Source: a virus. From it: a stretch of 64,000 bases of DNA. A program made the position numbers and the translations under genes. The notes under the pieces are model-generated. The model worked only from the letters and a program-made list of their open reading frames with translations. It ran no database searches and was not told the origin of the DNA. Positions 1 through 64,000 of this stretch are shown here, in pieces. The number at the start of each line of letters is the position of its first letter. Positions within the stretch are counted from its first letter, which is position 1. The stretch lies in the IMG/VR virus record IMGVR_UViG_3300042485_001041, positions 17,219-81,218 of that record. One strand, 5' to 3'.

Positions 1-2
1 TG

Positions 3-170
3 GGTGTTATCGATCGTAAAGGTGGATGGTATTACTATGGTGACCGTAAGTGGCAAGGCACTGAAGCAGTCATTGACAGCATTCGTGCAGAGATTGATTT
101 AAAAGAAGAGATTCAAAAGTTAGTACTTACTTCAACCAACATACCTTCGACTGGAGATAGCGATGAGTAA
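3..170 (+). CDS. recA: RecA-like recombinase, C-terminal fragment (5' end outside window)
   Basis: Own translation GVIDRKGGWYYYGDRKWQGTEAVIDSIRAEIDLKEEIQK matches the RecA C-terminal domain pattern (GxIxKxGxWY...QG); lies in a recombination gene neighbourhood. Confidence 0.75.
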   Translation, partial: GVIDRKGGWYYYGDRKWQGTEAVIDSIRAEIDLKEEIQKLVLTSTNIPSTGDSDE

Positions 171-405
171 AGAATTCACCGTAAACGATGAAGCATGGGC
201 ACAAGATCTTGAAAAAGGTGTTGAAGACTACACAGACATGTTGTTTGAAGCAGTATGGGATGGCACAGAAGAAGTAGTACCAGAAACATTATCTGGAGAA
301 CCGTTCTGTGGTTGTTCTTCTTGTTTTTGGCGTGAAACTTTATTCTTCCTAGTACCTAAGATAATCAAAGGTTACGAGGATGGAAAACTAGAACTTGAAG
401 AGTGA
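163..405 (+). CDS. Hypothetical acidic protein with CGCxxC motif
   Basis: ORF with upstream GGAG, overlapping both neighbours. Confidence 0.7.
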   Translation: MSKEFTVNDEAWAQDLEKGVEDYTDMLFEAVWDGTEEVVPETLSGEPFCGCSSCFWRETLFFLVPKIIKGYEDGKLELEE

Positions 406-715
406 AGGTTTAAAGCAATCTCAAAAGCATGAGAAACGCCTAGCCAAAGCAGTTGGCGGAACACGCAACGCTGCATCTGGTGCACTCTGGTCTCGTAAAG
501 GGGACGTCCGTTCCGATGATCTGTTAATCGAACATAAATACACTGGTAAAAAAACTTACACATTAAAGGCTGATGATCTAGAAAAGAATGTTAAAAACGC
601 AATGCTAGAAAGCAGAATGCCTGTGTTCGGGATTAGTTTAAATAACAAAAACTATGTACTATTAACTGAAGATGATTTCCTGGAGATGAGAGAGAAACTA
701 CAATCCAATGGATGA
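395..715 (+). CDS. PD-(D/E)xK nuclease, Holliday-junction-resolvase-like
   Basis: HEKRLA...SGA...KGDV...LIEHK motif. Confidence 0.7.
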   Translation: MKSEGLKQSQKHEKRLAKAVGGTRNAASGALWSRKGDVRSDDLLIEHKYTGKKTYTLKADDLEKNVKNAMLESRMPVFGISLNNKNYVLLTEDDFLEMREKLQSNG

Positions 716-1043
716 ACCAGATTATTCCTGGCGTTACGAAGCACGTTGTAGGGGTAAGGATGAGACGACCCTAATCTTTTATCCTCCTAGAGATAAAGAT
801 CAATACAAAACCTTAGCAACACAAGCAAAGGCTATGTGTTTTGGTGAAACTGGGAAGAACCCGTGCCCAGTGCAGGCTGAGTGTTTGTGGGATGCAGTTT
901 CCCGCGACGAACCTCATGGTATCTGGGGTGGGCTATCGCACCGTGAAAGAAACGCCTTAATGCGAAAGTGGCAAAAGTTAAAGCGCTCAAAGAAAACAAC
1001 CCTAACCCTAGAAGATTTTATTTTCAGTAAGGACTATCAATGA
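708..1043 (+). CDS. whiB: WhiB-family Fe-S transcription regulator
   Basis: Four Cys (ARC...AKAMC...CPVQAEC) plus GIWGGLS turn motif. Confidence 0.9.
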   Translation: MDEPDYSWRYEARCRGKDETTLIFYPPRDKDQYKTLATQAKAMCFGETGKNPCPVQAECLWDAVSRDEPHGIWGGLSHRERNALMRKWQKLKRSKKTTLTLEDFIFSKDYQ

Positions 1044-1891
1044 GTACAGCCCCTTCAAAAGACTTAAAGAAGTTTTTGGATGCAACAAAGAAAGACACAC
1101 GATTAGTAGGGCCAATTGAACGGCACCTAATGCGTCAGCCAGAGGATGACCGTAGTACAACCGTGTTACACCCATCAGAGATGATTAAGGCTGACTTCTG
1201 CCATAAGTATTCTTACTACCTATTAATGGGTGGAAAGAAGAAAGGTGAGAAGCCAAGTCTTAGATTACAGAACATCTTTGATGAAGGTCACTTTATTCAT
1301 GAGAAGTGGCAGCGCCGCATCTATGAGATGGGCAATATGTATGGAGACTTTAAATGTCTAGTTTGTCAGAAGGTTACCTCTGGCCTATCACCTGCCAAGT
1401 GTGACCACTGTGACAGCACACGATTGTTCTATGATGAAGTAGCGTTAGTAGATCCAACTCTACGGATTGCTGGCCACACAGATGGTTGGGTAAAGGGATT
1501 AGGCGAAGACTTTTTAATTGAGATCAAGTCAATCGGAGAAGGAACATTCCGCTTTGAAGCCCCTAACCTATTAATGGATGCAGACAACAACTTAGTCAAG
1601 GCATGGAACAGCATTCGCCGTCCATTCCGAGGACACCTACTGCAAGGTCAGATGTATCTTGAGTTAGCCCGTCGTATGTACGGAGATGATGCGCCTAAAG
1701 AGATTATTTTCTTGTACGAACTAAAGGCCAATCAAGACTACAAAGAGTTCACAGTAAAAGCAGACTTTGAAATGGTTGATAGAGTTTTCTACAACGCACA
1801 GAAGATTAATGACGCTGTTGATGCAGGAGTTAGGCCTAAATGTAATATAAGTCCTGATGGCTGCAAACAGTGTGACTTGATTGGGGAATAA
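1040..1891 (+). CDS. Cas4-like PD-(D/E)xK exonuclease
   Basis: HPSE...C, G-H-T-D-G, IEIKS, Q-x-Q-M-Y and C-terminal C-x6-CxxC. Confidence 0.8.
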   Translation: MSTAPSKDLKKFLDATKKDTRLVGPIERHLMRQPEDDRSTTVLHPSEMIKADFCHKYSYYLLMGGKKKGEKPSLRLQNIFDEGHFIHEKWQRRIYEMGNMYGDFKCLVCQKVTSGLSPAKCDHCDSTRLFYDEVALVDPTLRIAGHTDGWVKGLGEDFLIEIKSIGEGTFRFEAPNLLMDADNNLVKAWNSIRRPFRGHLLQGQMYLELARRMYGDDAPKEIIFLYELKANQDYKEFTVKADFEMVDRVFYNAQKINDAVDAGVRPKCNISPDGCKQCDLIGE

Positions 1892-2349
1892 TGGAACTAG
1901 ATCCAGCACTAAAGAAAGGTTTAGACTTACCTAAACCATCCTACGATCAAGCCGTATTGCCGCCCGATATCACGGTACTTAACAGTGAGCAGTTGGCTGA
2001 GATGTTTACCATACTAACTGGCTGGGCAGATTACATAGCCTCTCAGTTGGTACAGGCTCAGTTGGCTGAGCGTGACTCCTTGCGTAGAGCAGAGTTTGCT
2101 GAGAACAAAGCGTTAGTGTTAAACACTCCCCCACCAAAGGGGCTGACGATGACAATCATCAAAGCAAAGATCGACATCGATCCAGATATTATGGCTTTGC
2201 GTGATAAGTATGAAGCGTGTTACGCTTATCGAAAGATGATGGAAATGATGCTCACTAACCAGGAACGAGATATAACACTGGTTTCACGAGAGATCACCCG
2301 TCGGACATCAGACCAACGAGCATTCCGAAAGGATTATGGGACATTATGA
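1891..2349 (+). CDS. Helical protein, possibly UvsY-like recombination mediator
   Basis: All-helical 152 aa protein in a RecA/nuclease module; function inferred only. Confidence 0.45.
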   Translation: MELDPALKKGLDLPKPSYDQAVLPPDITVLNSEQLAEMFTILTGWADYIASQLVQAQLAERDSLRRAEFAENKALVLNTPPPKGLTMTIIKAKIDIDPDIMALRDKYEACYAYRKMMEMMLTNQERDITLVSREITRRTSDQRAFRKDYGTL

Positions 2350-3236
2350 AGAGGGTAATAATTGCGTTAGTAGTTTTATTTGCGGGGTTTTCACCAGCAA
2401 GTGCAGAGACACCACCAGCCATTGTTGTAATTGATACTGGTGTTAACTCATCGCTATTCAAAGACAGCATTGTTTATGAGGTTTGTTTAGTTTCATCATT
2501 CAAATGCCCAAACGGTAAAATGACGATGGAAGGTGCTGGAGCAGCAAATCTGCCAGCAACTACAAATAAAGCCTTTAACCACGGCACACAGATGCTTTCA
2601 TTAGTATTAAAGGTTAACCCAACAGCAAAAGTAATTCCTATCCGTATTGTAGGAATGGCGCCAAACGGTAATCCAGGTTTCTATTCTATGGATGATGTAC
2701 AGAACGCATTGAACTGGGTTGTAGCCAACAGAATTAAGTACAACATTGCAGTTGTTAGCCTTGCACAGGGCGCAGTATTTGCTAAGTGCAGAGTTCCAGC
2801 AGGTATGACAGAGAGTATTGCTACTTTAAAAGCAGCAAACGTTCCAGTAGTTACAGCAGTTGGTAACAACGGTAACCGAACATCAGTATTCTCACCTGCC
2901 TGCTTGCCAGATACAGTCTCTGTTGGAGCAACAGATAACCCACATCCAGGTTCAAGCGGGCTTGCCTATGACCCAACTGCAAAGCCATACATTGCTCGTT
3001 ACAGTAACGGTGCCCAAGGTCAGACTGACTTCTTCCTAAACGCTCGTTGGTACGCAACGATGCTTGATGGATCAACTAAGTTCACCGTTGGCACATCCAA
3101 CGCAACAGCAGTGTTGGCTGGATGGTGGTTACTGAATAGAAAAGAAAGTTTGGACGCAACATTCAATGCGTTGATGGCGACAACTATTGAAACAAAGAAC
3201 GAATTCCAAACAGGAAGGTACATCGTTATTCCATGA
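2346..3236 (+). CDS. Secreted subtilisin-like (S8) serine peptidase
   Basis: Signal peptide ending ASA; catalytic motifs VIDTG, HGT, GTS; oxyanion-hole AVGN. Confidence 0.9.
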   Translation: MKRVIIALVVLFAGFSPASAETPPAIVVIDTGVNSSLFKDSIVYEVCLVSSFKCPNGKMTMEGAGAANLPATTNKAFNHGTQMLSLVLKVNPTAKVIPIRIVGMAPNGNPGFYSMDDVQNALNWVVANRIKYNIAVVSLAQGAVFAKCRVPAGMTESIATLKAANVPVVTAVGNNGNRTSVFSPACLPDTVSVGATDNPHPGSSGLAYDPTAKPYIARYSNGAQGQTDFFLNARWYATMLDGSTKFTVGTSNATAVLAGWWLLNRKESLDATFNALMATTIETKNEFQTGRYIVIP

Positions 3237-3769
3237 TCATTGGACTGAGTGGCTACGCACAATCTGGTAAGGATACTGTTGCTGATATTTTAACGGCTAA
3301 GTATGGTTACAAACGAGTTGCCTTTGCTGATCCTATCCGTAAATTACTGTACGAATTAAACCCACACTTAAGTAAACATCACTCTTTACAAGAGTTTGTG
3401 GATGAGTATGGTTGGGATATTGCAAAGAAAACTTCAGAGGTGCGTAGCCTTCTTCAGAACTTAGGAGTAGCAGCGCGTAAAGTTATAAACGAAGATGTGT
3501 GGGTAAAGGCCGCACTGCAGGAGGTAACTGTTGACGGAAATTACGTTGTTACTGACGTTCGGTTTGAAAACGAAGCAGCAATGATTAAGTTAATGGGTGG
3601 AGAAGTTTGGCGAGTTAAACGCCCAGGAGTAGAGGCAGTTAACGACCACATTTCTGAACACGCATTAGATGGATATAAAGCAGATCGTATTTTAAGCAAC
3701 GGGGGAACGCTTGAAGAACTAGCCTTTCTAGTTCAATCAAGAATGGGTTCCCTCGTACATGCCGACTAA
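3233..3769 (+). CDS. Deoxynucleoside monophosphate kinase
   Basis: GLSGYAQSGKDT P-loop, AFADP, R-x-LLQ, DVRFENE motifs. Confidence 0.9.
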   Translation: MIIGLSGYAQSGKDTVADILTAKYGYKRVAFADPIRKLLYELNPHLSKHHSLQEFVDEYGWDIAKKTSEVRSLLQNLGVAARKVINEDVWVKAALQEVTVDGNYVVTDVRFENEAAMIKLMGGEVWRVKRPGVEAVNDHISEHALDGYKADRILSNGGTLEELAFLVQSRMGSLVHAD

Positions 3770-4340
3770 AAATATCGACGGTGGTTTAACCGAAGACGAT
3801 TGCAACATTGCAGTTGGTATTGATCAATCGTTGACAGGATTTGCCCTTTCAGCGGTTCAAATAGATGACCCATCTAAACATCTAACATGGGTTTATAAAT
3901 CTCCTTATTTTGGTATTGAGAGATTAGCCGATATCCGTCAATGGTTAACAGACCACCTTCATTATCTAAATGAAAAGTTCTGGATCGAAGATATAGCCAT
4001 GGAAGGTACAGTTCTAGCAAGTCATGCAGCCCTAGTATTAGGGGAACTATCTGCCACAGTTCGTTTATCTATCTTTGATTTCTTCCACGATGAACGCAAA
4101 TATCCGCTAAAAGTTCCACCAATGACCTTAAAGAAGTATGCAGCAGGTAAGGGTAATGCCAAGAAACAGGAGATGCTCCTACAAATTTACAAGCGATGGG
4201 GTGTTGAGTTCAACGACGACAACGCAGCCGATGCCTACGCATTAGCCAGATTAGTTGGCGGAGTGCAAATTGATGCTATTGAGAAGGCTGTAGTTGAGCA
4301 AATGAAAGATGCTAAATACCGAGACCAACCACGTATTTAG
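3759..4340 (+). CDS. ruvC: RuvC-like Holliday junction resolvase
   Basis: GIDQSLTG, AMEG, LKKYAAGKGNAKK, DDNAADA motifs. Confidence 0.85.
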   Translation: MPTKNIDGGLTEDDCNIAVGIDQSLTGFALSAVQIDDPSKHLTWVYKSPYFGIERLADIRQWLTDHLHYLNEKFWIEDIAMEGTVLASHAALVLGELSATVRLSIFDFFHDERKYPLKVPPMTLKKYAAGKGNAKKQEMLLQIYKRWGVEFNDDNAADAYALARLVGGVQIDAIEKAVVEQMKDAKYRDQPRI

Positions 4341-4393
4341 CCTTACCCTTTAGTTCAGGAGTGGCACACCAAATCGAACTAAAGGACTAACAA

Positions 4394-4681
4394 TTGAATA
4401 ACGAGAGTATCCCTACCGAAGAAGACTTCCTACGGGTAAGTGCAAGTTCAAACCCTCAGAGTGTTGCCTCAGCCATTGCTCATGCAATCTATGATAAAAA
4501 AGAAGTAAAACTTCGTGCTGTAGGAGCAGGTGCCGTAAATCAGGCAGTTAAAGCCATTGCAATTTCTAGAGGCTATGTAGCCCCACGTGGCATGGATCTA
4601 TCCTGTGTACCAGGGTTTACTACTATCCAGAGCCGTGACGGTGAAATTTCGGCCATTGTCTTTGCCATTACAGCACACTAA
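4394..4681 (+). CDS. spoVS: SpoVS-family (Alba-like) nucleic-acid-binding protein
   Basis: LRVSASSNPQSVASAIA...AVGAGAVNQAVKAIAISRG is the SpoVS signature. Confidence 0.9.
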   Translation: MNNESIPTEEDFLRVSASSNPQSVASAIAHAIYDKKEVKLRAVGAGAVNQAVKAIAISRGYVAPRGMDLSCVPGFTTIQSRDGEISAIVFAITAH

Positions 4682-4718
4682 AACAGTTCTATCCTTGTAC
4701 TTAGATTAAGGAGTCAAC

Positions 4719-5180
4719 ATGGCTAATTGGACAGATATGGGTCACGCAATGCGTCGCCGCATGGGCGCACCTTCAAACCATCATGAAGCGACAGGAGCCT
4801 CAATGAGCAACAGAACTAACCTAACCCCAGAAGAGATTATTGCTTCAGTAGAGCACGCAACCAGCCCACGTCGTTACATGGGTATGATCGCCAGTGCTGT
4901 AAACGTGACTGCAACATCTCCACTAAAAGGCAAACTTATGCCTAAGAAGAACACACAAGCAGCCGATCCAACTATTGCTAACAAGGCCAATAAGAAGAAC
5001 GTTCTTGCAGGAAATGCATCACAGGCTGAACGCTTGGGTGCTCGTTATTCTATCGGTGTTAAGTTTCCAAAGGGAACAAACATTGAGTCATCATCAACAA
5101 TGGGTAGCGCAAGAATGGTTCCATCTGTTTCTGGTCGTCAAGCACCTAACTTTGATGCTGGAATGAGCGGCCCTTACTAA
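4719..5180 (+). CDS. Hypothetical basic protein
   Basis: Strong RBS (AAGGAG), intact ORF. Confidence 0.7.
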   Translation: MANWTDMGHAMRRRMGAPSNHHEATGASMSNRTNLTPEEIIASVEHATSPRRYMGMIASAVNVTATSPLKGKLMPKKNTQAADPTIANKANKKNVLAGNASQAERLGARYSIGVKFPKGTNIESSSTMGSARMVPSVSGRQAPNFDAGMSGPY

Positions 5181-5181
5181 A

Positions 5182-5430
5182 ATGTTATCGCAGCCCCAAT
5201 TTCAATCAGGGCAGGCGCAACCGCAGGCACCTGATGCGCCACCTCCGTTGTCGTTGAGCAAAAACACAACAGGTAGTGCAGCGCAGGCTACTGCATGGAG
5301 TAACCGCAGTCTTGGTGGAGGTAAGCCTCTTGCTTACTCAAGTAAGACTCGTGGCACCACCTTTAATTGGGACGATACGCAACAAACAAACTTGCCTTCA
5401 TCCGATAAGGGTGCTGGGCGAAATGAGTAA
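5182..5430 (+). CDS. Small disordered protein with LSxxQF leader
   Basis: Starts MLSQPQF; tightly packed between neighbours. Confidence 0.65.
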   Translation: MLSQPQFQSGQAQPQAPDAPPPLSLSKNTTGSAAQATAWSNRSLGGGKPLAYSSKTRGTTFNWDDTQQTNLPSSDKGAGRNE

Positions 5431-5950
5431 AAAAAGTCCTCGTATAAATTCTGAAACTTTAACTCGACCTACTGGATTTCACCCTGCGTTGAGTGCTGTT
5501 GAGTTTGCCGCACGCACAAATGCTAAGCCATTGGTAGACGAACATGGCGTAGAGCGTGGTTTAACTATGAACGTGCACACTGGCGTTACGACCGATGAGA
5601 AACCAGCAGTTGGTTACGCAGTTGGTGGAGAGCGTGATGTTCAGGGCAAACGAATTAACACCAAAAAAGTTAGTTCAGGAAGTAAAGACCCTAAATTAAC
5701 CGCAAATGATGTTTCTAAGTTCTCAGAAAAGATACGAATGGGAACTAAGGACAAGAATGTAAACATGGGTTCATGGGTAGACTCAAGCAAGACAAAGAGT
5801 GGTGTTCAACTTGATGCTTCTCGCGTCTATACAGATAAAGAAGAAGCCACAAAGAAGATGGAAGAACGTAAAGAGGACGCTATGTACGATGTACAGACCT
5901 TTGAAACCATTCGTAACACCAAGAAGAAGCCACGAGAGAAGAATAAATAA
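5423..5950 (+). CDS. Hypothetical protein (start re-assigned to ATG 5423)
   Basis: ATG overlaps the end of the upstream gene; globular-looking core GYAV...GSWVD...LD. Confidence 0.65.
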   Translation: MSKKSPRINSETLTRPTGFHPALSAVEFAARTNAKPLVDEHGVERGLTMNVHTGVTTDEKPAVGYAVGGERDVQGKRINTKKVSSGSKDPKLTANDVSKFSEKIRMGTKDKNVNMGSWVDSSKTKSGVQLDASRVYTDKEEATKKMEERKEDAMYDVQTFETIRNTKKKPREKNK

Positions 5951-6483
5951 TGGCTGGCGGTCCTAACAACCTTTCAGCCTCACAGAACTGGCAATCACTC
6001 GGTGGTGGCGGATTTAATGGCTATAACAATCAAGGCGGTGCAGGCACTCCTGTAGCCCGTGACACGATGGATAGCCTACGCATTGGCGTAGGTCGAGTTC
6101 CTTCTGCCGAGTATCCAGATGGTTATCTTGGAACAATTCGTTCACGTCGTGATGACCGTCTGTTAGATTCAATTAAGAATCGCGTCAATCAAAAATCTTA
6201 TCAACGTGGTGTACATAAAGGTGAGCGCATTGAGCCATCAATGTACTACTGGCCTGAAGAGGTTAACCCTATGATGGGTATTCAACGTCAAATGGCAGCA
6301 GTTATTGATACTTCATCAGGTGCAACAGTTTACCGTTCATTGCGTAACGCTCCTCAAATCCACCTAACCCCTGCTCCTCACCTTGTCAATGATGGCAAGG
6401 CAAATACAAGAGCAGATGAGCCAGGTCAGATTAATGCCCGTCGTCAAGCAATGCTTGCATACTTGAGACCAGCGTGGAACTAA
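5950..6483 (+). CDS. Hypothetical protein with NLS-type leader (MAGGPNNLSASQNW)
   Basis: TAATG coupling; 177 aa ORF. Confidence 0.7.
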   Translation: MAGGPNNLSASQNWQSLGGGGFNGYNNQGGAGTPVARDTMDSLRIGVGRVPSAEYPDGYLGTIRSRRDDRLLDSIKNRVNQKSYQRGVHKGERIEPSMYYWPEEVNPMMGIQRQMAAVIDTSSGATVYRSLRNAPQIHLTPAPHLVNDGKANTRADEPGQINARRQAMLAYLRPAWN

Positions 6484-6846
6484 ATGACACAGAAGTTTGA
6501 TGGAGTTTACGATCACACAAAGCCATGGCGTGCACCCGTTCAGCCAGACCTTGTAGCAAAGAAGTACTCCTATTACGGCCCATGGGCATCCAACATGGAA
6601 CGCCTAACACAACAGGCGCTAATGATTATGAATGTTCCAGGCGCTGATATTCAAGCGATGGTTCGTCCACCTCTGCCTCAGATCCAGTTGTTTCCTGCTC
6701 GTTATGGCTACGGAGACCGCTCACAGCCAGGTATTGATGACATTGTGACTATCGACAGAAATTACACAGAGCCTCGTGTATCTTGGTTCTCAGGTGGCGT
6801 TGCTGGTTATCAAGCAGCCGAGCGTAATGGATTGGGCGGTATCTAA
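6484..6846 (+). CDS. Hypothetical protein
   Basis: Abuts both neighbours. Confidence 0.7.
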   Translation: MTQKFDGVYDHTKPWRAPVQPDLVAKKYSYYGPWASNMERLTQQALMIMNVPGADIQAMVRPPLPQIQLFPARYGYGDRSQPGIDDIVTIDRNYTEPRVSWFSGGVAGYQAAERNGLGGI

Positions 6847-7043
6847 TGGATGGTGACGGTATGCTATCAATGGAATTACAGGCTCGTCAGATTGCTGAAA
6901 ACGCAACACGTTACAACGGTTCTGCCCCATGTCCAACCTGTGGAGTTGTTATGAACCCTGTAGAATTTATGAACAATAAAGGTCACTGTTTGTCCTGCGT
7001 AACACAACGCAAGGCATCCATAGCGAAAGGTAAGATGGCATAA
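6846..7043 (+). CDS. Small zinc-finger protein
   Basis: CPTC...CLSC. Confidence 0.7.
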   Translation: MDGDGMLSMELQARQIAENATRYNGSAPCPTCGVVMNPVEFMNNKGHCLSCVTQRKASIAKGKMA

Positions 7044-7441
7044 TGGCTACTAATGGTATGGATTCATTGAGCAATAACAAACCGCCACGTAAGGCAAAAT
7101 CAAATCCTATTATTTATAAAAAGGAAAAGCCTTCAATGAAACCTGCGATGAGCGAAGACCGTAAGTCTTATCAAGTCAGTAAAAATGTAACTGTACTTGG
7201 CGGCGGCATCGGTGGCGAAACTAAATACCGTAACAAAATTGACTCTAGAGATTTAAAGGGTGCTGCACAAGCAGTTCGTCAAAATGTAAATGCTGTTACT
7301 CCTATTTCAAAATCAGAAGCAAAAGCAAATGCTCGTGGTTTAAAGGCTGCAAATGCGTCAAAGAGATCACCTTCCGCTTTAAGTCAAAAGATTGCAAAGA
7401 AGATGTACCCAGCAGGCGTACCTAAGATGGGAAAGAAGTAA
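7043..7441 (+). CDS. Lys-rich basic hypothetical protein
   Basis: TAATG coupling; part of the small-gene array. Confidence 0.65.
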   Translation: MATNGMDSLSNNKPPRKAKSNPIIYKKEKPSMKPAMSEDRKSYQVSKNVTVLGGGIGGETKYRNKIDSRDLKGAAQAVRQNVNAVTPISKSEAKANARGLKAANASKRSPSALSQKIAKKMYPAGVPKMGKK

Positions 7442-7443
7442 TC

Positions 7444-7650
7444 ATGGCCGTTAATATGACACGCTCAATGAACCAATCACTGGCTAGTGGTGCTACCGAT
7501 GGTAAGTACCGCAAAATTCGCCCAGATACAGAAGTTATTCCTGGACAAGGCAATGAAGAGACACTAGCAAATCGTCAATCTCTACATCCTTTCTACGGTT
7601 ATGGTTTCATTACATCTGAGTATCCAAACAAAGTTAATCCAGGGAAGTAA
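7444..7650 (+). CDS. Hypothetical protein
   Basis: Array member with conserved junction. Confidence 0.65.
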   Translation: MAVNMTRSMNQSLASGATDGKYRKIRPDTEVIPGQGNEETLANRQSLHPFYGYGFITSEYPNKVNPGK

Positions 7651-7652
7651 TT

Positions 7653-7925
7653 ATGCGAAGCAAACCAAGAAGCCCACTTCTAGGTGGAAAACGTATGCTT
7701 GCAAATGAAATGCCAAAACCAGGTAGCAAGTATTTTCCAACATCAAAGGTAACCCCAGAAGAACATTTATCTCATCCTGAAACACGTATTGGATTAGATC
7801 CAAATACTGGTAAATCAGTTGTATACAGCGGTGAACTTGGTGGACGCCATGTTGTTGATCCTGTTCCAGTAAGTGGTTCTTTTTTGGCTCGCAACTTCCA
7901 TGATCGCAGAAAAAAAGGTAAGTAA
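7653..7925 (+). CDS. Hypothetical basic protein
   Basis: Array member with conserved junction. Confidence 0.65.
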   Translation: MRSKPRSPLLGGKRMLANEMPKPGSKYFPTSKVTPEEHLSHPETRIGLDPNTGKSVVYSGELGGRHVVDPVPVSGSFLARNFHDRRKKGK

Positions 7926-8074
7926 TGTTTGGTAACTTGTCCAGCCCTCAATTTGGCAGTTCAATGCCTAAACCTAAAATGGGTGCAAGCGCAGGTCCTC
8001 TTGGGTCTTCTAATATGCCTAACCAATCAGGTTCTATGGGCAGCAAAATGATGCCTATGAGAGGCGGAATGTAA
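7925..8074 (+). CDS. 49-aa Met/Gly/Ser-rich peptide with NLSxxQF leader (not in ORF track)
   Basis: Own translation MFGNLSSPQFGSSMPKPKMG...RGGM; fills the gap with TAATG coupling. Confidence 0.65.
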   Translation: MFGNLSSPQFGSSMPKPKMGASAGPLGSSNMPNQSGSMGSKMMPMRGGM

Positions 8075-8076
8075 TC

Positions 8077-8466
8077 ATGGCTATTATCCGTAAAGGCGAC
8101 AAAGAAGCAGAACATAAACTTAATCTCCGTGCTATAGCACAATCAGGAAATAGAAACAAGGCTTCTGATAAGAAGACAACTAAAGCAGGACTTTCTTTTA
8201 TAAACAAAAATAAAACAGCAATTACCGTTGATCCAAGTAAGATAATGGTTTCAAAAGATAAATCAGGAAAATCTTCTGCAAATTATAGAGGAGACTTTAA
8301 AGGCCCAATTAGTGGGTCAGCAATTGCCTCTTCAAAAGCAAGTAAAAAAAGAACTTTAGAAAGACAAGGTTCTGGGGTAATTCAAAGCGGAAGATTGGTT
8401 AAGGGCGGCGGTGTTGCTCGAATTGCTGGGTTGGCTAAAGACGTTAAAAAGAAATCAGGTAAGTAA
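8077..8466 (+). CDS. Lys-rich basic hypothetical protein
   Basis: Array member. Confidence 0.65.
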   Translation: MAIIRKGDKEAEHKLNLRAIAQSGNRNKASDKKTTKAGLSFINKNKTAITVDPSKIMVSKDKSGKSSANYRGDFKGPISGSAIASSKASKKRTLERQGSGVIQSGRLVKGGGVARIAGLAKDVKKKSGK

Positions 8467-8468
8467 TC

Positions 8469-8654
8469 ATGGCTAATCCAGTTCCAGATCGTTCACAAGA
8501 TAGCAAAGACGCAAAAATGGCTAGAGATATGGTCAGTGGCATGACTGGAAACATGAAAGCCAAATGTGGCCACGAAGATATGCTCGGTTATTTTTCAGGA
8601 ACAGTATGCGGTAAGTGTGCTCGTAAAAACCAAAAGAAAGCAATGGGTAAGTAA
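8469..8654 (+). CDS. Small Zn-binding protein
   Basis: CGH...CGKC; N-terminal VPDR shared with next ORF. Confidence 0.65.
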   Translation: MANPVPDRSQDSKDAKMARDMVSGMTGNMKAKCGHEDMLGYFSGTVCGKCARKNQKKAMGK

Positions 8655-8656
8655 CT

Positions 8657-8947
8657 ATGGCAGCAACAGCCGTACCTGATCGTGGGGATGACCCAAACCG
8701 TCGTATAAATGTAGGTAAATATTCTATTGAGTATGGACATAACCCTTTTACAGGACAACCAGAAGCGTGGGCGGGATCTTCAGCACGTCACAACTGGGGA
8801 AGAGCCTATGCCTCAACTATGCATGAAGACGGGAGTATCTCTCACGGTTCTCGTGGAACTGACCCTGTTCCTGCAAAGTATGTACAAACACATATTGAAC
8901 GGACATTAAGAAATATGCCTTCAAAAAAACCGAATTTAGGTAACTAA
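8657..8947 (+). CDS. Hypothetical protein
   Basis: N-terminal VPDR; array member. Confidence 0.65.
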   Translation: MAATAVPDRGDDPNRRINVGKYSIEYGHNPFTGQPEAWAGSSARHNWGRAYASTMHEDGSISHGSRGTDPVPAKYVQTHIERTLRNMPSKKPNLGN

Positions 8948-8949
8948 TC

Positions 8950-9267
8950 ATGGCACAAAGAGTTGCTAAAACTAATAGGGCAAAAGCCCCAGACTTTATT
9001 GCCAGCAAGATTCCTTTTGAGGCATCAGCGCTATCTGGCTTAGAAGGCTCACGCCACGATACTGGAATGATGCCAGAGAGTGAAGCATCACGTTACAAGA
9101 GCGCAAATCCTTCTTATACAGTTATGTCCTATGGAACCCCTATTGCCTGGCATGGTGATAGCGGTTGGGATATGTCAGCAGCAAAACATTCAAGAACTAC
9201 TTCACGCCATCAAGGTATCGTTCGCCGCGCTATCTTCCAAGACGGCCATGATGGAGCACGTCAATAA
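8950..9267 (+). CDS. Hypothetical protein, paralog of 28193-28486
   Basis: Shared SYGTPIAWHG...TTSxHQGxVRRAI. Confidence 0.75.
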   Translation: MAQRVAKTNRAKAPDFIASKIPFEASALSGLEGSRHDTGMMPESEASRYKSANPSYTVMSYGTPIAWHGDSGWDMSAAKHSRTTSRHQGIVRRAIFQDGHDGARQ

Positions 9268-9440
9268 TGTCTAACCTTTCCTCTAATCAATTTAATAAGA
9301 AATCTTTTAAAAACATGGTTATGGGTGCTCGTCAAATTACAGGGAAAAATAAAAATAAGAAGTTAAAGCGCGACCCTAATCAACGGATACCTAATCCATC
9401 AAAGGGTATTGGAATTGAGTACGCGAATAACAACGGATAA
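9267..9440 (+). CDS. 57-aa basic peptide with NLSxxQF leader (not in ORF track)
   Basis: Own translation MSNLSSNQFNKKSFKNM...; TAATG coupling. Confidence 0.65.
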   Translation: MSNLSSNQFNKKSFKNMVMGARQITGKNKNKKLKRDPNQRIPNPSKGIGIEYANNNG

Positions 9441-9475
9441 TCTGTTAAGATAATCGGACTACTACAAGGAGCACA

Positions 9476-10021
9476 ATGAGTAACGTACCTCTACTAGGAC
9501 AAAAGAAACAAGAAGAGCCGATGATTCGGCTGCTATTCTGTCTTGTCTGCCAAACTATTGATGAGTTACCGCCCTATGAAGGGCCAGAAGAACAAGATCA
9601 CCTTCTCACTATTGCGTGTGAAGCACACGTGTTTCCATCAGGTGAACCCCACAAAGGTAAGTTATTCGTACTACCTATTCGTGCTTGGGCACATACTGAA
9701 TCAAAGAAAGAAATTATTCGCCAGATTAAAGGCGGAGGATCTGCTGGTTTAGCATCCATTGATGAGACCTTCTACGAGTCACGTTCTACCTTTATGGAAG
9801 ATGCTATGACTTGCTACAAGCGTCATAACAAACCAAAAGATGGATGCCCTGATTGGCACGATAATGATTTAATGTTGATTCCTAAGACTGAAAAAGATCG
9901 TATCAAAGAAGGCATGGGAAGTTATAAGGATGCTCCTGGGCCAAAGACTTACTTATGTGATTTCTGCCCTGTTGCAATCGGTGTAGCAGAGCGTAAACAA
10001 AAACTGTTAGGACTAAAATAA
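9476..10021 (+). CDS. Cys/His-rich hypothetical (Zn-binding) protein
   Basis: CLVC, CxxH, CDFC; RBS AAGGAG. Confidence 0.75.
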   Translation: MSNVPLLGQKKQEEPMIRLLFCLVCQTIDELPPYEGPEEQDHLLTIACEAHVFPSGEPHKGKLFVLPIRAWAHTESKKEIIRQIKGGGSAGLASIDETFYESRSTFMEDAMTCYKRHNKPKDGCPDWHDNDLMLIPKTEKDRIKEGMGSYKDAPGPKTYLCDFCPVAIGVAERKQKLLGLK

Positions 10022-10299
10022 TGGGCGAATCAAAAAAGATCCAGGCTGGATTCTCAGTAATGATAAACGAAGATGGAACACTAACAACTACAGTCTTTCC
10101 TGCAGATGAGAACGTAGCAAGACAAGCAACTACCTTTGACATCTACGGATGTAGCAAAGAGTTAGTAGATGACATTGAAAGCCAACTACTGGCTGACCGT
10201 GTTGCCAAGGCTGTTATCGCCAAGTTAATGCCACCTACGCCAGAAGAAATGGCAAAGGCTCGTATTGCTGAGGCTTTAGCCGAACGTAAGTCTGAATAA
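10021..10299 (+). CDS. Hypothetical protein
   Basis: Coupled ORF. Confidence 0.7.
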   Translation: MGESKKIQAGFSVMINEDGTLTTTVFPADENVARQATTFDIYGCSKELVDDIESQLLADRVAKAVIAKLMPPTPEEMAKARIAEALAERKSE

Positions 10300-10316
10300 C
10301 CACATAAACTAGGGGT

Positions 10317-11255
10317 ATGAATCGCCCTGACGGATTAGACCAGATAGTCGGCCCAGTAGTCGTACAGGGTTCTGCTACCTCTTACTTCTCATCCCCAGAA
10401 TCTGGGCTTGATCCAAAGTTATTTACTGGCACTACCTTAAATGGTTGGGTGCGTAATGGTTTGCTACAACTGCTATTTGGTTTCCTAGGCGAAGAATACC
10501 GTCACTCAGATATTTGGGCAAAGGTATGGATCGCTGGTTCTGGCGTATCCTACCAATGGTCTGCTGCTCGTGAGCCAGGAGACTTAGATGTTCTAATTGG
10601 CGTTGACTACATTCAATTCCGCAAAGCACATCCAGAGTATTCAGGTCTAACTGATCTTGAAATTAGCAAGATGCTTAATGAAGATTTCCGCGAGCACTTA
10701 CAACCAGAGACAAAGAACTGGAACGGTTACGAAGTAACTTTCTATGTTAATCCTGGCGCTACAGATATTAGATCAATCAAACCATACGCTGCCTATGACT
10801 TGACTCATAGCGAGTGGACTGTCTTCCCTGAAAGATTTGGCGCTCCACATAACGCTGTATGGGAAGAGATGGCAATCAGAGATCGCACTAATGCGATGGA
10901 TATTGTTGCTCGTTACTCAAAAGCGATGACAGATGTACGTGGAGCACAGAACGATCCAGCACGCCGTAACGCAGAGTCACGGCTACAACAGGCGCTGATG
11001 CAGGGTCATATGTTGTTTGATGACCTTCACGCAGCACGTCGCTTAGCATTTAGTTCTACAGGGCAGGGTTACTCTGACTTCTATAACTACCGCTGGCAAG
11101 CAGGTAAGAAGTATGGAACTGTACCTGCTCTTCGTCAGATGCACGAGTACTGGCAAGCATCTAAGAAAAAAGAAGCAGATGAAACTTACGGTATTGAACT
11201 ACCAGATACCAACACCTTGATTCGTAGAGCAGCAACGTATAGGGCAAAAGGATGA
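10317..11255 (+). CDS. Pol-beta-superfamily nucleotidyltransferase-like protein
   Basis: hhAGS-x11-GDLDV motif followed by a helical C-terminal domain. Confidence 0.7.
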   Translation: MNRPDGLDQIVGPVVVQGSATSYFSSPESGLDPKLFTGTTLNGWVRNGLLQLLFGFLGEEYRHSDIWAKVWIAGSGVSYQWSAAREPGDLDVLIGVDYIQFRKAHPEYSGLTDLEISKMLNEDFREHLQPETKNWNGYEVTFYVNPGATDIRSIKPYAAYDLTHSEWTVFPERFGAPHNAVWEEMAIRDRTNAMDIVARYSKAMTDVRGAQNDPARRNAESRLQQALMQGHMLFDDLHAARRLAFSSTGQGYSDFYNYRWQAGKKYGTVPALRQMHEYWQASKKKEADETYGIELPDTNTLIRRAATYRAKG

Positions 11256-11776
11256 GTCAAGATTACGTAGGTCAACACTCTGCGCCAGATCCTGAATTTG
11301 GTGCTCCGATGCACGATGTCACTGCTAATGGTATGTACCCAAAAGATTTTTATGAAAAATCTCATCACTATGTTAGCGGTGCTGAAACAGGTTCACACGA
11401 ATCAATGAGCGCAGTTCGTGCTGTTAAAGGTAAACGGCACGCTTATGTAACTGTGTATCGTGCTGTGCCTCACGGAGTAAAAGGCGCAAAGATTAATGAA
11501 GGAGACTGGGTTACTCCCTCAAGAGAGTACGCCAAAGAACATGGTCGCTCTAACTTAAATAGCAAATATAGAATTATTAGTGTTAAAGCAAAAGCAGGAC
11601 ATCTTTGGAACGATGCTAACTCTATAAACGAATGGGGCTATCATCCATCGGCTCATATAGAGCCTCGTACCCCCGAAGAGAATGCAAAAAGACAAGCAGA
11701 CTTTGCAGCCCTTAACGAACGTTTGCAATCTAGAAAGGCTCATTTACAAGCCTTTGAAGAAGGAGCAGGAAGATGA
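11252..11776 (+). CDS. Putative ADP-ribosyltransferase-fold protein
   Basis: VTVYRAVP...GDWVTPSREYAKEHG...NEWGY pattern (R, S/T, E). Confidence 0.55.
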   Translation: MSQDYVGQHSAPDPEFGAPMHDVTANGMYPKDFYEKSHHYVSGAETGSHESMSAVRAVKGKRHAYVTVYRAVPHGVKGAKINEGDWVTPSREYAKEHGRSNLNSKYRIISVKAKAGHLWNDANSINEWGYHPSAHIEPRTPEENAKRQADFAALNERLQSRKAHLQAFEEGAGR

Positions 11777-12225
11777 GCGCACGTAATTTATCTTTGGCAC
11801 AGCACCTTGCTGCTGGTCAACTACCTATGTTTATGACAGGTAAAGAGATACAGACTCATTTACATCCCTTTCATGGTGATCGTGAAGGGGTGGCCACAGA
11901 CAAGCCAGATCCAGAAGAATGGGGTGGCAAAGAACTTCGACCAGAAACTAATAAAGAAGTGTGGGAAAGAAAGTACGACGAGTCAGTAACTAATGCTGAC
12001 ATGGGTGGCGCAGAGCACGGTGATAAGTACAGTAACTTGGCACAGGATATAGCCCATGAAGGTTTTAAATCCCCCCGTATTCCTGTAAACCTAGACAGAC
12101 AAGAGGTATTGGGTGGTCATCATAGAGTTGCAGTTGGGGCTGAAGAGCACCCTAACCATCTTTTTCCAGTAGTACATTATGACAACATACACGAAGCAAG
12201 GCATCAATTAAAAGAGCACTATTAA
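11773..12225 (+). CDS. ParB/Srx-like protein
   Basis: IxxEG..P...VLGGHHRVA; leader MSARNLS. Confidence 0.65.
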   Translation: MSARNLSLAQHLAAGQLPMFMTGKEIQTHLHPFHGDREGVATDKPDPEEWGGKELRPETNKEVWERKYDESVTNADMGGAEHGDKYSNLAQDIAHEGFKSPRIPVNLDRQEVLGGHHRVAVGAEEHPNHLFPVVHYDNIHEARHQLKEHY

Positions 12226-12232
12226 GGACTAA

Positions 12233-12721
12233 ATGAACGTACTACTATCACTAGACGGAATACTAAGTTCGGAATCAGGCGAGCCAAACCGAGCAGGAGT
12301 ACTTCTCTACTACGCCCTAAACACTAACAACCGCGTAGCCATCATCACCTCTCGCAAGAAAGAGGATGCCGAGCACTGGCTCTTCTCTCACGGAATTATT
12401 GGCTATGACGATTTGATGTCGTTGGAAGTCCACCTTGAAGGTGAGGACTTAAAGAAACGACAGTTTACTTTGAGCCGTAGTCGTGCTCCGATCGAGATGT
12501 ACGTTGACTCTGACCCTTCAATGTGTGCGTGGGTCTTTGAGCATCATGCCGTACCCACTATCTTGCTCTCACACCCCAGTTACATCCCAGTTGAGTTCCG
12601 ACCAGATGCCCCACAGGGCGTTCGCAAGTGGTCTGACATAGAGGCTGCCATCACTCGTGTGAATGTCGCTAAGTCCAAGGGTGCAGGTCAACCTAAAGAC
12701 TTAGAGTTCTGGCAAGACTAA
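12233..12721 (+). CDS. HAD-superfamily-like protein (degenerate motif I)
   Basis: hhhSLDGIL, IITSR, MYVDSD. Confidence 0.55.
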   Translation: MNVLLSLDGILSSESGEPNRAGVLLYYALNTNNRVAIITSRKKEDAEHWLFSHGIIGYDDLMSLEVHLEGEDLKKRQFTLSRSRAPIEMYVDSDPSMCAWVFEHHAVPTILLSHPSYIPVEFRPDAPQGVRKWSDIEAAITRVNVAKSKGAGQPKDLEFWQD

Positions 12722-14226
12722 TGAATATCATCTTTTCTGGCGCTGAGGTAGGTTCTAATCGAACTCTCCTGGAGGGCCAAAAAGTTACTTACATGGGCAT
12801 CAACTACTTTAACTTGCGTAAGCGGGGATTGCCCAAAACTAAGTTGTGGCTTATAAGCGAACACTTTACTCCAGAAACTCAGGTCTATATCGAGTCTGGG
12901 GCTAAGCAAGCCGAGAAGAATAACCTATCCCGCCAAGAGTTAGTTGACTTGGCCGCTGACTATCAAGAGTTTCTTGTCAACAATGCCGACCGAGCATTTG
13001 CCTTTACTGAGTTCGATTCAACAGTATTGGGTTTGGAATGGGTGAAAGAACAGCGCCCCTTTTTCAGTAACGATCCAAAACTATGGGTAGTATGGCATCA
13101 AGAGTACGGGATGCAGGAGTTAGCATCTATGTCCGAATTATACCGAAATGTCGTTATACCTAATGAAGCAATAGAAGCCCTAACTAACTTGGCGGCCCTA
13201 ACAAGGAGTTACTCCAGACAGTTTGGAACTAACTTTCATGCCCTGGCTTGTGCTAAACCCGACAACCTAAGACAGATACCATTTGCCACAGCAAGCACAA
13301 TGTCATGGCTTTCACCCATGCGTAGAGGTGAGACGATCGTCTGGGATGGAAGCAAGTTAGTCCGTTATCCAAAACGAATGAAGGATCAAGCACGACCTCG
13401 CTACAAGGCAATACTACAGAGCGCAGGACTAGACTATTCAGCGTTTACCGCAGATACTAACCAAGAAGGCACTAAGGTAGCCGTCTGGTCATACAAGAAA
13501 CTAGAGGAATCAATGGACAAGAAATCACCTAACTTCCACATCATCGAGGGTGGTAAAGAGCCCCTAGTATCTGATAACAGCGATGACACCTTATACAGTG
13601 GTTTGATGGAATTAGGGGGTATACCTTCTGATAACAGTGGTGTTGAGATGCGGAAAAAAGAACCAACAGAAGTGATTCAACGCTCCCCAGAAGAGATGCA
13701 GAATCTCCCTGTTTTTGGTTTTAAGATGAAAACAATTGTCGATACCGATGATGAAGGTCGAGAGGTTTTAAAAGATGTTCCAGTTATTCAAACGCAAAAT
13801 TCGTCGCTACGTCAATGTGACACTTGCTTTGTCGCCGCTAACTGTCCTGCTTTCAAGCCTAGTAATAATTGCGCTTTTAATCTCCCAGTAGAAGTAAAGA
13901 CTAAAGATCAACTCAAAGCATTAATGACTGCAATGATTGAAATGCAGGGGCAAAGAGTTGCTTTTATGCGTTTTGCTGAAGAAATGAATGGTGGATACGC
14001 AGATCCCAATGTATCTCAAGAAATAGATCGCCTATTTAAATTGGTTGGCAATCTTAAAGATATGGAAACCAATAAAGAGTTTATCCAGATCACAGCACAG
14101 CGCCAATCTTCTGGCGGAGTTCTCTCTGCGATCTTTGGAGATCGTGCTCAGGCACTCCGAGAGTTGCCAGAAACTCTAAAAGAAGAGAGTGTGACAAGGA
14201 TCATCTCGGAATCTATCGAAGACTAA
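12721..14226 (+). CDS. Two-domain protein: degenerate TGT-like TIM barrel plus Cys4/helical domain
   Basis: YIESGA...FH..A...L..IPF...STMSW resembles TGT-like DSG/H/DSxSW motifs; C-terminal CDTC-x5-C-x8-C. Confidence 0.45.
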   Translation: MNIIFSGAEVGSNRTLLEGQKVTYMGINYFNLRKRGLPKTKLWLISEHFTPETQVYIESGAKQAEKNNLSRQELVDLAADYQEFLVNNADRAFAFTEFDSTVLGLEWVKEQRPFFSNDPKLWVVWHQEYGMQELASMSELYRNVVIPNEAIEALTNLAALTRSYSRQFGTNFHALACAKPDNLRQIPFATASTMSWLSPMRRGETIVWDGSKLVRYPKRMKDQARPRYKAILQSAGLDYSAFTADTNQEGTKVAVWSYKKLEESMDKKSPNFHIIEGGKEPLVSDNSDDTLYSGLMELGGIPSDNSGVEMRKKEPTEVIQRSPEEMQNLPVFGFKMKTIVDTDDEGREVLKDVPVIQTQNSSLRQCDTCFVAANCPAFKPSNNCAFNLPVEVKTKDQLKALMTAMIEMQGQRVAFMRFAEEMNGGYADPNVSQEIDRLFKLVGNLKDMETNKEFIQITAQRQSSGGVLSAIFGDRAQALRELPETLKEESVTRIISESIED

Positions 14227-14398
14227 CTTATCTGATAACAGTAAGTGGAGGATAGTGGATCAAGGTGGATAGGCTTTTACCCTTTTGTCCAACGCAAAAG
14301 TAGTAAAGCAAGTTAGCAAGTATGTGATAGGTTTCCAACCATCACAATGAACTCCCTTGTGAGGGGTATTTAATCATTTATAGAAATAGGGTAGGTGT

Positions 14399-16438
14399 AT
14401 GTCGTTATTTTCATTTAAGTTAGCCGAAGAGTTTGTGGCTCCGTATCGATCAAAGCAAGCGCCATTTGGATACCGAGATGCTGCTGGTAACTCCGTAGGT
14501 GAGATCACTTTCTTGCGTACCTATTCACGCCTTAAGGCAGATGGTACGAAAGAAACTTGGGTCGATGTCTGCGAACGAGTCATCAACGGTATGTACTCGC
14601 TTCAAAAGGATCACGCCAAAGTAAGTCGCCTACCTTGGTCAGATGCCAAGGCAGCCTCATCTGCTAAAGAAGCCTTTGATCGACTCTTCCAACTTAAGTG
14701 GACACCACCTGGCCGAGGACTATGGGTAATGGGAACTTCGCTTGTCAATGAACAGCGCAACTCCGCAGCCCTTCAAAACTGCGCCTTCGTATCTACGGGA
14801 TCAATGACCAAGAACGATCCAGCAAAGCCATTCGCATTCCTAATGGAAGCATCAATGCTCGGAGTGGGCGTTGGCTTTGACGATAAGGGTGCAGATAAAG
14901 AATTTAACATCTATGAACCACAAGGAGAATACACCTATGACATCCCAGACACCAGAGAAGGATGGGTCGAGTCAACCGCAGCCCTCATCAATTCCTTCCT
15001 ACGACCAGATTCGAAAACTCCAGTATTTGGTTACGAAGCGATCCGCCCAGCAGGTGAACCGATCAAGACGTTCGGTGGAACCGCAGCGGGAGCAGACCCC
15101 TTAATTCGTTTACATAACTACATCACTAAGATGTTTACTGGTCGTGCTGGCCAGAAACTAACTCGTGTAGATATTGCTGACATCGGAAACATGATTGGTG
15201 TTTGCGTTGTATCAGGCAACGTTCGTAGATCAGCAGAGTTACTTATTGGTCGTGTAGATGACCAAGACTTCCTTAACCTAAAGAACGCAGAGAAGTTCCC
15301 AGAGCGTAACTCTTACGATCCTGCTAACCCAGGTTGGGCTTGGATGTCTAACAATTCTGTGGCTGTTAATGTCGGAGATAACCTAGATAACATCATCGAT
15401 GGCATCGCTCGTAATGGTGAGCCAGGAGTTATCTGGATGGACATCTCTAAGCAATATGGTCGCCTTGCTGACCCAATCAACAACAAGGACTGGCGCATTG
15501 CTGGTTACAACCCCTGTGCTGAACAATCACTTGAATCTTACGAGTGTTGTACTTTGGTTGAAACTTACTTAAACCGTCACGAGAACCTTGAAGACTTCAA
15601 GCGCACTTTAAAGTTTGCTTATCTTTACGCTAAGACTGTTACTTTACTTCCAACTCACTGGGAAGAAACTAACGCCATCATGCAGCGTAACCGCCGTATT
15701 GGTACATCTGTATCTGGTGTTGCTAACTTCGCAGATAACAAAGGACTTCCAATTCTGCGTCAATGGATGGATGAAGGTTACAAAGTTATCCAAGGCTACG
15801 ATAAGACTTACTCCGAATGGCTTGGTGTTCGTGAGTCAATCAAGATGACTACTGTTAAGCCATCAGGCACAGTAAGTATCTTGGCTGGTGAAAGTCCAGG
15901 AGTTCACTGGACTGTTGGTGGTAAGTATTTCTATCGCGCTATTCGTTTTGCTAATAGCGATCCGATGCTTCCGCTATTCCAGATGGCTAACTACCGAGTA
16001 GAACCCGCATCGGAATCGCCCGAAACAACTTCTGTTGTATTTTTCCCAGTAAAGTCTGAGGCTAAAAGAAGTGAGAAGGATGTAAGTATCTACGAGAAGA
16101 TGGCACTCGCTGCTACTGCTCAACGATACTGGTCTGACAACTCTGTATCTGTAACTATCTCTTTTGATCCAGAGACAGAAGCCTCGGCTATTGGTACGGC
16201 TTTACATATGTACGATGGTCAACTAAAGACTGTTTCGTTCTTGCCTTCTGGTAATGCTATCTACCCACAGATGCCTTACACACAGATTACTGAAGAAGAG
16301 TATGAAGCAGAGGGAGTAATGAAACTATTCCCTATCGATCTTGCTGGTGTCTATGCTGGTATGGCTTCTGATGCTATTGGTGAGGCTTACTGTACGACTG
16401 ATGCTTGCGAAGTGAAGTTAATTAAAGATAACCAGTAA
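14399..16438 (+). CDS. nrdJ: Class II (B12-dependent) ribonucleotide reductase
   Basis: PPGRGLW, NC, GNVRRSAE, NPCAE, TVKPSGT and C-terminal CTTDAC. Confidence 0.93.
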   Translation: MSLFSFKLAEEFVAPYRSKQAPFGYRDAAGNSVGEITFLRTYSRLKADGTKETWVDVCERVINGMYSLQKDHAKVSRLPWSDAKAASSAKEAFDRLFQLKWTPPGRGLWVMGTSLVNEQRNSAALQNCAFVSTGSMTKNDPAKPFAFLMEASMLGVGVGFDDKGADKEFNIYEPQGEYTYDIPDTREGWVESTAALINSFLRPDSKTPVFGYEAIRPAGEPIKTFGGTAAGADPLIRLHNYITKMFTGRAGQKLTRVDIADIGNMIGVCVVSGNVRRSAELLIGRVDDQDFLNLKNAEKFPERNSYDPANPGWAWMSNNSVAVNVGDNLDNIIDGIARNGEPGVIWMDISKQYGRLADPINNKDWRIAGYNPCAEQSLESYECCTLVETYLNRHENLEDFKRTLKFAYLYAKTVTLLPTHWEETNAIMQRNRRIGTSVSGVANFADNKGLPILRQWMDEGYKVIQGYDKTYSEWLGVRESIKMTTVKPSGTVSILAGESPGVHWTVGGKYFYRAIRFANSDPMLPLFQMANYRVEPASESPETTSVVFFPVKSEAKRSEKDVSIYEKMALAATAQRYWSDNSVSVTISFDPETEASAIGTALHMYDGQLKTVSFLPSGNAIYPQMPYTQITEEEYEAEGVMKLFPIDLAGVYAGMASDAIGEAYCTTDACEVKLIKDNQ

Positions 16439-16461
16439 CGCTTCTGGTATTGCTTTGGCTT

Positions 16462-16493
16462 AAGCCCTGCCTTCTGGTAGGGCTTTTGCTTTT
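16462..16493 (+). terminator. Intrinsic terminator after nrdJ
   Basis: AAGCCCTGCC-TTCT-GGTAGGGCTT hairpin followed by T-rich tail, at the convergence of the two blocks. Confidence 0.7.
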
Positions 16494-16619
16494 GCTATGG
16501 CTTTGGTTCTAACTTGTCTACATAACTACCGATTGGCTCTGCGTGTTCATCACAGCAGAGTGAGCCATCTACCCAGATGTACCATTCAACTGGTTGTAAG
16601 CAATCCTCAACATAGCAAT

Positions 16620-17012
16620 TCATGCTTCTGGTATCGCTTCACAAACAAACCCACTATGAGAAGCAAGGATTCGCTCACATAAGACGCTATTTGCCATCAT
16701 CTTGCCCTGCTTCTTGGTAAGTCCTTTGGCTGGGTGGGTATCTAAGATGTTGTTACAGGTAGGACAGACAAGCACAAAGTTATTTTTTAGCGGGGGTCTG
16801 TCGCCGTAGGTCTGTATCTTCCAACCCAACTGAACTAACTTGCCCCAGAACAGTTCTTCTACCTCAATGTCGGCAAAGGGCTCACTCCAGTCAAGAGGTA
16901 ACTCTTCCTGATGCCAACCCTCTTGGTAGGACTTACTTCGAGAGTGCTCTTGCTTTTCGTAGTGCTTCTGCTTCAACTCCTGCTGATGTTGCTTGTACGG
17001 ATCTCTGATCAT
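16620..17012 (-). CDS. Hypothetical Zn-binding protein
   Basis: CPTC...H...C; GGGGG RBS-like stretch upstream. Confidence 0.6.
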   Translation of the reverse strand: MIRDPYKQHQQELKQKHYEKQEHSRSKSYQEGWHQEELPLDWSEPFADIEVEELFWGKLVQLGWKIQTYGDRPPLKNNFVLVCPTCNNILDTHPAKGLTKKQGKMMANSVLCERILASHSGFVCEAIPEA

Positions 17013-17067
17013 TTAATGCCCCCTAACTAACTAACTTCACCTGGCAGCCAGGTAGAGTTACTTTGGA

Positions 17068-17101
17068 GATAGCCCCCCGTCATTTCTGACGAGGGGCTAT
17101 C
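17068..17101. terminator. GC-rich hairpin downstream of the lysozyme-like gene
   Basis: GATAGCCCC-c-CGTCA...TGACG-a-GGGGCTATC inverted repeat. Confidence 0.6.
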
Positions 17102-17106
17102 CCGAT

Positions 17107-17697
17107 CTACTGCGTTTTTGCTTCTGCTATGGCTTTTGCTTTTGCTTTCGCTATTGCTTTGGCTTTGACTTCAGGGAACTTTGCCAGCCATGCTTTCGTT
17201 CTGGCTGTCATACCTTTCCACGAAGCCCAGTTTTCGCCCCCGTTGCTCATGTGATAAGCAATTTGGGCGTTAATCACAGGGTTTAGCAATTCGGCATTAG
17301 ATTCTAAGCCAAACTTTTCTCTGCGATCTGCGCCTAACCCACCGATCATATTGATCTGGAATACTCCGTATGAACTGTCACCAGTCTTACGATTTCCGTT
17401 ATAGGCGAGTGGTCGACCATTTGATTCTTTCTTCGCTACTGCCCATGCTTCTCGTAGGTCTTTCCCTTCGAACCCAACCGCATTTAGTAGTTCTACTAAC
17501 TGGTGGTCAGTCAAAGAGTCCGAGTTATGATACTTGGACAGGATTACTTCTTCGTATTGCTTTACTGCTACTAACGCTTCGGCTCTGGTCGGAGTAAAGG
17601 CTGGCGGTAAACCGACAACCCCATTAAGTACCACGAACATCGCTGTAAACAGCGAACCGAATACGATCTTGCCTTTTCGAGTTAGTTTCATCATCAC
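17107..17697 (-). CDS. Membrane-anchored lysozyme-like/transglycosylase protein
   Basis: N-terminal TM; AVAKKES catalytic Glu; SYGVFQIN; Lys/Ala tail. Confidence 0.85.
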   Translation of the reverse strand: MMMKLTRKGKIVFGSLFTAMFVVLNGVVGLPPAFTPTRAEALVAVKQYEEVILSKYHNSDSLTDHQLVELLNAVGFEGKDLREAWAVAKKESNGRPLAYNGNRKTGDSSYGVFQINMIGGLGADRREKFGLESNAELLNPVINAQIAYHMSNGGENWASWKGMTARTKAWLAKFPEVKAKAIAKAKAKAIAEAKTQ

Positions 17698-18971
17698 TCC
17701 AAATAGTCATTGACAGTTTCACCTGCTTTTGACTGGTTGTGACGAAGGCGATGTAAGTATCGCTCTGTCGTCTGTATTGATTGGTGACCTAGTCGCTCTT
17801 TGACCTCATGGACATCTACCCCGTTTTTTAATAACTGGGTAGCGTTTGCGTGCCTGAGATCGTGAGTTCTAGGCTTCCAATCTATGCCTGACTTGGCTAT
17901 TGCTTTGTTCCAGATCGTTCTCCATACATCTCGTGGAAGGTGACTCGATTGATCGATAAACCCCTGTTGCTTCTGGTATGGCTTCTGGTATGGCTTTGCC
18001 TTTTGCCTATGCTTTCGCACCGACTCTCGGCAATCACCACACCTACAACCGCCATGCGTGTAGGCATACAGAGTTCCATGCTGGAACTGTTTTCCGTCTT
18101 TTGCGAATGGTCGCTCAGACATTTTATTCTCTCCACGAGAAGCCTCTATTTTACTTTCTATGGTCACTAGTGACTTAGGGAAGAGCAGATCATCTTTTGC
18201 TAGGGCTTTAGCCTTGACATGAGCCTTAATCTCATGTAACAGGGCTTGGCTTAACATAAGGCTTCGCTTATGACCTGACTTGGTCGCATCGACTACCAAG
18301 AATCGACTGCTATGGCTTTTGCCTAGATCGCTCACTCTTCGCTGTACGAACACCTCTCCCGAAGTGAAGTTGATGTCTTTGACTCGCAACTCGGTGGCTT
18401 CACCGAATCGGCAACCCGAAGCGATCAAGAATTGCGCGAATAATTGGGCATTCTTATTCGGTAAATGCTTAATTATGGACTTGAACTGCTCTGGCTCTAA
18501 TACCTGCTGTAAGTCGGCATGGCGTTGCTTAATCCTTATCCCATGAGTCGGGTTACTGGCTAACTCACCCGTCTGGACTAGTCGCTTAAAGGCAGACCCC
18601 AGAGAGGCTTTGACTTGCCTCAGCGTTGCTGGTTGAACCCCACTTAACTTCAACTCTTCCAGCAGGTGAACTAACTTTCGGCGGTCAATGGAAGTTACTT
18701 TGAGATGCCCGATCTTTGGCAGGGCATACTGCCTAAGCACCGACTCGTAACCCTTACGGGTGATAGGCATGAGATCAGCAACGGGCAACCACTCTTCGAT
18801 ATAGGTGGATAGGGTCATAGAAGCCCTAGAAGCCCCCTCTGAATCCGATCGCTCGGCTTGTAAGGCGTGGTATTCGGCTTCGGTTTTCGTATCCCAAGTG
18901 CCAGCAGAGAGCCGTTTACCGCCCTTGCGATAATAGCCAGTCCAACGATCTTTACGCTTTACGGCATACAT
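17694..18971 (-). CDS. int: Tyrosine recombinase/integrase with inserted Zn finger
   Basis: SGCRFGE, TKS, HDLRH, LGHxSxxTTERY catalytic residues. Confidence 0.93.
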   Translation of the reverse strand: MYAVKRKDRWTGYYRKGGKRLSAGTWDTKTEAEYHALQAERSDSEGASRASMTLSTYIEEWLPVADLMPITRKGYESVLRQYALPKIGHLKVTSIDRRKLVHLLEELKLSGVQPATLRQVKASLGSAFKRLVQTGELASNPTHGIRIKQRHADLQQVLEPEQFKSIIKHLPNKNAQLFAQFLIASGCRFGEATELRVKDINFTSGEVFVQRRVSDLGKSHSSRFLVVDATKSGHKRSLMLSQALLHEIKAHVKAKALAKDDLLFPKSLVTIESKIEASRGENKMSERPFAKDGKQFQHGTLYAYTHGGCRCGDCRESVRKHRQKAKPYQKPYQKQQGFIDQSSHLPRDVWRTIWNKAIAKSGIDWKPRTHDLRHANATQLLKNGVDVHEVKERLGHQSIQTTERYLHRLRHNQSKAGETVNDYLE

Positions 18972-18996
18972 AACTAACTTCCCCCTTCCGCTGCGT

Positions 18997-19043
18997 GTTA
19001 CTCGTGAGTAACCTACTGCTGAGTAATGTTACTGGTCAGTAAC
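18997..19043. promoter_or_regulatory. Three tandem 16-bp palindromic operators GTTACT-N4-AGTAAC
   Basis: 18997-19012 and 19028-19043 match exactly, 19012-19027 is degenerate; directly upstream of int. Confidence 0.7.
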
Positions 19044-19051
19044 TTAAAGGT

Positions 19052-19089
19052 CAAAAAATAGCCCCTAGACCAGAACCGATCTAGGGGCG
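19052..19089 (-). terminator. Intrinsic terminator ending the leftward early operon
   Basis: GCCCCTAGA...TCTAGGGGC stem followed on the minus strand by TATTTTTT. Confidence 0.75.
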
Positions 19090-19198
19090 TAAAGGCTAAG
19101 GCTTAGGGAATCTGCTCTGAAGTAACTTGCGGTCGGTCGCGGGAAAGTTACTTCACGCTCGAAGTAACTTTGGGCGGATACCTTCAGCAGAGTTAGAG

Positions 19199-19396
19199 TT
19201 ACTTATCCAGTTCAATCTCGATCTGGTTTGCTCTCTTACTCTGCCATTCGGTGATCGTTTCTTGCTTCCAGATAGGCGTTCGCCCCATGTAGCGATCTGG
19301 CTCTGGAAGGGTGCTTCGCTTTCGATAGGTGTAAATCGTTTCCACCTTTAGACCCGTTAAGGTAGCGATGTCGGTACTTGTTAGCCATTCGCTCAC
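19199..19396 (-). CDS. Excisionase/AlpA-like HTH protein
   Basis: WLTSTDIATLTGLKVETIYTY...LPEP...W, close to int. Confidence 0.8.
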   Translation of the reverse strand: MSEWLTSTDIATLTGLKVETIYTYRKRSTLPEPDRYMGRTPIWKQETITEWQSKRANQIEIELDK

Positions 19397-19869
19397 TTAG
19401 TTTCACCATTCTTTGATTTAGTTTCATCTGGATTTTTTCCCCACTTCAATTCTCTAGTTTGGGCATCTGCCCATAGATAGGGCGATGAAATACCTACTTT
19501 GAAATCGTAATACTCTGGTGCTTTACGCTTTAAGTTGCTCTGGTGCGATAGGTGTAACACTTCATCACCAACCCAGAATGGAAGTCCTGTATCTGGAAGT
19601 AACGCATGAACTGCCACGAATCTAGCGAGCATCGTGTCCTGATAGCCCCTAGCACGCCACTCCATACAGATAGCCATTCCGTATTCGCATAGAGCGCGTT
19701 CATAACCGCGCCACATTTTAACAGCAGGGTGATTAACCCAACCTTCGCTATTACCGAGAAGAGTATTAAGAATCTGCCACGCTTCAACGCGCTGTTTACC
19801 TAATCGCCTGTAATCAAGTGCCATAGCAGTTTTACCGAACTCGGCATAAGGCATGAATGTATTAACCAT
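19393..19869 (-). CDS. Pyrimidine-dimer DNA glycosylase (DenV-like, MSMEG_6728 family)
   Basis: TFMPY...LDYRRLGKQRVEAWQIL...NHPAVKMWRGYE...SHQSNL. Confidence 0.85.
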   Translation of the reverse strand: MVNTFMPYAEFGKTAMALDYRRLGKQRVEAWQILNTLLGNSEGWVNHPAVKMWRGYERALCEYGMAICMEWRARGYQDTMLARFVAVHALLPDTGLPFWVGDEVLHLSHQSNLKRKAPEYYDFKVGISSPYLWADAQTRELKWGKNPDETKSKNGETK

Positions 19870-20031
19870 TTATTTTCTCCATGTAATTTCGCCATGAGTA
19901 TCGCATTCGAACTCGATAATAGTTTCTTCTCCGCGTAAGTAAGTACCGCAATTTTCGCAATAACCTTCATCTACAAGATGTGGCATAGTCCAACCGCATA
20001 CATCTGAGCAATCGCATTCTTCGGTTTCCAT
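19870..20031 (-). CDS. 53-aa acidic Cys-rich protein (not in ORF track)
   Basis: Own translation METEECDCSDVCGW...CENCG...CDTH; fills the gap. Confidence 0.55.
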   Translation of the reverse strand: METEECDCSDVCGWTMPHLVDEGYCENCGTYLRGEETIIEFECDTHGEITWRK

Positions 20032-20033
20032 AA

Positions 20034-20303
20034 TTAAAACTCCTTCGCTACTGATTGATACTTGTGGCGTTGCTCTCTGCGCTTTAAGTTCTGGCGTTCA
20101 CCTTCGGTAAGTCCACCGAAGATCCCGTAAGCGACATTATTAGTTAGCGCGAAAGTAAGGCACGCATTCTTATCTGCTGGCTTACAACTGGCGCATAGTG
20201 ACTTTGCTTCGTGAATCTTTAAGTGTTCAGTCGGGTCTGGAAAGAATATATCTGGGTCATTAGCCGACTGACAGGGCGCATCTATGATCTCGTATCTAGC
20301 CAT
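20034..20303 (-). CDS. whiB: WhiB-family regulator (second copy)
   Basis: PCQ..DPDIFFP...AKSLCASC...CL...GIFGGLT..ER. Confidence 0.9.
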   Translation of the reverse strand: MARYEIIDAPCQSANDPDIFFPDPTEHLKIHEAKSLCASCKPADKNACLTFALTNNVAYGIFGGLTEGERQNLKRREQRHKYQSVAKEF

Positions 20304-20601
20304 TATCTTTGCCCTTCTTATAGTCGATGAATGTATCTAGCATCTCGCTTAACTCTTCTGGCGTTACTTCTGCTAGTCGAGTAAGAATCTCGATAACTGT
20401 AAGCATTCCCCAGATTAAGTATTCAGGGTCGAGTTCATGCTTTGCCATGATCTCGTTTAAGTGTTCATTAGCGATGTGAGTCTGAATCTCTTCTGGAAGA
20501 TGATCTTCTCGCTCTGACTCCAACTTAAATCCGCGACATAACTTCAAGAACTCGTTAGCAAGTTCGATTGAATTAACTCTTAATTGCTCTTCACTACTCA
20601 T
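20296..20601 (-). CDS. Hypothetical acidic protein
   Basis: RBS AAGGGG; overlaps whiB start. Confidence 0.65.
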   Translation of the reverse strand: MSSEEQLRVNSIELANEFLKLCRGFKLESEREDHLPEEIQTHIANEHLNEIMAKHELDPEYLIWGMLTVIEILTRLAEVTPEELSEMLDTFIDYKKGKDNG

Positions 20602-20740
20602 TTATTTTCCCCTTCTGTAAGTAAGTGCTTTCAATCTGACGCACTTGTAACCGAGTTAGTTCGAATTGATCTGCGACTGTTGCTAGTGACTTACCAGCAA
20701 GTCGAAGATCGACTATCTGTTTTTTTATTTCATCGTTCAT
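20594..20740 (-). CDS. 48-aa sigma-70 region-4-like HTH protein (not in ORF track)
   Basis: Own translation IVDLRLAGKSLATVADQFELTRLQVRQIE resembles the sigma4 HTH (TLxEVxxxFxVTRERIRQIE). Confidence 0.6.
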   Translation of the reverse strand: MNDEIKKQIVDLRLAGKSLATVADQFELTRLQVRQIESTYLQKGKINE

Positions 20741-20773
20741 AATAGGTATTCCATTCTCTAGGTAAATAAATAG

Positions 20774-20916
20774 TTAGTAGAGATCGCTCAGAAGTAGAAC
20801 GGGTGCGTGTAATAGGCTCGGACTCGAAAGTCGGTACAGCCCATTAATCTGATCAGATTTTCGTACACTCTTTTCAGTCTTATCGAAGTCTGCTAGGTGT
20901 GAACGATCTCTACTAA
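20774..20916 (-). ncRNA. Putative structured intergenic RNA A
   Basis: 13-bp closing stem TTAGTAGAGATCG/CGATCTCTACTAA; internal UUCG-loop hairpin on the minus strand (20821-20832). Confidence 0.55.
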
Positions 20917-20923
20917 TAATGGA

Positions 20924-21052
20924 ATCGAGCAGGGGCAGGTATAACTCTTTTCAACAGCGCGGAAAGTACGCTGAGGACTGTCATGGCTATCCTTCAAGGG
21001 TAAGGAGTGGGTCATAGAAGCCCAGTTAACCCCTTGTTTACCCCCACTCGAT
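20924..21052 (-). ncRNA. Putative structured intergenic RNA B
   Basis: Closing stem ATCGAG..GGGG/CCCC..CTCGAT with C-A mismatches (G-U on the minus strand) and three internal hairpins. Confidence 0.5.
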
Positions 21053-21057
21053 AAGTT

Positions 21058-21306
21058 TTATTCTTCTTCTGGCTCGCAATCGCAATCTTCTTCTGCGTGT
21101 TCATCGCAATTCCATTGGCAGTTTTCACCGACCCAATCGTTGACATGACCAACGCATACATCTAACGCATCGTCTGCGATCTCGTGTCCGTCTGCCATAC
21201 CTTTGAAGTCCGATGAATCCCACCATGTAATTACGATCTCTTCTTTGAGATCAGTTGCGTAAGTGCGATTAAGTATTTCGATCGCTTCTTTAACTGTAAC
21301 TATCAT
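21058..21306 (-). CDS. Hypothetical acidic protein
   Basis: Operonic ORF. Confidence 0.65.
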   Translation of the reverse strand: MIVTVKEAIEILNRTYATDLKEEIVITWWDSSDFKGMADGHEIADDALDVCVGHVNDWVGENCQWNCDEHAEEDCDCEPEEE

Positions 21307-21459
21307 TTATTTATCCAATCCGTAGCACTCGACCATTGATTTGAAGCAGTAATGATCGCCAACCCAGTTGATGTGGTTAACGATCGCACCAATAATTAGT
21401 AGAACGATGATCGAACTGATGATCGCTACTACCCAACCTAACTTAGTTAAATTATTCAT
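21307..21459 (-). CDS. Small membrane protein (start re-assigned to MNNLTK)
   Basis: Single TM helix; TAATG coupling to the HNH gene. Confidence 0.6.
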   Translation of the reverse strand: MNNLTKLGWVVAIISSIIVLLIIGAIVNHINWVGDHYCFKSMVECYGLDK

Positions 21460-22040
21460 TACGCAACCCTCTCTAGGTACATTCGGTATCTCCATGAGTT
21501 TCGTTCGATAAGAGTTTTCTCTTGGTGGCAACTAGCGCAACGAATCACGCACTTATTAATCTCGCGTTGGATTATGTGTGACGGGTAATTCTTTAAGACT
21601 CCGTTGCTGATGTCGAAAAGTTTTTTACCGCGCACATGGTCGAAGGTTGCTTGAAGCGGATTAATCATTCCGCAATCAACGCATGGCTTCTGGTAATAAC
21701 GAAATACAAGTCTGCGAGCAGGACTCTCTTTCGTTATGTGATTGTGCTTTTGTATCGCACTAACGCATGGTTTACATCTACCTTCTCGACTTGGTTTGCG
21801 CCCTTTGCGATTTGCTAATTGAAATGATGAAATTACTTTCACCTTCTCGCATGATGAACACTTGCGTTTGCCTTTGGCTTCTAGTGCTAATCGTTTAGCA
21901 GTTCGATCTGCCGAAGTTTTACGCTGAATAGACTGGCAACGCTTACACCTTGCGCGTTTTCCATACTTGCCGTCAACGAACTTATTAAACTCTTTGAGTG
22001 GCAAGTCCTTGAAGCAACCTAAGCAGTTTTTAGTACGCAT
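21459..22040 (-). CDS. HNH endonuclease with N-terminal Zn-finger repeats
   Basis: Two CxxC...CxxC units, then CVDCG...FDH...KCVIRCASCH. Confidence 0.8.
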   Translation of the reverse strand: MRTKNCLGCFKDLPLKEFNKFVDGKYGKRARCKRCQSIQRKTSADRTAKRLALEAKGKRKCSSCEKVKVISSFQLANRKGRKPSREGRCKPCVSAIQKHNHITKESPARRLVFRYYQKPCVDCGMINPLQATFDHVRGKKLFDISNGVLKNYPSHIIQREINKCVIRCASCHQEKTLIERNSWRYRMYLERVA

Positions 22041-22748
22041 TTAATCCCAATCAGTAGTTAGTCCTGCGAGAGAGAGAGTTTTATACTTTAGATCGTCATG
22101 GTTAGACGGCGTTACATAACCAACCACGAATCTACTTCCAGTAGTCGCAACGATCACGCCTCTACGCAATCGACCATGAGCCTGAACCCATACCCTGTCA
22201 CCAACGAAGGCGTTATATGGTGGCTTCGCGTTCTGCCAACTACCTTCGTATTGTTCACCAGCAAGCGAGATCAGTTCATTTTTAATAGCGCGAATCTTTG
22301 AAAGTATCTCTAATTTATCTTTCGCCACTTTCATAGTTTTAGCCATTGATCTACCGCGACCGATACCGCACACCACCGCATGATGAGTTAGCCAATTTAA
22401 CTCTGCGTTATCATGCTTCGTGCCGATCTCCCACGCATACGCCGTATAAACATTTACTAGTTTAGTTTCACCATAACCACCAACCAGAGAAGCATCAACG
22501 CTGTAATGAGAAGTTAACGGGTTGCCATTAACATCTAAAACTTCTCGCATTGAGTATCTAACTTCGGTGATAATTAGTTGAAAGTGATCTTTGAAAGTTT
22601 CTTCATGGAAGATAGTTTCAATAACTTTTATCTCGTGAGTTGTATCCATGAACTTGTAACTATCAGGCTGTCTGCGACCAGTCCATTCGTTAGTGTGGAA
22701 GTGATACTTCTCGTAGCACACTTTGAATCGATCTAAGAAAATACTCAT
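22041..22748 (-). CDS. Hypothetical protein (possible SH3-like C-terminus)
   Basis: Operonic ORF; VGDRVWV...GVIV. Confidence 0.65.
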   Translation of the reverse strand: MSIFLDRFKVCYEKYHFHTNEWTGRRQPDSYKFMDTTHEIKVIETIFHEETFKDHFQLIITEVRYSMREVLDVNGNPLTSHYSVDASLVGGYGETKLVNVYTAYAWEIGTKHDNAELNWLTHHAVVCGIGRGRSMAKTMKVAKDKLEILSKIRAIKNELISLAGEQYEGSWQNAKPPYNAFVGDRVWVQAHGRLRRGVIVATTGSRFVVGYVTPSNHDDLKYKTLSLAGLTTDWD

Positions 22749-23362
22749 GCCACCGAATCCCTTGCTTCGAGAATCTTCTCGATTAGTGTTTGAAGTACGC
22801 GAGCATCGAACTCGACAGTCGCTATTGGCGTGTAGTCACCATTCGCATCTCTGCGATTACCAACTGAACCGCGAACGCTGTTAATGCGATCACCGATAAT
22901 TGTTTTTAGCGCGAGCATTGAAGAATCAAGAATGCGCTGTTGGTAGTTTTCCAACTCTGCTCTCTTGCGTTGCGCCTCTTCGCGTTCGATACGAGCCTTC
23001 TCTTCACGAGCCTGTTCTTCTGCTTCACGAACTGCCCAACGCGCTTCTAGTGACGGATATTCAGCCACGATGTCCTGTGGGCGTGCGAGCCAGTAAGTCC
23101 ATTCATCAGGTTTGGTTGCCCACTTCTGAGATCGCACCATGTAACCAACGCTTCGTGCGCCCTTGTCGGCAGGTTGGAAGTTTGGGTTATGTGGTGAATC
23201 AAATCGAAATACCTTGTAATCGTATTTATCTAGTGACACTAATTCCGCATTCGCAAGTGAACCGCGACTTACAGTATCGGGATTTTTCTTATCCGATGAT
23301 GAATAATCCCATGAAGGAATTACGCCGTAGTGAACTCCAACTTTTAATTCGCCTGATTTCAT
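22745..23362 (-). CDS. Hypothetical protein with coiled coil
   Basis: RBS AAGGAG; operonic. Confidence 0.7.
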   Translation of the reverse strand: MKSGELKVGVHYGVIPSWDYSSSDKKNPDTVSRGSLANAELVSLDKYDYKVFRFDSPHNPNFQPADKGARSVGYMVRSQKWATKPDEWTYWLARPQDIVAEYPSLEARWAVREAEEQAREEKARIEREEAQRKRAELENYQQRILDSSMLALKTIIGDRINSVRGSVGNRRDANGDYTPIATVEFDARVLQTLIEKILEARDSVA

Positions 23363-23749
23363 TTATTTATTCTCCTTAGTTACTAGTTCGATAATTCGTT
23401 CGGCAGTTTGATCGAGTGCTACATCAACGATAGTTACATCGCTGTTAACGCTTTTCAAGTGATCTGTAATAACTTTAGTTATACATTTTTCGTAATCGTA
23501 ATCTTCATCTGTATTTTGATCTAACACTAAGTTGCCGTTATTAGAATCGTAATAAACAGTTACAAGTAATTGTTTTTTCTTCATGTTTAGTTTCCCTTGT
23601 TTAGTTAAAGAGTTCGCGCACTTTACGCAAACCGAGTAGAGGTAGCCGTCAGGATAAGTAACTTCTCTTTCATTCTTAGAGTTACTAATAAGTTCTCGGC
23701 ATTCATAGCATGAGATAAGAGCCTTTACTTTTATTCCCTTGTAATTCAT
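23363..23749 (-). CDS. Hypothetical protein with N-terminal Zn ribbon (start re-assigned to MNYKG)
   Basis: RBS AAGGGA; CYEC...CVKC; second in-frame RBS+ATG at 23584. Confidence 0.6.
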   Translation of the reverse strand: MNYKGIKVKALISCYECRELISNSKNEREVTYPDGYLYSVCVKCANSLTKQGKLNMKKKQLLVTVYYDSNNGNLVLDQNTDEDYDYEKCITKVITDHLKSVNSDVTIVDVALDQTAERIIELVTKENK

Positions 23750-23836
23750 ATTCGTTTCCCTTGTTAGTTGGTTAGGGGTGGAGTGGGGCAAGTTAGTACC
23801 AAGCCCCACCCCACCGAGTCACCTAGAGAGTGACAT

Positions 23837-25762
23837 TTAGTTTCGAACGAGTCTGCGAGTGATCGCGTACTTCACGATCTTTCGAGCCATTCCAATTAGA
23901 TCGAGTGGATTATTAATAACCGCACCGATCTCGCAACGATGTGAAGTTTCACTATCGAGAACGATCTGTTCGTTTGAATTGGGAATGTATGCGAACGCCG
24001 TTAACACGCCAGCACGAGCCATTCGATCGATCGCATCGTGAGTTTGCTTTAAGTCACCGCCCCATTCTCCGTCAGTAATGGCGAAGAAAATACGAACTGG
24101 TTTATCAGTTTCGGCAAGTAACTTAGTCGCGTACTTAACGGCTTGATCTGGCTCAGTACCGCCACCAGCACCAGCATCTCGAATCACGCCAGTTGCTTTA
24201 TCTTTTGCGCGATACAGCAGGTTAGTATCACTATTGAAAGTGATAACAGTTGTATTCGCATTGATCTTGTCGAGTGCGCGTTTAATTGCGTACATCGCCT
24301 TGTATGCCTTCTCTGCCTTATGACCAGACATCGAACCAGAGTTATCGAGAATGACTACGCATTCGATCTCGCAAGCATCTTCGATACCTTCATTCCATGA
24401 ATCGAAAACAGTTTCGATGTCCTCTCCACGCAAGTAACGCCCTGCGTGTAAGCGACCACTCGACTCGTAAGTTTCCCAAGCAGGGTCATACGATGATTTC
24501 AACCGCAACAGTTCACGAGCGAATGTTGCTGATGCTTCAACAGTTTTAGAATCAGGGCGAAGCGAATTAAATCGCTCTAACTCTGGCTCTTTAGCGTTAT
24601 TGGTAGCAAGAGAAGGTAAGCCACCAATCTGGCGCATGATGTCGCGGATTTCATCTGCGATCTCGGCACTAGTAAGAATGTCATTCAGAGTTGATTGAAG
24701 TAACTCTGCTAGTTCGTTACCGACTCCGTCAGAACTTTCATCGTTGATTTCATCGTCACCATAATCTTCGAACTCGACTTGATCGATGTCTAATTCGATA
24801 GTTGGTTTTGATTTCATCTTCTCTGCGAGTTCGGCATCGTCTGCCTGATCTAATTTAGAAGCACGATCTGAATCGCGCTTCTGTTGTTTAGGTGGTTGAG
24901 GGCGTGAAGCCATAGAGGACTCGATACCTTCGTGTGGGCGATTGCCATGACCGAATGGGTCATTGAGAATGACATTGAAATCGCCTTCTTTGCCCTCTCC
25001 AGCAGGTTTAACTTTGATCTGGGTGCTTCCACCTTCACCAGAGCCGTCACCGCTTCCAGAGCCGTCACCTTTGGGCAACAGCGTATGGAATCGCGCTATT
25101 AATTCTTTCCCTTTTTCAGTATCAGTAGGGAATACAAGTAAGCGATAAGCATCGACTATCTCGCATATTTCAGCGATATTTTCTTGCTCTGGATACGCAT
25201 TACGAGAGTTCGCTCTAATTTGAACAGGTAAGTATCTGCGACCACGAAGTAGCGGATACGAATTAACGAAGGCATCTGGCTTCTCTACGAAGTGAATCAG
25301 AATCGTAGAAGTAAACCAATCAACAGTTGAGGGATAGCGAGTAGTAAATAAAGTTTCTATTCGCTGATCTTCAAGTGCGTTATATGCCGAGAAGTAATTG
25401 TTATCTCTAACGAACTCGAAGATGTCTGAACCTTCTCGTGCTGTATAGAGAATGTGACTGATCTCGTGAAGATCAAGCCCTTTAAGTCCAGCGATTGATT
25501 TAGCATCATTTAGATCGCCAATTAATCGTGAATTAAAAGTTACTTCACTAGCACCAGAGTAAGCAGGTGAGTTCATCGATGAATGCTCGACCTTTACAGT
25601 CACCTTGCGGAAAGTGAATGCTGAGTTCACTCGACCGAATAAGTGACAGAAGCGTTCGATCTTCTGGCGATGTAGTTCTGCTTCATCGCGCTGGCGCATT
25701 AGCGCACCAGCATCTAGCCCTTGTAGAAGTTCATCTACTTGGTCATGTATTGAACCGCGCAT
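23837..25762 (-). CDS. vWA-domain protein with N-terminal HExxH domain (CobT-like)
   Basis: LHEISH...NALEDQRIE; MIDAS LDNSGSM, GGT, ITDG. Confidence 0.85.
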   Translation of the reverse strand: MRGSIHDQVDELLQGLDAGALMRQRDEAELHRQKIERFCHLFGRVNSAFTFRKVTVKVEHSSMNSPAYSGASEVTFNSRLIGDLNDAKSIAGLKGLDLHEISHILYTAREGSDIFEFVRDNNYFSAYNALEDQRIETLFTTRYPSTVDWFTSTILIHFVEKPDAFVNSYPLLRGRRYLPVQIRANSRNAYPEQENIAEICEIVDAYRLLVFPTDTEKGKELIARFHTLLPKGDGSGSGDGSGEGGSTQIKVKPAGEGKEGDFNVILNDPFGHGNRPHEGIESSMASRPQPPKQQKRDSDRASKLDQADDAELAEKMKSKPTIELDIDQVEFEDYGDDEINDESSDGVGNELAELLQSTLNDILTSAEIADEIRDIMRQIGGLPSLATNNAKEPELERFNSLRPDSKTVEASATFARELLRLKSSYDPAWETYESSGRLHAGRYLRGEDIETVFDSWNEGIEDACEIECVVILDNSGSMSGHKAEKAYKAMYAIKRALDKINANTTVITFNSDTNLLYRAKDKATGVIRDAGAGGGTEPDQAVKYATKLLAETDKPVRIFFAITDGEWGGDLKQTHDAIDRMARAGVLTAFAYIPNSNEQIVLDSETSHRCEIGAVINNPLDLIGMARKIVKYAITRRLVRN

Positions 25763-25772
25763 GGAGTCCTCT

Positions 25773-26642
25773 CTAAGCGTTCGCGTACTCGGTTGTAATG
25801 GACTCTACGGCTATGCCCAAGTCCTCTTTGATGTTGTAACCAGCACCTTCTAAGAGCATCTTTACAGCAGGTCGCTCTTCTTCGGTGAAGTTATTAGTAA
25901 AGATTTCGCACGCTAGATCGTATGACAATTCTTTCGAAATCTTCTCGAAAGTTTTTAGAATGCGAGATGTAATTGGAGTTTCGAAGATCGTTGCGTTATT
26001 GGAGTGTGAACCACTAGAAGATGTAGAGCGCATTCCGTAAGCAAGATCAAGCAGAGCAGGTGAAGCGATGTATTGACTTTCAACAGCGCGATCGAAATCG
26101 TAATGAAGTTTGATCTCGAAGCGATCTGCTAATTGCTCTGGTAGTGGTTGAGAGCCACGATAGTTTGGATTGAAGTCAGCGATGATTAATAGATCAGGGT
26201 GCGCCTTAATAACTTCGCCCTTGTGTCCTAGAAGCGTAATAACACGCGAGAAGTCCAGAAGTGGAAGTACGAAGTGTTTAGCGTTCTTGGCTAACTTATC
26301 GATCTCACCAAGATTGAGAATGCCACCATGACGAACTAAGTTTACGATCTGCGAATCGACCCACTCTAGTTTTCCATTTTCATCTGGCACATAAGAGCCT
26401 TGAAGTTCCGAAGCACTTAATGAATCGTTCGAAGGCACATTGTAATAAGGCAAGCCACGAAGCGAAGCGATGTATTGAGCGAATGAAGATTTACCAGTAC
26501 CAGAATGTCCGAAGTTAAGGATATTCATTTTGTTTTTGATTGCGTAATCTGCGATTGCGATTTCAGATACGCCAGCGAATGATCGTGGCACATAATGCGC
26601 CATTGAATCGAGCGAAGGTATAAATTGGTTGATCGTTGACAT
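25773..26642 (-). CDS. MoxR/CobS-like AAA+ ATPase
   Basis: GHSGTGKS Walker A; GGILNLGEID (variant Walker B); NPNYRG; LADRF. Confidence 0.88.
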   Translation of the reverse strand: MSTINQFIPSLDSMAHYVPRSFAGVSEIAIADYAIKNKMNILNFGHSGTGKSSFAQYIASLRGLPYYNVPSNDSLSASELQGSYVPDENGKLEWVDSQIVNLVRHGGILNLGEIDKLAKNAKHFVLPLLDFSRVITLLGHKGEVIKAHPDLLIIADFNPNYRGSQPLPEQLADRFEIKLHYDFDRAVESQYIASPALLDLAYGMRSTSSSGSHSNNATIFETPITSRILKTFEKISKELSYDLACEIFTNNFTEEERPAVKMLLEGAGYNIKEDLGIAVESITTEYANA

Positions 26643-26701
26643 GTTATTCCGTTTCTCTAGGTGATTGGTTTGGTTTTATTTTCTTACTTATTAAGTTGTA
26701 G

Positions 26702-26842
26702 TTACGAATGGATAGTGAGTAGCAAGTAACTCGGCATGGAATGGGTTGGGCTTCGCGGTCACTACGGCTAAAGATCAGCGGTAGCGAAAGGATTGTCGCG
26801 CCATGTGATGTCTGGATACAGGTGGTCACTATCCATTCGTAA
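26702..26842 (-). ncRNA. Putative structured intergenic RNA C
   Basis: Perfect 17-bp closing stem TTACGAATGGATAGTGA/TCACTATCCATTCGTAA enclosing nested stems with G-U pairs on the minus strand. Confidence 0.6.
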
Positions 26843-26845
26843 TTC

Positions 26846-27118
26846 TTATTCATAGTCAGTTGTAACAGCATCTACATTCTTAGCGATTATTTTAGAAGCC
26901 AGATATACATCTTCTAACTCACTCGCTAATTCTTGGAATTGATTAAAGATCGCGCACTCTTCATCGATCGCTGGACATAACTTGTCCATGATTGATTGAA
27001 GAAGTTCGGTCACCTTCTCTGGTGCTGGTTCATCTCGATCTAACGCGTTCTCTAACGCCATTCCAAGAATGGTGCTGGCGAGTCCGAGTTCATCGAGTGT
27101 GAAAGTAATCTTTGCCAT
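26846..27118 (-). CDS. Hypothetical acidic protein
   Basis: RBS AAGGGG. Confidence 0.7.
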   Translation of the reverse strand: MAKITFTLDELGLASTILGMALENALDRDEPAPEKVTELLQSIMDKLCPAIDEECAIFNQFQELASELEDVYLASKIIAKNVDAVTTDYE

Positions 27119-27132
27119 TTATTTATTTCCCC

Positions 27133-27819
27133 TTACTGATAATGAGAAGCGCACCACTTGCCCATGCCAGCCACTACGGACTTTTGAAGGGTTAAGGTGC
27201 GGTGACAATGAACGCAAGTGCCAGTAGCGATACCGAATGCGGAAGCATCAGTAAGTGATAGTCGATCAGTTGCTTTAAGAGTTGCCAACACTTTTGAATT
27301 AAGAGTCCAAGATTTATTTATTGGGTCATACTCTAAAGCGAAGAGTCGATCACTATTTCGAAGTTTGCGTACTGAGTAATAAGTTTCATTAACTCGATAC
27401 GCACCGACAGTCGCTTCGATGATTACTTCTAACTTTGGAAGCATAACTAAATAAGTGATAAGCACTTTCGCTTGATCGCGTGTTAGTTGGTGATACGAGT
27501 CAACCGAATAGTGAGTAGTGATCTCAGTAAGTTTCTCTTGCGCCTTCTGGCGAGTTTGAAGTAAGAGATCGATGTATCCAGACTGCTTCTCACTAATTCG
27601 ATCTTCAACCTTCTTAGGACAAGCAAGTAATTGCTCGATGATGCGAGAGGCGTGCTTCTTGTTTACCTGCTCGGCGTTAGCGATCTCGAACTCATGTATG
27701 CGTTCATCTAACAGGCGTTGAATAAATCGTGCCTGTGCTGGTGAGCAGTATTTAACAGCGAACTCGCCGTACTGATTGCTGGCAGGTGCGCCAGCAGGTT
27801 TGCCTTTAGTAATTGACAC
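27133..27819 (-). CDS. Hypothetical protein with SxxQ repeats and C-terminal Zn ribbon (DUF6011-like)
   Basis: SPAQARFI / SEKQSGYI repeats; CVHCHRTLT...S...GMGKWC. Confidence 0.7.
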   Translation of the reverse strand: MSITKGKPAGAPASNQYGEFAVKYCSPAQARFIQRLLDERIHEFEIANAEQVNKKHASRIIEQLLACPKKVEDRISEKQSGYIDLLLQTRQKAQEKLTEITTHYSVDSYHQLTRDQAKVLITYLVMLPKLEVIIEATVGAYRVNETYYSVRKLRNSDRLFALEYDPINKSWTLNSKVLATLKATDRLSLTDASAFGIATGTCVHCHRTLTLQKSVVAGMGKWCASHYQ

Positions 27820-27821
27820 TT

Positions 27822-28106
27822 CTATTCCCCCTCTTCTGAGTTACACCAAGCATCTAGCCGTAGTGACTCGATAATTTGACTAGCGATCATGTCCGTTCTA
27901 CCTTCACGAGTTTTTACCTTCTCTGGTAGATCAATTAAGCGATCGTAATCGCCTTCATTAATAGCGTTGATTGAAGCGATAGCAACTGGAAGCATGATTA
28001 GTGGTACTGGTGGATAGCAATTTGATGTTAAGTGAATTGTTAATTGCTGTTCGATTGAATTAACGAACTCGCCAGAAGCAAGTTCGATTGCGTGAATAGA
28101 ACCCAT
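27822..28106 (-). CDS. Hypothetical protein
   Basis: RBS GAGGGG; HLTSNCYPPVP. Confidence 0.7.
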   Translation of the reverse strand: MGSIHAIELASGEFVNSIEQQLTIHLTSNCYPPVPLIMLPVAIASINAINEGDYDRLIDLPEKVKTREGRTDMIASQIIESLRLDAWCNSEEGE

Positions 28107-28193
28107 TTAGTTATTCCCCTCTAGTGATTGAAAAGTTAATGCGATTGCTGTACCGATTATTGAAGCGATGATTGCGAGTAAAAAGATAGTCAT
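28107..28193 (-). CDS. 28-aa hydrophobic peptide (not in ORF track)
   Basis: MTIFLLAIIASIIGTAIALTFQSLEGNN; fills the gap exactly. Confidence 0.5.
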   Translation of the reverse strand: MTIFLLAIIASIIGTAIALTFQSLEGNN

Positions 28194-28486
28194 TAGATCG
28201 CTCTCCTTACATAACCTTGATGCTTCGAAGTTGTAGTTGAGTATTTGACATTCGGAATAGTCCAACCGAACTTTCCATGCCATGCGATTGGAGTGCCATA
28301 CGAATACACGATGTAATCGGGGAACTCAGTTGCCAGTTGAAGTGCCAAGTGACTATCTAAGCGACCAGTAGAAGGCGAGAACTCTTCACAATTAGGTGAG
28401 ATCACATAACCAGAGAAGTTGTTACCTTGAAATGCCACGCGATTATGAATTAGTACGCCAGCCTTTTGGTTTGATGATTTAGTCAT
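28193..28486 (-). CDS. Hypothetical protein, paralog of 8950-9267
   Basis: YSYGTPIAWHG...TTSKHQGYVRRAI. Confidence 0.75.
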   Translation of the reverse strand: MTKSSNQKAGVLIHNRVAFQGNNFSGYVISPNCEEFSPSTGRLDSHLALQLATEFPDYIVYSYGTPIAWHGKFGWTIPNVKYSTTTSKHQGYVRRAI

Positions 28487-28650
28487 TAGTTATTCCCCTT
28501 TAGTTTTCCAGTAAAAGATAATTCGATGATGAATGCTCGGTTATATGCCAAGAAGTTTTCAAGATCGCCAATAGTTTCGAAATCCTCTTTACGATTAAAA
28601 ATCTCTTTGCGATTCCATTGATTAACGATGCGATAAGTTGCTGTAATCAT
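28486..28650 (-). CDS. 54-aa hypothetical protein (not in ORF track)
   Basis: MITATYRIVNQWNRKE...; TAATG coupling at both ends. Confidence 0.55.
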   Translation of the reverse strand: MITATYRIVNQWNRKEIFNRKEDFETIGDLENFLAYNRAFIIELSFTGKLKGNN

Positions 28651-28817
28651 TATTTAGTACCTGCGATCTTCAAGTTCTTGATTGCGTTGAAGTCGAAAGT
28701 TGAGTAATAACGAGTTCCGTCATTTAGTAGTAAGTCGATGCTCGAAGGTGTGATGCGACCACGAGCGATGATTTTGCCGTCTTTATCTATGAACACTTGA
28801 TCGGTATTTTTCTTCAT
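28650..28817 (-). CDS. 55-aa hypothetical protein (not in ORF track)
   Basis: MKKNTDQVFIDKDG...; RBS AAGGGA. Confidence 0.55.
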   Translation of the reverse strand: MKKNTDQVFIDKDGKIIARGRITPSSIDLLLNDGTRYYSTFDFNAIKNLKIAGTK

Positions 28818-28907
28818 TTCGTTTCCCTTTGTTTTTACTGGTGAAATTGATTATCGATTTGATAACCACCACATCGCACCGATTTACTCGATGCGATGTA
28901 GAAGCGA

Positions 28908-29252
28908 TCAGATAGTTAGAAGTCGAAGTGCTGAGTGAATTGATTTACCGAGTTGTAACGCACGCTGTTGCGCCTCTTCTGTCAGTTCAACTCGATTGCC
29001 GTCACGAACTGAATTGGGAAAGTAACCCTTGCCAGCGCACAGAAGAGAAGTCCAGAGAAGATCGAGTTCGCTCTGGGTAAGTGTGATCGTTGCGGTTGGT
29101 TCATCGGTAGCAATAGCCGACCAGCACCATGAGCAGAAGCCGTCACGAGTTGCGATTACATCAGTTCTAGTTGCTTGAAGATGATTAATACAATGAAGGC
29201 TCTGGCACTTTTGAATTGAAGGTGCTGTTGAAGTAATTTCGCCTAGTTTCAT
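28908..29252 (-). CDS. First ORF of the leftward operon, Cys-rich (start re-assigned to MKLGEI)
   Basis: CxxxxC...CSWC; purine-rich RBS upstream. Confidence 0.6.
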   Translation of the reverse strand: MKLGEITSTAPSIQKCQSLHCINHLQATRTDVIATRDGFCSWCWSAIATDEPTATITLTQSELDLLWTSLLCAGKGYFPNSVRDGNRVELTEEAQQRALQLGKSIHSALRLLTI

Positions 29253-29292
29253 TTTCTTTCCATTCCAGTAATGATTAATTGAATACATCGAG

Positions 29293-29985
29293 TTATGTAT
29301 TCACCCCACTAGTAACCAGAGATAGATCGCTGTCTATTTACCAGTTACTAGTAGAGAAAACACATAAGCAGATAATTACTAATTGAGTTGCCCAGTTCGT
29401 TCACTATGCTTCATGCGGATTGGTTACCGATTGCGCTGTTATTAACAGATAGTCCATGTGAACTGGATTCAATCTCCATAATTATTTTCCCTAAGCCATA
29501 TCTGCTATTCACAATTAATTTCTTAATCGTTGGAGTTGTTTACATTTAATGAAGTTAATCGCTCGTTATTAGTAGTAATCGCTAGTTAATAAATAGTGGA
29601 TTCTATTTATTCATTCATCGCGTAGTAATAAGTTTTCGCAATTAGATTTTCATCTCTTGAATTATTCGCTCGTTATTCGTAATCGCATTCACTAATAGCA
29701 TCTAGTAGATAGATCGCTTTCGCCTTAGTTAGTTATTAATCGAGTTCATTGGTACAGAACACAATTAAAAGAATGCGATTCGTAATCGCAGATTTTCTTA
29801 GCCTCTATTTAATTAAGTTATTTAGTAACGATCGCCAGTTGAGTACCGCGCCTTAGCGTTGTTAGTTCGGGTCAGTTCACCGACCATTACTAAATAACTT
29901 TGAGCATTTTTCACTTCTGATTAATAAACCGATCAGTTGCCCCTAGAGGATTCTGAAAAGATCGATCGTTGGTCGCGTGCGCTAT
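29293..29985 (-). ncRNA. Putative large (~700 nt) structured non-coding RNA
   Basis: No ORF of 60 aa or more; multiple long-range stems (see findings); in the stem examined in detail the mismatches read as G-U on the minus strand. Confidence 0.6.
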
Positions 29986-29991
29986 GGGAGA

Positions 29992-30021
29992 AATGTACCA
30001 CTCAGCCCGATCAGTTGATAA
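29992..30021 (-). promoter_or_regulatory. Candidate leftward promoter (extended -10 TGGTACATT; weak -35 TTATCA)
   Basis: Minus-strand TGn-TACATT at 30000-29992, just upstream of the structured region. Confidence 0.4.
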
Positions 30022-30540
30022 CAGGCTCGATCTATTTACTCCGCGTTGCCGATCTAATTGTTAAGCCGAATGAGCGTGCGTGGGATTGAGCGTAAATACA
30101 CCTGAGAGGGCGTAGAAGGGGTCTAAGAGCCGAGTACCCCCAGTTTGAAGGTAATCACCCCAGAGCAGGTGAGATCGTGGCTCATAGGGCGCGTGTGGAG
30201 AGGGGTGTTTATGCGTTAATGTCCGAATTGCCCGATATATGTAAGTCCACGCCGACAATGTGAAAGTTAGATAGTTAGATGCGCCGATGCGCCAGAGCCA
30301 GATGAAATTGCGCCGATGTATTTTTTTTCTCAGTATTAACAATTTAATCACTAAGAGAGAGTAGAGAAGATAAGAAGAAAACAATTAAGAGGGAGATGTA
30401 ATTAATTAATGATTAGTAGAAAAGATTATCCATTAGTTGATCGAGTTGATTCAAACAGCAGATTTAATTTATTGATGTGGTTAGCGAAGTACCAGATGAA
30501 TAACCCCGATGTAGTAGAGATAGAGATTGATTCACATAAC

Positions 30541-30829
30541 TATTAATAAATAATAATAAATAATAAATGATCGATGTGATGATGTGATCGATGTGAACTC
30601 GAATAGCAGGTGGTTAGTACCTGATAACAACTGGGTGGCACACCTGACAGTCTGGTGTTACGCGCACAGCCACGCCACTTGCCAGAGCAGTAGCCGAAGA
30701 TCGTGTCACCAAGATTGTCACCAAGTTAGTTAATCAATAACTATTTACGCTCATGTTAACTAGTTCGCACCTGACTAGTAATCAGGAGTAATTGTTAACA
30801 CCGACCCCCACCCCCTACCCCACCCACCC
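30541..30829. repeat. Low-complexity repeats: TAATAAA units, GATCGATGTGA x2, GTCACCAAG x2 and a C-run
   Basis: Read directly from the non-coding divergence point between the leftward and rightward blocks. Confidence 0.7.
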
Positions 30830-30922
30830 TTAATCGCACGCACGCAAGTGCCGAGCCAGGTGTCAGACACGGTTGACGACTTTTACGCTGAGGCAGTGCG
30901 GATTTTAAGCCATAATCGCCAT

Positions 30923-31531
30923 ATGCCCGCTCACAGCGTCTGCCGCACCTGCGGAAAGAAGATTAAGCAAGAAGGCTCCACTTGGAGTTCTCATTTGGGC
31001 GATAAGTGCTGGGGCAAGGGCACCCACAACCCCGTTCACACCGTTATCTCAGAAGGCTTAAAATCGGCCCCAGTATCAGTTCCTAGTCGTTTGCTTAATG
31101 AAACCTTGTTTCGTGGGTTGCCAGGTACTAAGTTGGAGACTCCACTTGGAATGCACTGGTCATCTGTATCGGGGCTTGACCACGTTTCTGGTTATTCGGG
31201 AGGAATAGGTAGTGGCGCTAGTCTATTTTCTGGCGGAGAAGGTAAAAAGGGCGAGAAGTCAACTATCATTCACGCTAAGGTAAACAACCGAGCAATCATC
31301 AACCCTCGCTCATCAGAGGGTAAGAAGATGGCTGGTCGTCATCAAATTTGGGGCGGAGGAGCCCCTGAGTACGAAGAGACGGTTCGCCCTGGTGCAAACG
31401 TTGAAGTAACTAAGTTAACTCGTGTACGTAACGTTACCGATGCCTCTCATGACGAATCTGGTAAGTACACTCCAGCGGTAACAAAGCAACGAGAGATCCG
31501 TTACAAGAAACCAAGACAGGTACAAGCATAA
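30923..31531 (+). CDS. ADP-ribosyltransferase-like protein with N-terminal Zn finger (start re-assigned)
   Basis: CRTCG...H..C; LFRG...GMHWSS...EYEETV; CATAAT 6 nt before ATG. Confidence 0.65.
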   Translation: MPAHSVCRTCGKKIKQEGSTWSSHLGDKCWGKGTHNPVHTVISEGLKSAPVSVPSRLLNETLFRGLPGTKLETPLGMHWSSVSGLDHVSGYSGGIGSGASLFSGGEGKKGEKSTIIHAKVNNRAIINPRSSEGKKMAGRHQIWGGGAPEYEETVRPGANVEVTKLTRVRNVTDASHDESGKYTPAVTKQREIRYKKPRQVQA

Positions 31532-31953
31532 TGGCCGCTCAAGACAACCTTTCAGAAGCCTTGTTCACCGTGCCTCTGCATCGTGGGGTAAAGAGCACCT
31601 CTACCCTTAGTAACCCTGTAGGAATCCACTGGACAGACGTACCTAAAGTTGCAGAGAAGTTTGCAAGGGCAAAGGTCATGTATCCCAATGAACGAGGTTC
31701 TGGAAGAGTCATCCATGGCAAAGTTAACGAAAAAGCCATTGTTGATAAAAAGTCTAAAGAAGGTCGCACATTACGTAAACTTCATGGAATTGAGCCCTAC
31801 GAGAACGAACATGAGAATACCGTAAGACCAGGAGCCACTGTACTTGTTACAGGGTCTACTCGCATAACCCACACAGTTGATCCCAAGGGCAAAGAGAAGA
31901 TAGAACGCCGTAGAGAACGACGTTATAACCCACCACGACAGGTGCGTGCATAA
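31531..31953 (+). CDS. ADP-ribosyltransferase-like protein, NLS leader
   Basis: LHRG...GIHWT....A.KFA...EHENTV. Confidence 0.65.
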   Translation: MAAQDNLSEALFTVPLHRGVKSTSTLSNPVGIHWTDVPKVAEKFARAKVMYPNERGSGRVIHGKVNEKAIVDKKSKEGRTLRKLHGIEPYENEHENTVRPGATVLVTGSTRITHTVDPKGKEKIERRRERRYNPPRQVRA

Positions 31954-32384
31954 TGGCTGCCTCAGACAACCTATCTCCTAAACAGTTCAACAGGCCTCTA
32001 GTACGCCCTGCTGAGATGGCAGACCCAGATATGCGGCCAGGAGCAAAGAACTACCCTCGTAAGAAATTTAACGTACATGCAGAGATGGGTAAGTCATGGA
32101 AGGCCGTGACACCACCTAATTCCTTTGACATGAAGACAGGTGCTCCGCTACCTGTACAGCCAGGCGCTATCTCTATCGTCACACCTGAAAACGGAGATGC
32201 ATGGACTAATTGGCCTGAACATACTGACCCAGACAAAATTCGCATGGCTAAGAAGTTAGTTAAGAACAACTTGACTCGTGAAGCCCAGAAGAGCAGAGAC
32301 CCAAAGGTTCGTATGCAATCACGTCAAGCCTCTTACAAGGCTAACCAGATTCAATCTGCTATTCAGAATCGTACAAATAAATAA
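31953..32384 (+). CDS. Hypothetical protein, NLSxxQF leader
   Basis: MAASDNLSPKQF. Confidence 0.7.
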   Translation: MAASDNLSPKQFNRPLVRPAEMADPDMRPGAKNYPRKKFNVHAEMGKSWKAVTPPNSFDMKTGAPLPVQPGAISIVTPENGDAWTNWPEHTDPDKIRMAKKLVKNNLTREAQKSRDPKVRMQSRQASYKANQIQSAIQNRTNK

Positions 32385-32863
32385 TGGCTGCCTCAGACCA
32401 CCTAGGACCTCAGTGGAGTCAACCTGAACTAACTTTTCAAGTACACCGTGGACTTACTCGTAAGCCTCAAAAGGGTAGATGGCTAGGTATGCACTGGTCA
32501 GCAGATCCAGCGGTAGCAAGAAGGTTTGCTGGGCCGTTTGGCCACGTTGTACATGGTGAGGTACCAATGAGTTCTGTTGAGACAGATACTGGCACTCTAA
32601 GAAGTGAGCGCGTTATTGACGATTCTAAAGTTAAAGAGCCATACAAACAAGAGAAAGAAGTGTCAGTTACGGTTGGCAAGCCTGTAAAGGTCACTGGCGT
32701 AACTGGTCCTGAAGCAGATAAAGAGACAGGTAACTGGAACGGAGTGCGTCGCACTACTCCCAACTCAAATACCGCAACTACGGCTGAGTGGCAAGAAGCC
32801 ATGAAGAATAAGCGTCCAGCAAGAAAGCGCACCTATAAAAAGCCAAGAGAGATGACAGCCTAA
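32384..32863 (+). CDS. ADP-ribosyltransferase-like protein, leader variant
   Basis: MAASDHLGPQW; VHRG...GMHWSAD..VARRFA...EKEV. Confidence 0.65.
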   Translation: MAASDHLGPQWSQPELTFQVHRGLTRKPQKGRWLGMHWSADPAVARRFAGPFGHVVHGEVPMSSVETDTGTLRSERVIDDSKVKEPYKQEKEVSVTVGKPVKVTGVTGPEADKETGNWNGVRRTTPNSNTATTAEWQEAMKNKRPARKRTYKKPREMTA

Positions 32864-33237
32864 TGGCCGCTGAAGATAACTTAAGCAATGCCCAGTGGCA
32901 TCAGTTGGAGATGTACAAAACAGCCAAGGACTTGTATGGGCACAGACTCTCTGATGTAGAGGTGGAACATGACCGTCTTAAAAACGATGAAGGCATAGAC
33001 CCTGAAGAACACGATGTAGATGTTAAAGGTTGGGTTATGGATCGTAAATTATCCGAAAGCAAAAGAAGCGGCCTGTACAGCAATATCAAAAGTCGTGGAG
33101 TTACAGATCCTGTAAGTTTAGGTCAAGGTCGTTGGGGCGTGTATAAACGAGGTGTCGTAAGTGATGGACACCACCGCATTGCTGCCGCAAACGATATTGA
33201 CCCTAATATGTTAGTTCCAGTAGAGCATCAGAAATAG
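32863..33237 (+). CDS. ParB/Srx-like protein, NLS leader
   Basis: IKSRGVTDPV...VSDGHHRIAAA...VPV. Confidence 0.72.
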   Translation: MAAEDNLSNAQWHQLEMYKTAKDLYGHRLSDVEVEHDRLKNDEGIDPEEHDVDVKGWVMDRKLSESKRSGLYSNIKSRGVTDPVSLGQGRWGVYKRGVVSDGHHRIAAANDIDPNMLVPVEHQK

Positions 33238-33304
33238 GCCTTACCTCCCCTAACTAATATTTTTTTATTCAGTAAAAGTAAGGCAGTAGCCTTATCCTTA
33301 CCAT

Positions 33305-33547
33305 ATGGAAAAAGACCCTAAAGAGTTGTGGGCAGACTCCATGGCTAGACAAGATATGACCCAGATGTGGCATAACCACTCTCAGTCTAAAGGGGATAAA
33401 GAGCATAAAGGCATTCCCGCCTCCACCTGTCCAGCCTGTTTTGAGAACGACCCAGTAACAGTTGAACACTCTTACGAGTCTGACCGTGAAGCGGCAAGAG
33501 GCCACTTGACTTCCCAACAATTTGATAAGATGTTTGGACACCTATGA
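33305..33547 (+). CDS. Hypothetical protein (H..H..CPAC)
   Basis: TATCCT 6 nt before ATG. Confidence 0.65.
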   Translation: MEKDPKELWADSMARQDMTQMWHNHSQSKGDKEHKGIPASTCPACFENDPVTVEHSYESDREAARGHLTSQQFDKMFGHL

Positions 33548-33780
33548 GCCAAGAGAACTTAAGCCAAGAGCAATTCAAGGTATATGACTTTGAGGCCGCT
33601 AAGAATATGAAGAAGAGCACTGGTCGTGCCGTTGCTTGGCAGAAGGACAATGACGAGTATCACCCAGATACCAAGAAGCATGATGATGAGGCTCTGGCTA
33701 TCCACGATGAGCCAGCCAAGCCAGATAACATGGCAGTTAAAGCCGCCAAGTTCATTGGCCTGATGGACCCAATCGGCTAA
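33544..33780 (+). CDS. Hypothetical protein, NLSxxQF leader
   Basis: MSQENLSQEQF. Confidence 0.7.
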   Translation: MSQENLSQEQFKVYDFEAAKNMKKSTGRAVAWQKDNDEYHPDTKKHDDEALAIHDEPAKPDNMAVKAAKFIGLMDPIG

Positions 33781-34203
33781 ATGGTTGCTTCAGATAACCT
33801 ATCTCCCAAACAGTTCAACCGTTTGAGCATGGGCGCCCCTATTGTAAAAAATTTAGGTATTGTCGCTCACGATCCTAAAGAAGACGATACTGAAGAAGGT
33901 TTTAATCGTACAGAGGCTATGTACGCTAATAAAGAGCACCATAATCCAGGTGACATGTGGGACATGCCTTCCTCAGAAGAGTTACATACAACTCAAAGCG
34001 TTTTAAACAAATCTACGATTAGACACTTTGTAGATAACCCTAATAACCCTGAAGAGTGGAAAGATGGCGAAGGCTACAACGCTCCAGAGGTTTACACTCA
34101 CCAGGGTAAGTTGTGGGTTCACGAAGGCCACCATCGCCTTATCGCCTCTCGTTTAAGGGGAGACTCAAGTACAAAAGTTCATCACTGGGATACTGGTCAG
34201 TAA
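33781..34203 (+). CDS. ParB/Srx-like protein, NLSxxQF leader
   Basis: LHTTQ...PEV....GKLWVHEGHHRLIA. Confidence 0.72.
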   Translation: MVASDNLSPKQFNRLSMGAPIVKNLGIVAHDPKEDDTEEGFNRTEAMYANKEHHNPGDMWDMPSSEELHTTQSVLNKSTIRHFVDNPNNPEEWKDGEGYNAPEVYTHQGKLWVHEGHHRLIASRLRGDSSTKVHHWDTGQ

Positions 34204-34670
34204 TGGCTGAGTTTCACTCAGAATGGGGCCACGGCTATCAACCAGCCCCACCTACCAATTTAAACCTTAAGCAGTTTGCTCCACACATTCGCTACGAAGT
34301 TCCACAGGCAGATAAGCCATTTGGCAATGCGGCAACTAACTTTGGCCTACATACTGCTGGCGTAGAACTGACAACCCAGGCACCAGACTCAGATAAGCCA
34401 TCTGAGACCCTTGGACACCTCCATTGGCATGCAACACGAGGTGAGATACTAGATGTCCACGTTGTTCCAGGCGCACGACGTAAGGGCGTTGCTACAGCGT
34501 TACTTGCTGCTGCAAAAGATGTTGCAGCAAAAACAGGTGTGCCAGCGCCAGTTCACTCAAAAGATAGAAGTGACATGGGTGATAAGTGGGCAAAATCAGT
34601 CGGCGGCGAAATGCCAGAGCGTTTAAAGATCGGTGGAATACAAGATTTTGAGGGTATTCTTAAAAAATAA
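34203..34670 (+). CDS. GNAT-family acetyltransferase (start re-assigned to MAEF)
   Basis: EILDVHVVPGARRKGVATALL motif A; NLNLKQF near the N-terminus. Confidence 0.8.
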   Translation: MAEFHSEWGHGYQPAPPTNLNLKQFAPHIRYEVPQADKPFGNAATNFGLHTAGVELTTQAPDSDKPSETLGHLHWHATRGEILDVHVVPGARRKGVATALLAAAKDVAAKTGVPAPVHSKDRSDMGDKWAKSVGGEMPERLKIGGIQDFEGILKK

Positions 34671-34691
34671 ACGGTAAAACCATGTGGTAAT

Positions 34692-35120
34692 GTGCGCGAT
34701 GTGCCAAGACCTAATACACCAGAAGGTAAAGAGAAGAAGCGCGAAGACCAAAAACGCTATTATCAGCGTAATAAAAGCAGTTACATAGCCAAAAACAAGG
34801 TAAAAAGGGCTGAAATCAAGGATTTTCTTCGAAAATACAAGGAATTTAAGGGTTGCGGCGACTGTAGCGGCAAATTTCCCTTCTATATTTTAGATTTTGA
34901 CCATCGCGACCCCGCTATGAAGCGATTTAGCCCCGCGAAGATGGCACATAACAATAGTTGGACAGCCATGGTTGAAGAAATTGCCAAGTGTGATGTACTC
35001 TGTGCTAATTGTCATCGAGAACGCACATATAAGGATGGCCATCGCTTCTTAGGTCAGAAAAATACTAAGAAAGTCTTTACTGAGAAAAAGAAACGGAGCA
35101 CAAGTGAGAACAATTGCTGA
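34692..35120 (+). CDS. HNH endonuclease
   Basis: CGDC...LDFDH...EIAKCDVLCANCHR. Confidence 0.85.
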   Translation: MRDVPRPNTPEGKEKKREDQKRYYQRNKSSYIAKNKVKRAEIKDFLRKYKEFKGCGDCSGKFPFYILDFDHRDPAMKRFSPAKMAHNNSWTAMVEEIAKCDVLCANCHRERTYKDGHRFLGQKNTKKVFTEKKKRSTSENNC

Positions 35121-35286
35121 GATAATCGCAAGAATCAAGAGTGAAGATAGAGAGTTGATGGATCGTTTTGCTGGCCAAAGCGCCGTTGCTTATCTAGAAG
35201 GCTTAACTTGTAAGGATGGCTGTCACCCATGTGACAAATGCCAAAGCATATTCGAAGCAATCGAAATAATAGGGAGAATCAAATGA
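35104..35286 (+). CDS. Small Cys-rich protein
   Basis: C...C..CDKC; operonic. Confidence 0.55.
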   Translation: MRTIAEIIARIKSEDRELMDRFAGQSAVAYLEGLTCKDGCHPCDKCQSIFEAIEIIGRIK

Positions 35287-35423
35287 GAGACTTTTCAAAA
35301 CTACCAATCATCGTTGTAGATGATGACTTCTTTGAGTATGTAGCAGAGATGGGTCATAGCGACGAAATTACTTATGAGGATTATGTACTGCTCTGTCAAG
35401 AGTGGTTAGCAGATAACACGTGA
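35283..35423 (+). CDS. Small acidic protein (start MRDFS)
   Basis: ATGA overlap; RBS GGGAG. Confidence 0.55.
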   Translation: MRDFSKLPIIVVDDDFFEYVAEMGHSDEITYEDYVLLCQEWLADNT

Positions 35424-35427
35424 GCCG

Positions 35428-35640
35428 ATGATGTGGTCATGGGTATTAGCGGCAATCGGCGTTACAGGTATCTTTCTTGTAGGTCGAAAAACTATATGGG
35501 GTTGGTTAGTCTTATTCCTTAACGAAGTTCTTTGGACTATCTATGCCGTAACCACAGAGCAGTACGGCTTTATCTTTGCCGCTATCGCATACGGAATTGT
35601 TTATGTTAGATCATTTCTACATTGGAGAAGCACCGAGTGA
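35428..35640 (+). CDS. Small 3-TM membrane protein (PnuC-fragment-like)
   Basis: WSWVLAAIG...WGW...NE.LW..YA. Confidence 0.65.
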   Translation: MMWSWVLAAIGVTGIFLVGRKTIWGWLVLFLNEVLWTIYAVTTEQYGFIFAAIAYGIVYVRSFLHWRSTE

Positions 35641-36191
35641 GTCATATAGTAGAACTGGCTAAAGAAGAAGTTCGTGCCTGCGCTGATATCGCCCTAAACC
35701 GATGGATGATGAAGTGGGGATCAATAGATCGCCCTAACTACGCAGGCGATAACAAGAAGAACATGGAGCCTGAAATTGCGGCCAATGTTCGAAGCATCGT
35801 TGCTGAGTACGCCGTAGCCAAGTTATACAAGAAGGCATTCACCTTTCCCTTCTATACAAATGAAGAGCACCACTTCCGTAAAGACATCGCAGATGTTGGC
35901 CAGAACATTGAGGTCAAGAGCATCCGCACAAGAGATGAGATACCTGTCTTTCCTAAAGACCTACGAGATGACTGGATACTAGTTGGGGCCTTCGTGACCG
36001 ACCGTGATTACTACTCAACCGTCAAGGTATATGGCTGGATGCACATGTCAGATGTACCTGAGAAAGCCAAATGGTCTGTAGAGCGCGATTACAATGGAAA
36101 AATTTTGCGCGAGTGTTGGCGGGTTCCAGAAGAAGCCTTTGAACAGGGTTTGTTAATCCCTACAAATTCAGGAGTTAGCCTTACAATTTAA
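35637..36191 (+). CDS. Hypothetical protein, possible PD-(D/E)xK fold
   Basis: AEYAVA...DV...IEVKS. Confidence 0.55.
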   Translation: MSHIVELAKEEVRACADIALNRWMMKWGSIDRPNYAGDNKKNMEPEIAANVRSIVAEYAVAKLYKKAFTFPFYTNEEHHFRKDIADVGQNIEVKSIRTRDEIPVFPKDLRDDWILVGAFVTDRDYYSTVKVYGWMHMSDVPEKAKWSVERDYNGKILRECWRVPEEAFEQGLLIPTNSGVSLTI

Positions 36192-36194
36192 GGC

Positions 36195-36698
36195 ATGATG
36201 AAGCGCCCACCTAAAGATTTAGGTCAAGCATTGAAGGCTGGCTATCAGCCTATGTTTATGACTGGTGGCGAAGTTAAGAAGCACTTTGCTCCTTATAAGC
36301 AAGATCGTCAATACAAACCAGGCGGAGTCAAAGAAACTGATCAAGAGTTGTGGGATCGCAAGTTAACTGAATCAAAACAAACTGGTGAACAAAGATATGG
36401 CAAAGATGCTTTTGAAAGAGATAGCCGAGGTGCATGGCGCAGTTTGTCTGGCCCTGATTTAGTTCGTCGAGGAATTGGTGCAAAGACTTCTCTAGAGTCA
36501 GTTGCTCAGAGTAAAGGCATGCCTGGTGGCGCACTTCACTTACAAGATAACAATTTAGGTTCTCCATCTGGAAAACCACAGGTACTAGGTGGCCATCACC
36601 GTGTCGCCTTATCTGCCGCACAATTTCCAGAACATTTATTTCCAATTAAATATGCGCCACACATCGATGCCGCTAGAAGCGAACCAGGTTACCGATGA
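36195..36698 (+). CDS. ParB/Srx-like protein
   Basis: PMFMTG...VLGGHHRVA...HLFPI; closest to 11773-12225. Confidence 0.68.
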   Translation: MMKRPPKDLGQALKAGYQPMFMTGGEVKKHFAPYKQDRQYKPGGVKETDQELWDRKLTESKQTGEQRYGKDAFERDSRGAWRSLSGPDLVRRGIGAKTSLESVAQSKGMPGGALHLQDNNLGSPSGKPQVLGGHHRVALSAAQFPEHLFPIKYAPHIDAARSEPGYR

Positions 36699-36976
36699 AA
36701 GAATACTCACTAGGCGGATTTGCGGGAAAGATCTCCGAAAAGGTTAGCCCATACACAAAAACACGAGTAAGTGTCTATCACTCAGAGCAAGCAGGCTTTG
36801 ATCACTCAGATGGTCAGCGTTATACAACAATCTGCGAAGATCACGGCAACCTTGTCTCCACTCGCTCACAAGGTGCGGCAAAGTCTGCAGCGGTTAACCC
36901 AATTGACTGGTGTGAAGATTGTCAAGAAAAAGGTAAGACACTAACTGATCACTTCAACGATGGAGCGGCTAAGTAA
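36695..36976 (+). CDS. Hypothetical Zn-binding protein
   Basis: CEDHG...WCEDC. Confidence 0.65.
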   Translation: MKEYSLGGFAGKISEKVSPYTKTRVSVYHSEQAGFDHSDGQRYTTICEDHGNLVSTRSQGAAKSAAVNPIDWCEDCQEKGKTLTDHFNDGAAK

Positions 36977-37347
36977 TGAGCGCATCAGACCACTTAAACC
37001 CTAGTCAGTTTAATACTTACTACCATGCTACTGATGAGCACTCGGCAGAGTCTATTAAAAAAACAGGTCTTCGCAACGGCACCTACATGACTCCTCATCT
37101 AGATGTCGCTAATGATTATGGGACTCACATATTCAAAGTACATGTGCCAAAGAGCCATACCTTTGCAAGCAGTCCAGATCATTATTACGAGAGTGACTTC
37201 ATTCCTAGAGAACACCAAGGCTATGTAACTGAAGAGCACCCTAATTCAGCAGACCGTGTGCACATGGAATCTAGCAAGTTAAAAATAGAAGGCCCAAAGA
37301 GTATGGAAGAGTGGCTCGGTAACAAAAGTGGAAACTGGCGTGCATGA
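36976..37347 (+). CDS. H-Y-type ADP-ribosyltransferase-fold protein, leader variant
   Basis: MSASDHLNPSQF; YHAT....SIKKTGL...YMT....A..YG. Confidence 0.6.
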   Translation: MSASDHLNPSQFNTYYHATDEHSAESIKKTGLRNGTYMTPHLDVANDYGTHIFKVHVPKSHTFASSPDHYYESDFIPREHQGYVTEEHPNSADRVHMESSKLKIEGPKSMEEWLGNKSGNWRA

Positions 37348-37556
37348 GCCGTAAAGATAACTTTGAAGCAGCACATGTTGCTGCTCGTGAGATTGCTCCA
37401 GGTGACTACCTTGATGCATCAATGAAGTTACGTGTACATGCAGCCAAAATGATTGGCAATGACTTTGTTGTAGCCCATAAGTTACGTGGCTCTAAGGCAC
37501 CTGGCGTATCTATGTATAAGCCAGATGAGAAAGTTAGAGTGTGGCGTAAGAAATGA
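37344..37556 (+). CDS. Hypothetical protein
   Basis: ATGA coupling. Confidence 0.6.
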   Translation: MSRKDNFEAAHVAAREIAPGDYLDASMKLRVHAAKMIGNDFVVAHKLRGSKAPGVSMYKPDEKVRVWRKK

Positions 37557-37879
37557 GCGCTGAAGATAATCTTTCGTATGAACAACTTGCTATGTTCATG
37601 ACTCCTAAAGAAATTAAATCTAAATATGATGTTTCTGAGGGCGAGTACTCCGATGACGAACATGAGCCTAATCAGTTATACGCACGTAAGCGTCGTGAGG
37701 CTAAGAAAAGCGGTTTGTTTAAGAAAATAAGAAAAGAAGGCGTTCAAATTCCAGTTCAACTTTCTTCAGCAGATAAAACTATTGCAGATGGACATCACAG
37801 AGTTGCATCAGAACGAGACAACCGCTTAATGCCAGTAGAGCATTTAGAGCCTGAAGAGATCTGGTGGCGGAATAGATGA
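37553..37879 (+). CDS. ParB/Srx-like protein, NLS leader
   Basis: IRKEGVQIPV...IADGHHRVA...MPV. Confidence 0.72.
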   Translation: MSAEDNLSYEQLAMFMTPKEIKSKYDVSEGEYSDDEHEPNQLYARKRREAKKSGLFKKIRKEGVQIPVQLSSADKTIADGHHRVASERDNRLMPVEHLEPEEIWWRNR

Positions 37880-38001
37880 ACAACATATCCGCTACGCAAT
37901 TTGGCGCTCAAATAATGCCAAAAGAAACGTATGTCAATGTAGCGATGCAGATGACGCCTCCATCAGAGGCCTCTAACACAGCAAGTAGTACAAAAGCATG
38001 A
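37876..38001 (+). CDS. 41-aa peptide with NISxxQF leader (not in ORF track)
   Basis: Own translation MNNISATQFGAQIMPKE...; ATGA coupling. Confidence 0.55.
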   Translation: MNNISATQFGAQIMPKETYVNVAMQMTPPSEASNTASSTKA

Positions 38002-38102
38002 CTAAACAAATCTTTGATTTAACCTGTAAACTATGTAACCATAATATGTATTTAGGTGTCTGCATTGTGGATACCTGTAAATGTATTTGCCAACCAAAAT
38101 AA
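37998..38102 (+). CDS. 34-aa Cys-rich peptide (not in ORF track)
   Basis: MTKQIFDLTCKLCNH...C...CKCIC. Confidence 0.45.
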   Translation: MTKQIFDLTCKLCNHNMYLGVCIVDTCKCICQPK

Positions 38103-38122
38103 CTAAAGAAAGAAGAAACTAA

Positions 38123-38437
38123 ATGGCTGAGTATCACGAAGACCCACAGTACCTGGCACGTGAGAACGACTACATGTCAGTACACCCTGTAGGTAACGCA
38201 AAAGTGGGTAAAGGAATGAGTGATAGGCACCCATCAGCCATCCACCAACATTTAGCAAATGATTACGGTGGAGCCCGAACTGCTAATCACGTTCGTGGAG
38301 ATATACGTCATGGACTTACAATGCTAAAGGAAAGCGGAGTCACTACACATGGCGGTATGCTAACTGCAGAAGATATGGGACACAGTGCTCGTGCTCACCT
38401 ATACTTGGAAGCACAATCTAAACTTAAAGGTAACTAA
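38123..38437 (+). CDS. His-rich hypothetical protein
   Basis: Intact ORF, purine-rich leader. Confidence 0.6.
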   Translation: MAEYHEDPQYLARENDYMSVHPVGNAKVGKGMSDRHPSAIHQHLANDYGGARTANHVRGDIRHGLTMLKESGVTTHGGMLTAEDMGHSARAHLYLEAQSKLKGN

Positions 38438-38457
38438 TACTAAGAAAGGTAAAACAC

Positions 38458-39201
38458 ATGGCCGATAAAGGAACAGCAGCAGCAATCATTGAAATTGCTA
38501 AGAAGGAAGTGGGCACTATTGAGGGCCCTAAAGATAACCAGACAAAATATGGCGCATTTACAAAAGCCAACTTTCTTCCATGGTGCGGAAGTTTCGTTAA
38601 CTGGTGTGCTAACCAAGCAGGCGTAAAGGTACCTAACACTGTCTCTACCGTGTCAGGCGCTGCCGCATTTAAGAAGATGAAGACTTGGTTTGAGGCTGAC
38701 TGCGGTCAATCTCCACAACCTGGCGATATCCTGTATTTTGATTTCCCAGGAGACGGCGTCGATAGAATTTCTCACGTAGGTATCTGCTCAGGTATTGACT
38801 CAGATGGCGTTGTGACCGCTATCGAGGGCAATACATCTTCTAGCAAAAAGGGAAGCCAAAGAAATGGCGGAGAAGTCTGCATCCAGACTCGTGCCTACAA
38901 AGCAAACAAAAAGAAGATTTCAGTCTCAATCGTAGGTTGGGGCCGTCCTAACTACGTTGGCAACGAAGTCGAAGCCGAGATTCCAGCATCTGATACCCCA
39001 GCCTTCCCAGGCAAGATTAAGCCAGGGGATACAGGCGAAGGCGTAAAGATTGTTCAGAAGGCTCTAGGCCTAAAGGCTGATGGAGAATACGGCGCAGCGA
39101 CAAAAGCCGCAGTTGCCGCATTTCAGGACAATCACGACATGTTGGACTCAAATGGCGTTGTTGGCCCTAAAACTTGGGCACAATTGATCAAATTCCTCTA
39201 A
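38458..39201 (+). CDS. Endolysin: CHAP amidase plus peptidoglycan-binding domain
   Basis: PWCGSFV, PGDI, SHVGI, IEGN; C-terminal VQKALG...DG..G..T...FQ...GVVGPKTW. Confidence 0.92.
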   Translation: MADKGTAAAIIEIAKKEVGTIEGPKDNQTKYGAFTKANFLPWCGSFVNWCANQAGVKVPNTVSTVSGAAAFKKMKTWFEADCGQSPQPGDILYFDFPGDGVDRISHVGICSGIDSDGVVTAIEGNTSSSKKGSQRNGGEVCIQTRAYKANKKKISVSIVGWGRPNYVGNEVEAEIPASDTPAFPGKIKPGDTGEGVKIVQKALGLKADGEYGAATKAAVAAFQDNHDMLDSNGVVGPKTWAQLIKFL

Positions 39202-39248
39202 TTTAGAGATAGAACTCTCTAGGGGCAGTTAATGCTATCCTTGGAGAC

Positions 39249-39797
39249 ATGACAACTATTGTAGGAGTGCAATATAAGGACCGCTGTGTTCTGGCGGCCG
39301 ATAACCAGGTAACTGGTGACGGCGGTCGTAGATACAACCATCCAGAGATGAAGAAGATCTCTCAACGTGGTGCGTTCTTAATCGCAGGTAGTGGTGAAGT
39401 AATGCCTTGCGATGTTGTCCAGCATATGTGGGTTCCGCCAAAACTTACGGCAAAAGATGGCGAAGACATTTACCACTTCATGATTACCAAAGCAATGCCT
39501 TCTCTCAGAAAATGCTTAACTGATAACGGTTATGACTTCAATGAGGGTAAGGGAGATGGAAAAGCGGAAGAAAACCGCTTTAGTTTCATCCTTGCTGTTG
39601 GTGGAGAACTATTTGATGTAGCCGATGATCTATCAGTCATTCGGTCAGGAGATGGGATCTACGGAGTAGGTTCTGGGTCTTCTTATGCAGTTGGTGCGTT
39701 ACACGCTGGAGCAAAGCCCTCTGAGGCTATTGAGATTGCCTCAAGGCTAGATGTCAATACTTCTGGGCCAATTCAGGTAGTGGAGCAACTTAAGTAA
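39249..39797 (+). CDS. HslV/proteasome-beta-like Ntn peptidase
   Basis: N-terminal MTTI, LAAD, K, GSGS..A.GAL, D.NT. Confidence 0.85.
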   Translation: MTTIVGVQYKDRCVLAADNQVTGDGGRRYNHPEMKKISQRGAFLIAGSGEVMPCDVVQHMWVPPKLTAKDGEDIYHFMITKAMPSLRKCLTDNGYDFNEGKGDGKAEENRFSFILAVGGELFDVADDLSVIRSGDGIYGVGSGSSYAVGALHAGAKPSEAIEIASRLDVNTSGPIQVVEQLK

Positions 39798-39828
39798 CTC
39801 TTTGTGTCACATATCACAGGTGATCTAA

Positions 39829-39844
39829 GTTACTCTAAAGTAAC
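39829..39844. promoter_or_regulatory. Additional GTTACT-N4-AGTAAC palindrome
   Basis: GTTACTCTAAAGTAAC in an intergenic gap. Confidence 0.55.
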
Positions 39845-39902
39845 AACTTCATAAGAGGCTCCTGGGTATGAGCACGCAAAAACTACCCCTATACTTCTCC
39901 TT

Positions 39903-40166
39903 ATGTCTAAAACACAAGATAAGCGTTTACAGAAGAAACAAGACCATGCGGAATTCCTTTGGAAGGACGCCCAATTAAAAGCGGCACTGGCTAAGACAGA
40001 GTTAGATCTAGCCGTAGAAACATTTAAGGATTTAAATAAAGAAATGACAACAGAACAGATATCAGCAACCCAAGAACAAGTAGAGATACAATACAAACGC
40101 ATTGAGCAGTACCTAATGTCAGAAAAAGAACTCTATTTAGAACGTATGGGAATCCAACTAGATTGA
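39903..40166 (+). CDS. Coiled-coil hypothetical protein
   Basis: TATACT 7 nt before ATG. Confidence 0.65.
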   Translation: MSKTQDKRLQKKQDHAEFLWKDAQLKAALAKTELDLAVETFKDLNKEMTTEQISATQEQVEIQYKRIEQYLMSEKELYLERMGIQLD

Positions 40167-40200
40167 TAATAGGTACAACTGAGGGGGAATCGAGAACGGT

Positions 40201-40554
40201 ATGAGGAACTTAATGAAGAGTTTAAACAATGTATTAATGCGCATTGTCGCAGTTTTTGCAGCAAGTGGTCTTAGTGTTATTGGTGCTGGTGCAATCGCTG
40301 GCATCTCAACTGTTAAGGCAATTACAGTTGCAGGACTAACAGCAGTAGCAGCAGTTATCGAAAAGTTGGCTCGTGCTTTTATGGACGATGGAAAACTAAC
40401 TCTAGACGAAATCAACGCCGCGTTTTCAACCGTTGATAAGGGTGCAAAGACTGTGGCAGATGTAGAAGTAGAAGATCGTCAAGCAAAGACTAAAACTAAA
40501 GCAGCAGGTCTTATTTCAGTTCCTGCTAAAGAAGACGACCCTAACTACAACTAA
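40201..40554 (+). CDS. Holin-like membrane protein
   Basis: Two TM helices, charged C-tail, near the endolysin. Confidence 0.6.
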   Translation: MRNLMKSLNNVLMRIVAVFAASGLSVIGAGAIAGISTVKAITVAGLTAVAAVIEKLARAFMDDGKLTLDEINAAFSTVDKGAKTVADVEVEDRQAKTKTKAAGLISVPAKEDDPNYN

Positions 40555-40733
40555 CCTCTGCTATCTGTAGAGTAAAAGCCGCCGCCTCTAAAGGCTAGGC
40601 CAAATTGAGAGTAAACACGTTGAAGAGCGTAGCCACACTTGTCGCAGACATAATTAGGTTCTGCATCATGGATGCTACGCTCTTTTTCGTAATCTAAATC
40701 GCACTCAATACATGCGTACTCGTATTTAGGCAT
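40551..40733 (-). CDS. FmdB-family zinc ribbon protein
   Basis: MPKYEYAC..C...C..CG...RVYS...F.G.GFY.TD. Confidence 0.85.
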   Translation of the reverse strand: MPKYEYACIECDLDYEKERSIHDAEPNYVCDKCGYALQRVYSQFGLAFRGGGFYSTDSRG

Positions 40734-40741
40734 GTGTCTTG

Positions 40742-40852
40742 TCAATCATTTGTTTTCTCCAATTTATGCTTGTGCTCACAATATCGTGCCAGACTTGCAA
40801 CTACAAATATCTTACGGCAGTATGAGCAAGTAAACCTTTTTAGGTCATCCAC
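40742..40852 (-). CDS. 36-aa C2H2-like peptide
   Basis: CSYC...CEHKH; GTG start. Confidence 0.5.
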   Translation of the reverse strand: MDDLKRFTCSYCRKIFVVASLARYCEHKHKLEKTND

Positions 40853-40901
40853 TCCACCATTATGTCCGTACACCGAGAGATAAAAGGGGCAAAATAGAGA
40901 C

Positions 40902-41066
40902 ATGTTATCTGAGCCACAATTTAAGGAAAAGGCTAGTATCGAACTAAACGGTGCGATGCCTATGGACTCTAAGTTTGATGGCCCTTCATCTCCTAAAGCA
41001 AACAAACAAGATGGAGTGATGGTAGCGAATAAAGACCTGATGCTTGCTAAGCCAGGGTTCTTTTAA
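40902..41066 (+). CDS. 54-aa peptide with LSxxQF leader (not in ORF track)
   Basis: Own translation MLSEPQFKEKASIE...; TAATG coupling to next gene. Confidence 0.55.
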   Translation: MLSEPQFKEKASIELNGAMPMDSKFDGPSSPKANKQDGVMVANKDLMLAKPGFF

Positions 41067-41266
41067 TGACTAACATCGTCGATGCTAGAGAGCCAATAAC
41101 TCTTTCAGATCGATGCGATACCTGCGGTGCTGGTGCGATGGTTCGTGCAACGATGTTAACTGGTGAGTTGTATTTTTGTGGGCACCATGCTCGCAAACTT
41201 GGAACTAGTTTAGTTTTACAGGCTGTTGACGTGTATGACCCAGAAGGAGCGTTTAACTTTGGATAG
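41066..41266 (+). CDS. Small actinobacterial-type Zn-binding protein
   Basis: DRCDTCGA...L.FCGHHA. Confidence 0.75.
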   Translation: MTNIVDAREPITLSDRCDTCGAGAMVRATMLTGELYFCGHHARKLGTSLVLQAVDVYDPEGAFNFG

Positions 41267-41636
41267 ATACGAAACTGGTAAAGGACTGATGGGTGGGCCT
41301 GGTGGGACTTACGGTCGATACTCTGTAGGCCCTGCTGTATCAGCGGAAGGAAAAAGAATGCGCAATTTATCAACTCAGTTTGATACTGCTGAAGATATTG
41401 AAGAGAGACAACGGAAACGCTTTGGCCGTAGACGTGAGTCAGGTTATACTGGCGCAGGATTCTGGTTCTTTAATTATCCAAATATGATTGGTTCAGTTGG
41501 TTCAGGAACAGACCCGCGTGATACTGGAAGAGGCCAAGACCAAACAGTGAGCGGCAACGGTGATGTTGCTTCAGCAACTGATGGAACTGGAATGGGCGGC
41601 ACTGCTGCAGGTTTTGTTGGAGGATTAGGTTCATGA
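41259..41636 (+). CDS. Gly-rich hypothetical protein (TTG start inferred)
   Basis: RBS AAGGAG; internal MRNLSTQF. Confidence 0.6.
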   Translation: MDRYETGKGLMGGPGGTYGRYSVGPAVSAEGKRMRNLSTQFDTAEDIEERQRKRFGRRRESGYTGAGFWFFNYPNMIGSVGSGTDPRDTGRGQDQTVSGNGDVASATDGTGMGGTAAGFVGGLGS

Positions 41637-41848
41637 GTAATCAACTTAATCGTAAAACATTAATGGTTAATCAACGTAGCGGTATTAAACAACATTTTAA
41701 TTACACACCTGATTTTTCGGCTAAATCAGTTGCAGAACCATCAATTATATCTTGGGCTCATAGAGGACGTGGAGTACAGGGAGAATCTGTTAACTCAACA
41801 AACAATGCGGCCAAGTTAATCGTTAATAAGAATTGGAAACCGCTATAA
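41633..41848 (+). CDS. Hypothetical protein
   Basis: ATGA coupling. Confidence 0.6.
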   Translation: MSNQLNRKTLMVNQRSGIKQHFNYTPDFSAKSVAEPSIISWAHRGRGVQGESVNSTNNAAKLIVNKNWKPL

Positions 41849-41884
41849 TCCCGTAGAGGGCATTTAGTATTCCGAGGGGAATCC

Positions 41885-44875
41885 TTGAAAGCACTGCGTA
41901 TACTCGCAGCACTATTCGTCGCAACTTCTTTTGCATTCTTTCCCGCACTAATCGCAACACCTACTTATGCGGCTACTCCTGCCACAACGCTGGCGGAATA
42001 CAACGCACAGATTGCTGCCGCTACACAGGCAGTGGCTGCTGCTCAGGCTGCCGTTAACACAGCGCAATCAAATTACGATAGCAACTTAATTGAGCAAGCA
42101 ACTGCATCTGGCTCTGGCTTAACTGCCAAGGTTTACAACAATACGATGAGCATGACGCCTAATGCGTCTGCTCTTTGTGCCACGACTACTGTAAGCCAGA
42201 TCAACTTTCAATGGGGTAGTGGTGGCATCTTAGGCTGTGACCCTGAAAGAGTTACTGTTAACTTTTATGGAACAATTACAGTGCCTACTACAGGCACATA
42301 CCAATTTAGAAACATTGCTGATGATGGTTTCTACATGACTATTAATGGTCAAGTAGTTGTAGATGAATGGGTAGACAAGGGCTGTAATGGCAGCCTAGGT
42401 GCTGGTATTCAATTGACTGCTGGAACTGCTTACACTATTGATGCGTGGTTTTACGAAAACAGTGGTGGAGCCTGCTCTATGCTCTATGTATACGAACCTT
42501 CAGGTAACTATCAAGTAGTTCCTGCATCTTGGTTTGGTCAAACTGCAGTAGTGACAATGGTTAAAGACCCAGCGCTACTAGTTATCCTACAGAACGCACA
42601 AACAGCATTAGCAGATGCACAGGCTGCACTGGCTGCAATCCCACCTTATACAGCACACGTAGATGCGCCAAGTAATTTGACGTTAACTGATAATCCTGGC
42701 GCATCAACAATAACTTTAAACTGGAGCGCTCCTACTACAGGAGACCCAGTAGAGCGTTACGCAATTTCTTGGACTACTGCAGGGTTTAATGGTTGGGGTA
42801 TTGCTACTGGAAATGTTGGCGATGCTAATGCGTTAAACACTTTTATAACTATAAATTATTCGGTAATAGCACAAGCAGGTTTAGATAAAACTTACACCTT
42901 TAGCATTAGATCAGATAACGACACATTACGTTTGTACTCTGGTATTTCTAATTCTGTGGATTTTTATCTTCCAGCGCCGCCGCCAGTGATCGTGCCTGAG
43001 CCAAGCGCGAGTCCTTCGACAAGTCCAAGTAGTGATCCCACTCCTGAGCCGACTCCCAGTACTCAGCCTTCGCCTTCTCCGTCAACCACACCCCAGCCCA
43101 GCCCAGAACCATCAGTAGAACCCAACCCAGAAACAGAGCCTTCTCCATCGCCTACCCCTTCCGCGCCAATCGAGCCTTCTCCAACTCCAGTACCTTCACC
43201 TTCGCCTTCAACGGAGCCGAACCCAACACCCACCCCAGAACCGTCCCCAAGCCAAACATCACCAGCAGTAGAACCGACTCCATCACCTTCTCCTTCTCCA
43301 ACAGGGCCAACTGCTGAAGAGTTGGCAATAGCAGCCGCTACTGCAGAAGTAGCAAGACTAGCAGAAGTGGCAAGACTAGCAGAAGTAGCAAGACTAGCAG
43401 AGGTAGAAAGACTTGCAGAGATTGCTAGGTTAGCAGAGGCAGCAAGATTGGTAGAAGTAGCAAGGCTTGCAGAAGTGGCAAGACTAGCAGAGGTGGCAAG
43501 GCTTGCAGAAGCAGAAAGACTTGAGGCTGCCCGTATAGCAGCAGCGGTTGAGGCTGCTCGCGTAGCAGCAGAAGTTGAGGCTGCCCGTATAGCAGCAGAG
43601 GTTGAGGCTGCTCGCGTAGCAGCAGAAGCAGCAGCCCAAGCAGAGGCTGACAGAATTGCTGCAGAAGAAGCAGCAGAAGAAGCAGCAAGAATTCAAGCAG
43701 AAATAGAAGCCAAGGCAGAAGAAGAACGTATAGAAGCGGAAATTGAAGCAGCAAGAATTCAAGCAGAAATAGAAGCCAAGGCAGAAGAAGAACGAATTGC
43801 AGAAGAAATTAAAGCAGCAGAAGAAAAAGCAGAGGCAGAGGCAAAGGCAGAAGAAGAACGTATAGCGGCGGAAGAAGCGGCAGCCAAAGCGGAGGAAGAG
43901 CGCATTGCTGCTGAAGAGGCAGCAGCCAAAGCAGAAGAAGAGCGTTTAGCCGCTGAAGCATTAAAGGCCGAGCAAGAAGCAGAGGCCGCTGCTAAGGCAG
44001 AGGAAGAACGATTAGCAGAAGAAGAACGGTTAAAAGCAGAAGCAGAAGCCAAGGCAGCAGAAGAAGCGGCAGCAAAAGCCGAGGCTGAAGCAGAAGCCGC
44101 AGAAGAAGCAAAGTTAAAGGCAGAGGCAGATGCTAAGGCTGCAAAAGAAGCCGCTGAAAAAGCAGCAGAAGAAGCCAAAGCAAAAGCAGAAGCCGATCGT
44201 TTAGCCACAGAAGCAGCCGCTAAAGCAAGAGCAGAAGCAGAGGCTAAGGCAAAGGCTGAACAACAAGCCGCTTCTATTACAGATGGAAAGATTACTGTTG
44301 CTGAGACTAAAGAAGTAGTTAATAACTTACTTTCCGATGGAAACATCACAAAGGCCGAAGTTACTGCTCTTGTTGAAACTCTAACTAAAGACGGGGAAGA
44401 GTTAACTTCAGAGGAGCGGACATTAGTTGCAGAGGTTGTTATTGCTCAGTTTGTTGGTGAAGCCGTTCCTTTAGCAACGTTAGTAGCGTCTGGTATCACT
44501 TATGCCGATCTTCCACCAGAACAACCTGTTGACGTTAGAACCGATGCAAACGGTAATGCCGTTATCATTACTGCAGAAGTTGCGGCACAAGTTGAACTGC
44601 TTCAAGATCCTGGCGCATTACTGGCTGAAGCATTCTCAGATCCAGGTGCTGCTCTTGCGGCACTTGGAAGTATCGGTGCAGACATGAGCGCTGAAGAGCG
44701 TGAAGAATCAACACAAGCAGTTGTTGCAACAGTAGTTGCTGCAGGTGCAGCAATTAGTGCAGCAGCAAGTGCAGCAACATCCGCAGCAACTGGCTCTGCA
44801 GGTTCAACTGGAGGCGGAAATTCTGGTGGAGGAACTCCATCAGGACAATCAGGCGTTAGGAGACGCAAACAGTGA
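41885..44875 (+). CDS. Large exported/surface protein: PA14 + FN3-like + Pro/Ser/Thr linker + Ala/Glu coiled coil
   Basis: Signal peptide; INFQWG...G.Y.F...ADDG...WFYENSGGA (PA14); APSNLT...W.AP...Y (FN3); AEVARL and AEEERI repeats. Confidence 0.85.
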   Translation: MKALRILAALFVATSFAFFPALIATPTYAATPATTLAEYNAQIAAATQAVAAAQAAVNTAQSNYDSNLIEQATASGSGLTAKVYNNTMSMTPNASALCATTTVSQINFQWGSGGILGCDPERVTVNFYGTITVPTTGTYQFRNIADDGFYMTINGQVVVDEWVDKGCNGSLGAGIQLTAGTAYTIDAWFYENSGGACSMLYVYEPSGNYQVVPASWFGQTAVVTMVKDPALLVILQNAQTALADAQAALAAIPPYTAHVDAPSNLTLTDNPGASTITLNWSAPTTGDPVERYAISWTTAGFNGWGIATGNVGDANALNTFITINYSVIAQAGLDKTYTFSIRSDNDTLRLYSGISNSVDFYLPAPPPVIVPEPSASPSTSPSSDPTPEPTPSTQPSPSPSTTPQPSPEPSVEPNPETEPSPSPTPSAPIEPSPTPVPSPSPSTEPNPTPTPEPSPSQTSPAVEPTPSPSPSPTGPTAEELAIAAATAEVARLAEVARLAEVARLAEVERLAEIARLAEAARLVEVARLAEVARLAEVARLAEAERLEAARIAAAVEAARVAAEVEAARIAAEVEAARVAAEAAAQAEADRIAAEEAAEEAARIQAEIEAKAEEERIEAEIEAARIQAEIEAKAEEERIAEEIKAAEEKAEAEAKAEEERIAAEEAAAKAEEERIAAEEAAAKAEEERLAAEALKAEQEAEAAAKAEEERLAEEERLKAEAEAKAAEEAAAKAEAEAEAAEEAKLKAEADAKAAKEAAEKAAEEAKAKAEADRLATEAAAKARAEAEAKAKAEQQAASITDGKITVAETKEVVNNLLSDGNITKAEVTALVETLTKDGEELTSEERTLVAEVVIAQFVGEAVPLATLVASGITYADLPPEQPVDVRTDANGNAVIITAEVAAQVELLQDPGALLAEAFSDPGAALAALGSIGADMSAEEREESTQAVVATVVAAGAAISAAASAATSAATGSAGSTGGGNSGGGTPSGQSGVRRRKQ

Positions 44876-45036
44876 AACTAATAAAAGACATGGTTGAACA
44901 ACTGTGGACACTACTTGGAATGTTTATTGCTTGGGTAGTTCTTGACGGAAGTGCGAAAACCATCGTTGGTTACGCAATTATTGCAACTCTATTTGCATGG
45001 GCTATCACGTATCCCCTGCGTAATCGAGACGAATAA
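44872..45036 (+). CDS. 54-aa two-TM membrane protein (not in ORF track)
   Basis: GTGA overlap; QLWTLLGMFIAWVVLDGSAK. Confidence 0.65.
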   Translation: MKLIKDMVEQLWTLLGMFIAWVVLDGSAKTIVGYAIIATLFAWAITYPLRNRDE

Positions 45037-45074
45037 GGGATTATTTCCCTTGAGGGCATTTAGTTAGGAGAAGT

Positions 45075-45266
45075 ATGGATATCAAGACACTAAAGGCTGC
45101 AGGAGCAACTTGGCTTCGTGCATCGATTGCCGCTGTTGCGGCCCTGTACATGGCAGGAATTACGGACCCAAAGACATTGGCTAACGCTTTTGTTGCAGGT
45201 TTGCTCGGACCAGCAGCAAAGTTTGTTAATCCAAAAGATCCATCATACGGCTTAGGCAAGAAGTAA
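45075..45266 (+). CDS. Small holin-like membrane protein
   Basis: Two hydrophobic helices, NPKD..YG tail. Confidence 0.6.
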   Translation: MDIKTLKAAGATWLRASIAAVAALYMAGITDPKTLANAFVAGLLGPAAKFVNPKDPSYGLGKK

Positions 45267-45284
45267 CTTAGGAGAGATGCACCA

Positions 45285-45674
45285 GTGACAACGTTCTTTA
45301 CAACCATGGGCATTGTCGCTGGTGCATTCATAAGCATAGGAGTGCTGTTGAGTCCCTTGTATAAGAAGACTAGACGTTTTATGCAATGGATGGAACGGTT
45401 CATGCGCGACTGGGAAGGTGAACCTGCTGAACCAGGTAGAGACCGTGTTCCAGGCGTTATGGAGCGCTTGAACAGTATGGATGGGGAACTAAGTCAAAAC
45501 GGTGGCTACACCACTGTAAAGGACCGTGTAGACCGTCTGTACGAGAACCAGGCTAAGGTTATGGAAAATCAGGATAAAGTCCTAGAAGCCTTCGTAGAAT
45601 TGGGCGAAAGATTAATCGCCATTGAAAATTGTTTAACTAAAACTGAGGTTGATACTACAAAGTACGGAATTTAA
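45285..45674 (+). CDS. Membrane-anchored coiled-coil protein (lysis-cassette type)
   Basis: N-terminal TM; DWEGE...PGVMERL...NGG..VKD. Confidence 0.65.
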   Translation: MTTFFTTMGIVAGAFISIGVLLSPLYKKTRRFMQWMERFMRDWEGEPAEPGRDRVPGVMERLNSMDGELSQNGGYTTVKDRVDRLYENQAKVMENQDKVLEAFVELGERLIAIENCLTKTEVDTTKYGI

Positions 45675-45688
45675 GGGAAGATAGATAC

Positions 45689-46048
45689 ATGAGTAATCAG
45701 TTTATGTCCAAGGACTGGAACCCAGCCATCGGCATAGTGCAGGCAATTGACGCAATTGCTAATATTAAAACACACTCTGATAATCATCATTATCAAACTG
45801 CAATGAAGCATCAACAGGTTAATCATGATAACCTACAAAACCATACAAGAGAAACTCCAACGCCATCCAATACTGGAGCACCAGTACCTGGTTATAAAAA
45901 GCGTGGAAGTAACATCACACCCGAATCGACAGGAGCACCCGTGCCAGGAGCAAACAAAGCAACAGGTAAGATCACCCCAAAACACACTAAGGCTTACCCT
46001 AAAAAATTAAAACAAACTCCCCCTGGAACTAAGCCAAAGAAGAAGTAA
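45689..46048 (+). CDS. Basic disordered protein with TGAPVPG duplication
   Basis: Starts MSNQF; internal repeat. Confidence 0.6.
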   Translation: MSNQFMSKDWNPAIGIVQAIDAIANIKTHSDNHHYQTAMKHQQVNHDNLQNHTRETPTPSNTGAPVPGYKKRGSNITPESTGAPVPGANKATGKITPKHTKAYPKKLKQTPPGTKPKKK

Positions 46049-46398
46049 TGGCTGGCGCACTTAACCCAGATAACGATTCCTACTCCCACTTTAATGCTGG
46101 AGTAGATTCTCGTCATGCCCCAATGAGTGCAATCGATAAGAAGATGCTTAACTTTGCTATAAAACTAGCACAGCAACCAGCAACTAAAACTCATGGTCAA
46201 ATACTTAACAACTTTGGCATGTACCCTCCAGAGTTCTGGTTAAGGGCTCAGCGCATGACTGGTCACCCAGGTATTTCAAAACGACAAAAAGCAAAATTAG
46301 ATGAGGTCTTTCCTGACCCTTCACGACCAGGCCCTATGAGTGGCGGCGCCCCGATTGATACTAGTAAAAATAAGTTTAGCCATGGATTGGAGTGGTAA
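46048..46398 (+). CDS. Hypothetical protein
   Basis: Coupled ORF. Confidence 0.6.
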   Translation: MAGALNPDNDSYSHFNAGVDSRHAPMSAIDKKMLNFAIKLAQQPATKTHGQILNNFGMYPPEFWLRAQRMTGHPGISKRQKAKLDEVFPDPSRPGPMSGGAPIDTSKNKFSHGLEW

Positions 46399-46643
46399 TG
46401 AAATGCGCTAATTGCGATAACAATGCGTTGTTTATGTACCGCATGACCAGAAATAAAGCGCTTTATTATTGCGGTAAAGACCTTCCTAAGTTCTTAGATG
46501 AACGACGTAGAGCAGGGTTACTTGCTATTACTGAAGAGTTTACTAAAGAAAAGGAAATTGCCCTTGAGATTCTGTCAACTCCAGATCCAGAAGAAGAGCC
46601 AACCCCAATAGCAAAGAAGACAACTAAAAAGTCTGTTAAGTAA
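46398..46643 (+). CDS. Small Zn-finger-like protein
   Basis: MKCANC...YC; TAATG coupling. Confidence 0.6.
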   Translation: MKCANCDNNALFMYRMTRNKALYYCGKDLPKFLDERRRAGLLAITEEFTKEKEIALEILSTPDPEEEPTPIAKKTTKKSVK

Positions 46644-46880
46644 ATGAAGTTGATTCGCAAGTTTGCGGTGCAGGGTCATGCCGTACCCGCGTACTCACAC
46701 AGTCCTAGAGGCCCATTTCCACCTGAAGTACTAGCAGAGCCACAGATGGATCAAAGCGAATATCACGCAGATTCTTTACATGTAGGTCTAGATGATGTCC
46801 GATTCTTCAAATGTAAAGACTGTAATACCATTTTAGAAAGAAATGAACTTGAAGGCCATGATTGCAGTGATTTTAAGTAG
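46644..46880 (+). CDS. Small Zn-finger protein
   Basis: CKDC...HDC. Confidence 0.65.
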   Translation: MKLIRKFAVQGHAVPAYSHSPRGPFPPEVLAEPQMDQSEYHADSLHVGLDDVRFFKCKDCNTILERNELEGHDCSDFK

Positions 46881-46938
46881 ACTTGTCATGCCTCTAAGCG
46901 CATGAGGCTTTAACTTCTCTAGAGAAAGCAGACTATTC

Positions 46939-47631
46939 ATGGCAACAAATAACAACGGTAATCTTTTAGATTCCGCAGGCGAAGTCGCTATTGACTTCGT
47001 ATGGGGTAACTTCCCTATTCAACCAAACGATGCTCGTCCAGATGCAGCAAGTGCAACTCTTTCGGAAACAGTTTACACAAGAGTTCCAGGTCGTCTAGCC
47101 CCAGCACTTGACAACCACATCATCGCTCTTTCAGGATGGAATGGTTTCCCACTATACAACCCAGATACAGCAGGCGAAGACGTTGCAGGTCCAACTGACT
47201 ACGTACTCGTACCTTCAGTAATTGGTTTGACAACAGCACTTGCAACTGATGCAATGAAGGACGCATCACTCGTTCCTACAACTGCAGCAGCAGCAACAAA
47301 TGCCGCAAAGGCAGTAACAGCAATTGCCCGTACAGCAGGTAGCACCACAGTTACAGTTACATCCTCAACTCACGGTTTTACTGCTGGACAAAAGGTTGTA
47401 CTTGGTAACTCTGGAGATGCAGCAGCAAACGGTACTTACACCGTAGTAACTGCAAGTGCTAACTCCTTTACAGCAACAGGAACATTAACAACGGTTCTTG
47501 CTCTAACAGGGCTGTCAGCAACCGCTGTTGGTCTTGAAGGAACAATTAAGACCCAATCAATTGCAGCAGGAGCAAATACAATCGCTCCAGCAGCAGCAGT
47601 AACAATTACACCATTCGCAGCAGCATCATAA
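46939..47631 (+). CDS. Ala/Thr-rich putative virion structural/decoration protein
   Basis: PASTA-like VPSVIGLT...A; beta-rich HGF..GQ.V...NGTYTV insert; codon usage similar to the capsid gene. Confidence 0.6.
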   Translation: MATNNNGNLLDSAGEVAIDFVWGNFPIQPNDARPDAASATLSETVYTRVPGRLAPALDNHIIALSGWNGFPLYNPDTAGEDVAGPTDYVLVPSVIGLTTALATDAMKDASLVPTTAAAATNAAKAVTAIARTAGSTTVTVTSSTHGFTAGQKVVLGNSGDAAANGTYTVVTASANSFTATGTLTTVLALTGLSATAVGLEGTIKTQSIAAGANTIAPAAAVTITPFAAAS

Positions 47632-47640
47632 TCTAAACGT

Positions 47641-48354
47641 ATGACAAGACCTCGGAGCGGTGCAGCAGGCGGTCGACGCCTGCCTGCGCCGTCTCCAGAG
47701 GAGCAACTAGGCGCGTTTTATGGCGTCAGCAGAACACAGACAAACAACTTAAAAAAGATTACGGGTGTTAATAACCCATTTCAAGGGCTGCCTACTTCAG
47801 CATCTGGTGGAGAGTTTGGCGAATACCAAGAGATTATTGGTATGCCAGAGACTATGAAGTACTTCTTAACTGATAAAGAACATGCAGAGATGGGTTACAC
47901 CAAAAATCTCGCAGGACTTCCTGCCTCAAAAGACAGACTAACAAGTCGTCAATTTTATGATGTCACTGAAGGTCCCGAAATGATTCCTGGATACAAGGGC
48001 CCTCAAATGGAAGAAGACACCTCAGCAGCACCATTGACAGTTGTACCAACCTCTACAACTAATCCTGCACGCCCACGAACTGTGGCGGCTGGCTATGACA
48101 GAGATGAAGAGAAAGTTACAGTTGTATTCCGCGATGGAACCTTCTACAACTACTATGAAGTTACACCTGCTGAATGGCAAGCATTTAAAGCCCGTGTTTC
48201 AAAGGGCCGATATATTTACAAGTATCTAGACTTTAAACCACGAGGCGCCGCAGACGTGGGTAGTATCTCTCAAACAGCACGAAAAGCCTTTTACAAGTTT
48301 ACTCGTGCGGCTCAAATCAAAAGCGGCGGTAAGAAGACTAAAGAACTGAAATAG
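47641..48354 (+). CDS. KTSC-domain protein
   Basis: GYD....VTVVFRDG..Y.Y..V....W..F....SKGRYI. Confidence 0.75.
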   Translation: MTRPRSGAAGGRRLPAPSPEEQLGAFYGVSRTQTNNLKKITGVNNPFQGLPTSASGGEFGEYQEIIGMPETMKYFLTDKEHAEMGYTKNLAGLPASKDRLTSRQFYDVTEGPEMIPGYKGPQMEEDTSAAPLTVVPTSTTNPARPRTVAAGYDRDEEKVTVVFRDGTFYNYYEVTPAEWQAFKARVSKGRYIYKYLDFKPRGAADVGSISQTARKAFYKFTRAAQIKSGGKKTKELK

Positions 48355-48361
48355 GGAGCAA

Positions 48362-48769
48362 ATGCCAAAGGTACACAATATCGGCCCAGTATTTGTTCAA
48401 CTAACTAACTTCCCATATGCCTGGGATAAGAAACTAGTAGTCCGTGGTTGGACTCAAGAGATCGAAGAGCCTTTTAGAACCTCAGCCCCTTTTATAGTAC
48501 GCTTGCCTGGATATCGGGCACTAGTCTTAGGGAAGTGGACTGGCATGCAATCTGAAGAAGAAGCGTTAAACACAGCGCTAAACAGACGGGATGTAACAGA
48601 GGATGATTTTACGGAAGAAGCAGGGTGGACACCAGCCGCAGACGCGAATCGAGAAACGAGTAGCCACAATCTCTACTCCAGATTTGATCTCATGGATGGA
48701 GCAAGCAATGTACACAGTGGGCAAACATTTAACGAGTTGGCAGCGCAATCAGAGCCAAGCAGATCTTGA
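48362..48769 (+). CDS. Hypothetical protein
   Basis: RBS GGGAG. Confidence 0.6.
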   Translation: MPKVHNIGPVFVQLTNFPYAWDKKLVVRGWTQEIEEPFRTSAPFIVRLPGYRALVLGKWTGMQSEEEALNTALNRRDVTEDDFTEEAGWTPAADANRETSSHNLYSRFDLMDGASNVHSGQTFNELAAQSEPSRS

Positions 48770-48845
48770 TGAAGTACTTGTGGCTGCAGAAGCCTTTCAA
48801 GCCATTGCTAAAGAATTAAAGAGACGGTCTAACACAACTCTATGA
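48603..48845 (+). CDS. Helical hypothetical protein upstream of terminase
   Basis: ATGA coupling to terminase; overlaps the previous ORF. Confidence 0.55.
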   Translation: MILRKKQGGHQPQTRIEKRVATISTPDLISWMEQAMYTVGKHLTSWQRNQSQADLDEVLVAAEAFQAIAKELKRRSNTTL

Positions 48846-50422
48846 GTAATATTGACGAGAAGTTTGAAGAGATAAGTCCAGAGTTCTTTTTAAACGAAGA
48901 ACAACCTGTAGACGAGCCTGTTGATGAGGCTCTTGATGAACTCTCACAGCAATTTGTTGACAAACTTATCGACAAGATTATGGACTTCTTAAAAGTCTTA
49001 GTTGGACACGACCTTCACCCTTATCAAAAACCGTTGGCACGTCGTGTAATCGAATCAGTAATCATTAACGATGGCGAAGAAATTACAGCCCTTGCTGCAC
49101 GTCAGTCAGGTAAGTCAGAGACGGTGGCTGACACAGTAGCCACATTGATGATTCTGCTACCACGTTTAGCAAAGTTGTACCCAGATTTACTAGGTAAATT
49201 TAAAGATGGCTTATGGGTTGGTCTATTTGCACCTACTGAAACACAGGCTGAAACCCTTTATGGACGCACAGTTAATCGCTTAACCTCTGAAAGAGCCCTT
49301 GAGATTTTGGGCGATCCAGAAATCGATGACAGCGCTACCCGCGTAGGTGGTGTAACACGCCAGATTCGTTTAAAGAAGTCTGGTTCAACAATTACTATGA
49401 TGACCGCTAACCCAAGGGCAAAAATTGAATCCAAGTCTTTTCATCTTATTGTTATTGACGAGTGCCAAGAGGCTGATGACTTTGTGGTATCAAAAAGTAT
49501 TTCTCCGATGCTTGCCTATTACGCAGGAACAATGGTCAAGACTGGTACGCCTACAACGAGTAAGAACAATTTTTACCGCGCTATTCAAATGAACCGCAGA
49601 CGCCAGACAACTCGTGGAAATAGGCAGAACCATTTCCAATGGGACTGGCGTGAAGTGGTAAAGGTAAATGAGAACTACGATAAGTTCGTTAGAAAAGAAA
49701 TGTTGCGTATTGGAGAAGAGTCCGATGAGTTCCAGATGTCGTACAACTGTAAGTGGTTACTTGAAAGAGGAATGTTTGTTACTTCAAACATTATGGATGA
49801 GTTGGGCGATACATCTTCGGAACTGGTTAAGTCTTGGCATAAAACCCCCGTCGTTGTTGGGGTCGACCCTGCTCGTAAAACTGACTCGACGGTTGTTACT
49901 GTGGTGTGGGTTGACTGGGATCGCCCTGATGAGTTTGGTTATTTTGATCACCGCGTTTTAAACTGGTTAGAGATGCAGGGAGATGACTGGGAAGAGCAGT
50001 ACTACCAGATCGTAAACTTCTTAGAAAATTATGACGTACTAGCAGTTGGCGTAGATGCTAACGGTGTAGGCGACGCAGTAGCCCAACGTTTAAAGTTATT
50101 GCTGCCTAGAGCCGAAGTTATGTCTTTAACCTCTAGCCCATCTGAGCAGTCAAGACGATGGAAACATCTACAGGCTTTGATTCAGCGCAAGATGATCTCT
50201 TGGCCTTCTCATGCAAAAACTCGCAGATTGCGTACTTGGAAGCGGTTTTACCAACAGATGGTGGATGCCGAAGTTACTTTTAAAGGACCTAACTTCTTAG
50301 TAGCAGCCCCAGATGAATCCTACGCACACGACGACTTTGTAGACTCTTTATCAATTGCTTGCTCGCTTACCCAAGACTTAGTAATGCCCGAAGTTGTAGC
50401 CTCTAGTAATCCTTTTTTCTAG
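48842..50422 (+). CDS. terL: Terminase large subunit
   Basis: ARQSGKS Walker A, IVIDE Walker B, TGTP, nuclease GVDPA and HDDFVDS. Confidence 0.93.
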   Translation: MSNIDEKFEEISPEFFLNEEQPVDEPVDEALDELSQQFVDKLIDKIMDFLKVLVGHDLHPYQKPLARRVIESVIINDGEEITALAARQSGKSETVADTVATLMILLPRLAKLYPDLLGKFKDGLWVGLFAPTETQAETLYGRTVNRLTSERALEILGDPEIDDSATRVGGVTRQIRLKKSGSTITMMTANPRAKIESKSFHLIVIDECQEADDFVVSKSISPMLAYYAGTMVKTGTPTTSKNNFYRAIQMNRRRQTTRGNRQNHFQWDWREVVKVNENYDKFVRKEMLRIGEESDEFQMSYNCKWLLERGMFVTSNIMDELGDTSSELVKSWHKTPVVVGVDPARKTDSTVVTVVWVDWDRPDEFGYFDHRVLNWLEMQGDDWEEQYYQIVNFLENYDVLAVGVDANGVGDAVAQRLKLLLPRAEVMSLTSSPSEQSRRWKHLQALIQRKMISWPSHAKTRRLRTWKRFYQQMVDAEVTFKGPNFLVAAPDESYAHDDFVDSLSIACSLTQDLVMPEVVASSNPFF

Positions 50423-50503
50423 TTAGACAACATAACTAGGCAAAAAGGGTGGAAACTATGTACTAAGGAAAAGGCCTTTCCAATACATCCTTAAGGAGTA
50501 AGT

Positions 50504-50899
50504 ATGACAATTTCACCAGCACCACAATTCCCAGAGCGTTCACCTCAGAACTACGAAATGAAGGGTGCCGACAACGCTACTCGTCGTGGACCACTTCGCT
50601 TTGAAGAAGGTATCGCTACAGATACAGACGTTCCAGCAGATTTCCAGAAGGGCATGATGCAGGGTTCTGCAGTTGCTCCAGGACGCCCAAACCGTAATGC
50701 CCCAGTATGGCAAAAGACTGCAGCAGAAACTCTTGCAGAACGTGCTCATGTTGGTTCAGCATCATGGGTTGAAGCACCAACATTCCTTGGTGAGTTCGCA
50801 CATGGAACAATGAATGACTATTCAGCAGCAAAGATTGAAACAGTTGCTCGCTCAGGCGGACGTACACAACGTATGTCAGCAACAGTCATAAACGACTAA
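50504..50899 (+). CDS. Hypothetical (probable virion) protein
   Basis: RBS AAGGAG; between terminase and portal. Confidence 0.7.
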   Translation: MTISPAPQFPERSPQNYEMKGADNATRRGPLRFEEGIATDTDVPADFQKGMMQGSAVAPGRPNRNAPVWQKTAAETLAERAHVGSASWVEAPTFLGEFAHGTMNDYSAAKIETVARSGGRTQRMSATVIND

Positions 50900-50920
50900 T
50901 AGTTTAATAAGTACGCCGAG

Positions 50921-50946
50921 CCACCCTTGCACTAGTGTGAGGGTGG
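50921..50946 (+). terminator. Hairpin after 50504-50899
   Basis: CCACCCTTGCAC-TA-GTGTGAGGGTGG. Confidence 0.5.
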
Positions 50947-50968
50947 TAAGGCTATCCTTGGAGGAGAT

Positions 50969-51214
50969 ATGAAGAAACCAGCAAACCCAAAGTTGTATGC
51001 AACCATTGTTGCTATGGCACGGGCTAAGTACTCTTCCTATCCAAATCCTGGCGCAAGTGCTTGGGTTCATAAAAGATATATTCAAAGCGGTGGACAGTTT
51101 ATTGAAACCACTGAAGCAACACGTCGTGCTGGTATGGCACAGAAAAAACAAGACAAAGAAAAGTCTAAACATCTTGAAGAAAAGAAAGATGCTAAGAAAG
51201 ATAAGAAGAAGTAA
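50969..51214 (+). CDS. Small basic protein
   Basis: RBS GGAGG; PANPKLY...YP...A.AW....Y...GG. Confidence 0.7.
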   Translation: MKKPANPKLYATIVAMARAKYSSYPNPGASAWVHKRYIQSGGQFIETTEATRRAGMAQKKQDKEKSKHLEEKKDAKKDKKK

Positions 51215-52950
51215 TGTCATTTCTTGATTTCAGCCCTCCATCGTATAGAGCGGCATCAAGCGACCTTACAATCTCAATCTCTCCACTCGGACTTGTAGAA
51301 CTTGCAGATGAAGAATTTGAAGTACACGGTCCCCGCCTAAACCGTTACTCACTTAACTGGGCGATGTACCTCGGTCATCACTGGGGTTACCGTCGTGAAC
51401 AAGGCGAAATGCAAATTGCGGTTAACTACTACCGCGCATTCAATGACTATCTTTCACGTTTTACATTTGGTAACGGTATACATTTTCGTTCACCTAAAGC
51501 AACAGAAGCAATTGTTCCAGACCGTTTAGAGCGTATCTGGGAAGTAGACAACGACAAGATGCGTGTTCTACTTGAGATCGGACAACAGGGCGGAATTACT
51601 GGCGACGTTTTTGTTAAGGTCGCATACGAAGAGCCATGGACAGACTCCGCAAACCATTTCCATCCTGGTCGTGTTCGCCTTCTTCCAATGAACTCATCTT
51701 TCTGTTTCCCTGAGTTCCACCCACACGATCGCACACGACTATTGCGTTTCAAGCAGAAGTATCGTTTCTGGGGAACATCCCTTGAAGGTACACGTCAAGT
51801 GTTTACCTATACTGAAATTCTTACAGATGACGTTATTGAAGAGTACGTCAACGATGAATTGATTGACTCTCGCCCAAATCCACTTGGTTTAATTCCAGTG
51901 GTACATATACCTAACGTTCCTGTTTCAGGATCTCCGTGGGGTCTCTCCGACGCACACGACATCATCACTATCAACCGTGCATATAACGAAATTAGCACTG
52001 ATGTCGCTGACATCATTAACTACCACGCATCACCTGTAACGGTAATCGTGGGTGCTAAAGCCTCTAACCTAGAAAAAGGCGCTAAGAAGGTTTGGGGCGG
52101 TCTTCCAAAAGATGCTCAGGTCTTCAACCTAGAAGGCGGTGCACAAGGTATTGACGGAGCCTTGAAGTACCTAGAACTATTAAAGCGCTCAATGCACGAA
52201 ATTATGAACATCCCAGAAACCGCACTGGGTCAAGTTCAAGCAATCTCTAACACTTCAGGTGTTGCTCTTTCTATTCAGTATCAGCCATTGATGAACCGTT
52301 ACTCACAAAAGGTAGCGCAGTACGGCAAGGGCATTGAACGAATTAACGAATTAGCACTTCGTACTCTGTTCTTAAAAGAACCAGAGACAATGTTTTACAA
52401 CCCAGACTTTGACGGCCCAATTAAAGAAGGCCAGTACCCACAACTTGATCCTAATGATCCAATCTCTTATCAGAACTACGCACATTTCCCAGCACCTCTA
52501 CCACTAGACAAGTTAATTGCTCTGAATGAAATTCAGACCAAACTGGGCATGGGTCTTGAGTCTAAGGAAGGCGCATTGCGTACCTTGGGCGAAGAGTTCC
52601 CAGAAGAGAAGTTGGAAGAGATTCGTCAAGAACTTATCTCAGATGCTCAGGCAGATGGCGCTCTACAACTTATCAAGATTCAGATTCAAAAACAGATTAT
52701 GGATATGACAGGCATGATGCCTGGGCCTGATGGGAACTCGGCTATCCCAATGCAGCCACAGCAACTAGGAGACGGCGACATTATGGGCGATGGAATGCTA
52801 GGGCCACAAGATCCTCAAAACCCAGAGAACGCAGAGAGCCAAGCAACTAAGGGCGCTGCAGTTCAGGGCGAAGCCGAGATCCGAAACAAACTTGTCACTG
52901 ATGCCTATGGAACAAAAATTCCACAAAGGAGAACAGTAGACAAGGAATAA
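51214..52950 (+). CDS. Portal protein (SPP1 gp6-like)
   Basis: Position and size; NPLG.IPVVHIPN...GLSD, N.SGVAL motifs. Confidence 0.88.
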   Translation: MSFLDFSPPSYRAASSDLTISISPLGLVELADEEFEVHGPRLNRYSLNWAMYLGHHWGYRREQGEMQIAVNYYRAFNDYLSRFTFGNGIHFRSPKATEAIVPDRLERIWEVDNDKMRVLLEIGQQGGITGDVFVKVAYEEPWTDSANHFHPGRVRLLPMNSSFCFPEFHPHDRTRLLRFKQKYRFWGTSLEGTRQVFTYTEILTDDVIEEYVNDELIDSRPNPLGLIPVVHIPNVPVSGSPWGLSDAHDIITINRAYNEISTDVADIINYHASPVTVIVGAKASNLEKGAKKVWGGLPKDAQVFNLEGGAQGIDGALKYLELLKRSMHEIMNIPETALGQVQAISNTSGVALSIQYQPLMNRYSQKVAQYGKGIERINELALRTLFLKEPETMFYNPDFDGPIKEGQYPQLDPNDPISYQNYAHFPAPLPLDKLIALNEIQTKLGMGLESKEGALRTLGEEFPEEKLEEIRQELISDAQADGALQLIKIQIQKQIMDMTGMMPGPDGNSAIPMQPQQLGDGDIMGDGMLGPQDPQNPENAESQATKGAAVQGEAEIRNKLVTDAYGTKIPQRRTVDKE

Positions 52951-53082
52951 TTAAAGTTTATTCAGTAAACTTTACGTTTACCGAGACATGCGCATTTAAA
53001 TGTAATGCAATTATCTCATAACAACCAAGTGGCAAGCCGCAAGGCATTCGGACAATTACCTAAGAAAGATAAGTGAATCACT

Positions 53083-53850
53083 ATGGATAATGAACAAGAA
53101 ATTCAGTTAGAAGTTGCGAATCAAGACCTGATTCCAGCAGCGACAGAAGTTTTCCAGAATGAGGTTTCATCTGTGTATACCGCAGACGATATGGCTAAGG
53201 CTCGTGAGCAAGAAAAAGCCAAGTTATACCCTCAGATGGAAAAAATGAAAGAAGAACTTTCGACCTTGAAGAAGGCTCGTGAGGAAGAAGCAGCACGCCA
53301 AGCAGAAGCAAAAGCCAAGCGTGATGCTGAGAAAGCAGAAAAAGAAGCAAAGCGTAAAGCCGATGAGGAAAGTGAAATGTCCCTCAAGGAACTCCTCGCT
53401 AAGAAGGAGCAAGAATTTCAGTCTCAGTTAGATGCTGAACGTCTTGAGAGAGAAAAGGCTTTTGCACTTCTCGATAGAGAACGTCAGTTCCAAGAATTAA
53501 TGAACTATCGTCAAGGCCGACTAGAACAAGAACGTGACAGTATTGTTCCTGAACTAATCGACTTGATTCAAGGTAATTCACAAGAAGAAGTAGAGCAGAG
53601 TATTTCAATGCTTAAAGAGAAATCAGCAAGCATCCTGCAATCTGCGCAAGCAGCAATGCAATCTGCAAAGCAACAAATGGCAGGTACACGTATTACGTCG
53701 CCTGCATCAGGACCCCTCGATAATGATCCGTCACAACAATCGTATACACCCGATTCAATTCGGGACATGTCATTGGCAGACTATGCGAAACAACGCGCCA
53801 AGTTACTTGGCAACGCAGCATCAAATAGAGGCCAGGGTCTTTTCGGTTAA
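53083..53850 (+). CDS. Capsid scaffolding protein
   Basis: Charged coiled coil between portal and capsid; MSLADYAKQR C-terminus. Confidence 0.8.
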   Translation: MDNEQEIQLEVANQDLIPAATEVFQNEVSSVYTADDMAKAREQEKAKLYPQMEKMKEELSTLKKAREEEAARQAEAKAKRDAEKAEKEAKRKADEESEMSLKELLAKKEQEFQSQLDAERLEREKAFALLDRERQFQELMNYRQGRLEQERDSIVPELIDLIQGNSQEEVEQSISMLKEKSASILQSAQAAMQSAKQQMAGTRITSPASGPLDNDPSQQSYTPDSIRDMSLADYAKQRAKLLGNAASNRGQGLFG

Positions 53851-53884
53851 AACCCTCAACCAACTAAAGAAAGGACTGCCCTAA

Positions 53885-55012
53885 ATGGCGTCTGCAATTA
53901 CAGGCACTGGCCAACTCGCTGGTGCACCTACAGCCTACTCAGGCTCGAACTCAAGCCTTAACCAGGCTATTCAAACAATCTGGTCAAAAGAAATTTTGTT
54001 CCAGGCAATGCCAATCCTTCGTTTCGAACAGTTCGCAGTTAAGAAGACTGAACTAGGAGTTGCTCCTGGTCTTCGCGTTAACTTCCTTCGTTACAAGAAC
54101 TTTGCTGTTGATCCGTCACCTCTTACAGAAGGTGTACGTATGACAACAAACGCTCTAACAGCAGAACAGATTGCAATCACAGTTGCTGAACACGGCTACG
54201 CAGTAGCAGTTTCAGAACTACTTTTGAATGCATCATTCGACGATGTTATGGCATCTGCCTCACGTCTTCTAGGTCGCCACATGGCACAATACCTAGATGT
54301 ACAGGCTCGCAACACACTATCAGCAGCAACATCAGCAGTGTTCGGTTACGACCGTACAGGCGTACAAGGTGTTAATGACTGGTACAACGAAGGTACAGCA
54401 GCAACACAGATCTCAGACCTAGATGGTAACTTCAAGTTGTCAACTGGTGCTGTAAAGGATGCTGCTCTTACTCTTGCTGGCAAGAACATCCCTCGCTTAG
54501 GTGAGACATACGTACAATTCGTACACCCAAAGCAGTCACGTGACATTCGTTCGAACCCAGAGTTCATCGAAGTTACAAAGTACGCTGCTCCAGGTAACTT
54601 CATGCTAGGTGAAATCGGTCGTCTATACGACGTAGTATTCATCGAAACAACACAGGTTAAGAAGTTGGCAGTTAACGCTGCATACACAACTTCAACATCT
54701 GTTGGTGTTCCAGCAGATCAATACAGCATTCCTGTTAAGGCTAACACAGCCCCAGGTAATGGTGGAAACCCAGAGTCTGCAGATTTCACTGCAGAAAAGG
54801 GTTACCTAACAACAGCAACTGGTAACGGTGCTGAAGTTTACGAATCAATCATGATTGGTGACAATGCATTTGGTCACGCAATCTCTCTCCCAGTTGAACT
54901 TCGCGATGGTGGCGTTCTTGACTTCGGTCGTGAGCACGCTCTTGCTTGGTACGCAATTTGGGGTCTAGGCGTAATCACAGATCAAGCAATTGTGAAGGTT
55001 TACACCAACTAA
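53885..55012 (+). CDS. Major capsid protein (N4-gp56-like)
   Basis: LTEG, EHG, VHP, GEIG..Y.V.F.ET, DFGR....AWY motifs. Confidence 0.92.
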   Translation: MASAITGTGQLAGAPTAYSGSNSSLNQAIQTIWSKEILFQAMPILRFEQFAVKKTELGVAPGLRVNFLRYKNFAVDPSPLTEGVRMTTNALTAEQIAITVAEHGYAVAVSELLLNASFDDVMASASRLLGRHMAQYLDVQARNTLSAATSAVFGYDRTGVQGVNDWYNEGTAATQISDLDGNFKLSTGAVKDAALTLAGKNIPRLGETYVQFVHPKQSRDIRSNPEFIEVTKYAAPGNFMLGEIGRLYDVVFIETTQVKKLAVNAAYTTSTSVGVPADQYSIPVKANTAPGNGGNPESADFTAEKGYLTTATGNGAEVYESIMIGDNAFGHAISLPVELRDGGVLDFGREHALAWYAIWGLGVITDQAIVKVYTN

Positions 55013-55028
55013 TAGTTTTACCCGATGA

Positions 55029-55059
55029 CTGGGGGCCCTACTCCTTCCTGGGCCCCCAG
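55029..55059 (+). terminator. GC-rich hairpin after the capsid gene
   Basis: CTGGGGGCCC-11 nt-GGGCCCCCAG. Confidence 0.65.
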
Positions 55060-55094
55060 ACATCACTAATACCTAACTTAGGAGAATAAACACC

Positions 55095-55466
55095 GTGGCA
55101 AATAAACCAACAAGTCCGCTCGACGCAACAGGCCTAGCAGCGGAAAGAGCAACAAAGAAGAACGCAGCAGAACTACAAAAGCGAAAAGATGAAATTTCTA
55201 TCGCTGCACAGATTGAGGTAGAGAGCCTGGAACGGGATGTCTTTGATCCTAAGAAACCAGATGCTCCTCTAGTTCTAGACGAGATCGAAAATGTCGGAGT
55301 TTCAACTGCAGGTGACATGGTTGTTATCCGCACGATCACAGACATTGAAGACATGACATATGGAGTTGGTAACTCTTACACCTTTAAAGCAGGTGTTAAG
55401 TACCGTGTTCCGTCAGGTCTTGCCGCTTACCTAGAACAACTTGGATATATTTGGCGGCCAAACTAA
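55095..55466 (+). CDS. Hypothetical head-associated protein
   Basis: RBS AGGAG; follows the capsid gene. Confidence 0.7.
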   Translation: MANKPTSPLDATGLAAERATKKNAAELQKRKDEISIAAQIEVESLERDVFDPKKPDAPLVLDEIENVGVSTAGDMVVIRTITDIEDMTYGVGNSYTFKAGVKYRVPSGLAAYLEQLGYIWRPN

Positions 55467-55478
55467 GCCGTCAGCAGT

Positions 55479-55540
55479 AGTCCGTCCCTCAACTGGTTCC
55501 CGCCCTCCTCCCAGTTGAGGGGTCGGACCCTTTTCTTTTT
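55479..55540 (+). terminator. Intrinsic terminator
   Basis: GTCCG-t-CCCTCAACTGG...CCAGTTGAGGG-gt-CGGAC followed by a T tract. Confidence 0.75.
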
Positions 55541-55599
55541 GTGCTGAATTAAGAGCAATTACACGAGATGATTGCTCTTAGTATTTTTACGGAGGTTAC

Positions 55600-56658
55600 G
55601 TGGCTAACATCTCAAGTCTTGCCGACAGACTGCGGTCTGAGATTGGCGACATTGGCAAGTCTTTTGTTTACCAATTTACAACTGATGGAACCACTAACCG
55701 TTTCTTTGTCCCGTACTCCCCTTTAGATGGTCTCAACTTAGTTGTAAACGTAGATGGGGAGGATGTATCGGATGCGGTAGAAGTAGAAGAGCAGACTGGC
55801 TTTATTGTTCTTGATGACACTCCTGCTGTAGATCTAAACGTAATTGTGGCGGGTAACTACTACCGTTACTTTACCAACTCTGAAGTATGTCAGTTTGTAA
55901 GTGATGCTTTTGAACAACACTCAACTTTTCACACAGATGCTTACGGTAGAGCAATGACTATTACTACCCTGCCTTCAGTAGAAGAATACCCAGTACTTGT
56001 GTACGCATCCACACTTGCGATGTATACCTTGGCTACAGATGCCTCGTTTGACATTGACATTACAGCGCCAGACGGAGTAATGATCCCTCGCTCTGAGCGC
56101 TATCGCCAGTTAATGCAGATGATTGATGTCCGAAAGAATCAATACAAGGAACTCTGCTCACAACTTGGTATTGGTCTGTACAAGATAGATGTATTTTCTT
56201 TGCGCCGTATTTCAAAGACTACAAACGAATACGTGCCAATTTATCAGCCACAAGAAATTGATGATAAGTCAACTAAGACTAGAGTTCGTCTACCTATTCC
56301 AACCTATGGAAATGTTAAAACAACTCCAACAACGGTTGTTCAAGACCTCAGTATCTACGAAGGCGATGCATACGAATTTTCTATTCGTTTAGACTTTGAA
56401 GTTAACAACTTAACTCCGTTGGCACAAATTAGAGTACTGCCAGGTGCAGCCTATGTAGTCACTGAATTTACTGTGACAAAACCAGACATTACTGAAGATG
56501 GCGATAATCAACGCACATTAGTTCTATCTTTAACAGGAGATCAAACTCGTTTACTTCCTGGTAAGTCTTACTATGACGTACAATTAACAGACGCAGAAGG
56601 CGTAACTAATACTTACGTCTCTGGAATAATCTTCGTTACAAAAGAGGTAAGCCAATGA
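55600..56658 (+). CDS. Putative head-tail adaptor/neck protein with Ig-like C-terminal domain
   Basis: LRSEIGD start; C-terminal LSLT..QT..L....YYDVQL..SG. Confidence 0.6.
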   Translation: MANISSLADRLRSEIGDIGKSFVYQFTTDGTTNRFFVPYSPLDGLNLVVNVDGEDVSDAVEVEEQTGFIVLDDTPAVDLNVIVAGNYYRYFTNSEVCQFVSDAFEQHSTFHTDAYGRAMTITTLPSVEEYPVLVYASTLAMYTLATDASFDIDITAPDGVMIPRSERYRQLMQMIDVRKNQYKELCSQLGIGLYKIDVFSLRRISKTTNEYVPIYQPQEIDDKSTKTRVRLPIPTYGNVKTTPTTVVQDLSIYEGDAYEFSIRLDFEVNNLTPLAQIRVLPGAAYVVTEFTVTKPDITEDGDNQRTLVLSLTGDQTRLLPGKSYYDVQLTDAEGVTNTYVSGIIFVTKEVSQ

Positions 56659-57251
56659 GCCCAAGCCAATACACACGTCCAGGGTCTGCCACTGTACCTA
56701 TTGCAGTTAACAACGTCGTTTTAATCACCACCCCAGAAGGTACAACTCATGCTTCTGGTTGTGGTTGTGGTTCTTGTTCTGGTGATGGGGGAGCCGTCAC
56801 AGGTGCTCAAGGTACACAGGGTGTTAGAGGCGCACAAGGATTACAAGGAGTTCAAGGTACACAAGGAATTGGTACTCAAGGTACCCAAGGAACTATCGGT
56901 ACTGCAACTCAAGGTACCCAAGGTACAACTGGTACTGCGACTCAAGGAACCCAAGGAACTATCGGTGTTCAAGGTGCGGACGGTATTGCCAGCGCTACCC
57001 TCGATAGCACTGATGACCTTACTGAAGGCACTACAAATAGGTACTTTACAGTTGGACGTGTCTCATATGAACACACTCAAGGAGCCGCCAGTGCTTCTTG
57101 GGCGATCACTCATAATTTAGGCTTTAAGCCTAACGTTACAGTTGTAGACTCTGCTGGTAACATTGTTGAAGGTGAAATTGCGTACACTAATTCGAACTCA
57201 TTAACGGTCTCCTTTCAATCCGCTTTCTCAGGTTATGCCTACATATCTTAA
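56655..57251 (+). CDS. Short collagen-like virion protein
   Basis: GxQ repeats; W.ITHNLG..PNVTVVD. Confidence 0.75.
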   Translation: MSPSQYTRPGSATVPIAVNNVVLITTPEGTTHASGCGCGSCSGDGGAVTGAQGTQGVRGAQGLQGVQGTQGIGTQGTQGTIGTATQGTQGTTGTATQGTQGTIGVQGADGIASATLDSTDDLTEGTTNRYFTVGRVSYEHTQGAASASWAITHNLGFKPNVTVVDSAGNIVEGEIAYTNSNSLTVSFQSAFSGYAYIS

Positions 57252-57263
57252 AGGAGATAGACC

Positions 57264-60200
57264 GTGGCCCGTAAGTTTTTAACCCCAATTGATTTAGGCA
57301 AACTTGAACTTCAAAATGCCCGTATTCAGAATCTCGCTACAGTCAGTAAGCCAGCCAACCCAGTCGAAGGTCAGATTTACTATGACACTGACGATAAGGT
57401 TGTAAAGACATGGAACGGCACTGCGTGGATTAACGCAAGCCAAGGAACCCAAGGAACTACTGGTGCACAGGGTACGCAGGGTACTGCTGGTGCACAGGGT
57501 CTTGATGGCTCTAACGGTACGCAAGGTACCGAAGGAACGCAGGGCACCGAAGGTGCTCAAGGCACTGTTGGTTCTCAGGGAACTGAAGGAGCGCAAGGTA
57601 CAGACGGTGCTCAAGGTCTTGATGGTTCTAACGGAACTCAAGGTACTGAAGGTGCTCAAGGCACCGAAGGTACACAGGGTACAGAGGGTGCTCAAGGCAT
57701 TGAAGGCGCACAAGGCATTGAAGGCGCACAAGGTATTGAGGGTGCACAAGGTATTGAGGGTGCACAAGGTATTGAGGGTGCACAAGGTTTAGAAGGATCG
57801 CAAGGTCTACAAGGTGCTGAAGGTAACTTCGGTGGTATCACAGTTGTTTACAACTACGATGATACTACAACAGTCGCAGACCCAGGCGACAACAATGCTC
57901 GTTTTAACAATGCTAACCCAACTCTAGTTTCACACCTTGCACTGGACGACAATCCTGCTGATGGTAACTATGACGTCTCTAACTTCTTAACAACTATTGA
58001 TGATTCAACATCTACCATCAAGGGTCACGTAAAGGTTTCTAGAAAATTTGATACTGCTACTTTTGCCCTTTACACAATTTCTGGTGTTACAGATAGCACT
58101 GGTTGGTTTGATGTAGAAGTTGCTTACGTATCTGGTCAAGGAGCATTTACTGACGGAGAAGAAATTCTCTTTACATTTGCTCGTACAGGTGATGTTGGTG
58201 CTCAAGGTACACAGGGTACTGTTGGTGCACAAGGAACTGAAGGCTCTACAGGAGCGCAGGGTACAGACGGCTCTACTGGTGCTCAGGGAACTACAGGAGC
58301 GCAAGGTACTGTTGGTTCACAAGGAACTACAGGAGCCCAAGGTACTGAAGGTACAGATGCACTTTGGAACTTTACTGGCGCTTATAGTGGTGGTGCCTCC
58401 TACGCAGTTGGCGACGTAGCAACTTACGAAGGACAGACTTGGTACCGTGTAGGTGCTAATGGTGGTAACACTGGAGACACTCCTTCACCTGGATTCTGGA
58501 CATTAATTGCAGCACAAGGTTCTCAAGGCACGACTGGTTCTCAAGGAACTGAAGGTACGCAAGGTACTGAAGGAGCCCAAGGCACAGAAGGTGCACAGGG
58601 AACTCAAGGAACTGATGGAACTCAAGGAGTCCAAGGATCTGAAGGAACTCAGGGCACACAGGGAACTGAAGGTACTCAAGGCGTACAAGGCTCTGAAGGT
58701 ACACAGGGAACTCAGGGAGCAGAAGGCGCTCAAGGAACTCAAGGTACTGAGGGAGCGCAAGGTACTGAAGGTACCCAAGGTGCTGTTGGTGCTGAAGGTT
58801 CATTCGGCGGTGTAACTGTTGAGTACGTATTCAGTACTAACACTGCAATGGCTGACCCAGGACAAGGGTTCATTCGCCTAAACGATGCCTCTAACAACGG
58901 TGCAACAGCCTTTGCTATTGACACACACGATGTTGATAACACAAACATTGCTTCTTATCTTCAAACTATTGATGACTCTACCTCAACCATTAAGGGTCAC
59001 TTAAAGATATCTCGTAAGTTTGACCCATCTGTCTTTACTCTTTACGCAATTAACTCAATGGTTAATCAATCTGGATGGTTTGAACTAAACATTACAGAAC
59101 TATCTTTCGGTGGAGTTATAGGTAATAACGATGAAGTATTAATTACTTTTGCTCGTACTGGTGACATCGGTGCTCAAGGAACCCAAGGTACTGAAGGTAC
59201 TCAAGGCGTTCAAGGTACTGTAGGTTCACAAGGTACTCAAGGAACACTCGGAGCCCAAGGAACTCAAGGCACCGAAGGTGCTCAGGGTATCGAAGGCGTA
59301 CAGGGTGTACAAGGATCTGAGGGTACGCAAGGCGTACAGGGATCTGAAGGTACACAGGGTACTGAAGGATCTCAAGGTACAGAGGGTGCTCAAGGAACAC
59401 TAGGAGCAACTGGAACTGGTTTTGTTTACTTAGGTAACTACATAAGTGGAAACGGCTACAGCAGCGGAATTGCTGTTGTATCTGGCTCTGACGGAAACCT
59501 ATACATCGCAACTTCAAACGGCGAACTAGGTGATCCAGTTAGCACCCCTGCTGATTGGGACCTCTACTTACCTAAAGGTATCCAAGGAACAGTTGGTTCA
59601 CAAGGTACTGAAGGAACTCAAGGTATCGAAGGCGCACAGGGCACTGAGGGAACTCAAGGAACTGTTGGTTCTCAAGGTACTGAGGGAACTCAAGGAACCG
59701 AAGGATCTCAAGGTACTGAAGGATCTCAGGGAACTGAAGGCGCTCAAGGTATCGAAGGTGCTCAAGGTACTGAGGGACACTCAGACCGCTACAAGACAAC
59801 TTCTTCAACCTCACGTGCAATTGCGGTAGCAAACAACGTAAGTTTTGTATTAGCAGATGCTGATCTCTCATACTCAGTAGGTCAGGACGTAGTAGTTGCT
59901 TACGATGTAAACAACAACATGTCTGCAACTGTAGTAAGTTACACAGCAGGAACTAACACACTCGTTGTAGACGTCAATGACGTTATAGGTTCAGGAACAT
60001 TTGCTTCTTGGTCAATCAACCTAGATGGTGCTACTGGTGTACAAGGTACAACTGGTGCCCAAGGCGTACAAGGTACTGTAGGAGCCCAAGGTACTGTCGG
60101 AACTCAAGGTACTGTAGGAGCCCAAGGAACTGAGGGTGCACAGGGTACTGAAGGTACACAGGGAACCCTTGGTGCTCAAGGAACCGAAGGTGCTCAAGGT

Positions 60201-60452
60201 ACCTCTGGTCAACTTGGAACTTACGCAACAACTATTACTGGAACTTCTACAGACGGTGGAGCAACTGGAACTACACAGTTCACAGTCACACACGCTCTTG
60301 GAACTACAGACATCATGGTTACAGTCTGGGACACCACATCAAAGGCCGAAGTTGTAACTGACGTTGTGTACGTAACAACATCTACAGTCACAGTCGGATT
60401 TGCAGTAGCCCCAGTTACAACTCAGGCATACAGAGTAGTAGTCAAGGCTTAA
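57264..60452 (+). CDS. Collagen-like tail fibre protein
   Basis: Extensive GTQ/GAQ/GTE triplets interrupted by globular domains. Confidence 0.85.
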   Translation: MARKFLTPIDLGKLELQNARIQNLATVSKPANPVEGQIYYDTDDKVVKTWNGTAWINASQGTQGTTGAQGTQGTAGAQGLDGSNGTQGTEGTQGTEGAQGTVGSQGTEGAQGTDGAQGLDGSNGTQGTEGAQGTEGTQGTEGAQGIEGAQGIEGAQGIEGAQGIEGAQGIEGAQGLEGSQGLQGAEGNFGGITVVYNYDDTTTVADPGDNNARFNNANPTLVSHLALDDNPADGNYDVSNFLTTIDDSTSTIKGHVKVSRKFDTATFALYTISGVTDSTGWFDVEVAYVSGQGAFTDGEEILFTFARTGDVGAQGTQGTVGAQGTEGSTGAQGTDGSTGAQGTTGAQGTVGSQGTTGAQGTEGTDALWNFTGAYSGGASYAVGDVATYEGQTWYRVGANGGNTGDTPSPGFWTLIAAQGSQGTTGSQGTEGTQGTEGAQGTEGAQGTQGTDGTQGVQGSEGTQGTQGTEGTQGVQGSEGTQGTQGAEGAQGTQGTEGAQGTEGTQGAVGAEGSFGGVTVEYVFSTNTAMADPGQGFIRLNDASNNGATAFAIDTHDVDNTNIASYLQTIDDSTSTIKGHLKISRKFDPSVFTLYAINSMVNQSGWFELNITELSFGGVIGNNDEVLITFARTGDIGAQGTQGTEGTQGVQGTVGSQGTQGTLGAQGTQGTEGAQGIEGVQGVQGSEGTQGVQGSEGTQGTEGSQGTEGAQGTLGATGTGFVYLGNYISGNGYSSGIAVVSGSDGNLYIATSNGELGDPVSTPADWDLYLPKGIQGTVGSQGTEGTQGIEGAQGTEGTQGTVGSQGTEGTQGTEGSQGTEGSQGTEGAQGIEGAQGTEGHSDRYKTTSSTSRAIAVANNVSFVLADADLSYSVGQDVVVAYDVNNNMSATVVSYTAGTNTLVVDVNDVIGSGTFASWSINLDGATGVQGTTGAQGVQGTVGAQGTVGTQGTVGAQGTEGAQGTEGTQGTLGAQGTEGAQGTSGQLGTYATTITGTSTDGGATGTTQFTVTHALGTTDIMVTVWDTTSKAEVVTDVVYVTTSTVTVGFAVAPVTTQAYRVVVKA

Positions 60453-60455
60453 TAT

Positions 60456-60719
60456 ATGAGCAGAAAAGCACTCGTCCCTATCAACGTACTGTCCAGTGGT
60501 GTACAGCCAACTGGACGGTACGATGGTGACGTCTACTTTAATTCTCTTAGCCAAAGTTTCTTTGTTTATAACGGAGTTACTTGGTTAGAATTTTTGCCGA
60601 ATATTCAACCAGTAACAGAAGACGGTGGCGTTGTAGGTTCTGCACAGACAAGTGATCTTGACGGTGGAGCACCAGCAACAACTGACTTTGAAACAATCTT
60701 CGATGGAGGAAACGCTTAA
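60456..60719 (+). CDS. Small fibre-associated protein
   Basis: P....GDVYFN.....VYNG..W; DGG repeats. Confidence 0.7.
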   Translation: MSRKALVPINVLSSGVQPTGRYDGDVYFNSLSQSFFVYNGVTWLEFLPNIQPVTEDGGVVGSAQTSDLDGGAPATTDFETIFDGGNA

Positions 60720-63700
60720 TGGCAATTAGAATCCAAGTACGCCGTGGAACTTCTACTCAATGGAGCACTTCTGACCCAGTCTTAGCCGCTGGTGAGATTG
60801 GCTTTGAGACCAACACTGGCAAGTTTAAAGTCGGTATAGGTGGCACTACTGTGTGGGGCGATCTTCCATACTTCTTAGATGCTGACGATGTTGCTAGTGC
60901 TATCTCTTCCGCAGCGTTAGATACCACCGATGATCTTACAGAGGGTACAACTAACCTTTACCATTCTGTACAACACACTTACGAGGCACTAACAAGTGGA
61001 ACTCGTAGCAACATCACCTTTGCTCTTCAAGGTGGAGTAATTGATGTATCTGTTCCTACAGTTCAAGGTACTCAAGGAACCATTGGTGCACAGGGTGTAC
61101 AAGGGCCTCAAGGTGTACAGGGAGTCCAGGGCGTACAAGGTCTACAAGGCACACAAGGTACAGACGGTACCCAAGGCGCTACTGGAACTCAAGGTACACA
61201 AGGAACCCAAGGCACACAGGGTACCCAAGGTACTCAAGGTACTCAGGGTATTGAAGGAACTCAGGGCACCCAAGGAACTCAAGGAACTCAGGGCACCCAA
61301 GGAACTCAAGGTGTTCTAGGCGTACAAGGTGCGGCTGGTAACTTTGGTGGCGCTACTTTTGATTACACATTTAGCACAACGACAACTGAGGCTGACCCAG
61401 GCGCTGGAAATGTTCGCTTTAATGCATCTCCTACAACAGCAACTGCTATGTATATCGATGCAAGTGACGACGCTGCAACAGACCTCTCAACATTCTTAAA
61501 CACAATCGATGACTCGACATCAACTATCAGAGGTCACTTCCGTATCTCAAAGAAGTTTGATGACAGCATCTTTAAACTTTACACAATTGGTTCTCTTACA
61601 GATAACACAGGCTGGTTTACAGTTAACTGTTCTTATGTATCTGGTAACGGAACACTGTCTAACTCAGACGATGTACTTGTAACGTTTGCTCGCACTGGTG
61701 ATAAGGGTGATACTGGAACTCAAGGTACACAGGGTGTACAAGGAGTTCAAGGTACAGAAGGTGCTCAAGGAACACAGGGAACCCAAGGAGTTCAAGGTGT
61801 TCAGGGTGTTCAGGGTGTTCAAGGTGCACAAGGTTTACAAGGGCCTCAAGGCGTACAAGGAGTTCAGGGCGTTCAAGGCACACAGGGAACTGAAGGTACA
61901 CAAGGAGTTCAGGGTACTGAAGGAACTCAGGGAACTCAAGGAGCAGAAGGTGCTCAAGGAACTCAGGGTACTGTTGGTGCACAAGGTGTTTCAGGCCTAA
62001 CAGGATACACCGCGCCAACACTAGGTAGCACTTCTATTGCCTCTGGCTCTACAACTGCCTCAGTATCTGACCTAACTCTTATTAATGGTGATATTCAGAA
62101 TTATACTTTTGGACTTATTGCTGTAAGTAGTTGGGGAATTTCATATTCTGGTACTGCTTCTACAGAGAGCATGGACTGGACCATGCCACTTGAAGACGTT
62201 TCTCTTGCGTCAGTTGCTTTCGGTAACAATACATGGGTGGCTGTTCCTACCTCTGGAAACATTGCTCGGTACTCAACTGATGGTGTTACATGGAAAACAT
62301 CAACACTACCTGCCTCTAAATCATGGCAATCTATTGTTTTTACTGCCAACGCATTTGTTGCAATTGATAGCGCAGCGTCTGCTTACTCTGTTAGGTCATC
62401 TGATGGCATTACCTGGACTGTTAACGCAACTGTAACTGCAGGTGCAATAAATGGCACTGGTGGTGGATTAGTTTATGGCACAAATGGCGTTATAGCATTT
62501 AGAACCCCAGGAAATGGCTCCCGCTCAACTAACAACGGTATTACTTGGACTTCTACTACTATTCCTGCAACTGGTGGCCCAAACTATGTTTCAGCCGCTT
62601 ATGGTGCTGGTAAATATGTTGTTATTGCTGGCGGTACTTCCACAAACAAAACTGCTTATTCAAGCAATGGAACCTCATGGACAGCGGGTACTCTGCCGAC
62701 TTCTGCAAACTGGTCAGCCATTACTTTCGGCAATGGTAAGTTTGTTGCTGTAGCAAAAGATAGCAACATTGCGGCTTACTCAACAGACGGTATTAACTGG
62801 ACATCTTCAACAATTTCGCGTTCAAGTGATTGGGTTGAAATTACTTATGGCGATGGTAAGTACGTAGTAGTTGGAAGTACAAGTCAAAGAATTGCTACAT
62901 CTACAGATGGCATTTCATGGTCTGACGGATACTTTAATACTAGCGGCAATGTCTACGGTATAATTTATGGTCTTGGCACACCTGCTTCAGGTACTGCAGG
63001 ACAAGTTCTTTCATCTAGTGGCTCTGCTCTAACTTGGAAAAACACAAAACTTTACACAGAAGTCTTTACTGTTAACGAAAGTGCCGCTAGTTTTGATTAT
63101 TACAACAGTACAGAATGGGTTTGTCCAGCGGGAGTTACTCAAATACATGCTCACCTTATTGGTGGTGGCGGTTCCTCTGGTGCGGTTACTACGACAGTTT
63201 TCTCTGGTGGCGGCAGCGCAAGTAACACAAATGGACCTACTGACTCTGGTGGTTTTTCTAGCATTTACGACGTAAGTGCTGATGCCTACCTTGCTCAAGC
63301 AGCGGGTGGAACTGCAGGGTACTCTGCTGGAGTTTCTAGCGGCACCGAGCCAAGCGGCACTGGTGACTACAGTGTGTCTAGTTACAGTTCTTCTACTAAT
63401 CAGTATCTGAACACAAGCCTTACTTCACAAAACGATAGACCTTATGGTTCTGGCGGTTGCGATAATGTTGGAACCATAGGCATGTCTTGGACGATGACAG
63501 ACTCTACTGACGATTTTACTTTACCAGTTGCTAGATATGTAGCCAACACTGGTGGAGGAAACCCAGGAAAAGAATTATTCATTACCTTAGCCGTAGTTCC
63601 TGGACAATCTTACTACATGGCGGGCGGTTTCGGTGGTGGTCATGCTTACTGGAGTGGCGGCATGCCTGGTAGTGGAACTCTCATTAAAAATGCCGATTCT

Positions 63701-63754
63701 CCACAATATGGCACTATGGGTGCCGTCATAATTCGTTATGTAAAGAATGATTAA
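60719..63754 (+). CDS. Tail fibre/receptor-binding protein: Mtd-like N-terminus, collagen, beta-propeller, Gly-rich C-terminus
   Basis: IQVRRGT...W...PVLAAGEIGFETNTGKFKVG; S.DG..W and YGNG.FVAV repeats. Confidence 0.85.
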   Translation: MAIRIQVRRGTSTQWSTSDPVLAAGEIGFETNTGKFKVGIGGTTVWGDLPYFLDADDVASAISSAALDTTDDLTEGTTNLYHSVQHTYEALTSGTRSNITFALQGGVIDVSVPTVQGTQGTIGAQGVQGPQGVQGVQGVQGLQGTQGTDGTQGATGTQGTQGTQGTQGTQGTQGTQGIEGTQGTQGTQGTQGTQGTQGVLGVQGAAGNFGGATFDYTFSTTTTEADPGAGNVRFNASPTTATAMYIDASDDAATDLSTFLNTIDDSTSTIRGHFRISKKFDDSIFKLYTIGSLTDNTGWFTVNCSYVSGNGTLSNSDDVLVTFARTGDKGDTGTQGTQGVQGVQGTEGAQGTQGTQGVQGVQGVQGVQGAQGLQGPQGVQGVQGVQGTQGTEGTQGVQGTEGTQGTQGAEGAQGTQGTVGAQGVSGLTGYTAPTLGSTSIASGSTTASVSDLTLINGDIQNYTFGLIAVSSWGISYSGTASTESMDWTMPLEDVSLASVAFGNNTWVAVPTSGNIARYSTDGVTWKTSTLPASKSWQSIVFTANAFVAIDSAASAYSVRSSDGITWTVNATVTAGAINGTGGGLVYGTNGVIAFRTPGNGSRSTNNGITWTSTTIPATGGPNYVSAAYGAGKYVVIAGGTSTNKTAYSSNGTSWTAGTLPTSANWSAITFGNGKFVAVAKDSNIAAYSTDGINWTSSTISRSSDWVEITYGDGKYVVVGSTSQRIATSTDGISWSDGYFNTSGNVYGIIYGLGTPASGTAGQVLSSSGSALTWKNTKLYTEVFTVNESAASFDYYNSTEWVCPAGVTQIHAHLIGGGGSSGAVTTTVFSGGGSASNTNGPTDSGGFSSIYDVSADAYLAQAAGGTAGYSAGVSSGTEPSGTGDYSVSSYSSSTNQYLNTSLTSQNDRPYGSGGCDNVGTIGMSWTMTDSTDDFTLPVARYVANTGGGNPGKELFITLAVVPGQSYYMAGGFGGGHAYWSGGMPGSGTLIKNADSPQYGTMGAVIIRYVKND

Positions 63755-63763
63755 GGAGAGAAA

Positions 63764-64000
63764 ATGAATTACTCTTACGAGATAAATGAACATACTGCAG
63801 CAACAGTTATGTACGGCACTGAAACTCAAAAAGGCACCGTTACAAAACATAATGTGGGATGGACACTGGAAGAAGCAAAAGCCTGGGCGCTAGAGACTAT
63901 CCAGTTAATAAAAGACAATGATGGTGTTTACCCAACTACACCACCTACACCTACAGTTGTTACTCCTCCTGCTGTAGTTTACAGTGAAGAGAACTTGTAA
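63764..64000 (+). CDS. Small hypothetical protein after the fibre gene
   Basis: RBS AAGGAG. Confidence 0.6.
   Translation: MNYSYEINEHTAATVMYGTETQKGTVTKHNVGWTLEEAKAWALETIQLIKDNDGVYPTTPPTPTVVTPPAVVYSEENL

Follow-up and report, generated by a model that had tools for sequence, protein, structure and literature searches.

Genes and Elements of the Locus

The stretch of DNA analysed here, called the window, consists of 64,000 nucleotides (positions 17,219 to 81,218 of record IMGVR_UViG_3300042485_001041); all coordinates are positions in the window, and whole-contig counts cover 81,218 bp. The contig is about 81% complete, both of its ends being assembly breaks, and the virus is an uncultured freshwater actinobacterial phage; its gene set is of the contractile-tail type, and its genome measures about 81-97 kb. 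The relatives considered comprised 33 related loci, 12 with both flanks, and five near-complete genomes.

The locus is occupied by an inward operon of about 20 mostly small genes, transcribed leftward (19393-30384, minus strand). From right to left, and all on the minus strand, its products include an acidic small protein (27822-28106), a DUF6011 protein (27133-27819), a second acidic small protein (26846-27118), an AAA_5 ATPase (25773-26642), a VWA protein (23837-25762), an HNH protein (21459-22040), two further acidic small proteins (21058-21306 and 20296-20601), a WhiB protein (20034-20303) and a DenV-like glycosylase (19393-19869); the four acidic proteins have a pI of 4.0-4.6. No part of the genome has diverged more than the operon proteins, whose median identity to four relatives is 49-56%, versus 69-79% for the core genes. 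Family searches with the block proteins gave no match to known anti-restriction families, neither an Ocr nor an ArdA homologue was found in the block, and the DUF6011 protein matched only viral DUF6011 clusters in the Protein Atlas. Megablast of the block against GenBank phages returned no match, and no Rfam family was detected between 15 and 32 kb at E ≤ 0.1.

The operon ends at a strong intrinsic-terminator-like hairpin (19061-19088, minus strand), which has a 12-bp stem with 7 GC pairs and a T run. To its left lies a distal unit on the same strand (16620-18971), coding for a tyrosine recombinase (17694-18971), an SLT lysozyme-like protein (17107-17697) and a 130-aa protein; all these arm genes point inward from the junction at the right end of the operon. 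Farther left, on the plus strand, are the ribonucleotide reductase gene (14399-16438) and a gene for a queuine tRNA-ribosyltransferase-like protein (12721-14226), a name given by the PHROGs label only (phrog_887, E=2.8e-59).

On the other side, a non-coding junction (30385-30855) separates the two divergent arms. It contains a conserved palindromic element, GTTAAC-N7-CCTGAYTANTAATCAGG-N7-GTTAAC (30757-30800, plus strand; hairpin at 30770-30786), present in one copy per genome, next to a GACCCCC...TTAA...CCAGG element (30803-30856, plus strand) conserved in 14 relatives; the first rightward open reading frame follows (30848-31531, plus strand). An AT-rich tandem repeat at 30539-30568 explains an apparent signal of cut reads at that place. 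A promoter scan gave fewer consensus matches than in shuffled sequence, and a tRNA scan of the window found none. In three relatives a tRNA-Gly adjoins the junction; a prophage border at this tRNA was considered and rejected, since phage genes continue on its far side.

Regional Loss of Short Words

A previous sequence-only reading had reported that TGCA, GGCC and ACGT are missing between 15,690 and 31,060, though frequent on both flanks. Exact counting bears this out, and the effect is stronger than was claimed: the three words occur 0/0/0 times against 62.4/31.1/29.9 expected from a second-order Markov model, and their flank densities are 4.4/1.8/2.8 per kb. With this Markov correction the sites are thus far below expectation and not near it. 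The individual gaps extend over 15,682-31,151 for TGCA (bounding sites at 15681 and 31152), 15,150-31,065 for GGCC (15149 and 31066) and 15,220-31,181 for ACGT (15219 and 31182), so that the zone devoid of all three spans 15682-31065 (0 sites versus 62/31/30 expected); the next-longest gaps in the contig are all ≤3.1 kb.

The loss is not confined to these tetramers, as at least 12 other words are purged too, GCNGC, CCWGG, GGWCC and CASTG among them. A set of 15 words was used (ACGT, GGCC, TGCA, GCNGC, GGWCC, CCWGG, CASTG, ACSGT, GGAGC/GCTCC, CACGG/CCGTG, GAGAC/GTCTC and CAATTG), and none of these occurs in a strict zero zone at 18991-30855, that is, 0 sites in 11.9 kb where about 280 are expected, the flanks having 20-30 per kb. 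Over the whole block, CCWGG and GCWGC are indeed very rare, as the same reading had noticed, with 0.38 and 0.25 sites per kb versus 1.6 and 2.5 outside. Its remark that GATC, TCGA and CGCG are abundant stands for the counts (121, 114 and 47 sites inside the block) but not as an enrichment beyond composition, the Markov observed/expected ratios being about 0.7-1.1; the abundance of these words is compositional, CpG rho in the window phage being 1.13 in the block versus 0.75 outside, and it is probably a by-product of the banning of many other words. The proposed coincidence of the block with the leftward early region is not strict, since on the left the block reaches into the rightward ribonucleotide reductase gene at its 3′ end, the last ~750 bp of this gene lying in the tetramer-free zone.

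When synonymous codons were shuffled among the 23 block genes, 86±7.6, 62±6.7 and 104±8.7 sites appeared for the three word groups, where 0, 0 and 0 are observed, so that shuffling brings back about 250 sites in total. Non-palindromic words and their complements are depleted equally, which indicates that selection acts on double-stranded DNA. In the remainder of the genome the purged words are only mildly depleted, with observed/expected ratios given as 0.6-0.9 and as 0.64-0.74. AGCT and CCGG do not occur anywhere in the 81,218-bp contig, where about 295 and 88 are expected. The depletion reflects a regional selection on DNA that is still ongoing, and the regional avoidance is a second tier on top of a genome-wide one.

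Edges of the Block and Conservation among Relatives

The two edges differ in shape. The edge on the side of the predicted divergent promoters is a step: in the genomes of 11 relatives, profiled around the hairpin, a single bin of 100 bp at the conserved element is enough for word density to drop from about 20 per kb to 0, and the palindromic element lies ≤100 bp inside this boundary. In the window the sharp edge coincides with the GACCCCC...TTAA...CCAGG element, the junction is free of all 15 words, and a normal or high density (33-34 sites per kb) is regained from the 8th base of the first rightward open reading frame onward. The distal edge is graded over about 3-5 kb, and across 13 genomes the final 3 kb of the block show a rise in density from 0.2 per kb to 4.9, with 10.6-12.8 per kb reached in the reductase gene. 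In the window phage the strict zero zone stops about 70 bp past the terminator-like hairpin, the first site being at 18990, and between 16.4 and 19.0 kb just four second-tier sites are found, every one in a spacer; the distal unit lies within the graded edge, and the end of the reductase gene is at it. Among relatives, the distal end of the zero zone varies from inside the recombinase gene to beside the reductase gene.

Exactly one syntenic purged block, 12.4-16.6 kb long, is present in each of the five near-complete genomes and in the 12 two-flank loci, the two-flank relatives having 50-65% protein identity. Synteny of the block extends to all 33 related loci, and no two-flank relative lacks the purge, at protein identities of 40-65%; every two-flank relative examined also shares the same boundary, on which the sequence-only reading had made its proposal depend. 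The additional banned words differ by lineage (TGCA, GTAC, ATAT, GTNAC, GANTC), as expected from a changing restriction repertoire of the hosts, and in some lineages GATC or CGCG is absent genome-wide. No regional block was found in the Actinomycetia phage DSL-LC01, whose reductase is 78% identical; this phage has a different architecture, and it is missing ATAT and TTAA genome-wide. As to actinobacterial methylomes, the Lake Biwa methylome paper reported that SMRT sequencing detected no methylated motifs in acI-type Actinobacteria, and the comparison with that paper gave no match to the banned words.

Predicted Physical End of the Genome

The position of the genome end was approached through a group of Streptomyces myophages (BRock, LuckySocke, GiJojo and Alone3), with which the window phage shares 52-53% identity in the large terminase, 60% in the portal and 62% in the capsid protein. 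The LuckySocke genome is linear, 114.6 kb long, with a direct terminal repeat of 344 bp (1-344) and a first gene at 356. Once the map of the window phage is opened at 30,848, 33 genes are collinear between the two, and the right end of LuckySocke is a leftward terminal gene block in which gene 218 is homologous to the DUF6011 protein; a leftward right-end block adjoining a short terminal repeat is likewise a trait of the BRock/LuckySocke group. A profile of the junction has its best match in LuckySocke at 299-389, over the inner end of the repeat (344|345), with a marginal E value of 0.011, and its second-best match is the other repeat copy; at the repeat inner end LuckySocke has a GACCCCCC..TTAA element similar to that of the window phage. 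LuckySocke differs in its 53% G+C, about 30 tRNAs and an ArdA-like gene, and its 4-bp palindromes show no loss that is specific to the block.

On this homology, the physical end is predicted at the sharp edge, in the form of a short direct terminal repeat with unique sequence behind it. The junction at 30385-30855 is predicted to hold the repeat together with the inward promoters, and the GACCCCC...TTAA...CCAGG element is the predicted boundary between repeat and unique sequence. The end would then map at the block edge and not far from it, as the sequence-only reading requires. One assembled contig of the probable source run spans the junction, which is to be expected of a collapsed short repeat and equally of a permuted genome. 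In relatives L005, L012, L016, L017 and L020 the contig ends lie 0-630 bp from the hairpin; these ends were set aside as evidence of a physical end, the region being hypervariable and adjoining a tRNA.

Origin of the Regional Avoidance

The reading that we favour, and to which we give somewhat better than an even chance, takes the block to be the early arm at the leading end of a linear genome whose terminal repeat is short, an arm of the T7/T5 kind that is transcribed inward and would be exposed before anti-restriction functions act. The arm is probably the DNA that must work before the phage disarms its host. The anatomy of the locus suggests a first entry of this arm and a staged entry of the genome; the polarity of the purge, with its step at the predicted end and its gradient on the far side, is the one indirect sign of such an order. 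At infection, the end at the junction would enter first, and the host RNA polymerase would transcribe the arm from promoters beside that end, perhaps helping to pull the DNA in, as for T7. The arm products would include a broad anti-restriction function, for which the AAA and VWA proteins as a pair, or the four acidic small proteins, are candidates, and the rest of the genome would be exposed only once this function has acted, so that sites can stay there. Words banned genome-wide, which are AGCT and CCGG and, depending on the lineage, GATC or CGCG, would be those cut by enzymes escaping the function. For a lone infecting genome one cut is lethal wherever it falls, and so there is an advantage in clearing a single region only when exposure, too, is limited to a region. 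Counting against the leading-arm reading are the contig across the junction, the marginal E value of the junction match in LuckySocke, the incompleteness of the window contig with its assembly-break ends, the absence of a block-specific purge in LuckySocke, and the fact that no known anti-restriction family was matched in the block.

Regional exposure could also arise if the whole genome entered together, all of it but the arm being shielded in cis, by base modification such as 7-deazaguanine or by co-injected coating proteins, with the arm left bare, perhaps for the host RNA polymerase, and thus avoiding sites by sequence. The queuine tRNA-ribosyltransferase-like protein encoded two genes before the block, a ParB-C-like protein near it and a CpG rho of 0.8-1.13 in the block versus 0.64-0.75 outside would suit a shield of this kind, which would also account for the distinction between words banned everywhere and in the block only. 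We nevertheless regard it as unlikely: the protein of the PHROGs label is without a Pfam, NCBIfam or PDB match, LuckySocke has the same protein yet no purge, and a gene for QueC, for GTP cyclohydrolase I or for a TGT-family member is missing from the contig (~81% complete), as is the 7-deazaguanine gene set (DpdA/TGT with FolE, QueD, QueE and QueC). Moreover, no modification is known to spare one 12-kb arm, and shielding predicts neither a graded far edge nor a step at the predicted genome end. Slightly less credit is due to selection tied to the early transcription unit, by an agent that would act on DNA only during its early transcription, or to an arm-specific replication or recombination intermediate; the word-reading agent need not be classical host restriction. 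In the window the zero zone does run from the divergent junction to about 70 bp beyond the operon terminator, and the arm genes are all co-oriented; in relatives, however, the end of the zone does not follow a terminator, the purge also takes in the non-coding junction upstream of the operon, and most of the banned words, which depend on the lineage, are palindromes or classic type II/IIS sites.

The two other explanations appear very improbable, and both touch suggestions of the sequence-only reading. It had proposed a terminally repeated segment; indeed, the 12-16 kb and the small early genes resemble the terminal repeats of T5 and SPO1, and a long direct repeat of that type, in two copies per genome, would be collapsed in the assembly. 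Contig-level depth in the probable source run speaks against this, being 10.2 in a 6.7-kb contig within the block and 12 in the junction contig, compared with 10.7 in the flank, with no twofold step, and the cultured relative LuckySocke has only the 344-bp repeat. It had also offered a different donor or host history, in which a mosaic segment would bring the avoidance pattern of its donor, and the least probability of all is assigned to this. The block has its own word usage and dinucleotide signature, and assembly graphs from lake metagenomes branch near its left edge, which denotes strain-level recombination there. Against this origin, the segment is syntenic in 33 of 33 loci, its banned sets are lineage-specific and the boundary is at the same conserved element everywhere; drift would restore sites at a divergence far lower than that of the two-flank relatives, which are purged at 40-65% protein identity.

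Returning to the leading-arm reading, we advance, tentatively and with clear reservations, a more specific proposal: the arm may encode a broad inhibitor of type II restriction, covering at least 10 specificities, among them GGCC, ACGT, TGCA, GCNGC, CCWGG and GGWCC, while leaving enzymes of the AluI or HpaII type unaffected, combined with a slow, polar, transcription-coupled entry in a contractile-tailed actinophage. If this were true, the comparison between block-only and genome-wide banned words would reveal both the restriction repertoire of uncultured hosts and the range of the inhibitor. More generally, the locus is an unusually clean natural case of restriction filtering part of a genome, with 0 of about 280 expected sites in a 12-kb arm whose edge is sharp to the base pair, and the purge is maintained across a family of abundant uncultured lake phages. 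The pattern may serve as a predictor, from sequence, of the leading genome end and of the location of the physical end; it yields predictions, too, of the restriction specificities in circulation among unculturable hosts, and it singles out a few small early proteins that may supply a broad anti-restriction function.

Comparison with Known Systems

That avoidance can be regional is known already from T5 and T7-like phages. A precedent for restriction avoidance in a leading region is the DNA that Autographiviridae inject early, and for Murciavirus and type I restriction the motifs matter only in the first-injected part (PMC12455610). On the reading favoured here, the window phage would resemble T7-like phages in a short terminal repeat, followed by an early arm that is transcribed inward, occupies about 15-19% of the genome and has a terminator at its end, and in a hypervariable leading region. 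The window phage differs in its contractile-tail-type genes and its genome of about 81-97 kb, in that the remaining genome is transcribed toward the arm and not away from it, and in banning at least 15 type II-like words of 4-6 bp instead of single type I sites; unlike the T7 early region, which has Ocr, its block is without an Ocr or ArdA homologue.

According to passages of the same source (PMC12455610), the terminal first-step-transfer segment of T5 DNA is free of EcoRI sites, whereas the rest has sites and is protected by pre-early functions. This segment, too, is made of small early genes, but it belongs to a 10-kb terminal repeat and has a discrete injection stop, while the far edge in the window phage is graded. 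Passages of that source also describe conjugative plasmids' leading region as entering first, with few restriction targets and many anti-defence genes (PMC12455610); plasmid DNA enters single-stranded by conjugation, whereas the window DNA is that of a phage. Finally, the absence of AGCT and CCGG throughout, and of GATC or CGCG in some lineages, is a feature that the window phage and its relatives have in common with phages that avoid sites genome-wide.

The phage and its gene map

The IMG/VR contig from which the window (bases 17,219-81,218) was taken has 81,218 bp, a classification as linear and a completeness of about 81%; both of its ends fall within tail genes. The virus is an actinophage, as judged from its WhiB gene and from its closest relatives in culture, which for terminase, portal and capsid are Streptomyces myophages; the phage is found repeatedly in lake-water metagenomes from many studies. 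Nearly all genes lie on the + strand, the sole exception being a leftward block at 16,620-30,384. Within it, positions 17694-18971 code for a tyrosine recombinase, with top scores against Xer and integron-integrase models, under their cut-offs, and a catalytic domain match split into two stretches; integration or dimer resolution are candidate roles, and none of the relatives showed a prophage copy flanked by host DNA. Near the start of the leftward genes, about 770 bp (29289-30060) hold several inverted repeats without a convincing open reading frame, and gave no Rfam match. GTAC is very dense at 57264-63754 (25-34 per 2 kb), which is a compositional effect of tail proteins rich in Gly-Thr (GGT ACN).

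Words missing from the block

The absence of TGCA, GGCC and ACGT from this region, noticed in the sequence-only reading, was borne out by exact counts: none occurs from about 15.7 to 31.06 kb, where a second-order Markov model expects 62, 31 and 30, respectively, and the flanks contain 4.4, 1.8 and 2.8 per kb. A k-mer screen revealed further words missing only from the block, namely GCNGC, GGWCC, CCWGG, CASTG, ACSGT, GGAGC, CACGG, GAGAC and CAATTG; when the 15 words (reverse complements included) are pooled, the flanks have 20-30 sites per kb and positions 18,991-30,855 have 0. Neither AGCT nor CCGG occurs anywhere in the 81-kb contig, against about 295 and 88 expected; their genome-wide absence is common to the relatives, except for one near-complete genome, G004, which kept CCGG and has it over-represented in the block (observed/expected 2.0).

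For the non-palindromic words, the coding strand is equally depleted of the word and of its reverse complement; thus, the constraint acts on double-stranded DNA and not on message or protein. A synonymous-codon shuffle, in which all protein sequences and the codon usage of the block itself were preserved, brings back 86±7.6, 62±6.7 and 104±8.7 sites for three word groups, the observed number being zero. The abundance of GATC, TCGA and CGCG, also reported from the sequence alone, is no longer an excess once the Markov model is applied; it accompanies a raised CpG and a lowered CA/TG content of the block compared with the rest, a shift that is most simply a by-product of so many other words being banned. 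In five near-complete genomes (G000, G002-G005), CpG is depleted outside the block (rho 0.64-0.75), with CA/TG in excess, and is at or above expectation inside it.

Conservation among relatives

Thirty-three related loci, retrieved from IMG/VR with the VWA protein of the block, are syntenic through the block and both flanks. Exactly one purged block of 12.4-16.6 kb is present in each of the near-complete genomes (5/5), and all 12 loci having both flanks contain a zero zone of 9-12.5 kb. Relatives share 90% identity in the terminase and 83-89% in the ribonucleotide reductase, but only 49-56% in the block proteins; at this level of divergence, drift would have restored the sites long ago, and selection must therefore still be at work. 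The block was also considered as a foreign insert, which was rejected because it is syntenic and purged in relatives despite their divergence.

The banned words differ among lineages: TGCA, banned in this genome, occurs as often as expected in G003; GTAC and ATAT are block-banned in other lineages; GTNAC and GANTC are banned in G002 only; GATC or CGCG are subject to a genome-wide ban in some lineages. Such a lineage-dependent list is characteristic of an arms race against a shifting restriction repertoire.

The two edges of the block

On the side of the divergent promoters (the junction), word density in the 11 relatives' genomes profiled goes from about 20 sites per kb to none inside one 100-bp bin. 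In every case, 66-74 bp separate the step from a conserved, single-copy palindromic element on its inner side, CCTGAYTANTAATCAGG between GTTAAC repeats, after which comes a conserved GACCCCCC..TTAA..CCAGG stretch. The first word site of the window on this side is at 30,856. The junction hairpin (30770-30786), with a 5-bp stem and a 7-nt loop (C/T-T-AGT-A-A/G), resembles a tRNA anticodon arm; a complete tRNA-Gly(GCC) gene lies about 140-1750 bp outside it in three relatives (L010, L018, L019), and contig L016 breaks within a tRNA-Gly(GCC) gene near the hairpin. In one clade, a gene resembling HNH homing endonucleases is inserted directly outside the sharp boundary (L004:5299-5958, L033:4107-4766, L003:4319-4843); the window lacks this gene, which is rich in banned words.

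The far side is graded: in the relatives profiled, density rises gradually from 0.2 to 4.9 per kb across the last 3 kb of the block and is back to normal values within the reductase gene (14399-16438, + strand), into which the fade reaches about 750 bp in this genome. The strict zero zone of the window stops about 70 bp beyond a strong predicted terminator (19,061-19,088); in relatives it ends at varying points. A direct repeat of 12-16 nt (CTGCTATGGCTTTTGC-like) occurs nine times across coding and non-coding DNA at 16356-18322; these copies could be a putative protein-binding array. Logan contigs from several lake samples break off or fork at 15800-16320, within the reductase gene's 3' end, which indicates co-occurring strains recombining at the conserved/variable transition.

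Genome ends

Logan contigs span the junction, and their depth is the same in the block as beyond it, which argues against the terminally repeated segment, comparable to the long terminal repeat of T5, suggested by the sequence-only reading. Evidence on where the ends lie is indirect, from Streptomyces phage LuckySocke, whose linear record has an exact 344-bp direct terminal repeat; with the map of the window's phage opened at 30,848, 33 of its genes are collinear with LuckySocke. At the right end of LuckySocke lies a leftward terminal block of genes, among them gene 218, a homologue of the DUF6011 protein of the arm. When the junction profile of the window's phage family was run against both strands of the whole LuckySocke genome, the best match, of marginal significance (E=0.011), was at 299-389, across the inner repeat end, and the second-best was in the other repeat copy. 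The first banned word in the family falls at the position homologous to the repeat/unique boundary of LuckySocke, from which a short terminal repeat is predicted within 30,385-30,855; if so, the purged block forms the right-terminal arm and its transcription runs inward. An ArdA-like anti-restriction gene (gene 197, L058:31871-32542) directly precedes the right-terminal leftward block of LuckySocke; no homologue of it was found in the window.

Proposed mode of entry and comparison with known systems

A double-strand cut anywhere is lethal for a single infecting genome; thus, a ban limited to one arm is useful only if that arm is exposed while the rest is not. The anatomy of the arm is like that of the T7 early region (predicted terminal position, step at the end, inward gradient, inward genes and terminator), and its likeness to T5 first-step-transfer DNA is functional. 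This reasoning and the anatomy, taken together, favour polar entry, which we regard as moderately probable: the junction end would enter the cell first, and the arm would express early a putative anti-restriction function. No known anti-restriction families were found among the block proteins; the candidates are four small acidic proteins (pI 4.0-4.6; 27822-28106, 26846-27118, 21058-21306 and 20296-20601), the DUF6011 protein and the AAA_5/VWA pair. According to the main rival explanation, the rest of the genome is protected in cis by DNA modification; its one supporting point is the PHROG label of a gene adjoining the block. Neither TGT families nor solved structures gave a match to the labelled protein, and no preQ0 synthesis gene was found in the contig, which is about 81% complete.

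Restriction avoidance in first-entering DNA is a principle already known; in T7 and T5 alike, only the restriction motifs of the first-injected part are known to matter (PMC12455610). New in the present case are the extent of the purge, at least 15 words over 12-16 kb, its conservation across the family with lineage-specific word lists, the polar form it takes, and the fact that its carriers are an uncultured family of freshwater actinophages.

Follow-up and report, generated by a model that had tools for sequence, protein, structure and literature searches.

What is carried by a stretch of some 700 nucleotides that lies between divergent phage genes and seems to be folded rather than translated? 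The question arises at positions 29293-29985 of the window analysed here, a stretch of 64,000 nucleotides that corresponds to bases 17219-81218 of an 81-kb IMG/VR virus record. Genes in the window are oriented rightward up to 16438, leftward between 29288 and 16620, and once more rightward from approximately 30409-30848, and the flagged stretch is therefore a divergent intergenic region, flanked by leftward and rightward genes. A sequence-only reading had described the whole of it as heavily paired and had proposed a single, large, minus-strand noncoding RNA in the size range of the GOLLD and ROOL RNAs.

The virus is a tailed phage that encodes a terminase, a portal protein, a major capsid protein, collagen-like fibres, a ribonucleotide reductase, and a tyrosine integrase. 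Its major capsid protein shares 62% identity with its counterparts in Streptomyces phage BRock and the relatives of that phage, and its AAA_5 ATPase is 36-39% identical to ATPases of Brevibacterium and Gordonia phages. From the capsid and ATPase genes, a freshwater actinobacterium is a reasonable inference for the host; DNA of the window is found in lake-water metagenomes from more than 12 studies. The leftward operon encodes AAA_5/VWA (CobS/CobT-like) proteins, with the AAA_5 ATPase placed 3 kb downstream in the operon. A pattern scan of the operon strand yields one strong terminator at the operon end (19088-19061) and one weak site inside the operon (22532-22513), and the strong terminator thus defines a leftward transcription unit of approximately 11 kb. 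The terminator that marks the end of this unit (in 19026-19088, minus strand) is composed of a 12-bp stem with seven G-C pairs and a T-run, and it is directly followed by a promoter-like site, TTGACC-17-TAACAT, ahead of the integrase gene. The window contains no tRNA genes, and Pfam and PHROGs searches with the small flanking proteins were uninformative.

Structure and conservation of the element at 29286-29530

The stems listed in the sequence-only reading are all present in 29293-29985, and no ORF of 60 or more amino acids is found within 29289-30060. The first stem pairs 29293-29316 with 29344-29367 through 24-nt arms that are 79% complementary, and four of its five mismatches are C-A or A-C on the plus strand and, consequently, G-U on the minus strand. 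The inner stem CCAGTTC/GAACTGG is also present as described. The pairing of AGCAGATA with TATCTGCT (29367-74 with 29499-506) is not conserved among relatives; the closing helices that are supported by covariation sit a few bases inside it. The description of a heavily paired region of approximately 700 nt is not borne out over the full length; only two islands, both on the minus strand, fold beyond chance. Compared with 100 dinucleotide shuffles, the folding z-score of 29286-29530 is -4.2 for the minus and -1.9 for the plus strand, and 29760-29910 has z-scores of -3.8 and -1.8, respectively. The remainder folds no better than shuffles, with z-scores of +0.1 for 29531-29760 and +2.4 for 29891-29990 (100 dinucleotide shuffles each). 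The two islands account for the z-score of the whole region, which was computed with only 20 shuffles and is -3.4 for the minus versus -0.9 for the plus strand.

Searched by blastn, 50,697 phage records gave no match to the complete intergenic region. In viral contigs, no usable loci were obtained with either the pair of flanking proteins or an alignment built on the 126-aa protein, and a metagenome scan gave only two distant loci (L002 and L003), neither of which shares noncoding sequence. Using the AAA_5 ATPase as the query, nine syntenic viral contigs were obtained. By blastn, L004, L005, and L012 retain the noncoding block 29355-29531 at 72-74%, a level as high as that of the adjoining coding DNA. 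Two motif patterns taken from the alignments brought the set to 18 other IMG/VR contigs in total; the pattern match in L013 was rejected as a chance occurrence in unrelated sequence. A covariance model (R1) scores 106-275 bits in eight other loci, plus a contig-end fragment. The element is carried by all ATPase-derived loci that have enough upstream sequence (6/6), and it heads the same operon in every locus. A single copy is present in the window's own record and in each of three complete relatives (94-100 kb). The core pattern has no match in 185,579 prokaryote genomes (one per species), the genomes of BRock and Cantare have no copy of the element, and in the pattern searches it occurs on phage contigs only. 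The element is specific to abundant, uncultured lake phages and sits where the phage decides on expressing a large operon of mostly unknown genes; its covariance model could be used for charting this phage lineage in metagenomes.

The alignments draw on about 12 distinct sequences from one virus lineage. On an alignment of nine sequences made with MAFFT only, RNAalifold yields 60 pairs, 35 of which are compensatory. In pair counts on the same alignment, standard pairs fill 94.2% of cells, compared with 31-45% in slid controls, in which partners were shifted by 1-3 columns; double changes are seen in 38 of the 60 pairs, and the observed pairing values were reached by none of 500 column shuffles. 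In the model-fitted alignment, 44 of 71 pairs are compensatory. Three core helices hold across both subtypes of the element, an AT-rich one that includes the window and a shorter, GC-rich one. The wobble pairs are asymmetric, with 63 G-U against 13 A-C on the minus strand, which identifies an RNA on the operon strand and not a DNA palindrome; the earlier preference for a minus-strand RNA over a DNA cruciform is borne out by these counts. Comparative evidence strongly supports the 29286-29530 element as a genuine and new family of structured RNA. Folded RNAs that covary to such an extent are seldom found, and those known have generally led to a new sensor, ribozyme, or protein partner. As for a leader peptide, a 22-codon frame in the core was rejected, having neither a conserved start nor a third-position bias.

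The element (29286-29530, minus strand, approximately 240 nt) is delimited by the covariance model, the covariation, the strand asymmetry, and its z-score of -4.2. It opens with P0, a 7-bp hairpin with an invariant GAAA loop (29510-29530, minus strand; four of seven pairs compensatory), after which comes the invariant GUGAAUAGC (29512-29504, minus strand). The element further comprises three stacked closing helices with conserved internal loops and a three-way junction. This junction forms the core (29392-29466, minus strand), in which 15 of 18 pairs are compensatory in a MAFFT alignment of 11 sequences from both subtypes. On the minus strand, the core comprises a closing stem (29459-29466/29392-29399), an inner stem (29449-29452/29404-29407), a variable hairpin (29436-29448), and a hairpin with the conserved loop UAAYCAAU (29413-29431), and it displays the invariant unpaired motifs CAUGGA, GYGCAR, CGA, and UGAA. 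The variable hairpin contains an insertion of 20-50 nt in L016 (1076-1183), L020 (6286-6376), and L023 (minus strand); stems of variable length such as this one are typical of structured RNAs.

The first stem of the sequence-only reading belongs to a long hairpin of 26+5 bp (~31 bp; 29293-29367, minus strand) that is paired in 96-100% of cells across homologues. Its outer stem, CUUAUGUGUUUUCU/GGUGAAUACAUAA, is invariant and includes conserved U-G pairs. The sequence of its inner stems is wholly different between relatives and the pairing is retained (complete covariation), and in its apical 5-bp stem every cell is paired (100%) and all five pairs are compensatory. The apical loop, CAGCGA (29327-29332, minus strand), differs in L023 and in the GC-rich subtype. 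A contig in one lake run (X5), from a relative resembling L027, matches the window only at 29278-29533 and diverges on both sides, which indicates that the element is a discrete module. For biochemistry, it offers a defined target of 240 nt with clear designs for compensatory mutations. Two GTGAATA repeats flank the core and the long hairpin, and in a contig of run X5 (depth 45) position 29305 is fused to 29505 between them. This joint, which skips 29306-29504 and has only 28 letters on one side, may represent a natural deletion variant without the element or a mapping artefact, or may come from another organism.

Organization of the leader and its surroundings

The region as a whole is a modular 5′ leader, approximately 730 nt long, of the leftward AAA_5/VWA operon; 29293-29985 is one leader but not one RNA machine. 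An extended -10, TGGTACATT (29992-30000, minus strand), had been pointed out at the head of the operon, and it aligns with relatives, placing the predicted start near 29985. Its counterparts TGGTTTAAT, TGATTTAAT, and TGGTACGCT stand at the same distance from the GCGCACGCG box in L004, L017, L018, and L019. From this conservation, we infer a promoter at 30000-29992. The leader lies downstream of it, with a conserved 5′ module of approximately 95 nt (29891-29985, minus strand) that consists of the GCGCACGCG box, a 3-bp hairpin closed by a tetraloop (29940-29949, minus strand), and then CAGAAGUGAAAAA. In relatives, the hairpin reads CCC-UUCG-GGG or CCC-CUAG-GGG, with UUCG found in three of them. 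By blastn, the module is kept at 70-78% in L018, L004, and L005, and L008 and L025 match its 22-nt core at 95-100% identity. Overall, the 5′ module has no thermodynamic structure (z +2.4).

There is considerable variability in the spacing between the conserved 5′ motif and the core, which ranges from 170 to 511 nt among relatives, with 170-185 nt in the compact ones and about 500 nt in the window. The lineage-specific middle of the window's leader (29531-29890) contains a 20-bp hairpin, a terminator-like hairpin, and three short repeats, which are without counterpart in most relatives. The 20-bp hairpin (29815-29900, minus strand) is built from 20-nt arms (29815-29834/29881-29900) that are 90% complementary, with 14 bp perfect and a 46-nt loop, and it has a folding z-score of -2.9 to -3.8 on the minus strand. 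It has no sequence homologue in relatives, which display only small, non-significant hairpins at that position, after the 5′ module. The terminator-like hairpin (29774-29790) has 7 bp and T-rich tails on both strands, and the left arm of this repeat pair can alternatively pair with 29681-29690 (10/10). It has no equivalent in the leaders of L004, L010, L017, and L019; because it separates the element from the promoter in the window, either read-through or a second promoter must be assumed there. The repeats are three direct copies of AAUAACGAGCGAUUA (29556-70, 29576-90, and 29663-77, minus strand), and a search for this motif gave four matches against 0.39 expected, three of them within 29556-29678. 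Repeats resembling AAUAACGAGCGAUUA also occur in L019. A 9-bp hairpin (29588-29611, minus strand) lies inside the otherwise unstructured stretch 29556-29678.

The leader is followed by a 126-aa first gene (28908-29288, minus strand). The ORF start listed for this gene, 29288, falls inside a small 8-bp hairpin, and the homologues P0004-P0006 start at the residue equivalent to M13. A Shine-Dalgarno sequence, GGAAAG, with an ATG at 29252 is present (29250-29261, minus strand), and this ATG is the likely true start. The first gene downstream of the element varies between loci: the 126-aa gene is absent from L004 and L005, in which the element directly precedes a homologue of the 55-aa gene (28650-28817). 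The element ends 0-100 nt ahead of the ribosome-binding site of the first gene, and both its orientation and this close spacing are conserved. No intrinsic terminator was found between the element and the first gene in any locus scanned, nor was a conserved terminator found in the relatives' leaders that would serve as an expression platform. Occlusion of the Shine-Dalgarno sequence was not found either, as its region is predicted to be mostly unpaired (P 0.43-0.86) in 15 of 15 homologues. The one alternative pairing seen, the small 8-bp hairpin (29281-29302, minus strand), re-uses the 3′ strand of the long hairpin, so the two are mutually exclusive. It is present, with matching base changes, in L004, L005, L017, L018, L019, and L027 and absent from L012, L016, L020, L023, and L026, and it is found in only about half of the AT-rich members.

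Other sites are conserved on the rightward side of the leader. A GC-rich noncoding block between the two divergent promoters (30126-30248) is kept at approximately 74% in L004, L005, L016, and L023 and includes the motifs TAGAAGCCC and AATCACCCCAGAG. RNAalifold lends this block no covariation support (covariation term +0.8), and relatives lack a homologue of the 107-aa ORF that overlaps it. A candidate rightward promoter or operator, at 30304-30340, immediately precedes the rightward genes; it contains a 31-nt stretch with TTGCGCCGATGTATTTTTTTTCTC that is 97% identical in L019 and 84% identical (over 37 nt) in L027 and is retained in L004 and L005 as well. A similar sequence, CCGATGTAT, adjoins the leftward promoter of L010. 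A 49-aa ORF (30584-30733, plus strand) has 47-55% protein identity in L004, L005, L008, L010, and L017, and a 45-aa ORF (30409-30546, plus strand) has 50% identity over 26 aa in relatives. Given these conserved tiny ORFs, the rightward operon probably starts near 30409 and not at 30848. GATC occurs 8.5-9.7 times per kb in 29286-30400, compared with 4.2 per kb in the whole window.

Possible functions of the element

The structure, strand, position, and conservation of the element, its single copy per genome, and its restriction to phage contigs are the observations on which functional readings can be built. About half of our confidence goes to a cis-acting regulatory or processing leader of the operon mRNA. 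In such a model, minus-strand transcription from the conserved extended -10 at 30000-29992 would give the leader of approximately 730 nt, and the ~240-nt element (29530-29286) would be its functional heart. The core would provide a putative binding site for a small ligand or for a protein of the phage or the host, and the long hairpin, through its invariant base, could re-pair with a downstream complement. The long hairpin would then set the translation, the processing (as an RNase III-type substrate), or the stability of the operon mRNA as the putative regulatory output. The lack of a terminator before the first gene is as expected for a leader and not for a free small RNA. Together with the distance of 0-100 nt to the ribosome-binding site and the sparse terminators of the operon, it favours a cis leader over a small RNA or antitermination.

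A bolder proposal, which we put forward tentatively as a possibility, is that the element represents a new ligand-sensing (riboswitch) or catalytic RNA class of a freshwater, probably actinobacterial phage lineage, and that it would gate the ~11-kb operon and report the metabolic state of the host. As is generic for riboswitches, it combines an aptamer-like junction, invariant unpaired bases, and covarying stems, and it is located in a 5′ UTR.

It is unlikely that the element instead acts in trans, as a stable noncoding RNA that is cut from the leader or made from a nearer promoter and that serves, for example, as a protein decoy or scaffold in counter-defence. Its complex fold, GAAA tetraloop, and invariant loops would suit such an RNA, the variable first gene implies that the element is not tied to one coding sequence, and the long hairpin could be a processing site. 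A further hint comes from two metatranscriptome runs of two studies, in which low-depth contigs cover 29436-29693 and 29567-29754 and nothing else of a 2.3-kb stretch. This hint is weak because contigs reveal neither strand nor RNA origin, and their ends and the uncovered parts say nothing about transcript ends. Against a trans-acting RNA, no homologue has a terminator or defined 3′ end after the element, orientation and close spacing to the first ribosome-binding site are conserved, and no candidate partner protein was identified among the flanking proteins with Pfam or PHROGs.

We consider it improbable that the leader acts in processive antitermination of the put or nut type, in which the RNA would modify the polymerase, directly or through a phage protein, for read-through of the ~11-kb unit. 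Compatible with this activity are the location, in a leader that follows a conserved promoter and precedes a long phage operon, and the hairpins with conserved loops on covarying stems. However, with one strong terminator at the operon end and one weak internal site, nothing evident is there to override, and no second copy is present on the divergent rightward operon or elsewhere in the genome. No boxA-like motif is evident, and the size and architecture of the element are unlike those of put RNA, which is composed of two stems and is approximately 70 nt long.

The original proposal, in which all of 29293-29985 is one large ornate noncoding RNA like GOLLD or ROOL, is largely refuted and now appears very unlikely. 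The whole region does fold better than shuffles on the minus strand, it has a promoter just upstream, and it contains two structured islands; however, only the ~240 nt of 29286-29530 are conserved and covarying, the conserved 5′ and 3′ modules are 170-511 nt apart in relatives, the middle is without homologue, 29531-29760 folds at chance, and the 5′ module is unstructured. The region reaches the size class of GOLLD and ROOL because a lineage-specific insertion lengthens the leader, and neither model matches it even at E up to 10. A DNA-level element, such as an origin, a cruciform, or an operator array between the divergent operons, is equally hard to credit: the divergent site has short direct repeats, a doubled GATC density (8.5 versus 4.2 per kb), and a CTAG-containing palindrome in the 5′ module, but one-sided wobble pairs are not expected of a DNA palindrome, the three-way junction that covaries is non-palindromic, and the 5′ hairpin of relatives carries a UUCG tetraloop.

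Comparison with known RNAs

The expectation of an RNA outside the known families was correct for the part of ~240 nt at 29286-29530, not for the whole 700 nt. The element has no match among the 4227 families of Rfam, and together with its GC-rich homologue from L010 it gave only spurious matches to miRNA hairpins, far below gathering scores. Neither a cmscan search of the 64-kb window at the gathering score nor one of 28500-31500 at E up to 10 gave a match to any Rfam family, GOLLD, ROOL, and introns included, and a search of 29240-29560 at E up to 10 gave none to GOLLD or ROOL. No description of the element was found in a text search of the literature, which is not searchable by sequence. Group I and group II introns were rejected, as there is no Rfam match and the element, which follows a promoter and precedes the first gene, interrupts no gene.

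Similar to GOLLD (RF01998) and ROOL (RF03087), the element is a phage-borne, elaborately folded RNA. It differs from both in size, as its conserved unit of ~240 nt compares with 500-800 nt for these classes (~800 nt for GOLLD and ~580 nt for ROOL), and it matches neither model. It also differs in context, being a leader directly before an operon in a window without tRNA genes. Cobalamin riboswitches (RF00174 and RF01689) resemble it in being complex leaders of approximately 200 nt upstream of CobS/CobT-like genes, and a few short motifs of the element look similar (GCAG-CGGUAA and GGUGAAU). This class was rejected, since no Infernal match was obtained (321-base search space, E up to 10), there is no B12 box, and the junction architecture differs.

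The orphan riboswitch candidates and structured 5′ leaders of the Breaker/Weinberg type share more with the element, which likewise is located in a 5′ UTR on the gene strand and comprises a multi-helix junction, invariant unpaired bases, covarying stems, a variable hairpin insertion, and a GNRA tetraloop. The differences are that it has no Rfam match, has neither a terminator nor a helix that sequesters the Shine-Dalgarno sequence, and occurs on phage contigs only.

Lambdoid early leaders (nut boxB; HK022 put) and the RNase III hairpins of lambda N and T7 are also reminiscent of the element in being placed after an early-type promoter and ahead of the first gene in a long operon, and the lambdoid leaders in their hairpins with conserved loops as well. 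No similarity of sequence or fold is seen, the element occurs once per genome and not on both divergent operons, and, unlike in nut and put leaders, its operon lacks internal terminators that would have to be overridden. RNase III hairpins are found in the lambda N leader and in T7 early mRNAs. Like these, the element places an irregular hairpin, long enough for more than two helical turns, shortly before a ribosome-binding site. With 26+5 bp, the hairpin at 29293-29367 is an irregular double-stranded stem of 20 bp or more within an mRNA leader, and by analogy it fits a site of RNase III-type processing or of protein binding.

What the first reader, a model, noticed from the sequence alone, without database searches (positions are those of the whole stretch)
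30923..38001. About 16 unrelated small proteins share an N-terminal (D)NLSxxQF leader: candidate capsid-loading/injection tag for an effector library
Seen, leaders in this block: 31531 MAAQDNLSEALF, 31953 MAASDNLSPKQF, 32384 MAASDHLGPQW, 32863 MAAEDNLSNAQW, 33544 MSQENLSQEQF, 33781 MVASDNLSPKQF, 34203 ..TNLNLKQF, 36976 MSASDHLNPSQF, 37553 MSAEDNLSYEQL, 37876 MNNISATQF. Elsewhere in the window: 5182 MLSQPQF, 5950 MAGGPNNLSASQNW, 7925 MFGNLSSPQF, 9267 MSNLSSNQF, 11773 MSARNLSLAQ, 40902 MLSEPQF. The sequences after the leader are unrelated: ART-like, ParB/Srx-like, GNAT and disordered peptides. The 31953 and 33781 leaders differ by three synonymous third-position changes, which points to selection on the peptide. 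I saw no such leader in the leftward early block or in core replication/structural genes. Established: T4 internal proteins share a ~10-aa capsid-targeting sequence, and phage polyvalent proteins combine ART, ParB, GNAT and NTase domains and are thought to be co-delivered with DNA. Inference: this is a polyvalent protein split into stand-alone domains, each addressed to the procapsid by a short portable tag.
Basis: partly seen in the sequence, partly recalled or inferred. Interest (0 to 1): 0.92.

Follow-up and report, generated by a model that had tools for sequence, protein, structure and literature searches.

The report
Shared N-terminal tag on phage effectors
A lake-water phage of actinobacteria and its relatives put the same 7-12-residue N-terminal peptide, (D)NLSxxQF, on more than 20 unrelated small enzymes and peptides. 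In other phages the same enzyme domains are fused into giant 'polyvalent' proteins that lack the peptide, so it is most likely a portable address tag, possibly for loading proteins into the virion.

Summary
In the window the strict motif N[LI][SN]xxQ[FWL] sits 2-6 residues after the start codon of 7 genes, against 0.003 expected. Looser forms bring the count to about 16.

A back-translated pattern found 44 IMG/VR contigs, against 2 for a reversed-order control. It found only chance-level hits in 596 Gb of prokaryote genomes. These contigs yield 131 non-redundant leader proteins in about 25 cargo clusters.

Leu, Ser, Asn and Gln codons vary freely, so selection is on the peptide. AlphaFold gives the leader low confidence in two different cargo models, consistent with a flexible N-terminal extension.

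The cargo assignments hold: ADP-ribosyltransferase (ART) fold, ParB/Srx fold and GNAT. The same four main cargo families occur as repeated domains in giant 700-3700-aa polyvalent proteins. Two of those lie just after a phage large-terminase gene, and none carries the leader.

Leader cassettes form a fast-evolving hotspot beside conserved nuclease-like, endolysin and HslV-peptidase genes. This is the pattern of T4 internal proteins and their capsid-targeting sequence, but in an unrelated phage lineage (N4-gp56-type capsid).

Capsid loading is inferred, not shown (about 45%). "Unrelated" is overstated, because several window cargos are paralogues. I found no earlier description. The scan flagged the same motif from an overlapping window of this genome.

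The parts
30848..31531 (+). ART-like paralogue without the leader. It has a Cys-rich N-terminal extension.
   Evidence: Aligns with the ART family A1 from the RG motif onward. HMM hit with iE 2e-20.
31531..31953 (+). Leader MAAQDNLSEALF followed by an R-S-E-type ADP-ribosyltransferase-like domain with a basic C-tail (RRYNPPRQVRA).
   Evidence: AF2 mean pLDDT 85.4, with residues 1-10 at 53. VIA Z 7.3 to Rhs toxin TreX and 6-7 to pertussis S1 and PltA; the top rows of the list are almost all ARTs. R18 is invariant and E93/E95 nearly invariant.
31953..32384 (+). Leader MAASDNLSPKQF followed by a basic 143-aa cargo of unknown fold.
   Evidence: No Pfam, PHROG or Atlas hit.
32384..32863 (+). Variant leader MAASDHLGPQWSQPELTF followed by an ART-like domain.
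   Evidence: The same variant (DNLGRQWxQPELSF) recurs in many database representatives.
32863..33237 (+). Leader MAAEDNLSNAQW followed by a ParB/Srx-like domain (DGHHR motif).
   Evidence: AF2 mean pLDDT 83.5, with leader residues 1-14 below 50. Foldseek matches KorB, Noc, ParB and sulfiredoxin at prob 1.0, rmsd 2.3 A, over about 55-65 residues.
33544..33780 (+). Leader MSQENLSQEQF followed by an acidic 78-aa cargo.
   Evidence: Homologue at 78% identity in G003.
33781..34203 (+). Leader MVASDNLSPKQF followed by a ParB/Srx-like domain (EGHHR).
   Evidence: Alignment A2. Cluster 10.
34203..34670 (+). GNAT acetyltransferase. The motif TNLNLKQF lies at 34254-34277, 17 residues inside the ORF.
   Evidence: Pfam PF00583, 28.1 bits against a cut-off of 20.7. 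Relatives carry the leader at the N-terminus (cluster 3).
35622..36191 (+). Conserved leaderless gene inside the hotspot. PD-(D/E)xK-like, judged from a D..ExK motif read by eye.
   Evidence: Present in 29 of 44 loci at a median 63% identity. No Pfam hit.
36195..36698 (+). ParB/Srx-like paralogue that lacks the leader.
   Evidence: Alignment A2, GGHHR motif.
36976..37347 (+). Leader MSASDHLNPSQF followed by a YYHAT... cargo. An H-type ART is suspected but was not tested.
   Evidence: cluster 11. Homologue MSASDNLSAGQFRTYYHGT in L043.
37344..37556 (+). Homologue of leader proteins whose leader has decayed (MSRKDNFEAAH).
   Evidence: Cluster 13 HMM, iE 7e-37. Relatives start MSAEDNLSKPQF or MSNLNHKQF.
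37553..37879 (+). Leader MSAEDNLSYEQL followed by a ParB/Srx-like domain.
   Evidence: Alignment A2.
37876..38001 (+). Leader-like MNNISATQF followed by a conserved 41-aa peptide (...MPKETYVNVAMQMTPPSEASNTASSTKA).
   Evidence: Homologues in 14 loci at about 78% identity, with canonical leaders.
5182..5430 (+). Minimal leader MLSQPQF followed by a basic, Q-rich 82-aa protein.
   Evidence: 62% identical homologue in G003.
5950..6483 (+). Loose leader MAGGPNNLSASQNW followed by a Gly-rich 177-aa protein. The BRock homologue gp48 has no leader.
7925..8074 (+). Short-form leader MFGNLSSPQF followed by a basic disordered 49-aa peptide (pI 11.3).
9267..9440 (+). Short-form leader MSNLSSNQF followed by a basic 57-aa peptide (pI 10.9).
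10317..11776 (+). Two leaderless genes (10317-11255 and 11252-11776) whose domains also occur inside the giant polyvalent proteins.
   Evidence: tblastn to the giant genes in L090 and L091, E 1e-22 to 1e-24. BRock gp39 and giant P0005 share the first domain.
11773..12225 (+). Degenerate leader MSARNLSLAQH followed by a ParB/Srx-like domain.
   Evidence: Alignment A2. HMM iE 1.5e-12.
40902..41066 (+). Possible minimal-leader ORF (MLSEPQF). It overlaps minus-strand ORFs, so its coding status is uncertain.
38458..39201 (+). Endolysin. Conserved downstream flank of the hotspot.
   Evidence: PHROG endolysin families, E 2e-23. Present in 31 of 44 loci at a median 74% identity.
39249..39797 (+). HslV-family (Ntn/proteasome-like) peptidase, the only peptidase I identified among the proteins searched. 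Candidate leader-processing enzyme (speculative).
   Evidence: phrog_1040, E 7e-29, and Pfam Proteasome. Present in 26 of 44 loci and absent from BRock.
50504..50899 (+). Core head-module protein between terminase and portal, with a leader-like N-terminus (MTISPAPQF).
   Evidence: The L015 homologue starts MTDNLAPAPQF; BRock gp155 has DLAPAPQV.
53083..55012 (+). Scaffold-like coiled-coil protein (53083-53850) and N4-gp56-family major capsid protein (53885-55012). Candidate receptors for the tag.
   Evidence: No canonical prohead protease was found between portal and capsid genes.

Best explanation
The (D)NLSxxQF leader is a portable address peptide under purifying selection. It is fused to the N-terminus of stand-alone versions of the enzyme domains that other actinobacterial phages string together in giant polyvalent proteins (R-S-E ART, Arr-like ART, ParB/Srx, GNAT), and also to small basic or disordered peptides.

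Most likely it works like the T4 capsid-targeting sequence. The exposed, flexible leader would bind an abundant procapsid component (scaffold or the inner face of the capsid protein) during head assembly. A variable cocktail of effectors would then be packaged and injected with the DNA, to modify host targets or block defences before any phage gene is expressed.

Shown:
- the leader exists, is strictly N-terminal and is conserved at the peptide level;
- it has low-confidence (probably flexible) models, is found almost only in phage sequence among the collections searched, and sits on about 25 cargo clusters in a fast-evolving hotspot;
- the same domains occur without it in giant phage proteins encoded next to the terminase gene.

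Inferred: binding to the procapsid, packaging, possible cleavage after the terminal F/W/L, and injection.
For: Distribution and selection:
- Strong enrichment at N-termini.
- 44 IMG/VR loci against 2 for a reversed-order control.
- Only chance-level hits in 596 Gb of prokaryote genomes, and 0 of 401 Actinomycetota genomes hold the ART family.
- Synonymous codon diversity at the leader positions.
- Leader residues L7, N6 and S8 are as conserved as catalytic residues in families with 26-30% mean identity.
- The leader has pLDDT of about 50 in two different fold models.

Cargo and hotspot:
- The cargos are effector-type enzymes.
- In the hotspot the cargos are 35-40% identical, between flanks that are 63-74% identical.

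Complementary distribution:
- Of 103 small representatives, 52 carry the canonical leader and most others a variant. None of 47 giants and none of 135 domain copies has it.
- The giants also contain the other main cargo families.

Gene context:
- A giant gene starts about 400 nt after the large terminase gene in phage contigs L090 and L091.
- In the relative L015, leader genes lie between terminase and portal. In L014, a leader-ART overlaps the start of a head-module gene.

Precedent:
- The T4 CTS is 10-19 residues, T4 internal proteins co-purify with scaffold gp22, and the ART Alt is packaged (PMC9026906).
- Phage polyvalent proteins, and solo versions of their domains encoded beside late genes, are predicted to be packaged (PMC5512222).
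Against: - There are no virion proteomics, and no binding or cleavage data.
- Timing of expression is unknown. The main cassette lies directly after the divergent ORF-free region, where early genes might be expected, and the second group (5182-12225) lies among replication and nucleotide-metabolism genes.
- No canonical prohead protease was detected.
- Some stand-alone polyvalent-type domains in the window lack the leader (10317, 11252, 36195, 30848), so the tag is not obligatory for these families.
- All leader-bearing contigs with structural genes share one virion type, so the link to the capsid cannot be separated from common descent.
- BRock, with a 62% identical capsid protein, has no leader proteins.
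Confidence: 0.45

Rival explanations
1. The leader is a short linear docking motif for a partner outside the virion. That partner could be a host hub (for example RNA polymerase, ribosome or nucleoid protein) or one phage-encoded chaperone or immunity factor. All effectors would then be concentrated on, or controlled by, one site after ordinary intracellular expression.
For: - The motif is short, flexible, exposed and invariant across phages whose structural proteins differ (scaffold 33%, portal 55% identity in high-GC relatives).
- The cassette sits right after the divergent regulatory region, where host-takeover genes often lie.
- The leader reads as a helix N-cap with hydrophobic staple (L-S-x-x-Q-F). 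This is a compact, recognisable knob (inference from helix-capping rules).
Against: - No host protein with this N-terminus was found in 596 Gb of genomes, so it does not mimic a common host signal.
- It does not fit the SLiMs I know (beta-clamp QLxLF, PIP box, SSB tail; from memory).
- It is unclear why disordered 40-60-aa basic peptides would need the same docking site.
- The absence of the leader from the fused giants is explained less naturally.
Confidence: 0.22
2. The leader is a propeptide or degron read by the conserved neighbouring HslV-family peptidase, possibly with a host unfoldase. It would either limit the lifetime of toxic effectors or activate them by cleavage after the terminal aromatic or Leu residue. 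This could act alone or as the processing step of capsid loading.
For: - The HslV-family peptidase (39249-39797) is conserved next to the hotspot in 26 loci, and is absent from BRock, which also lacks leaders.
- The last leader position is F, L or W (122, 6 and 3 of 131 leaders), a chymotrypsin-like P1 set. HslV is known to prefer hydrophobic P1 residues (from memory).
- No other protease was identified among the window proteins I searched.
Against: - The co-occurrence is synteny within one clade, not an independent association.
- HslV-family genes occur in cultured phages (phrog_1040) whose proteins showed no leader-cargo families.
- HslV normally needs HslU, and none was seen.
- The motif does not resemble any N-degron I know (from memory).
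Confidence: 0.12
3. The conserved N-terminus serves expression rather than address. It would give efficient re-initiation or early elongation for tightly coupled genes (TAATG overlaps), or act as a nascent-peptide effect.
For: - Most leader genes start at a stop/start overlap without a clear Shine-Dalgarno sequence.
- Stand-alone genes need their own initiation, whereas domains in giants do not.
Against: - Conservation is at the amino-acid level. Five Leu codons from both codon families, TCN and AGC Ser codons, and both Asn and Gln codons are used.
- Many other coupled genes in the same operons lack the motif.
- A specific N-L-S-x-x-Q-F peptide is not a known expression enhancer.
Confidence: 0.07
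4. The leader has no present function. It would be a remnant of one ancestral gene start that spread by cassette recombination.
For: - Cassettes are mosaic.
- Some paralogues have lost or degraded the leader (36195, 11773, 37344), which shows it can decay.
Against: - It is nearly invariant in more than 130 proteins whose cargos are 26-40% identical or unrelated.
- It is retained in contigs from 39% to 60% GC with recoded codons.
- A neutral 7-residue relic would not survive this divergence.
Confidence: 0.04

Closest known systems
T4-type internal proteins (Ip1-3, Alt and many Ips of T-even phages) with their N-terminal capsid-targeting sequence (CTS)
   Same: - A short (10-19 aa) N-terminal peptide is the only thing shared by otherwise non-homologous small proteins.
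- The genes sit in a hypervariable hotspot.
- The cargo includes an ADP-ribosyltransferase (Alt), small basic proteins and anti-defence proteins.
- The tag is portable to foreign cargo (PMC9026906, PMC12373910).
   Different: - The phage lineage is unrelated: N4-gp56-family capsid, BRock-like myovirus relatives, an actinobacterial lake host.
- The sequence differs: T4 IPIII's CTS, as I recall it, has no NLSxxQF.
- No gp21-type prohead protease was detected, and there is no Glu cleavage site.
- There are far more cargo families (about 25), most of them enzymes.
- Packaging is not demonstrated here.
Polyvalent proteins of phages and conjugative elements (Iyer, Burroughs, Anand, de Souza, Aravind 2017; PMC5512222)
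   Same: - The domain repertoire is the same: ART, ParB, GNAT, NUDIX.
- The window's cargo families are found as repeated domains in giant 700-3700-aa proteins.
- Two of those giants are in phage contigs right after the terminase gene.
- Solo versions next to polyvalent genes were already noted in that paper.
   Different: - Here each domain is a separate gene with its own short N-terminal leader, and the giants lack that leader.
- The phrase 'N-terminal motif' does not occur in that paper and none of the passages I read mentions a shared leader.
- Pfam ART-PolyVal does not match the window proteins.
MuF-fused polymorphic toxins, the P1 Dar proteins and N4 virion RNA polymerase (other packaged phage effectors)
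   Same: Enzymes or toxins are carried in the capsid and delivered with the DNA. The address is provided by a fused module or an N-terminal region (PMC5512222 for MuF, DdrB and N4; the DarB N-terminal signal is from memory).
   Different: In those cases the address is a whole domain or a long region, not a 7-12-residue peptide reused on dozens of cargos.
Encapsulin cargo-loading peptides and microcompartment encapsulation peptides
   Same: Short terminal peptides dock diverse enzymes to the inner face of a protein shell. For encapsulins the shell has the HK97 fold (from memory).
   Different: These are cellular nanocompartments, the peptides are usually C-terminal or amphipathic helices, and they show no sequence similarity to this leader.

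Membership tests
T4-type CTS-bearing internal proteins | A short N-terminal peptide shared by otherwise non-homologous small proteins | tested here: met
   About 25 BLAST-level cargo clusters share only the leader. In alignment A3 only N6, L7 and F12 are conserved.
T4-type CTS-bearing internal proteins | Genes clustered in a hypervariable locus between conserved genes | tested here: met
   Cargos are 35-40% identical, against 63-74% for flanking genes, across 44 loci.
T4-type CTS-bearing internal proteins | Proteins present inside the virion and injected | not testable with these tools
   There is no cultured relative and no proteomics.
T4-type CTS-bearing internal proteins | Leader removed by the prohead protease at a consensus site | tested here: inconclusive
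   No gp21, U9 or U35-type protease was detected near the portal, scaffold and capsid genes. An HslV-family peptidase is present. Cleavage cannot be tested.
T4-type CTS-bearing internal proteins | Homology of phage and leader sequence to T-even phages | tested here: not met
   The capsid protein is of the N4-gp56 family, and the closest cultured relatives are Streptomyces BRock-like phages. The leader consensus MxAxDNLSxxQF differs from the T4 CTS as I recall it.
Polyvalent proteins (Iyer et al. 2017) | Two to 15 effector domains in one polypeptide | tested here: not met
   The window proteins have a single domain and are 41-177 aa long. The giants found in databases do meet this feature.
Polyvalent proteins (Iyer et al. 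2017) | Domains homologous to those of polyvalent proteins | tested here: met
   Profile A1 hits 47 giants, with 135 domain copies. The Arr-like, ParB and GNAT cargo profiles hit 17, 14 and 19 of them. NUDIX and Arr-ms are found in the giants.
ADP-ribosyltransferase, R-S-E clade (31531, 32384, 30848) | ART fold with a catalytic Arg on strand 1 and an ExE motif | tested here: met
   R18 is invariant and E93/E95 are at least 90% conserved. VIA Z 7.3 (rmsd 3.6 A, 103 residues aligned) to TreX, and Z 6-7 to pertussis S1 and PltA. The middle S-T-S motif is not clearly identified, and Pfam is silent.
ParB/Srx (32863, 33781, 37553, 36195, 11773) | ParB N-terminal / sulfiredoxin fold with a GxxR-type (DGHHR) motif | tested here: met
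   G102, H104 and R105 are invariant. Foldseek prob 1.0 to KorB, Noc, ParB and Srx over about 55-65 residues, E 0.01-0.08.
GNAT (34203-34670) | Pfam Acetyltransf_1 above the gathering score | tested here: met
   28.1 bits against a cut-off of 20.7.

The most novel reading that the evidence does not exclude
A phage-wide 'zip code'. One 7-residue helix-cap motif (L-S-x-x-Q-F, usually preceded by D-N) would suffice to load any protein into N4-gp56-type capsids of abundant lake actinophages, so each phage can swap in effectors as plug-and-play cassettes. A co-conserved HslV-family (proteasome-like) peptidase would act as an unconventional head-processing protease that clips the tag after its terminal F/W/L. 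The giant polyvalent proteins of related phages would be the fused alternative solution to the same delivery problem.
Probability: 0.15. Interest if true: 0.9.

Novelty: new variant of a known kind. Interest (0 to 1): 0.78.

Why it matters
If the leader is a loading signal, it is the second natural capsid-targeting tag system after T4's. It arose independently, in a very abundant group of uncultured freshwater phages (thousands of near-identical capsid proteins in public metagenomes).

It would do several things:
- mark, by sequence alone, a large catalogue of injected effectors: over 600 representative clusters for one cargo family, and more than 20 families in all;
- give direct support to the long-standing but untested idea that polyvalent-protein domains are delivered with the DNA;
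- explain why the same domains appear either fused or as tagged singles;
- offer a very short tag for packaging foreign proteins into phage heads.

Even if the address is something else, a 7-residue motif kept invariant on dozens of unrelated proteins points to one unknown receptor that matters to these phages.

Tried and rejected
- Complex prediction. Complex prediction with capsid protein, scaffold and a 36-residue leader alignment gave no verdict: score 0.00, controls not run. It is not evidence either way.
Two relatives were reached through metagenome contigs instead.
- Searches for giants that found nothing: P0005 in viral and metagenome contigs and P0129 in viral contigs. tblastn of P0001 and P0005 against cultured phages gave only partial single-domain hits.
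- Family libraries. Pfam and PHROGs were silent for nearly all leader proteins. The ESM Atlas gave no usable hit for 31953.
- Cultured phages. No match to the block by blastn. BRock, read in full, has no leader.
- RNA. No RNA holder is listed among the sequencing runs, so expression was not tested.
- Promoters. The promoter/terminator consensus scan and a k-mer search of intergenic regions gave no shared promoter motif. Early or late timing remains open.
- Nucleotide-level conservation or a recombination linker: rejected on codon diversity.
- N-glycosylation sequon (N-x-S/T): considered, because NLS fits. It is unlikely, because N varies to H and S to N or G while Q-F stays fixed.
- Beta-clamp, PIP-box and N-degron motifs: compared from memory only, and the spacing does not fit.
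- The Actinomycetota MAG gene MSAQDNLS[RK]AQF (L061, L068). It sits among transposases, and that genome has no match to the ART cargo family (A1). It may be a true outlier or chance.
- Giants' own N-terminal motif ((D)hhxHF or MLEYFTA). 16 of 47 giants share it, but the pattern was defined after looking, and it may only reflect a homologous first domain.

Full report
**What the window is.** The window is bases 17219-81218 of an 81.2-kb viral contig. Four pieces of context place it:
- The major capsid protein (53885-55012) is 60-62% identical to that of Streptomyces myophages of the BRock group. Sources label it N4-gp56 family, and more than 4000 proteins match it, the top 120 at 96-100% identity.
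- Runs holding most of the block are lake-water metagenomes.
- WhiB-like N-termini (read by eye at 708 and 20034-20303) and the BRock kinship point to an actinobacterial host.
- The map runs as follows: a minus-strand block (16.5-29.3 kb); an ORF-free divergent region; then on the + strand the leader cassette (30.8-38.0 kb), endolysin, an HslV-family peptidase, terminase, portal, scaffold, capsid and tail genes. A second set of short-form leader genes lies at 5.2-12.2 kb among replication and nucleotide-metabolism genes.

- A six-frame scan shows that matches to [NH][LI][SGN]xxQ[FWL] are almost all 1-6 codons after the first start codon of + strand ORFs.
- The strict motif is N-terminal in 7 of 139 called genes. 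Shuffled proteins give 0.003, and the N-terminal against internal contrast has Fisher p = 6e-9.
- Most leader genes begin with an ATG that overlaps the preceding stop codon, so the starts are not in doubt.
- Exceptions: the motif is internal in the GNAT gene, 17 residues in. Three forms are loose (5950, 11773, 32384). 40902 may not be a gene.

**It is a clade-wide feature, and found almost only in phage sequence.**
- Back-translating M-x-A-x-D-N-L-S-x-x-Q-F and scanning IMG/VR gave 44 loci. Of 46 matches, 44 are ORF starts reading M[SA]A[EQS]DNLSxxQF.
- The same codons in reversed order gave 2 loci.
- The same pattern in 596 Gb of prokaryote genomes gave 28 hits. I estimate about 35 by chance. 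Only one gene, in two copies in an Actinomycetota MAG, looks genuine.
- Each viral locus carries 2-8 leader genes. In all there are 131 non-redundant proteins in about 25 BLAST-level cargo clusters.
- Four of five long contigs have capsid proteins 85-96% identical to the window's. Contigs at 58-60% GC with leader genes share terminase, portal or another head-module gene at 26-56% identity.
- BRock itself has no leader.

**Selection is on the peptide.**
- There are two registers: M-[SA]-A-x-D-N-L-S-x-x-Q-F and M-x-N-L-[SN]-x-x-Q-F.
- Leu is encoded by TTA, CTA, CTT, CTC and TTG; Ser by TCN and AGC; Asn and Gln by both codons.
- The 31953 and 33781 pair differs by three synonymous changes plus Ala-to-Val, as claimed.
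- Within the ART family (mean column identity 30%), L7 is invariant and N6/S8 are at least 90% conserved, like the catalytic Arg. The same holds in the ParB family.
- After QF nothing is conserved.
- The core L-S-x-x-Q-F fits a helix N-cap (capping box) with a hydrophobic staple. This is my inference from established helix-capping rules.

**Cargo identity.**
- 31531 folds with mean pLDDT 85. It matches R-S-E ARTs at moderate Z (7.3 to TreX; 6-7 to pertussis S1 and PltA), and the top rows of the list are almost all ARTs.
- 32863 folds with mean pLDDT 83.5, and its C-terminal half matches ParB, KorB, Noc and sulfiredoxin.
- 34203 is a GNAT by Pfam.
- In both models the leader has pLDDT of about 50, which suggests a flexible extension rather than part of the fold.
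- Several window cargos are paralogues, so 'unrelated' is overstated. Still, at least nine different cargo types occur in the window.

**Link to polyvalent proteins.** A profile of the ART family searched against 1.84 billion representatives gave 601 hits.
- 103 of the best 150 are stand-alone proteins under about 200 aa. Of these, 52 have the canonical leader, and most others have variants such as MSAPLSNELFF or DNLGRQWxQPELSF.
- The other 47 are giants of 700-3700 aa with 2-6 copies of the domain, matched from about profile position 25, which is after the leader. None contains the leader anywhere.
- The same giants contain the Arr-like, ParB-like and GNAT cargo families (17, 14 and 19 of 47), plus NUDIX and Arr-ms. 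This is the polyvalent-protein architecture of PMC5512222.
- Two relatives of one giant lie in 78-kb and 145-kb contigs at 68% GC, with a UvsX-like recombinase, a Holliday-junction resolvase and a Cas4-like exonuclease. In both, the giant gene starts about 400 nt after the large terminase gene.
- These giants also contain domains homologous to the window's leaderless genes 10317-11255 and 11252-11776.
- None of 401 sampled Actinomycetota genomes has the ART family.

**Context that bears on mechanism.**
- The cassette is a hotspot. Cargos are 35-40% identical, between a nuclease-like gene, the endolysin and the HslV-family peptidase, which are 63-74% identical across loci.
- In high-GC relatives, leader genes sit inside the head module: between terminase and portal in L015, and overlapping the start of the homologue of 55600 in L014.
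- The core 131-aa protein encoded between terminase and portal has a leader-like N-terminus (MTISPAPQF; MTDNLAPAPQF in L015).
- No canonical prohead protease was found.

**Interpretation.** The pattern is a short N-terminal peptide as the only shared feature of non-homologous small proteins in a hotspot, with an ART among them. That is the T4 Ip/CTS pattern (PMC9026906, PMC12373910). The complementary distribution of tagged singles and untagged giants suggests that the leader supplies what fusion supplies. The published inference is that fusion supplies co-packaging and co-injection (PMC5512222).

I therefore rank capsid loading first, at about 0.45. It is not demonstrated. Timing is unknown, some solo domains lack the tag, and the association with one virion type cannot be separated from descent. 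The rivals are:
- a docking motif for a non-virion partner (0.22);
- a propeptide or degron for the HslV-like peptidase (0.12, and compatible with loading);
- an expression role (0.07);
- a functionless relic (0.04).

**Novelty.** Searches of the held literature found no description of this leader. The polyvalent-protein paper notes solo domains, but the phrase 'N-terminal motif' is absent from it and none of the passages I read mentions a shared leader. The same scan flagged the motif from an overlapping window of this genome. That is not independent evidence.

Noticed in passing
window 39249-39797 (+): HslV-family (proteasome-like, N-terminal MTTIVGV) peptidase. It is conserved next to the endolysin in 26 related loci and absent from BRock, and no HslU-like partner was seen. 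A phage-borne Ntn peptidase with no obvious role.
   Followed up: partly
window 31531-31953, 32384-32863, 30848-31531 (C-termini): The ART-like family has a second conserved element, a basic C-terminal tail R-x-R-T-Y-x-P-P-R-x-M-K-A (R128, Y132, P135 and R136 nearly invariant). It is kept in stand-alone forms but lies outside the region matched in the giants.
   Followed up: partly
window 37876-38001 (+): A 41-43-aa peptide ending ...MPKE[MT]YVNVAMQMTPPSEASNTASSTKA is about 78-82% identical in 14 loci, far more conserved than its neighbours. Function unknown.
   Followed up: no
window 50504-50899 (+); L015 10715-11116: A core 131-aa head-module protein between terminase and portal has an N-terminus that resembles the leader (MTISPAPQF; MTDNLAPAPQF in L015; DLAPAPQV in BRock gp155). 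It may be an ancestral or related tag, or chance.
   Followed up: partly
proteins P0003, P0004, P0027, P0056, P0076, P0123 and others (giants): 16 of 47 giant polyvalent proteins begin with their own short motif, (D)L(L/V)xHF or MLEYFTA, within the first 30 residues. About 0.05 matches per 30-residue window are seen internally. The pattern was defined post hoc.
   Followed up: partly
L090 10001-17143; L091 9929-15238: Giant polyvalent genes (2380 and 1769 aa, 68% GC) lie directly after the large terminase gene in phage contigs. They fuse domains that in the window are the separate genes 10317-11255, 11252-11776, the GNAT and the ART.
   Followed up: partly
window 53885-55012 (+): The capsid protein is labelled N4-gp56 family by sources. 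More than 4000 database proteins match it, and the top 120 are 96-100% identical, so this phage group is very abundant in public lake metagenomes.
   Followed up: no
window 35622-36191 (+): A leaderless 189-aa protein with a D..ExK motif (PD-(D/E)xK-like, by eye) is the most conserved gene inside the hotspot: 29 loci at a median 63% identity.
   Followed up: no
window 29289-29936: A region of about 650 nt with no long ORF lies at the divergence point of the leftward and rightward gene blocks. Another reader noted it as a possible structured RNA. I did not test it.
   Followed up: no
window 40551-40745 (-): A small Cys-rich protein (MTRHMPKYEYACIECD..., zinc-ribbon-like by eye) is encoded on the minus strand within the otherwise rightward block. 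It is conserved in 15 loci at 76% identity.
   Followed up: no
L061 5665-6144; L068 3055-3534: An Actinomycetota MAG (67% GC) carries two copies of a 159-aa ORF starting MSAQDNLS[RK]AQF among transposase genes. It is the only cell-genome hit that looks like a real leader.
   Followed up: partly
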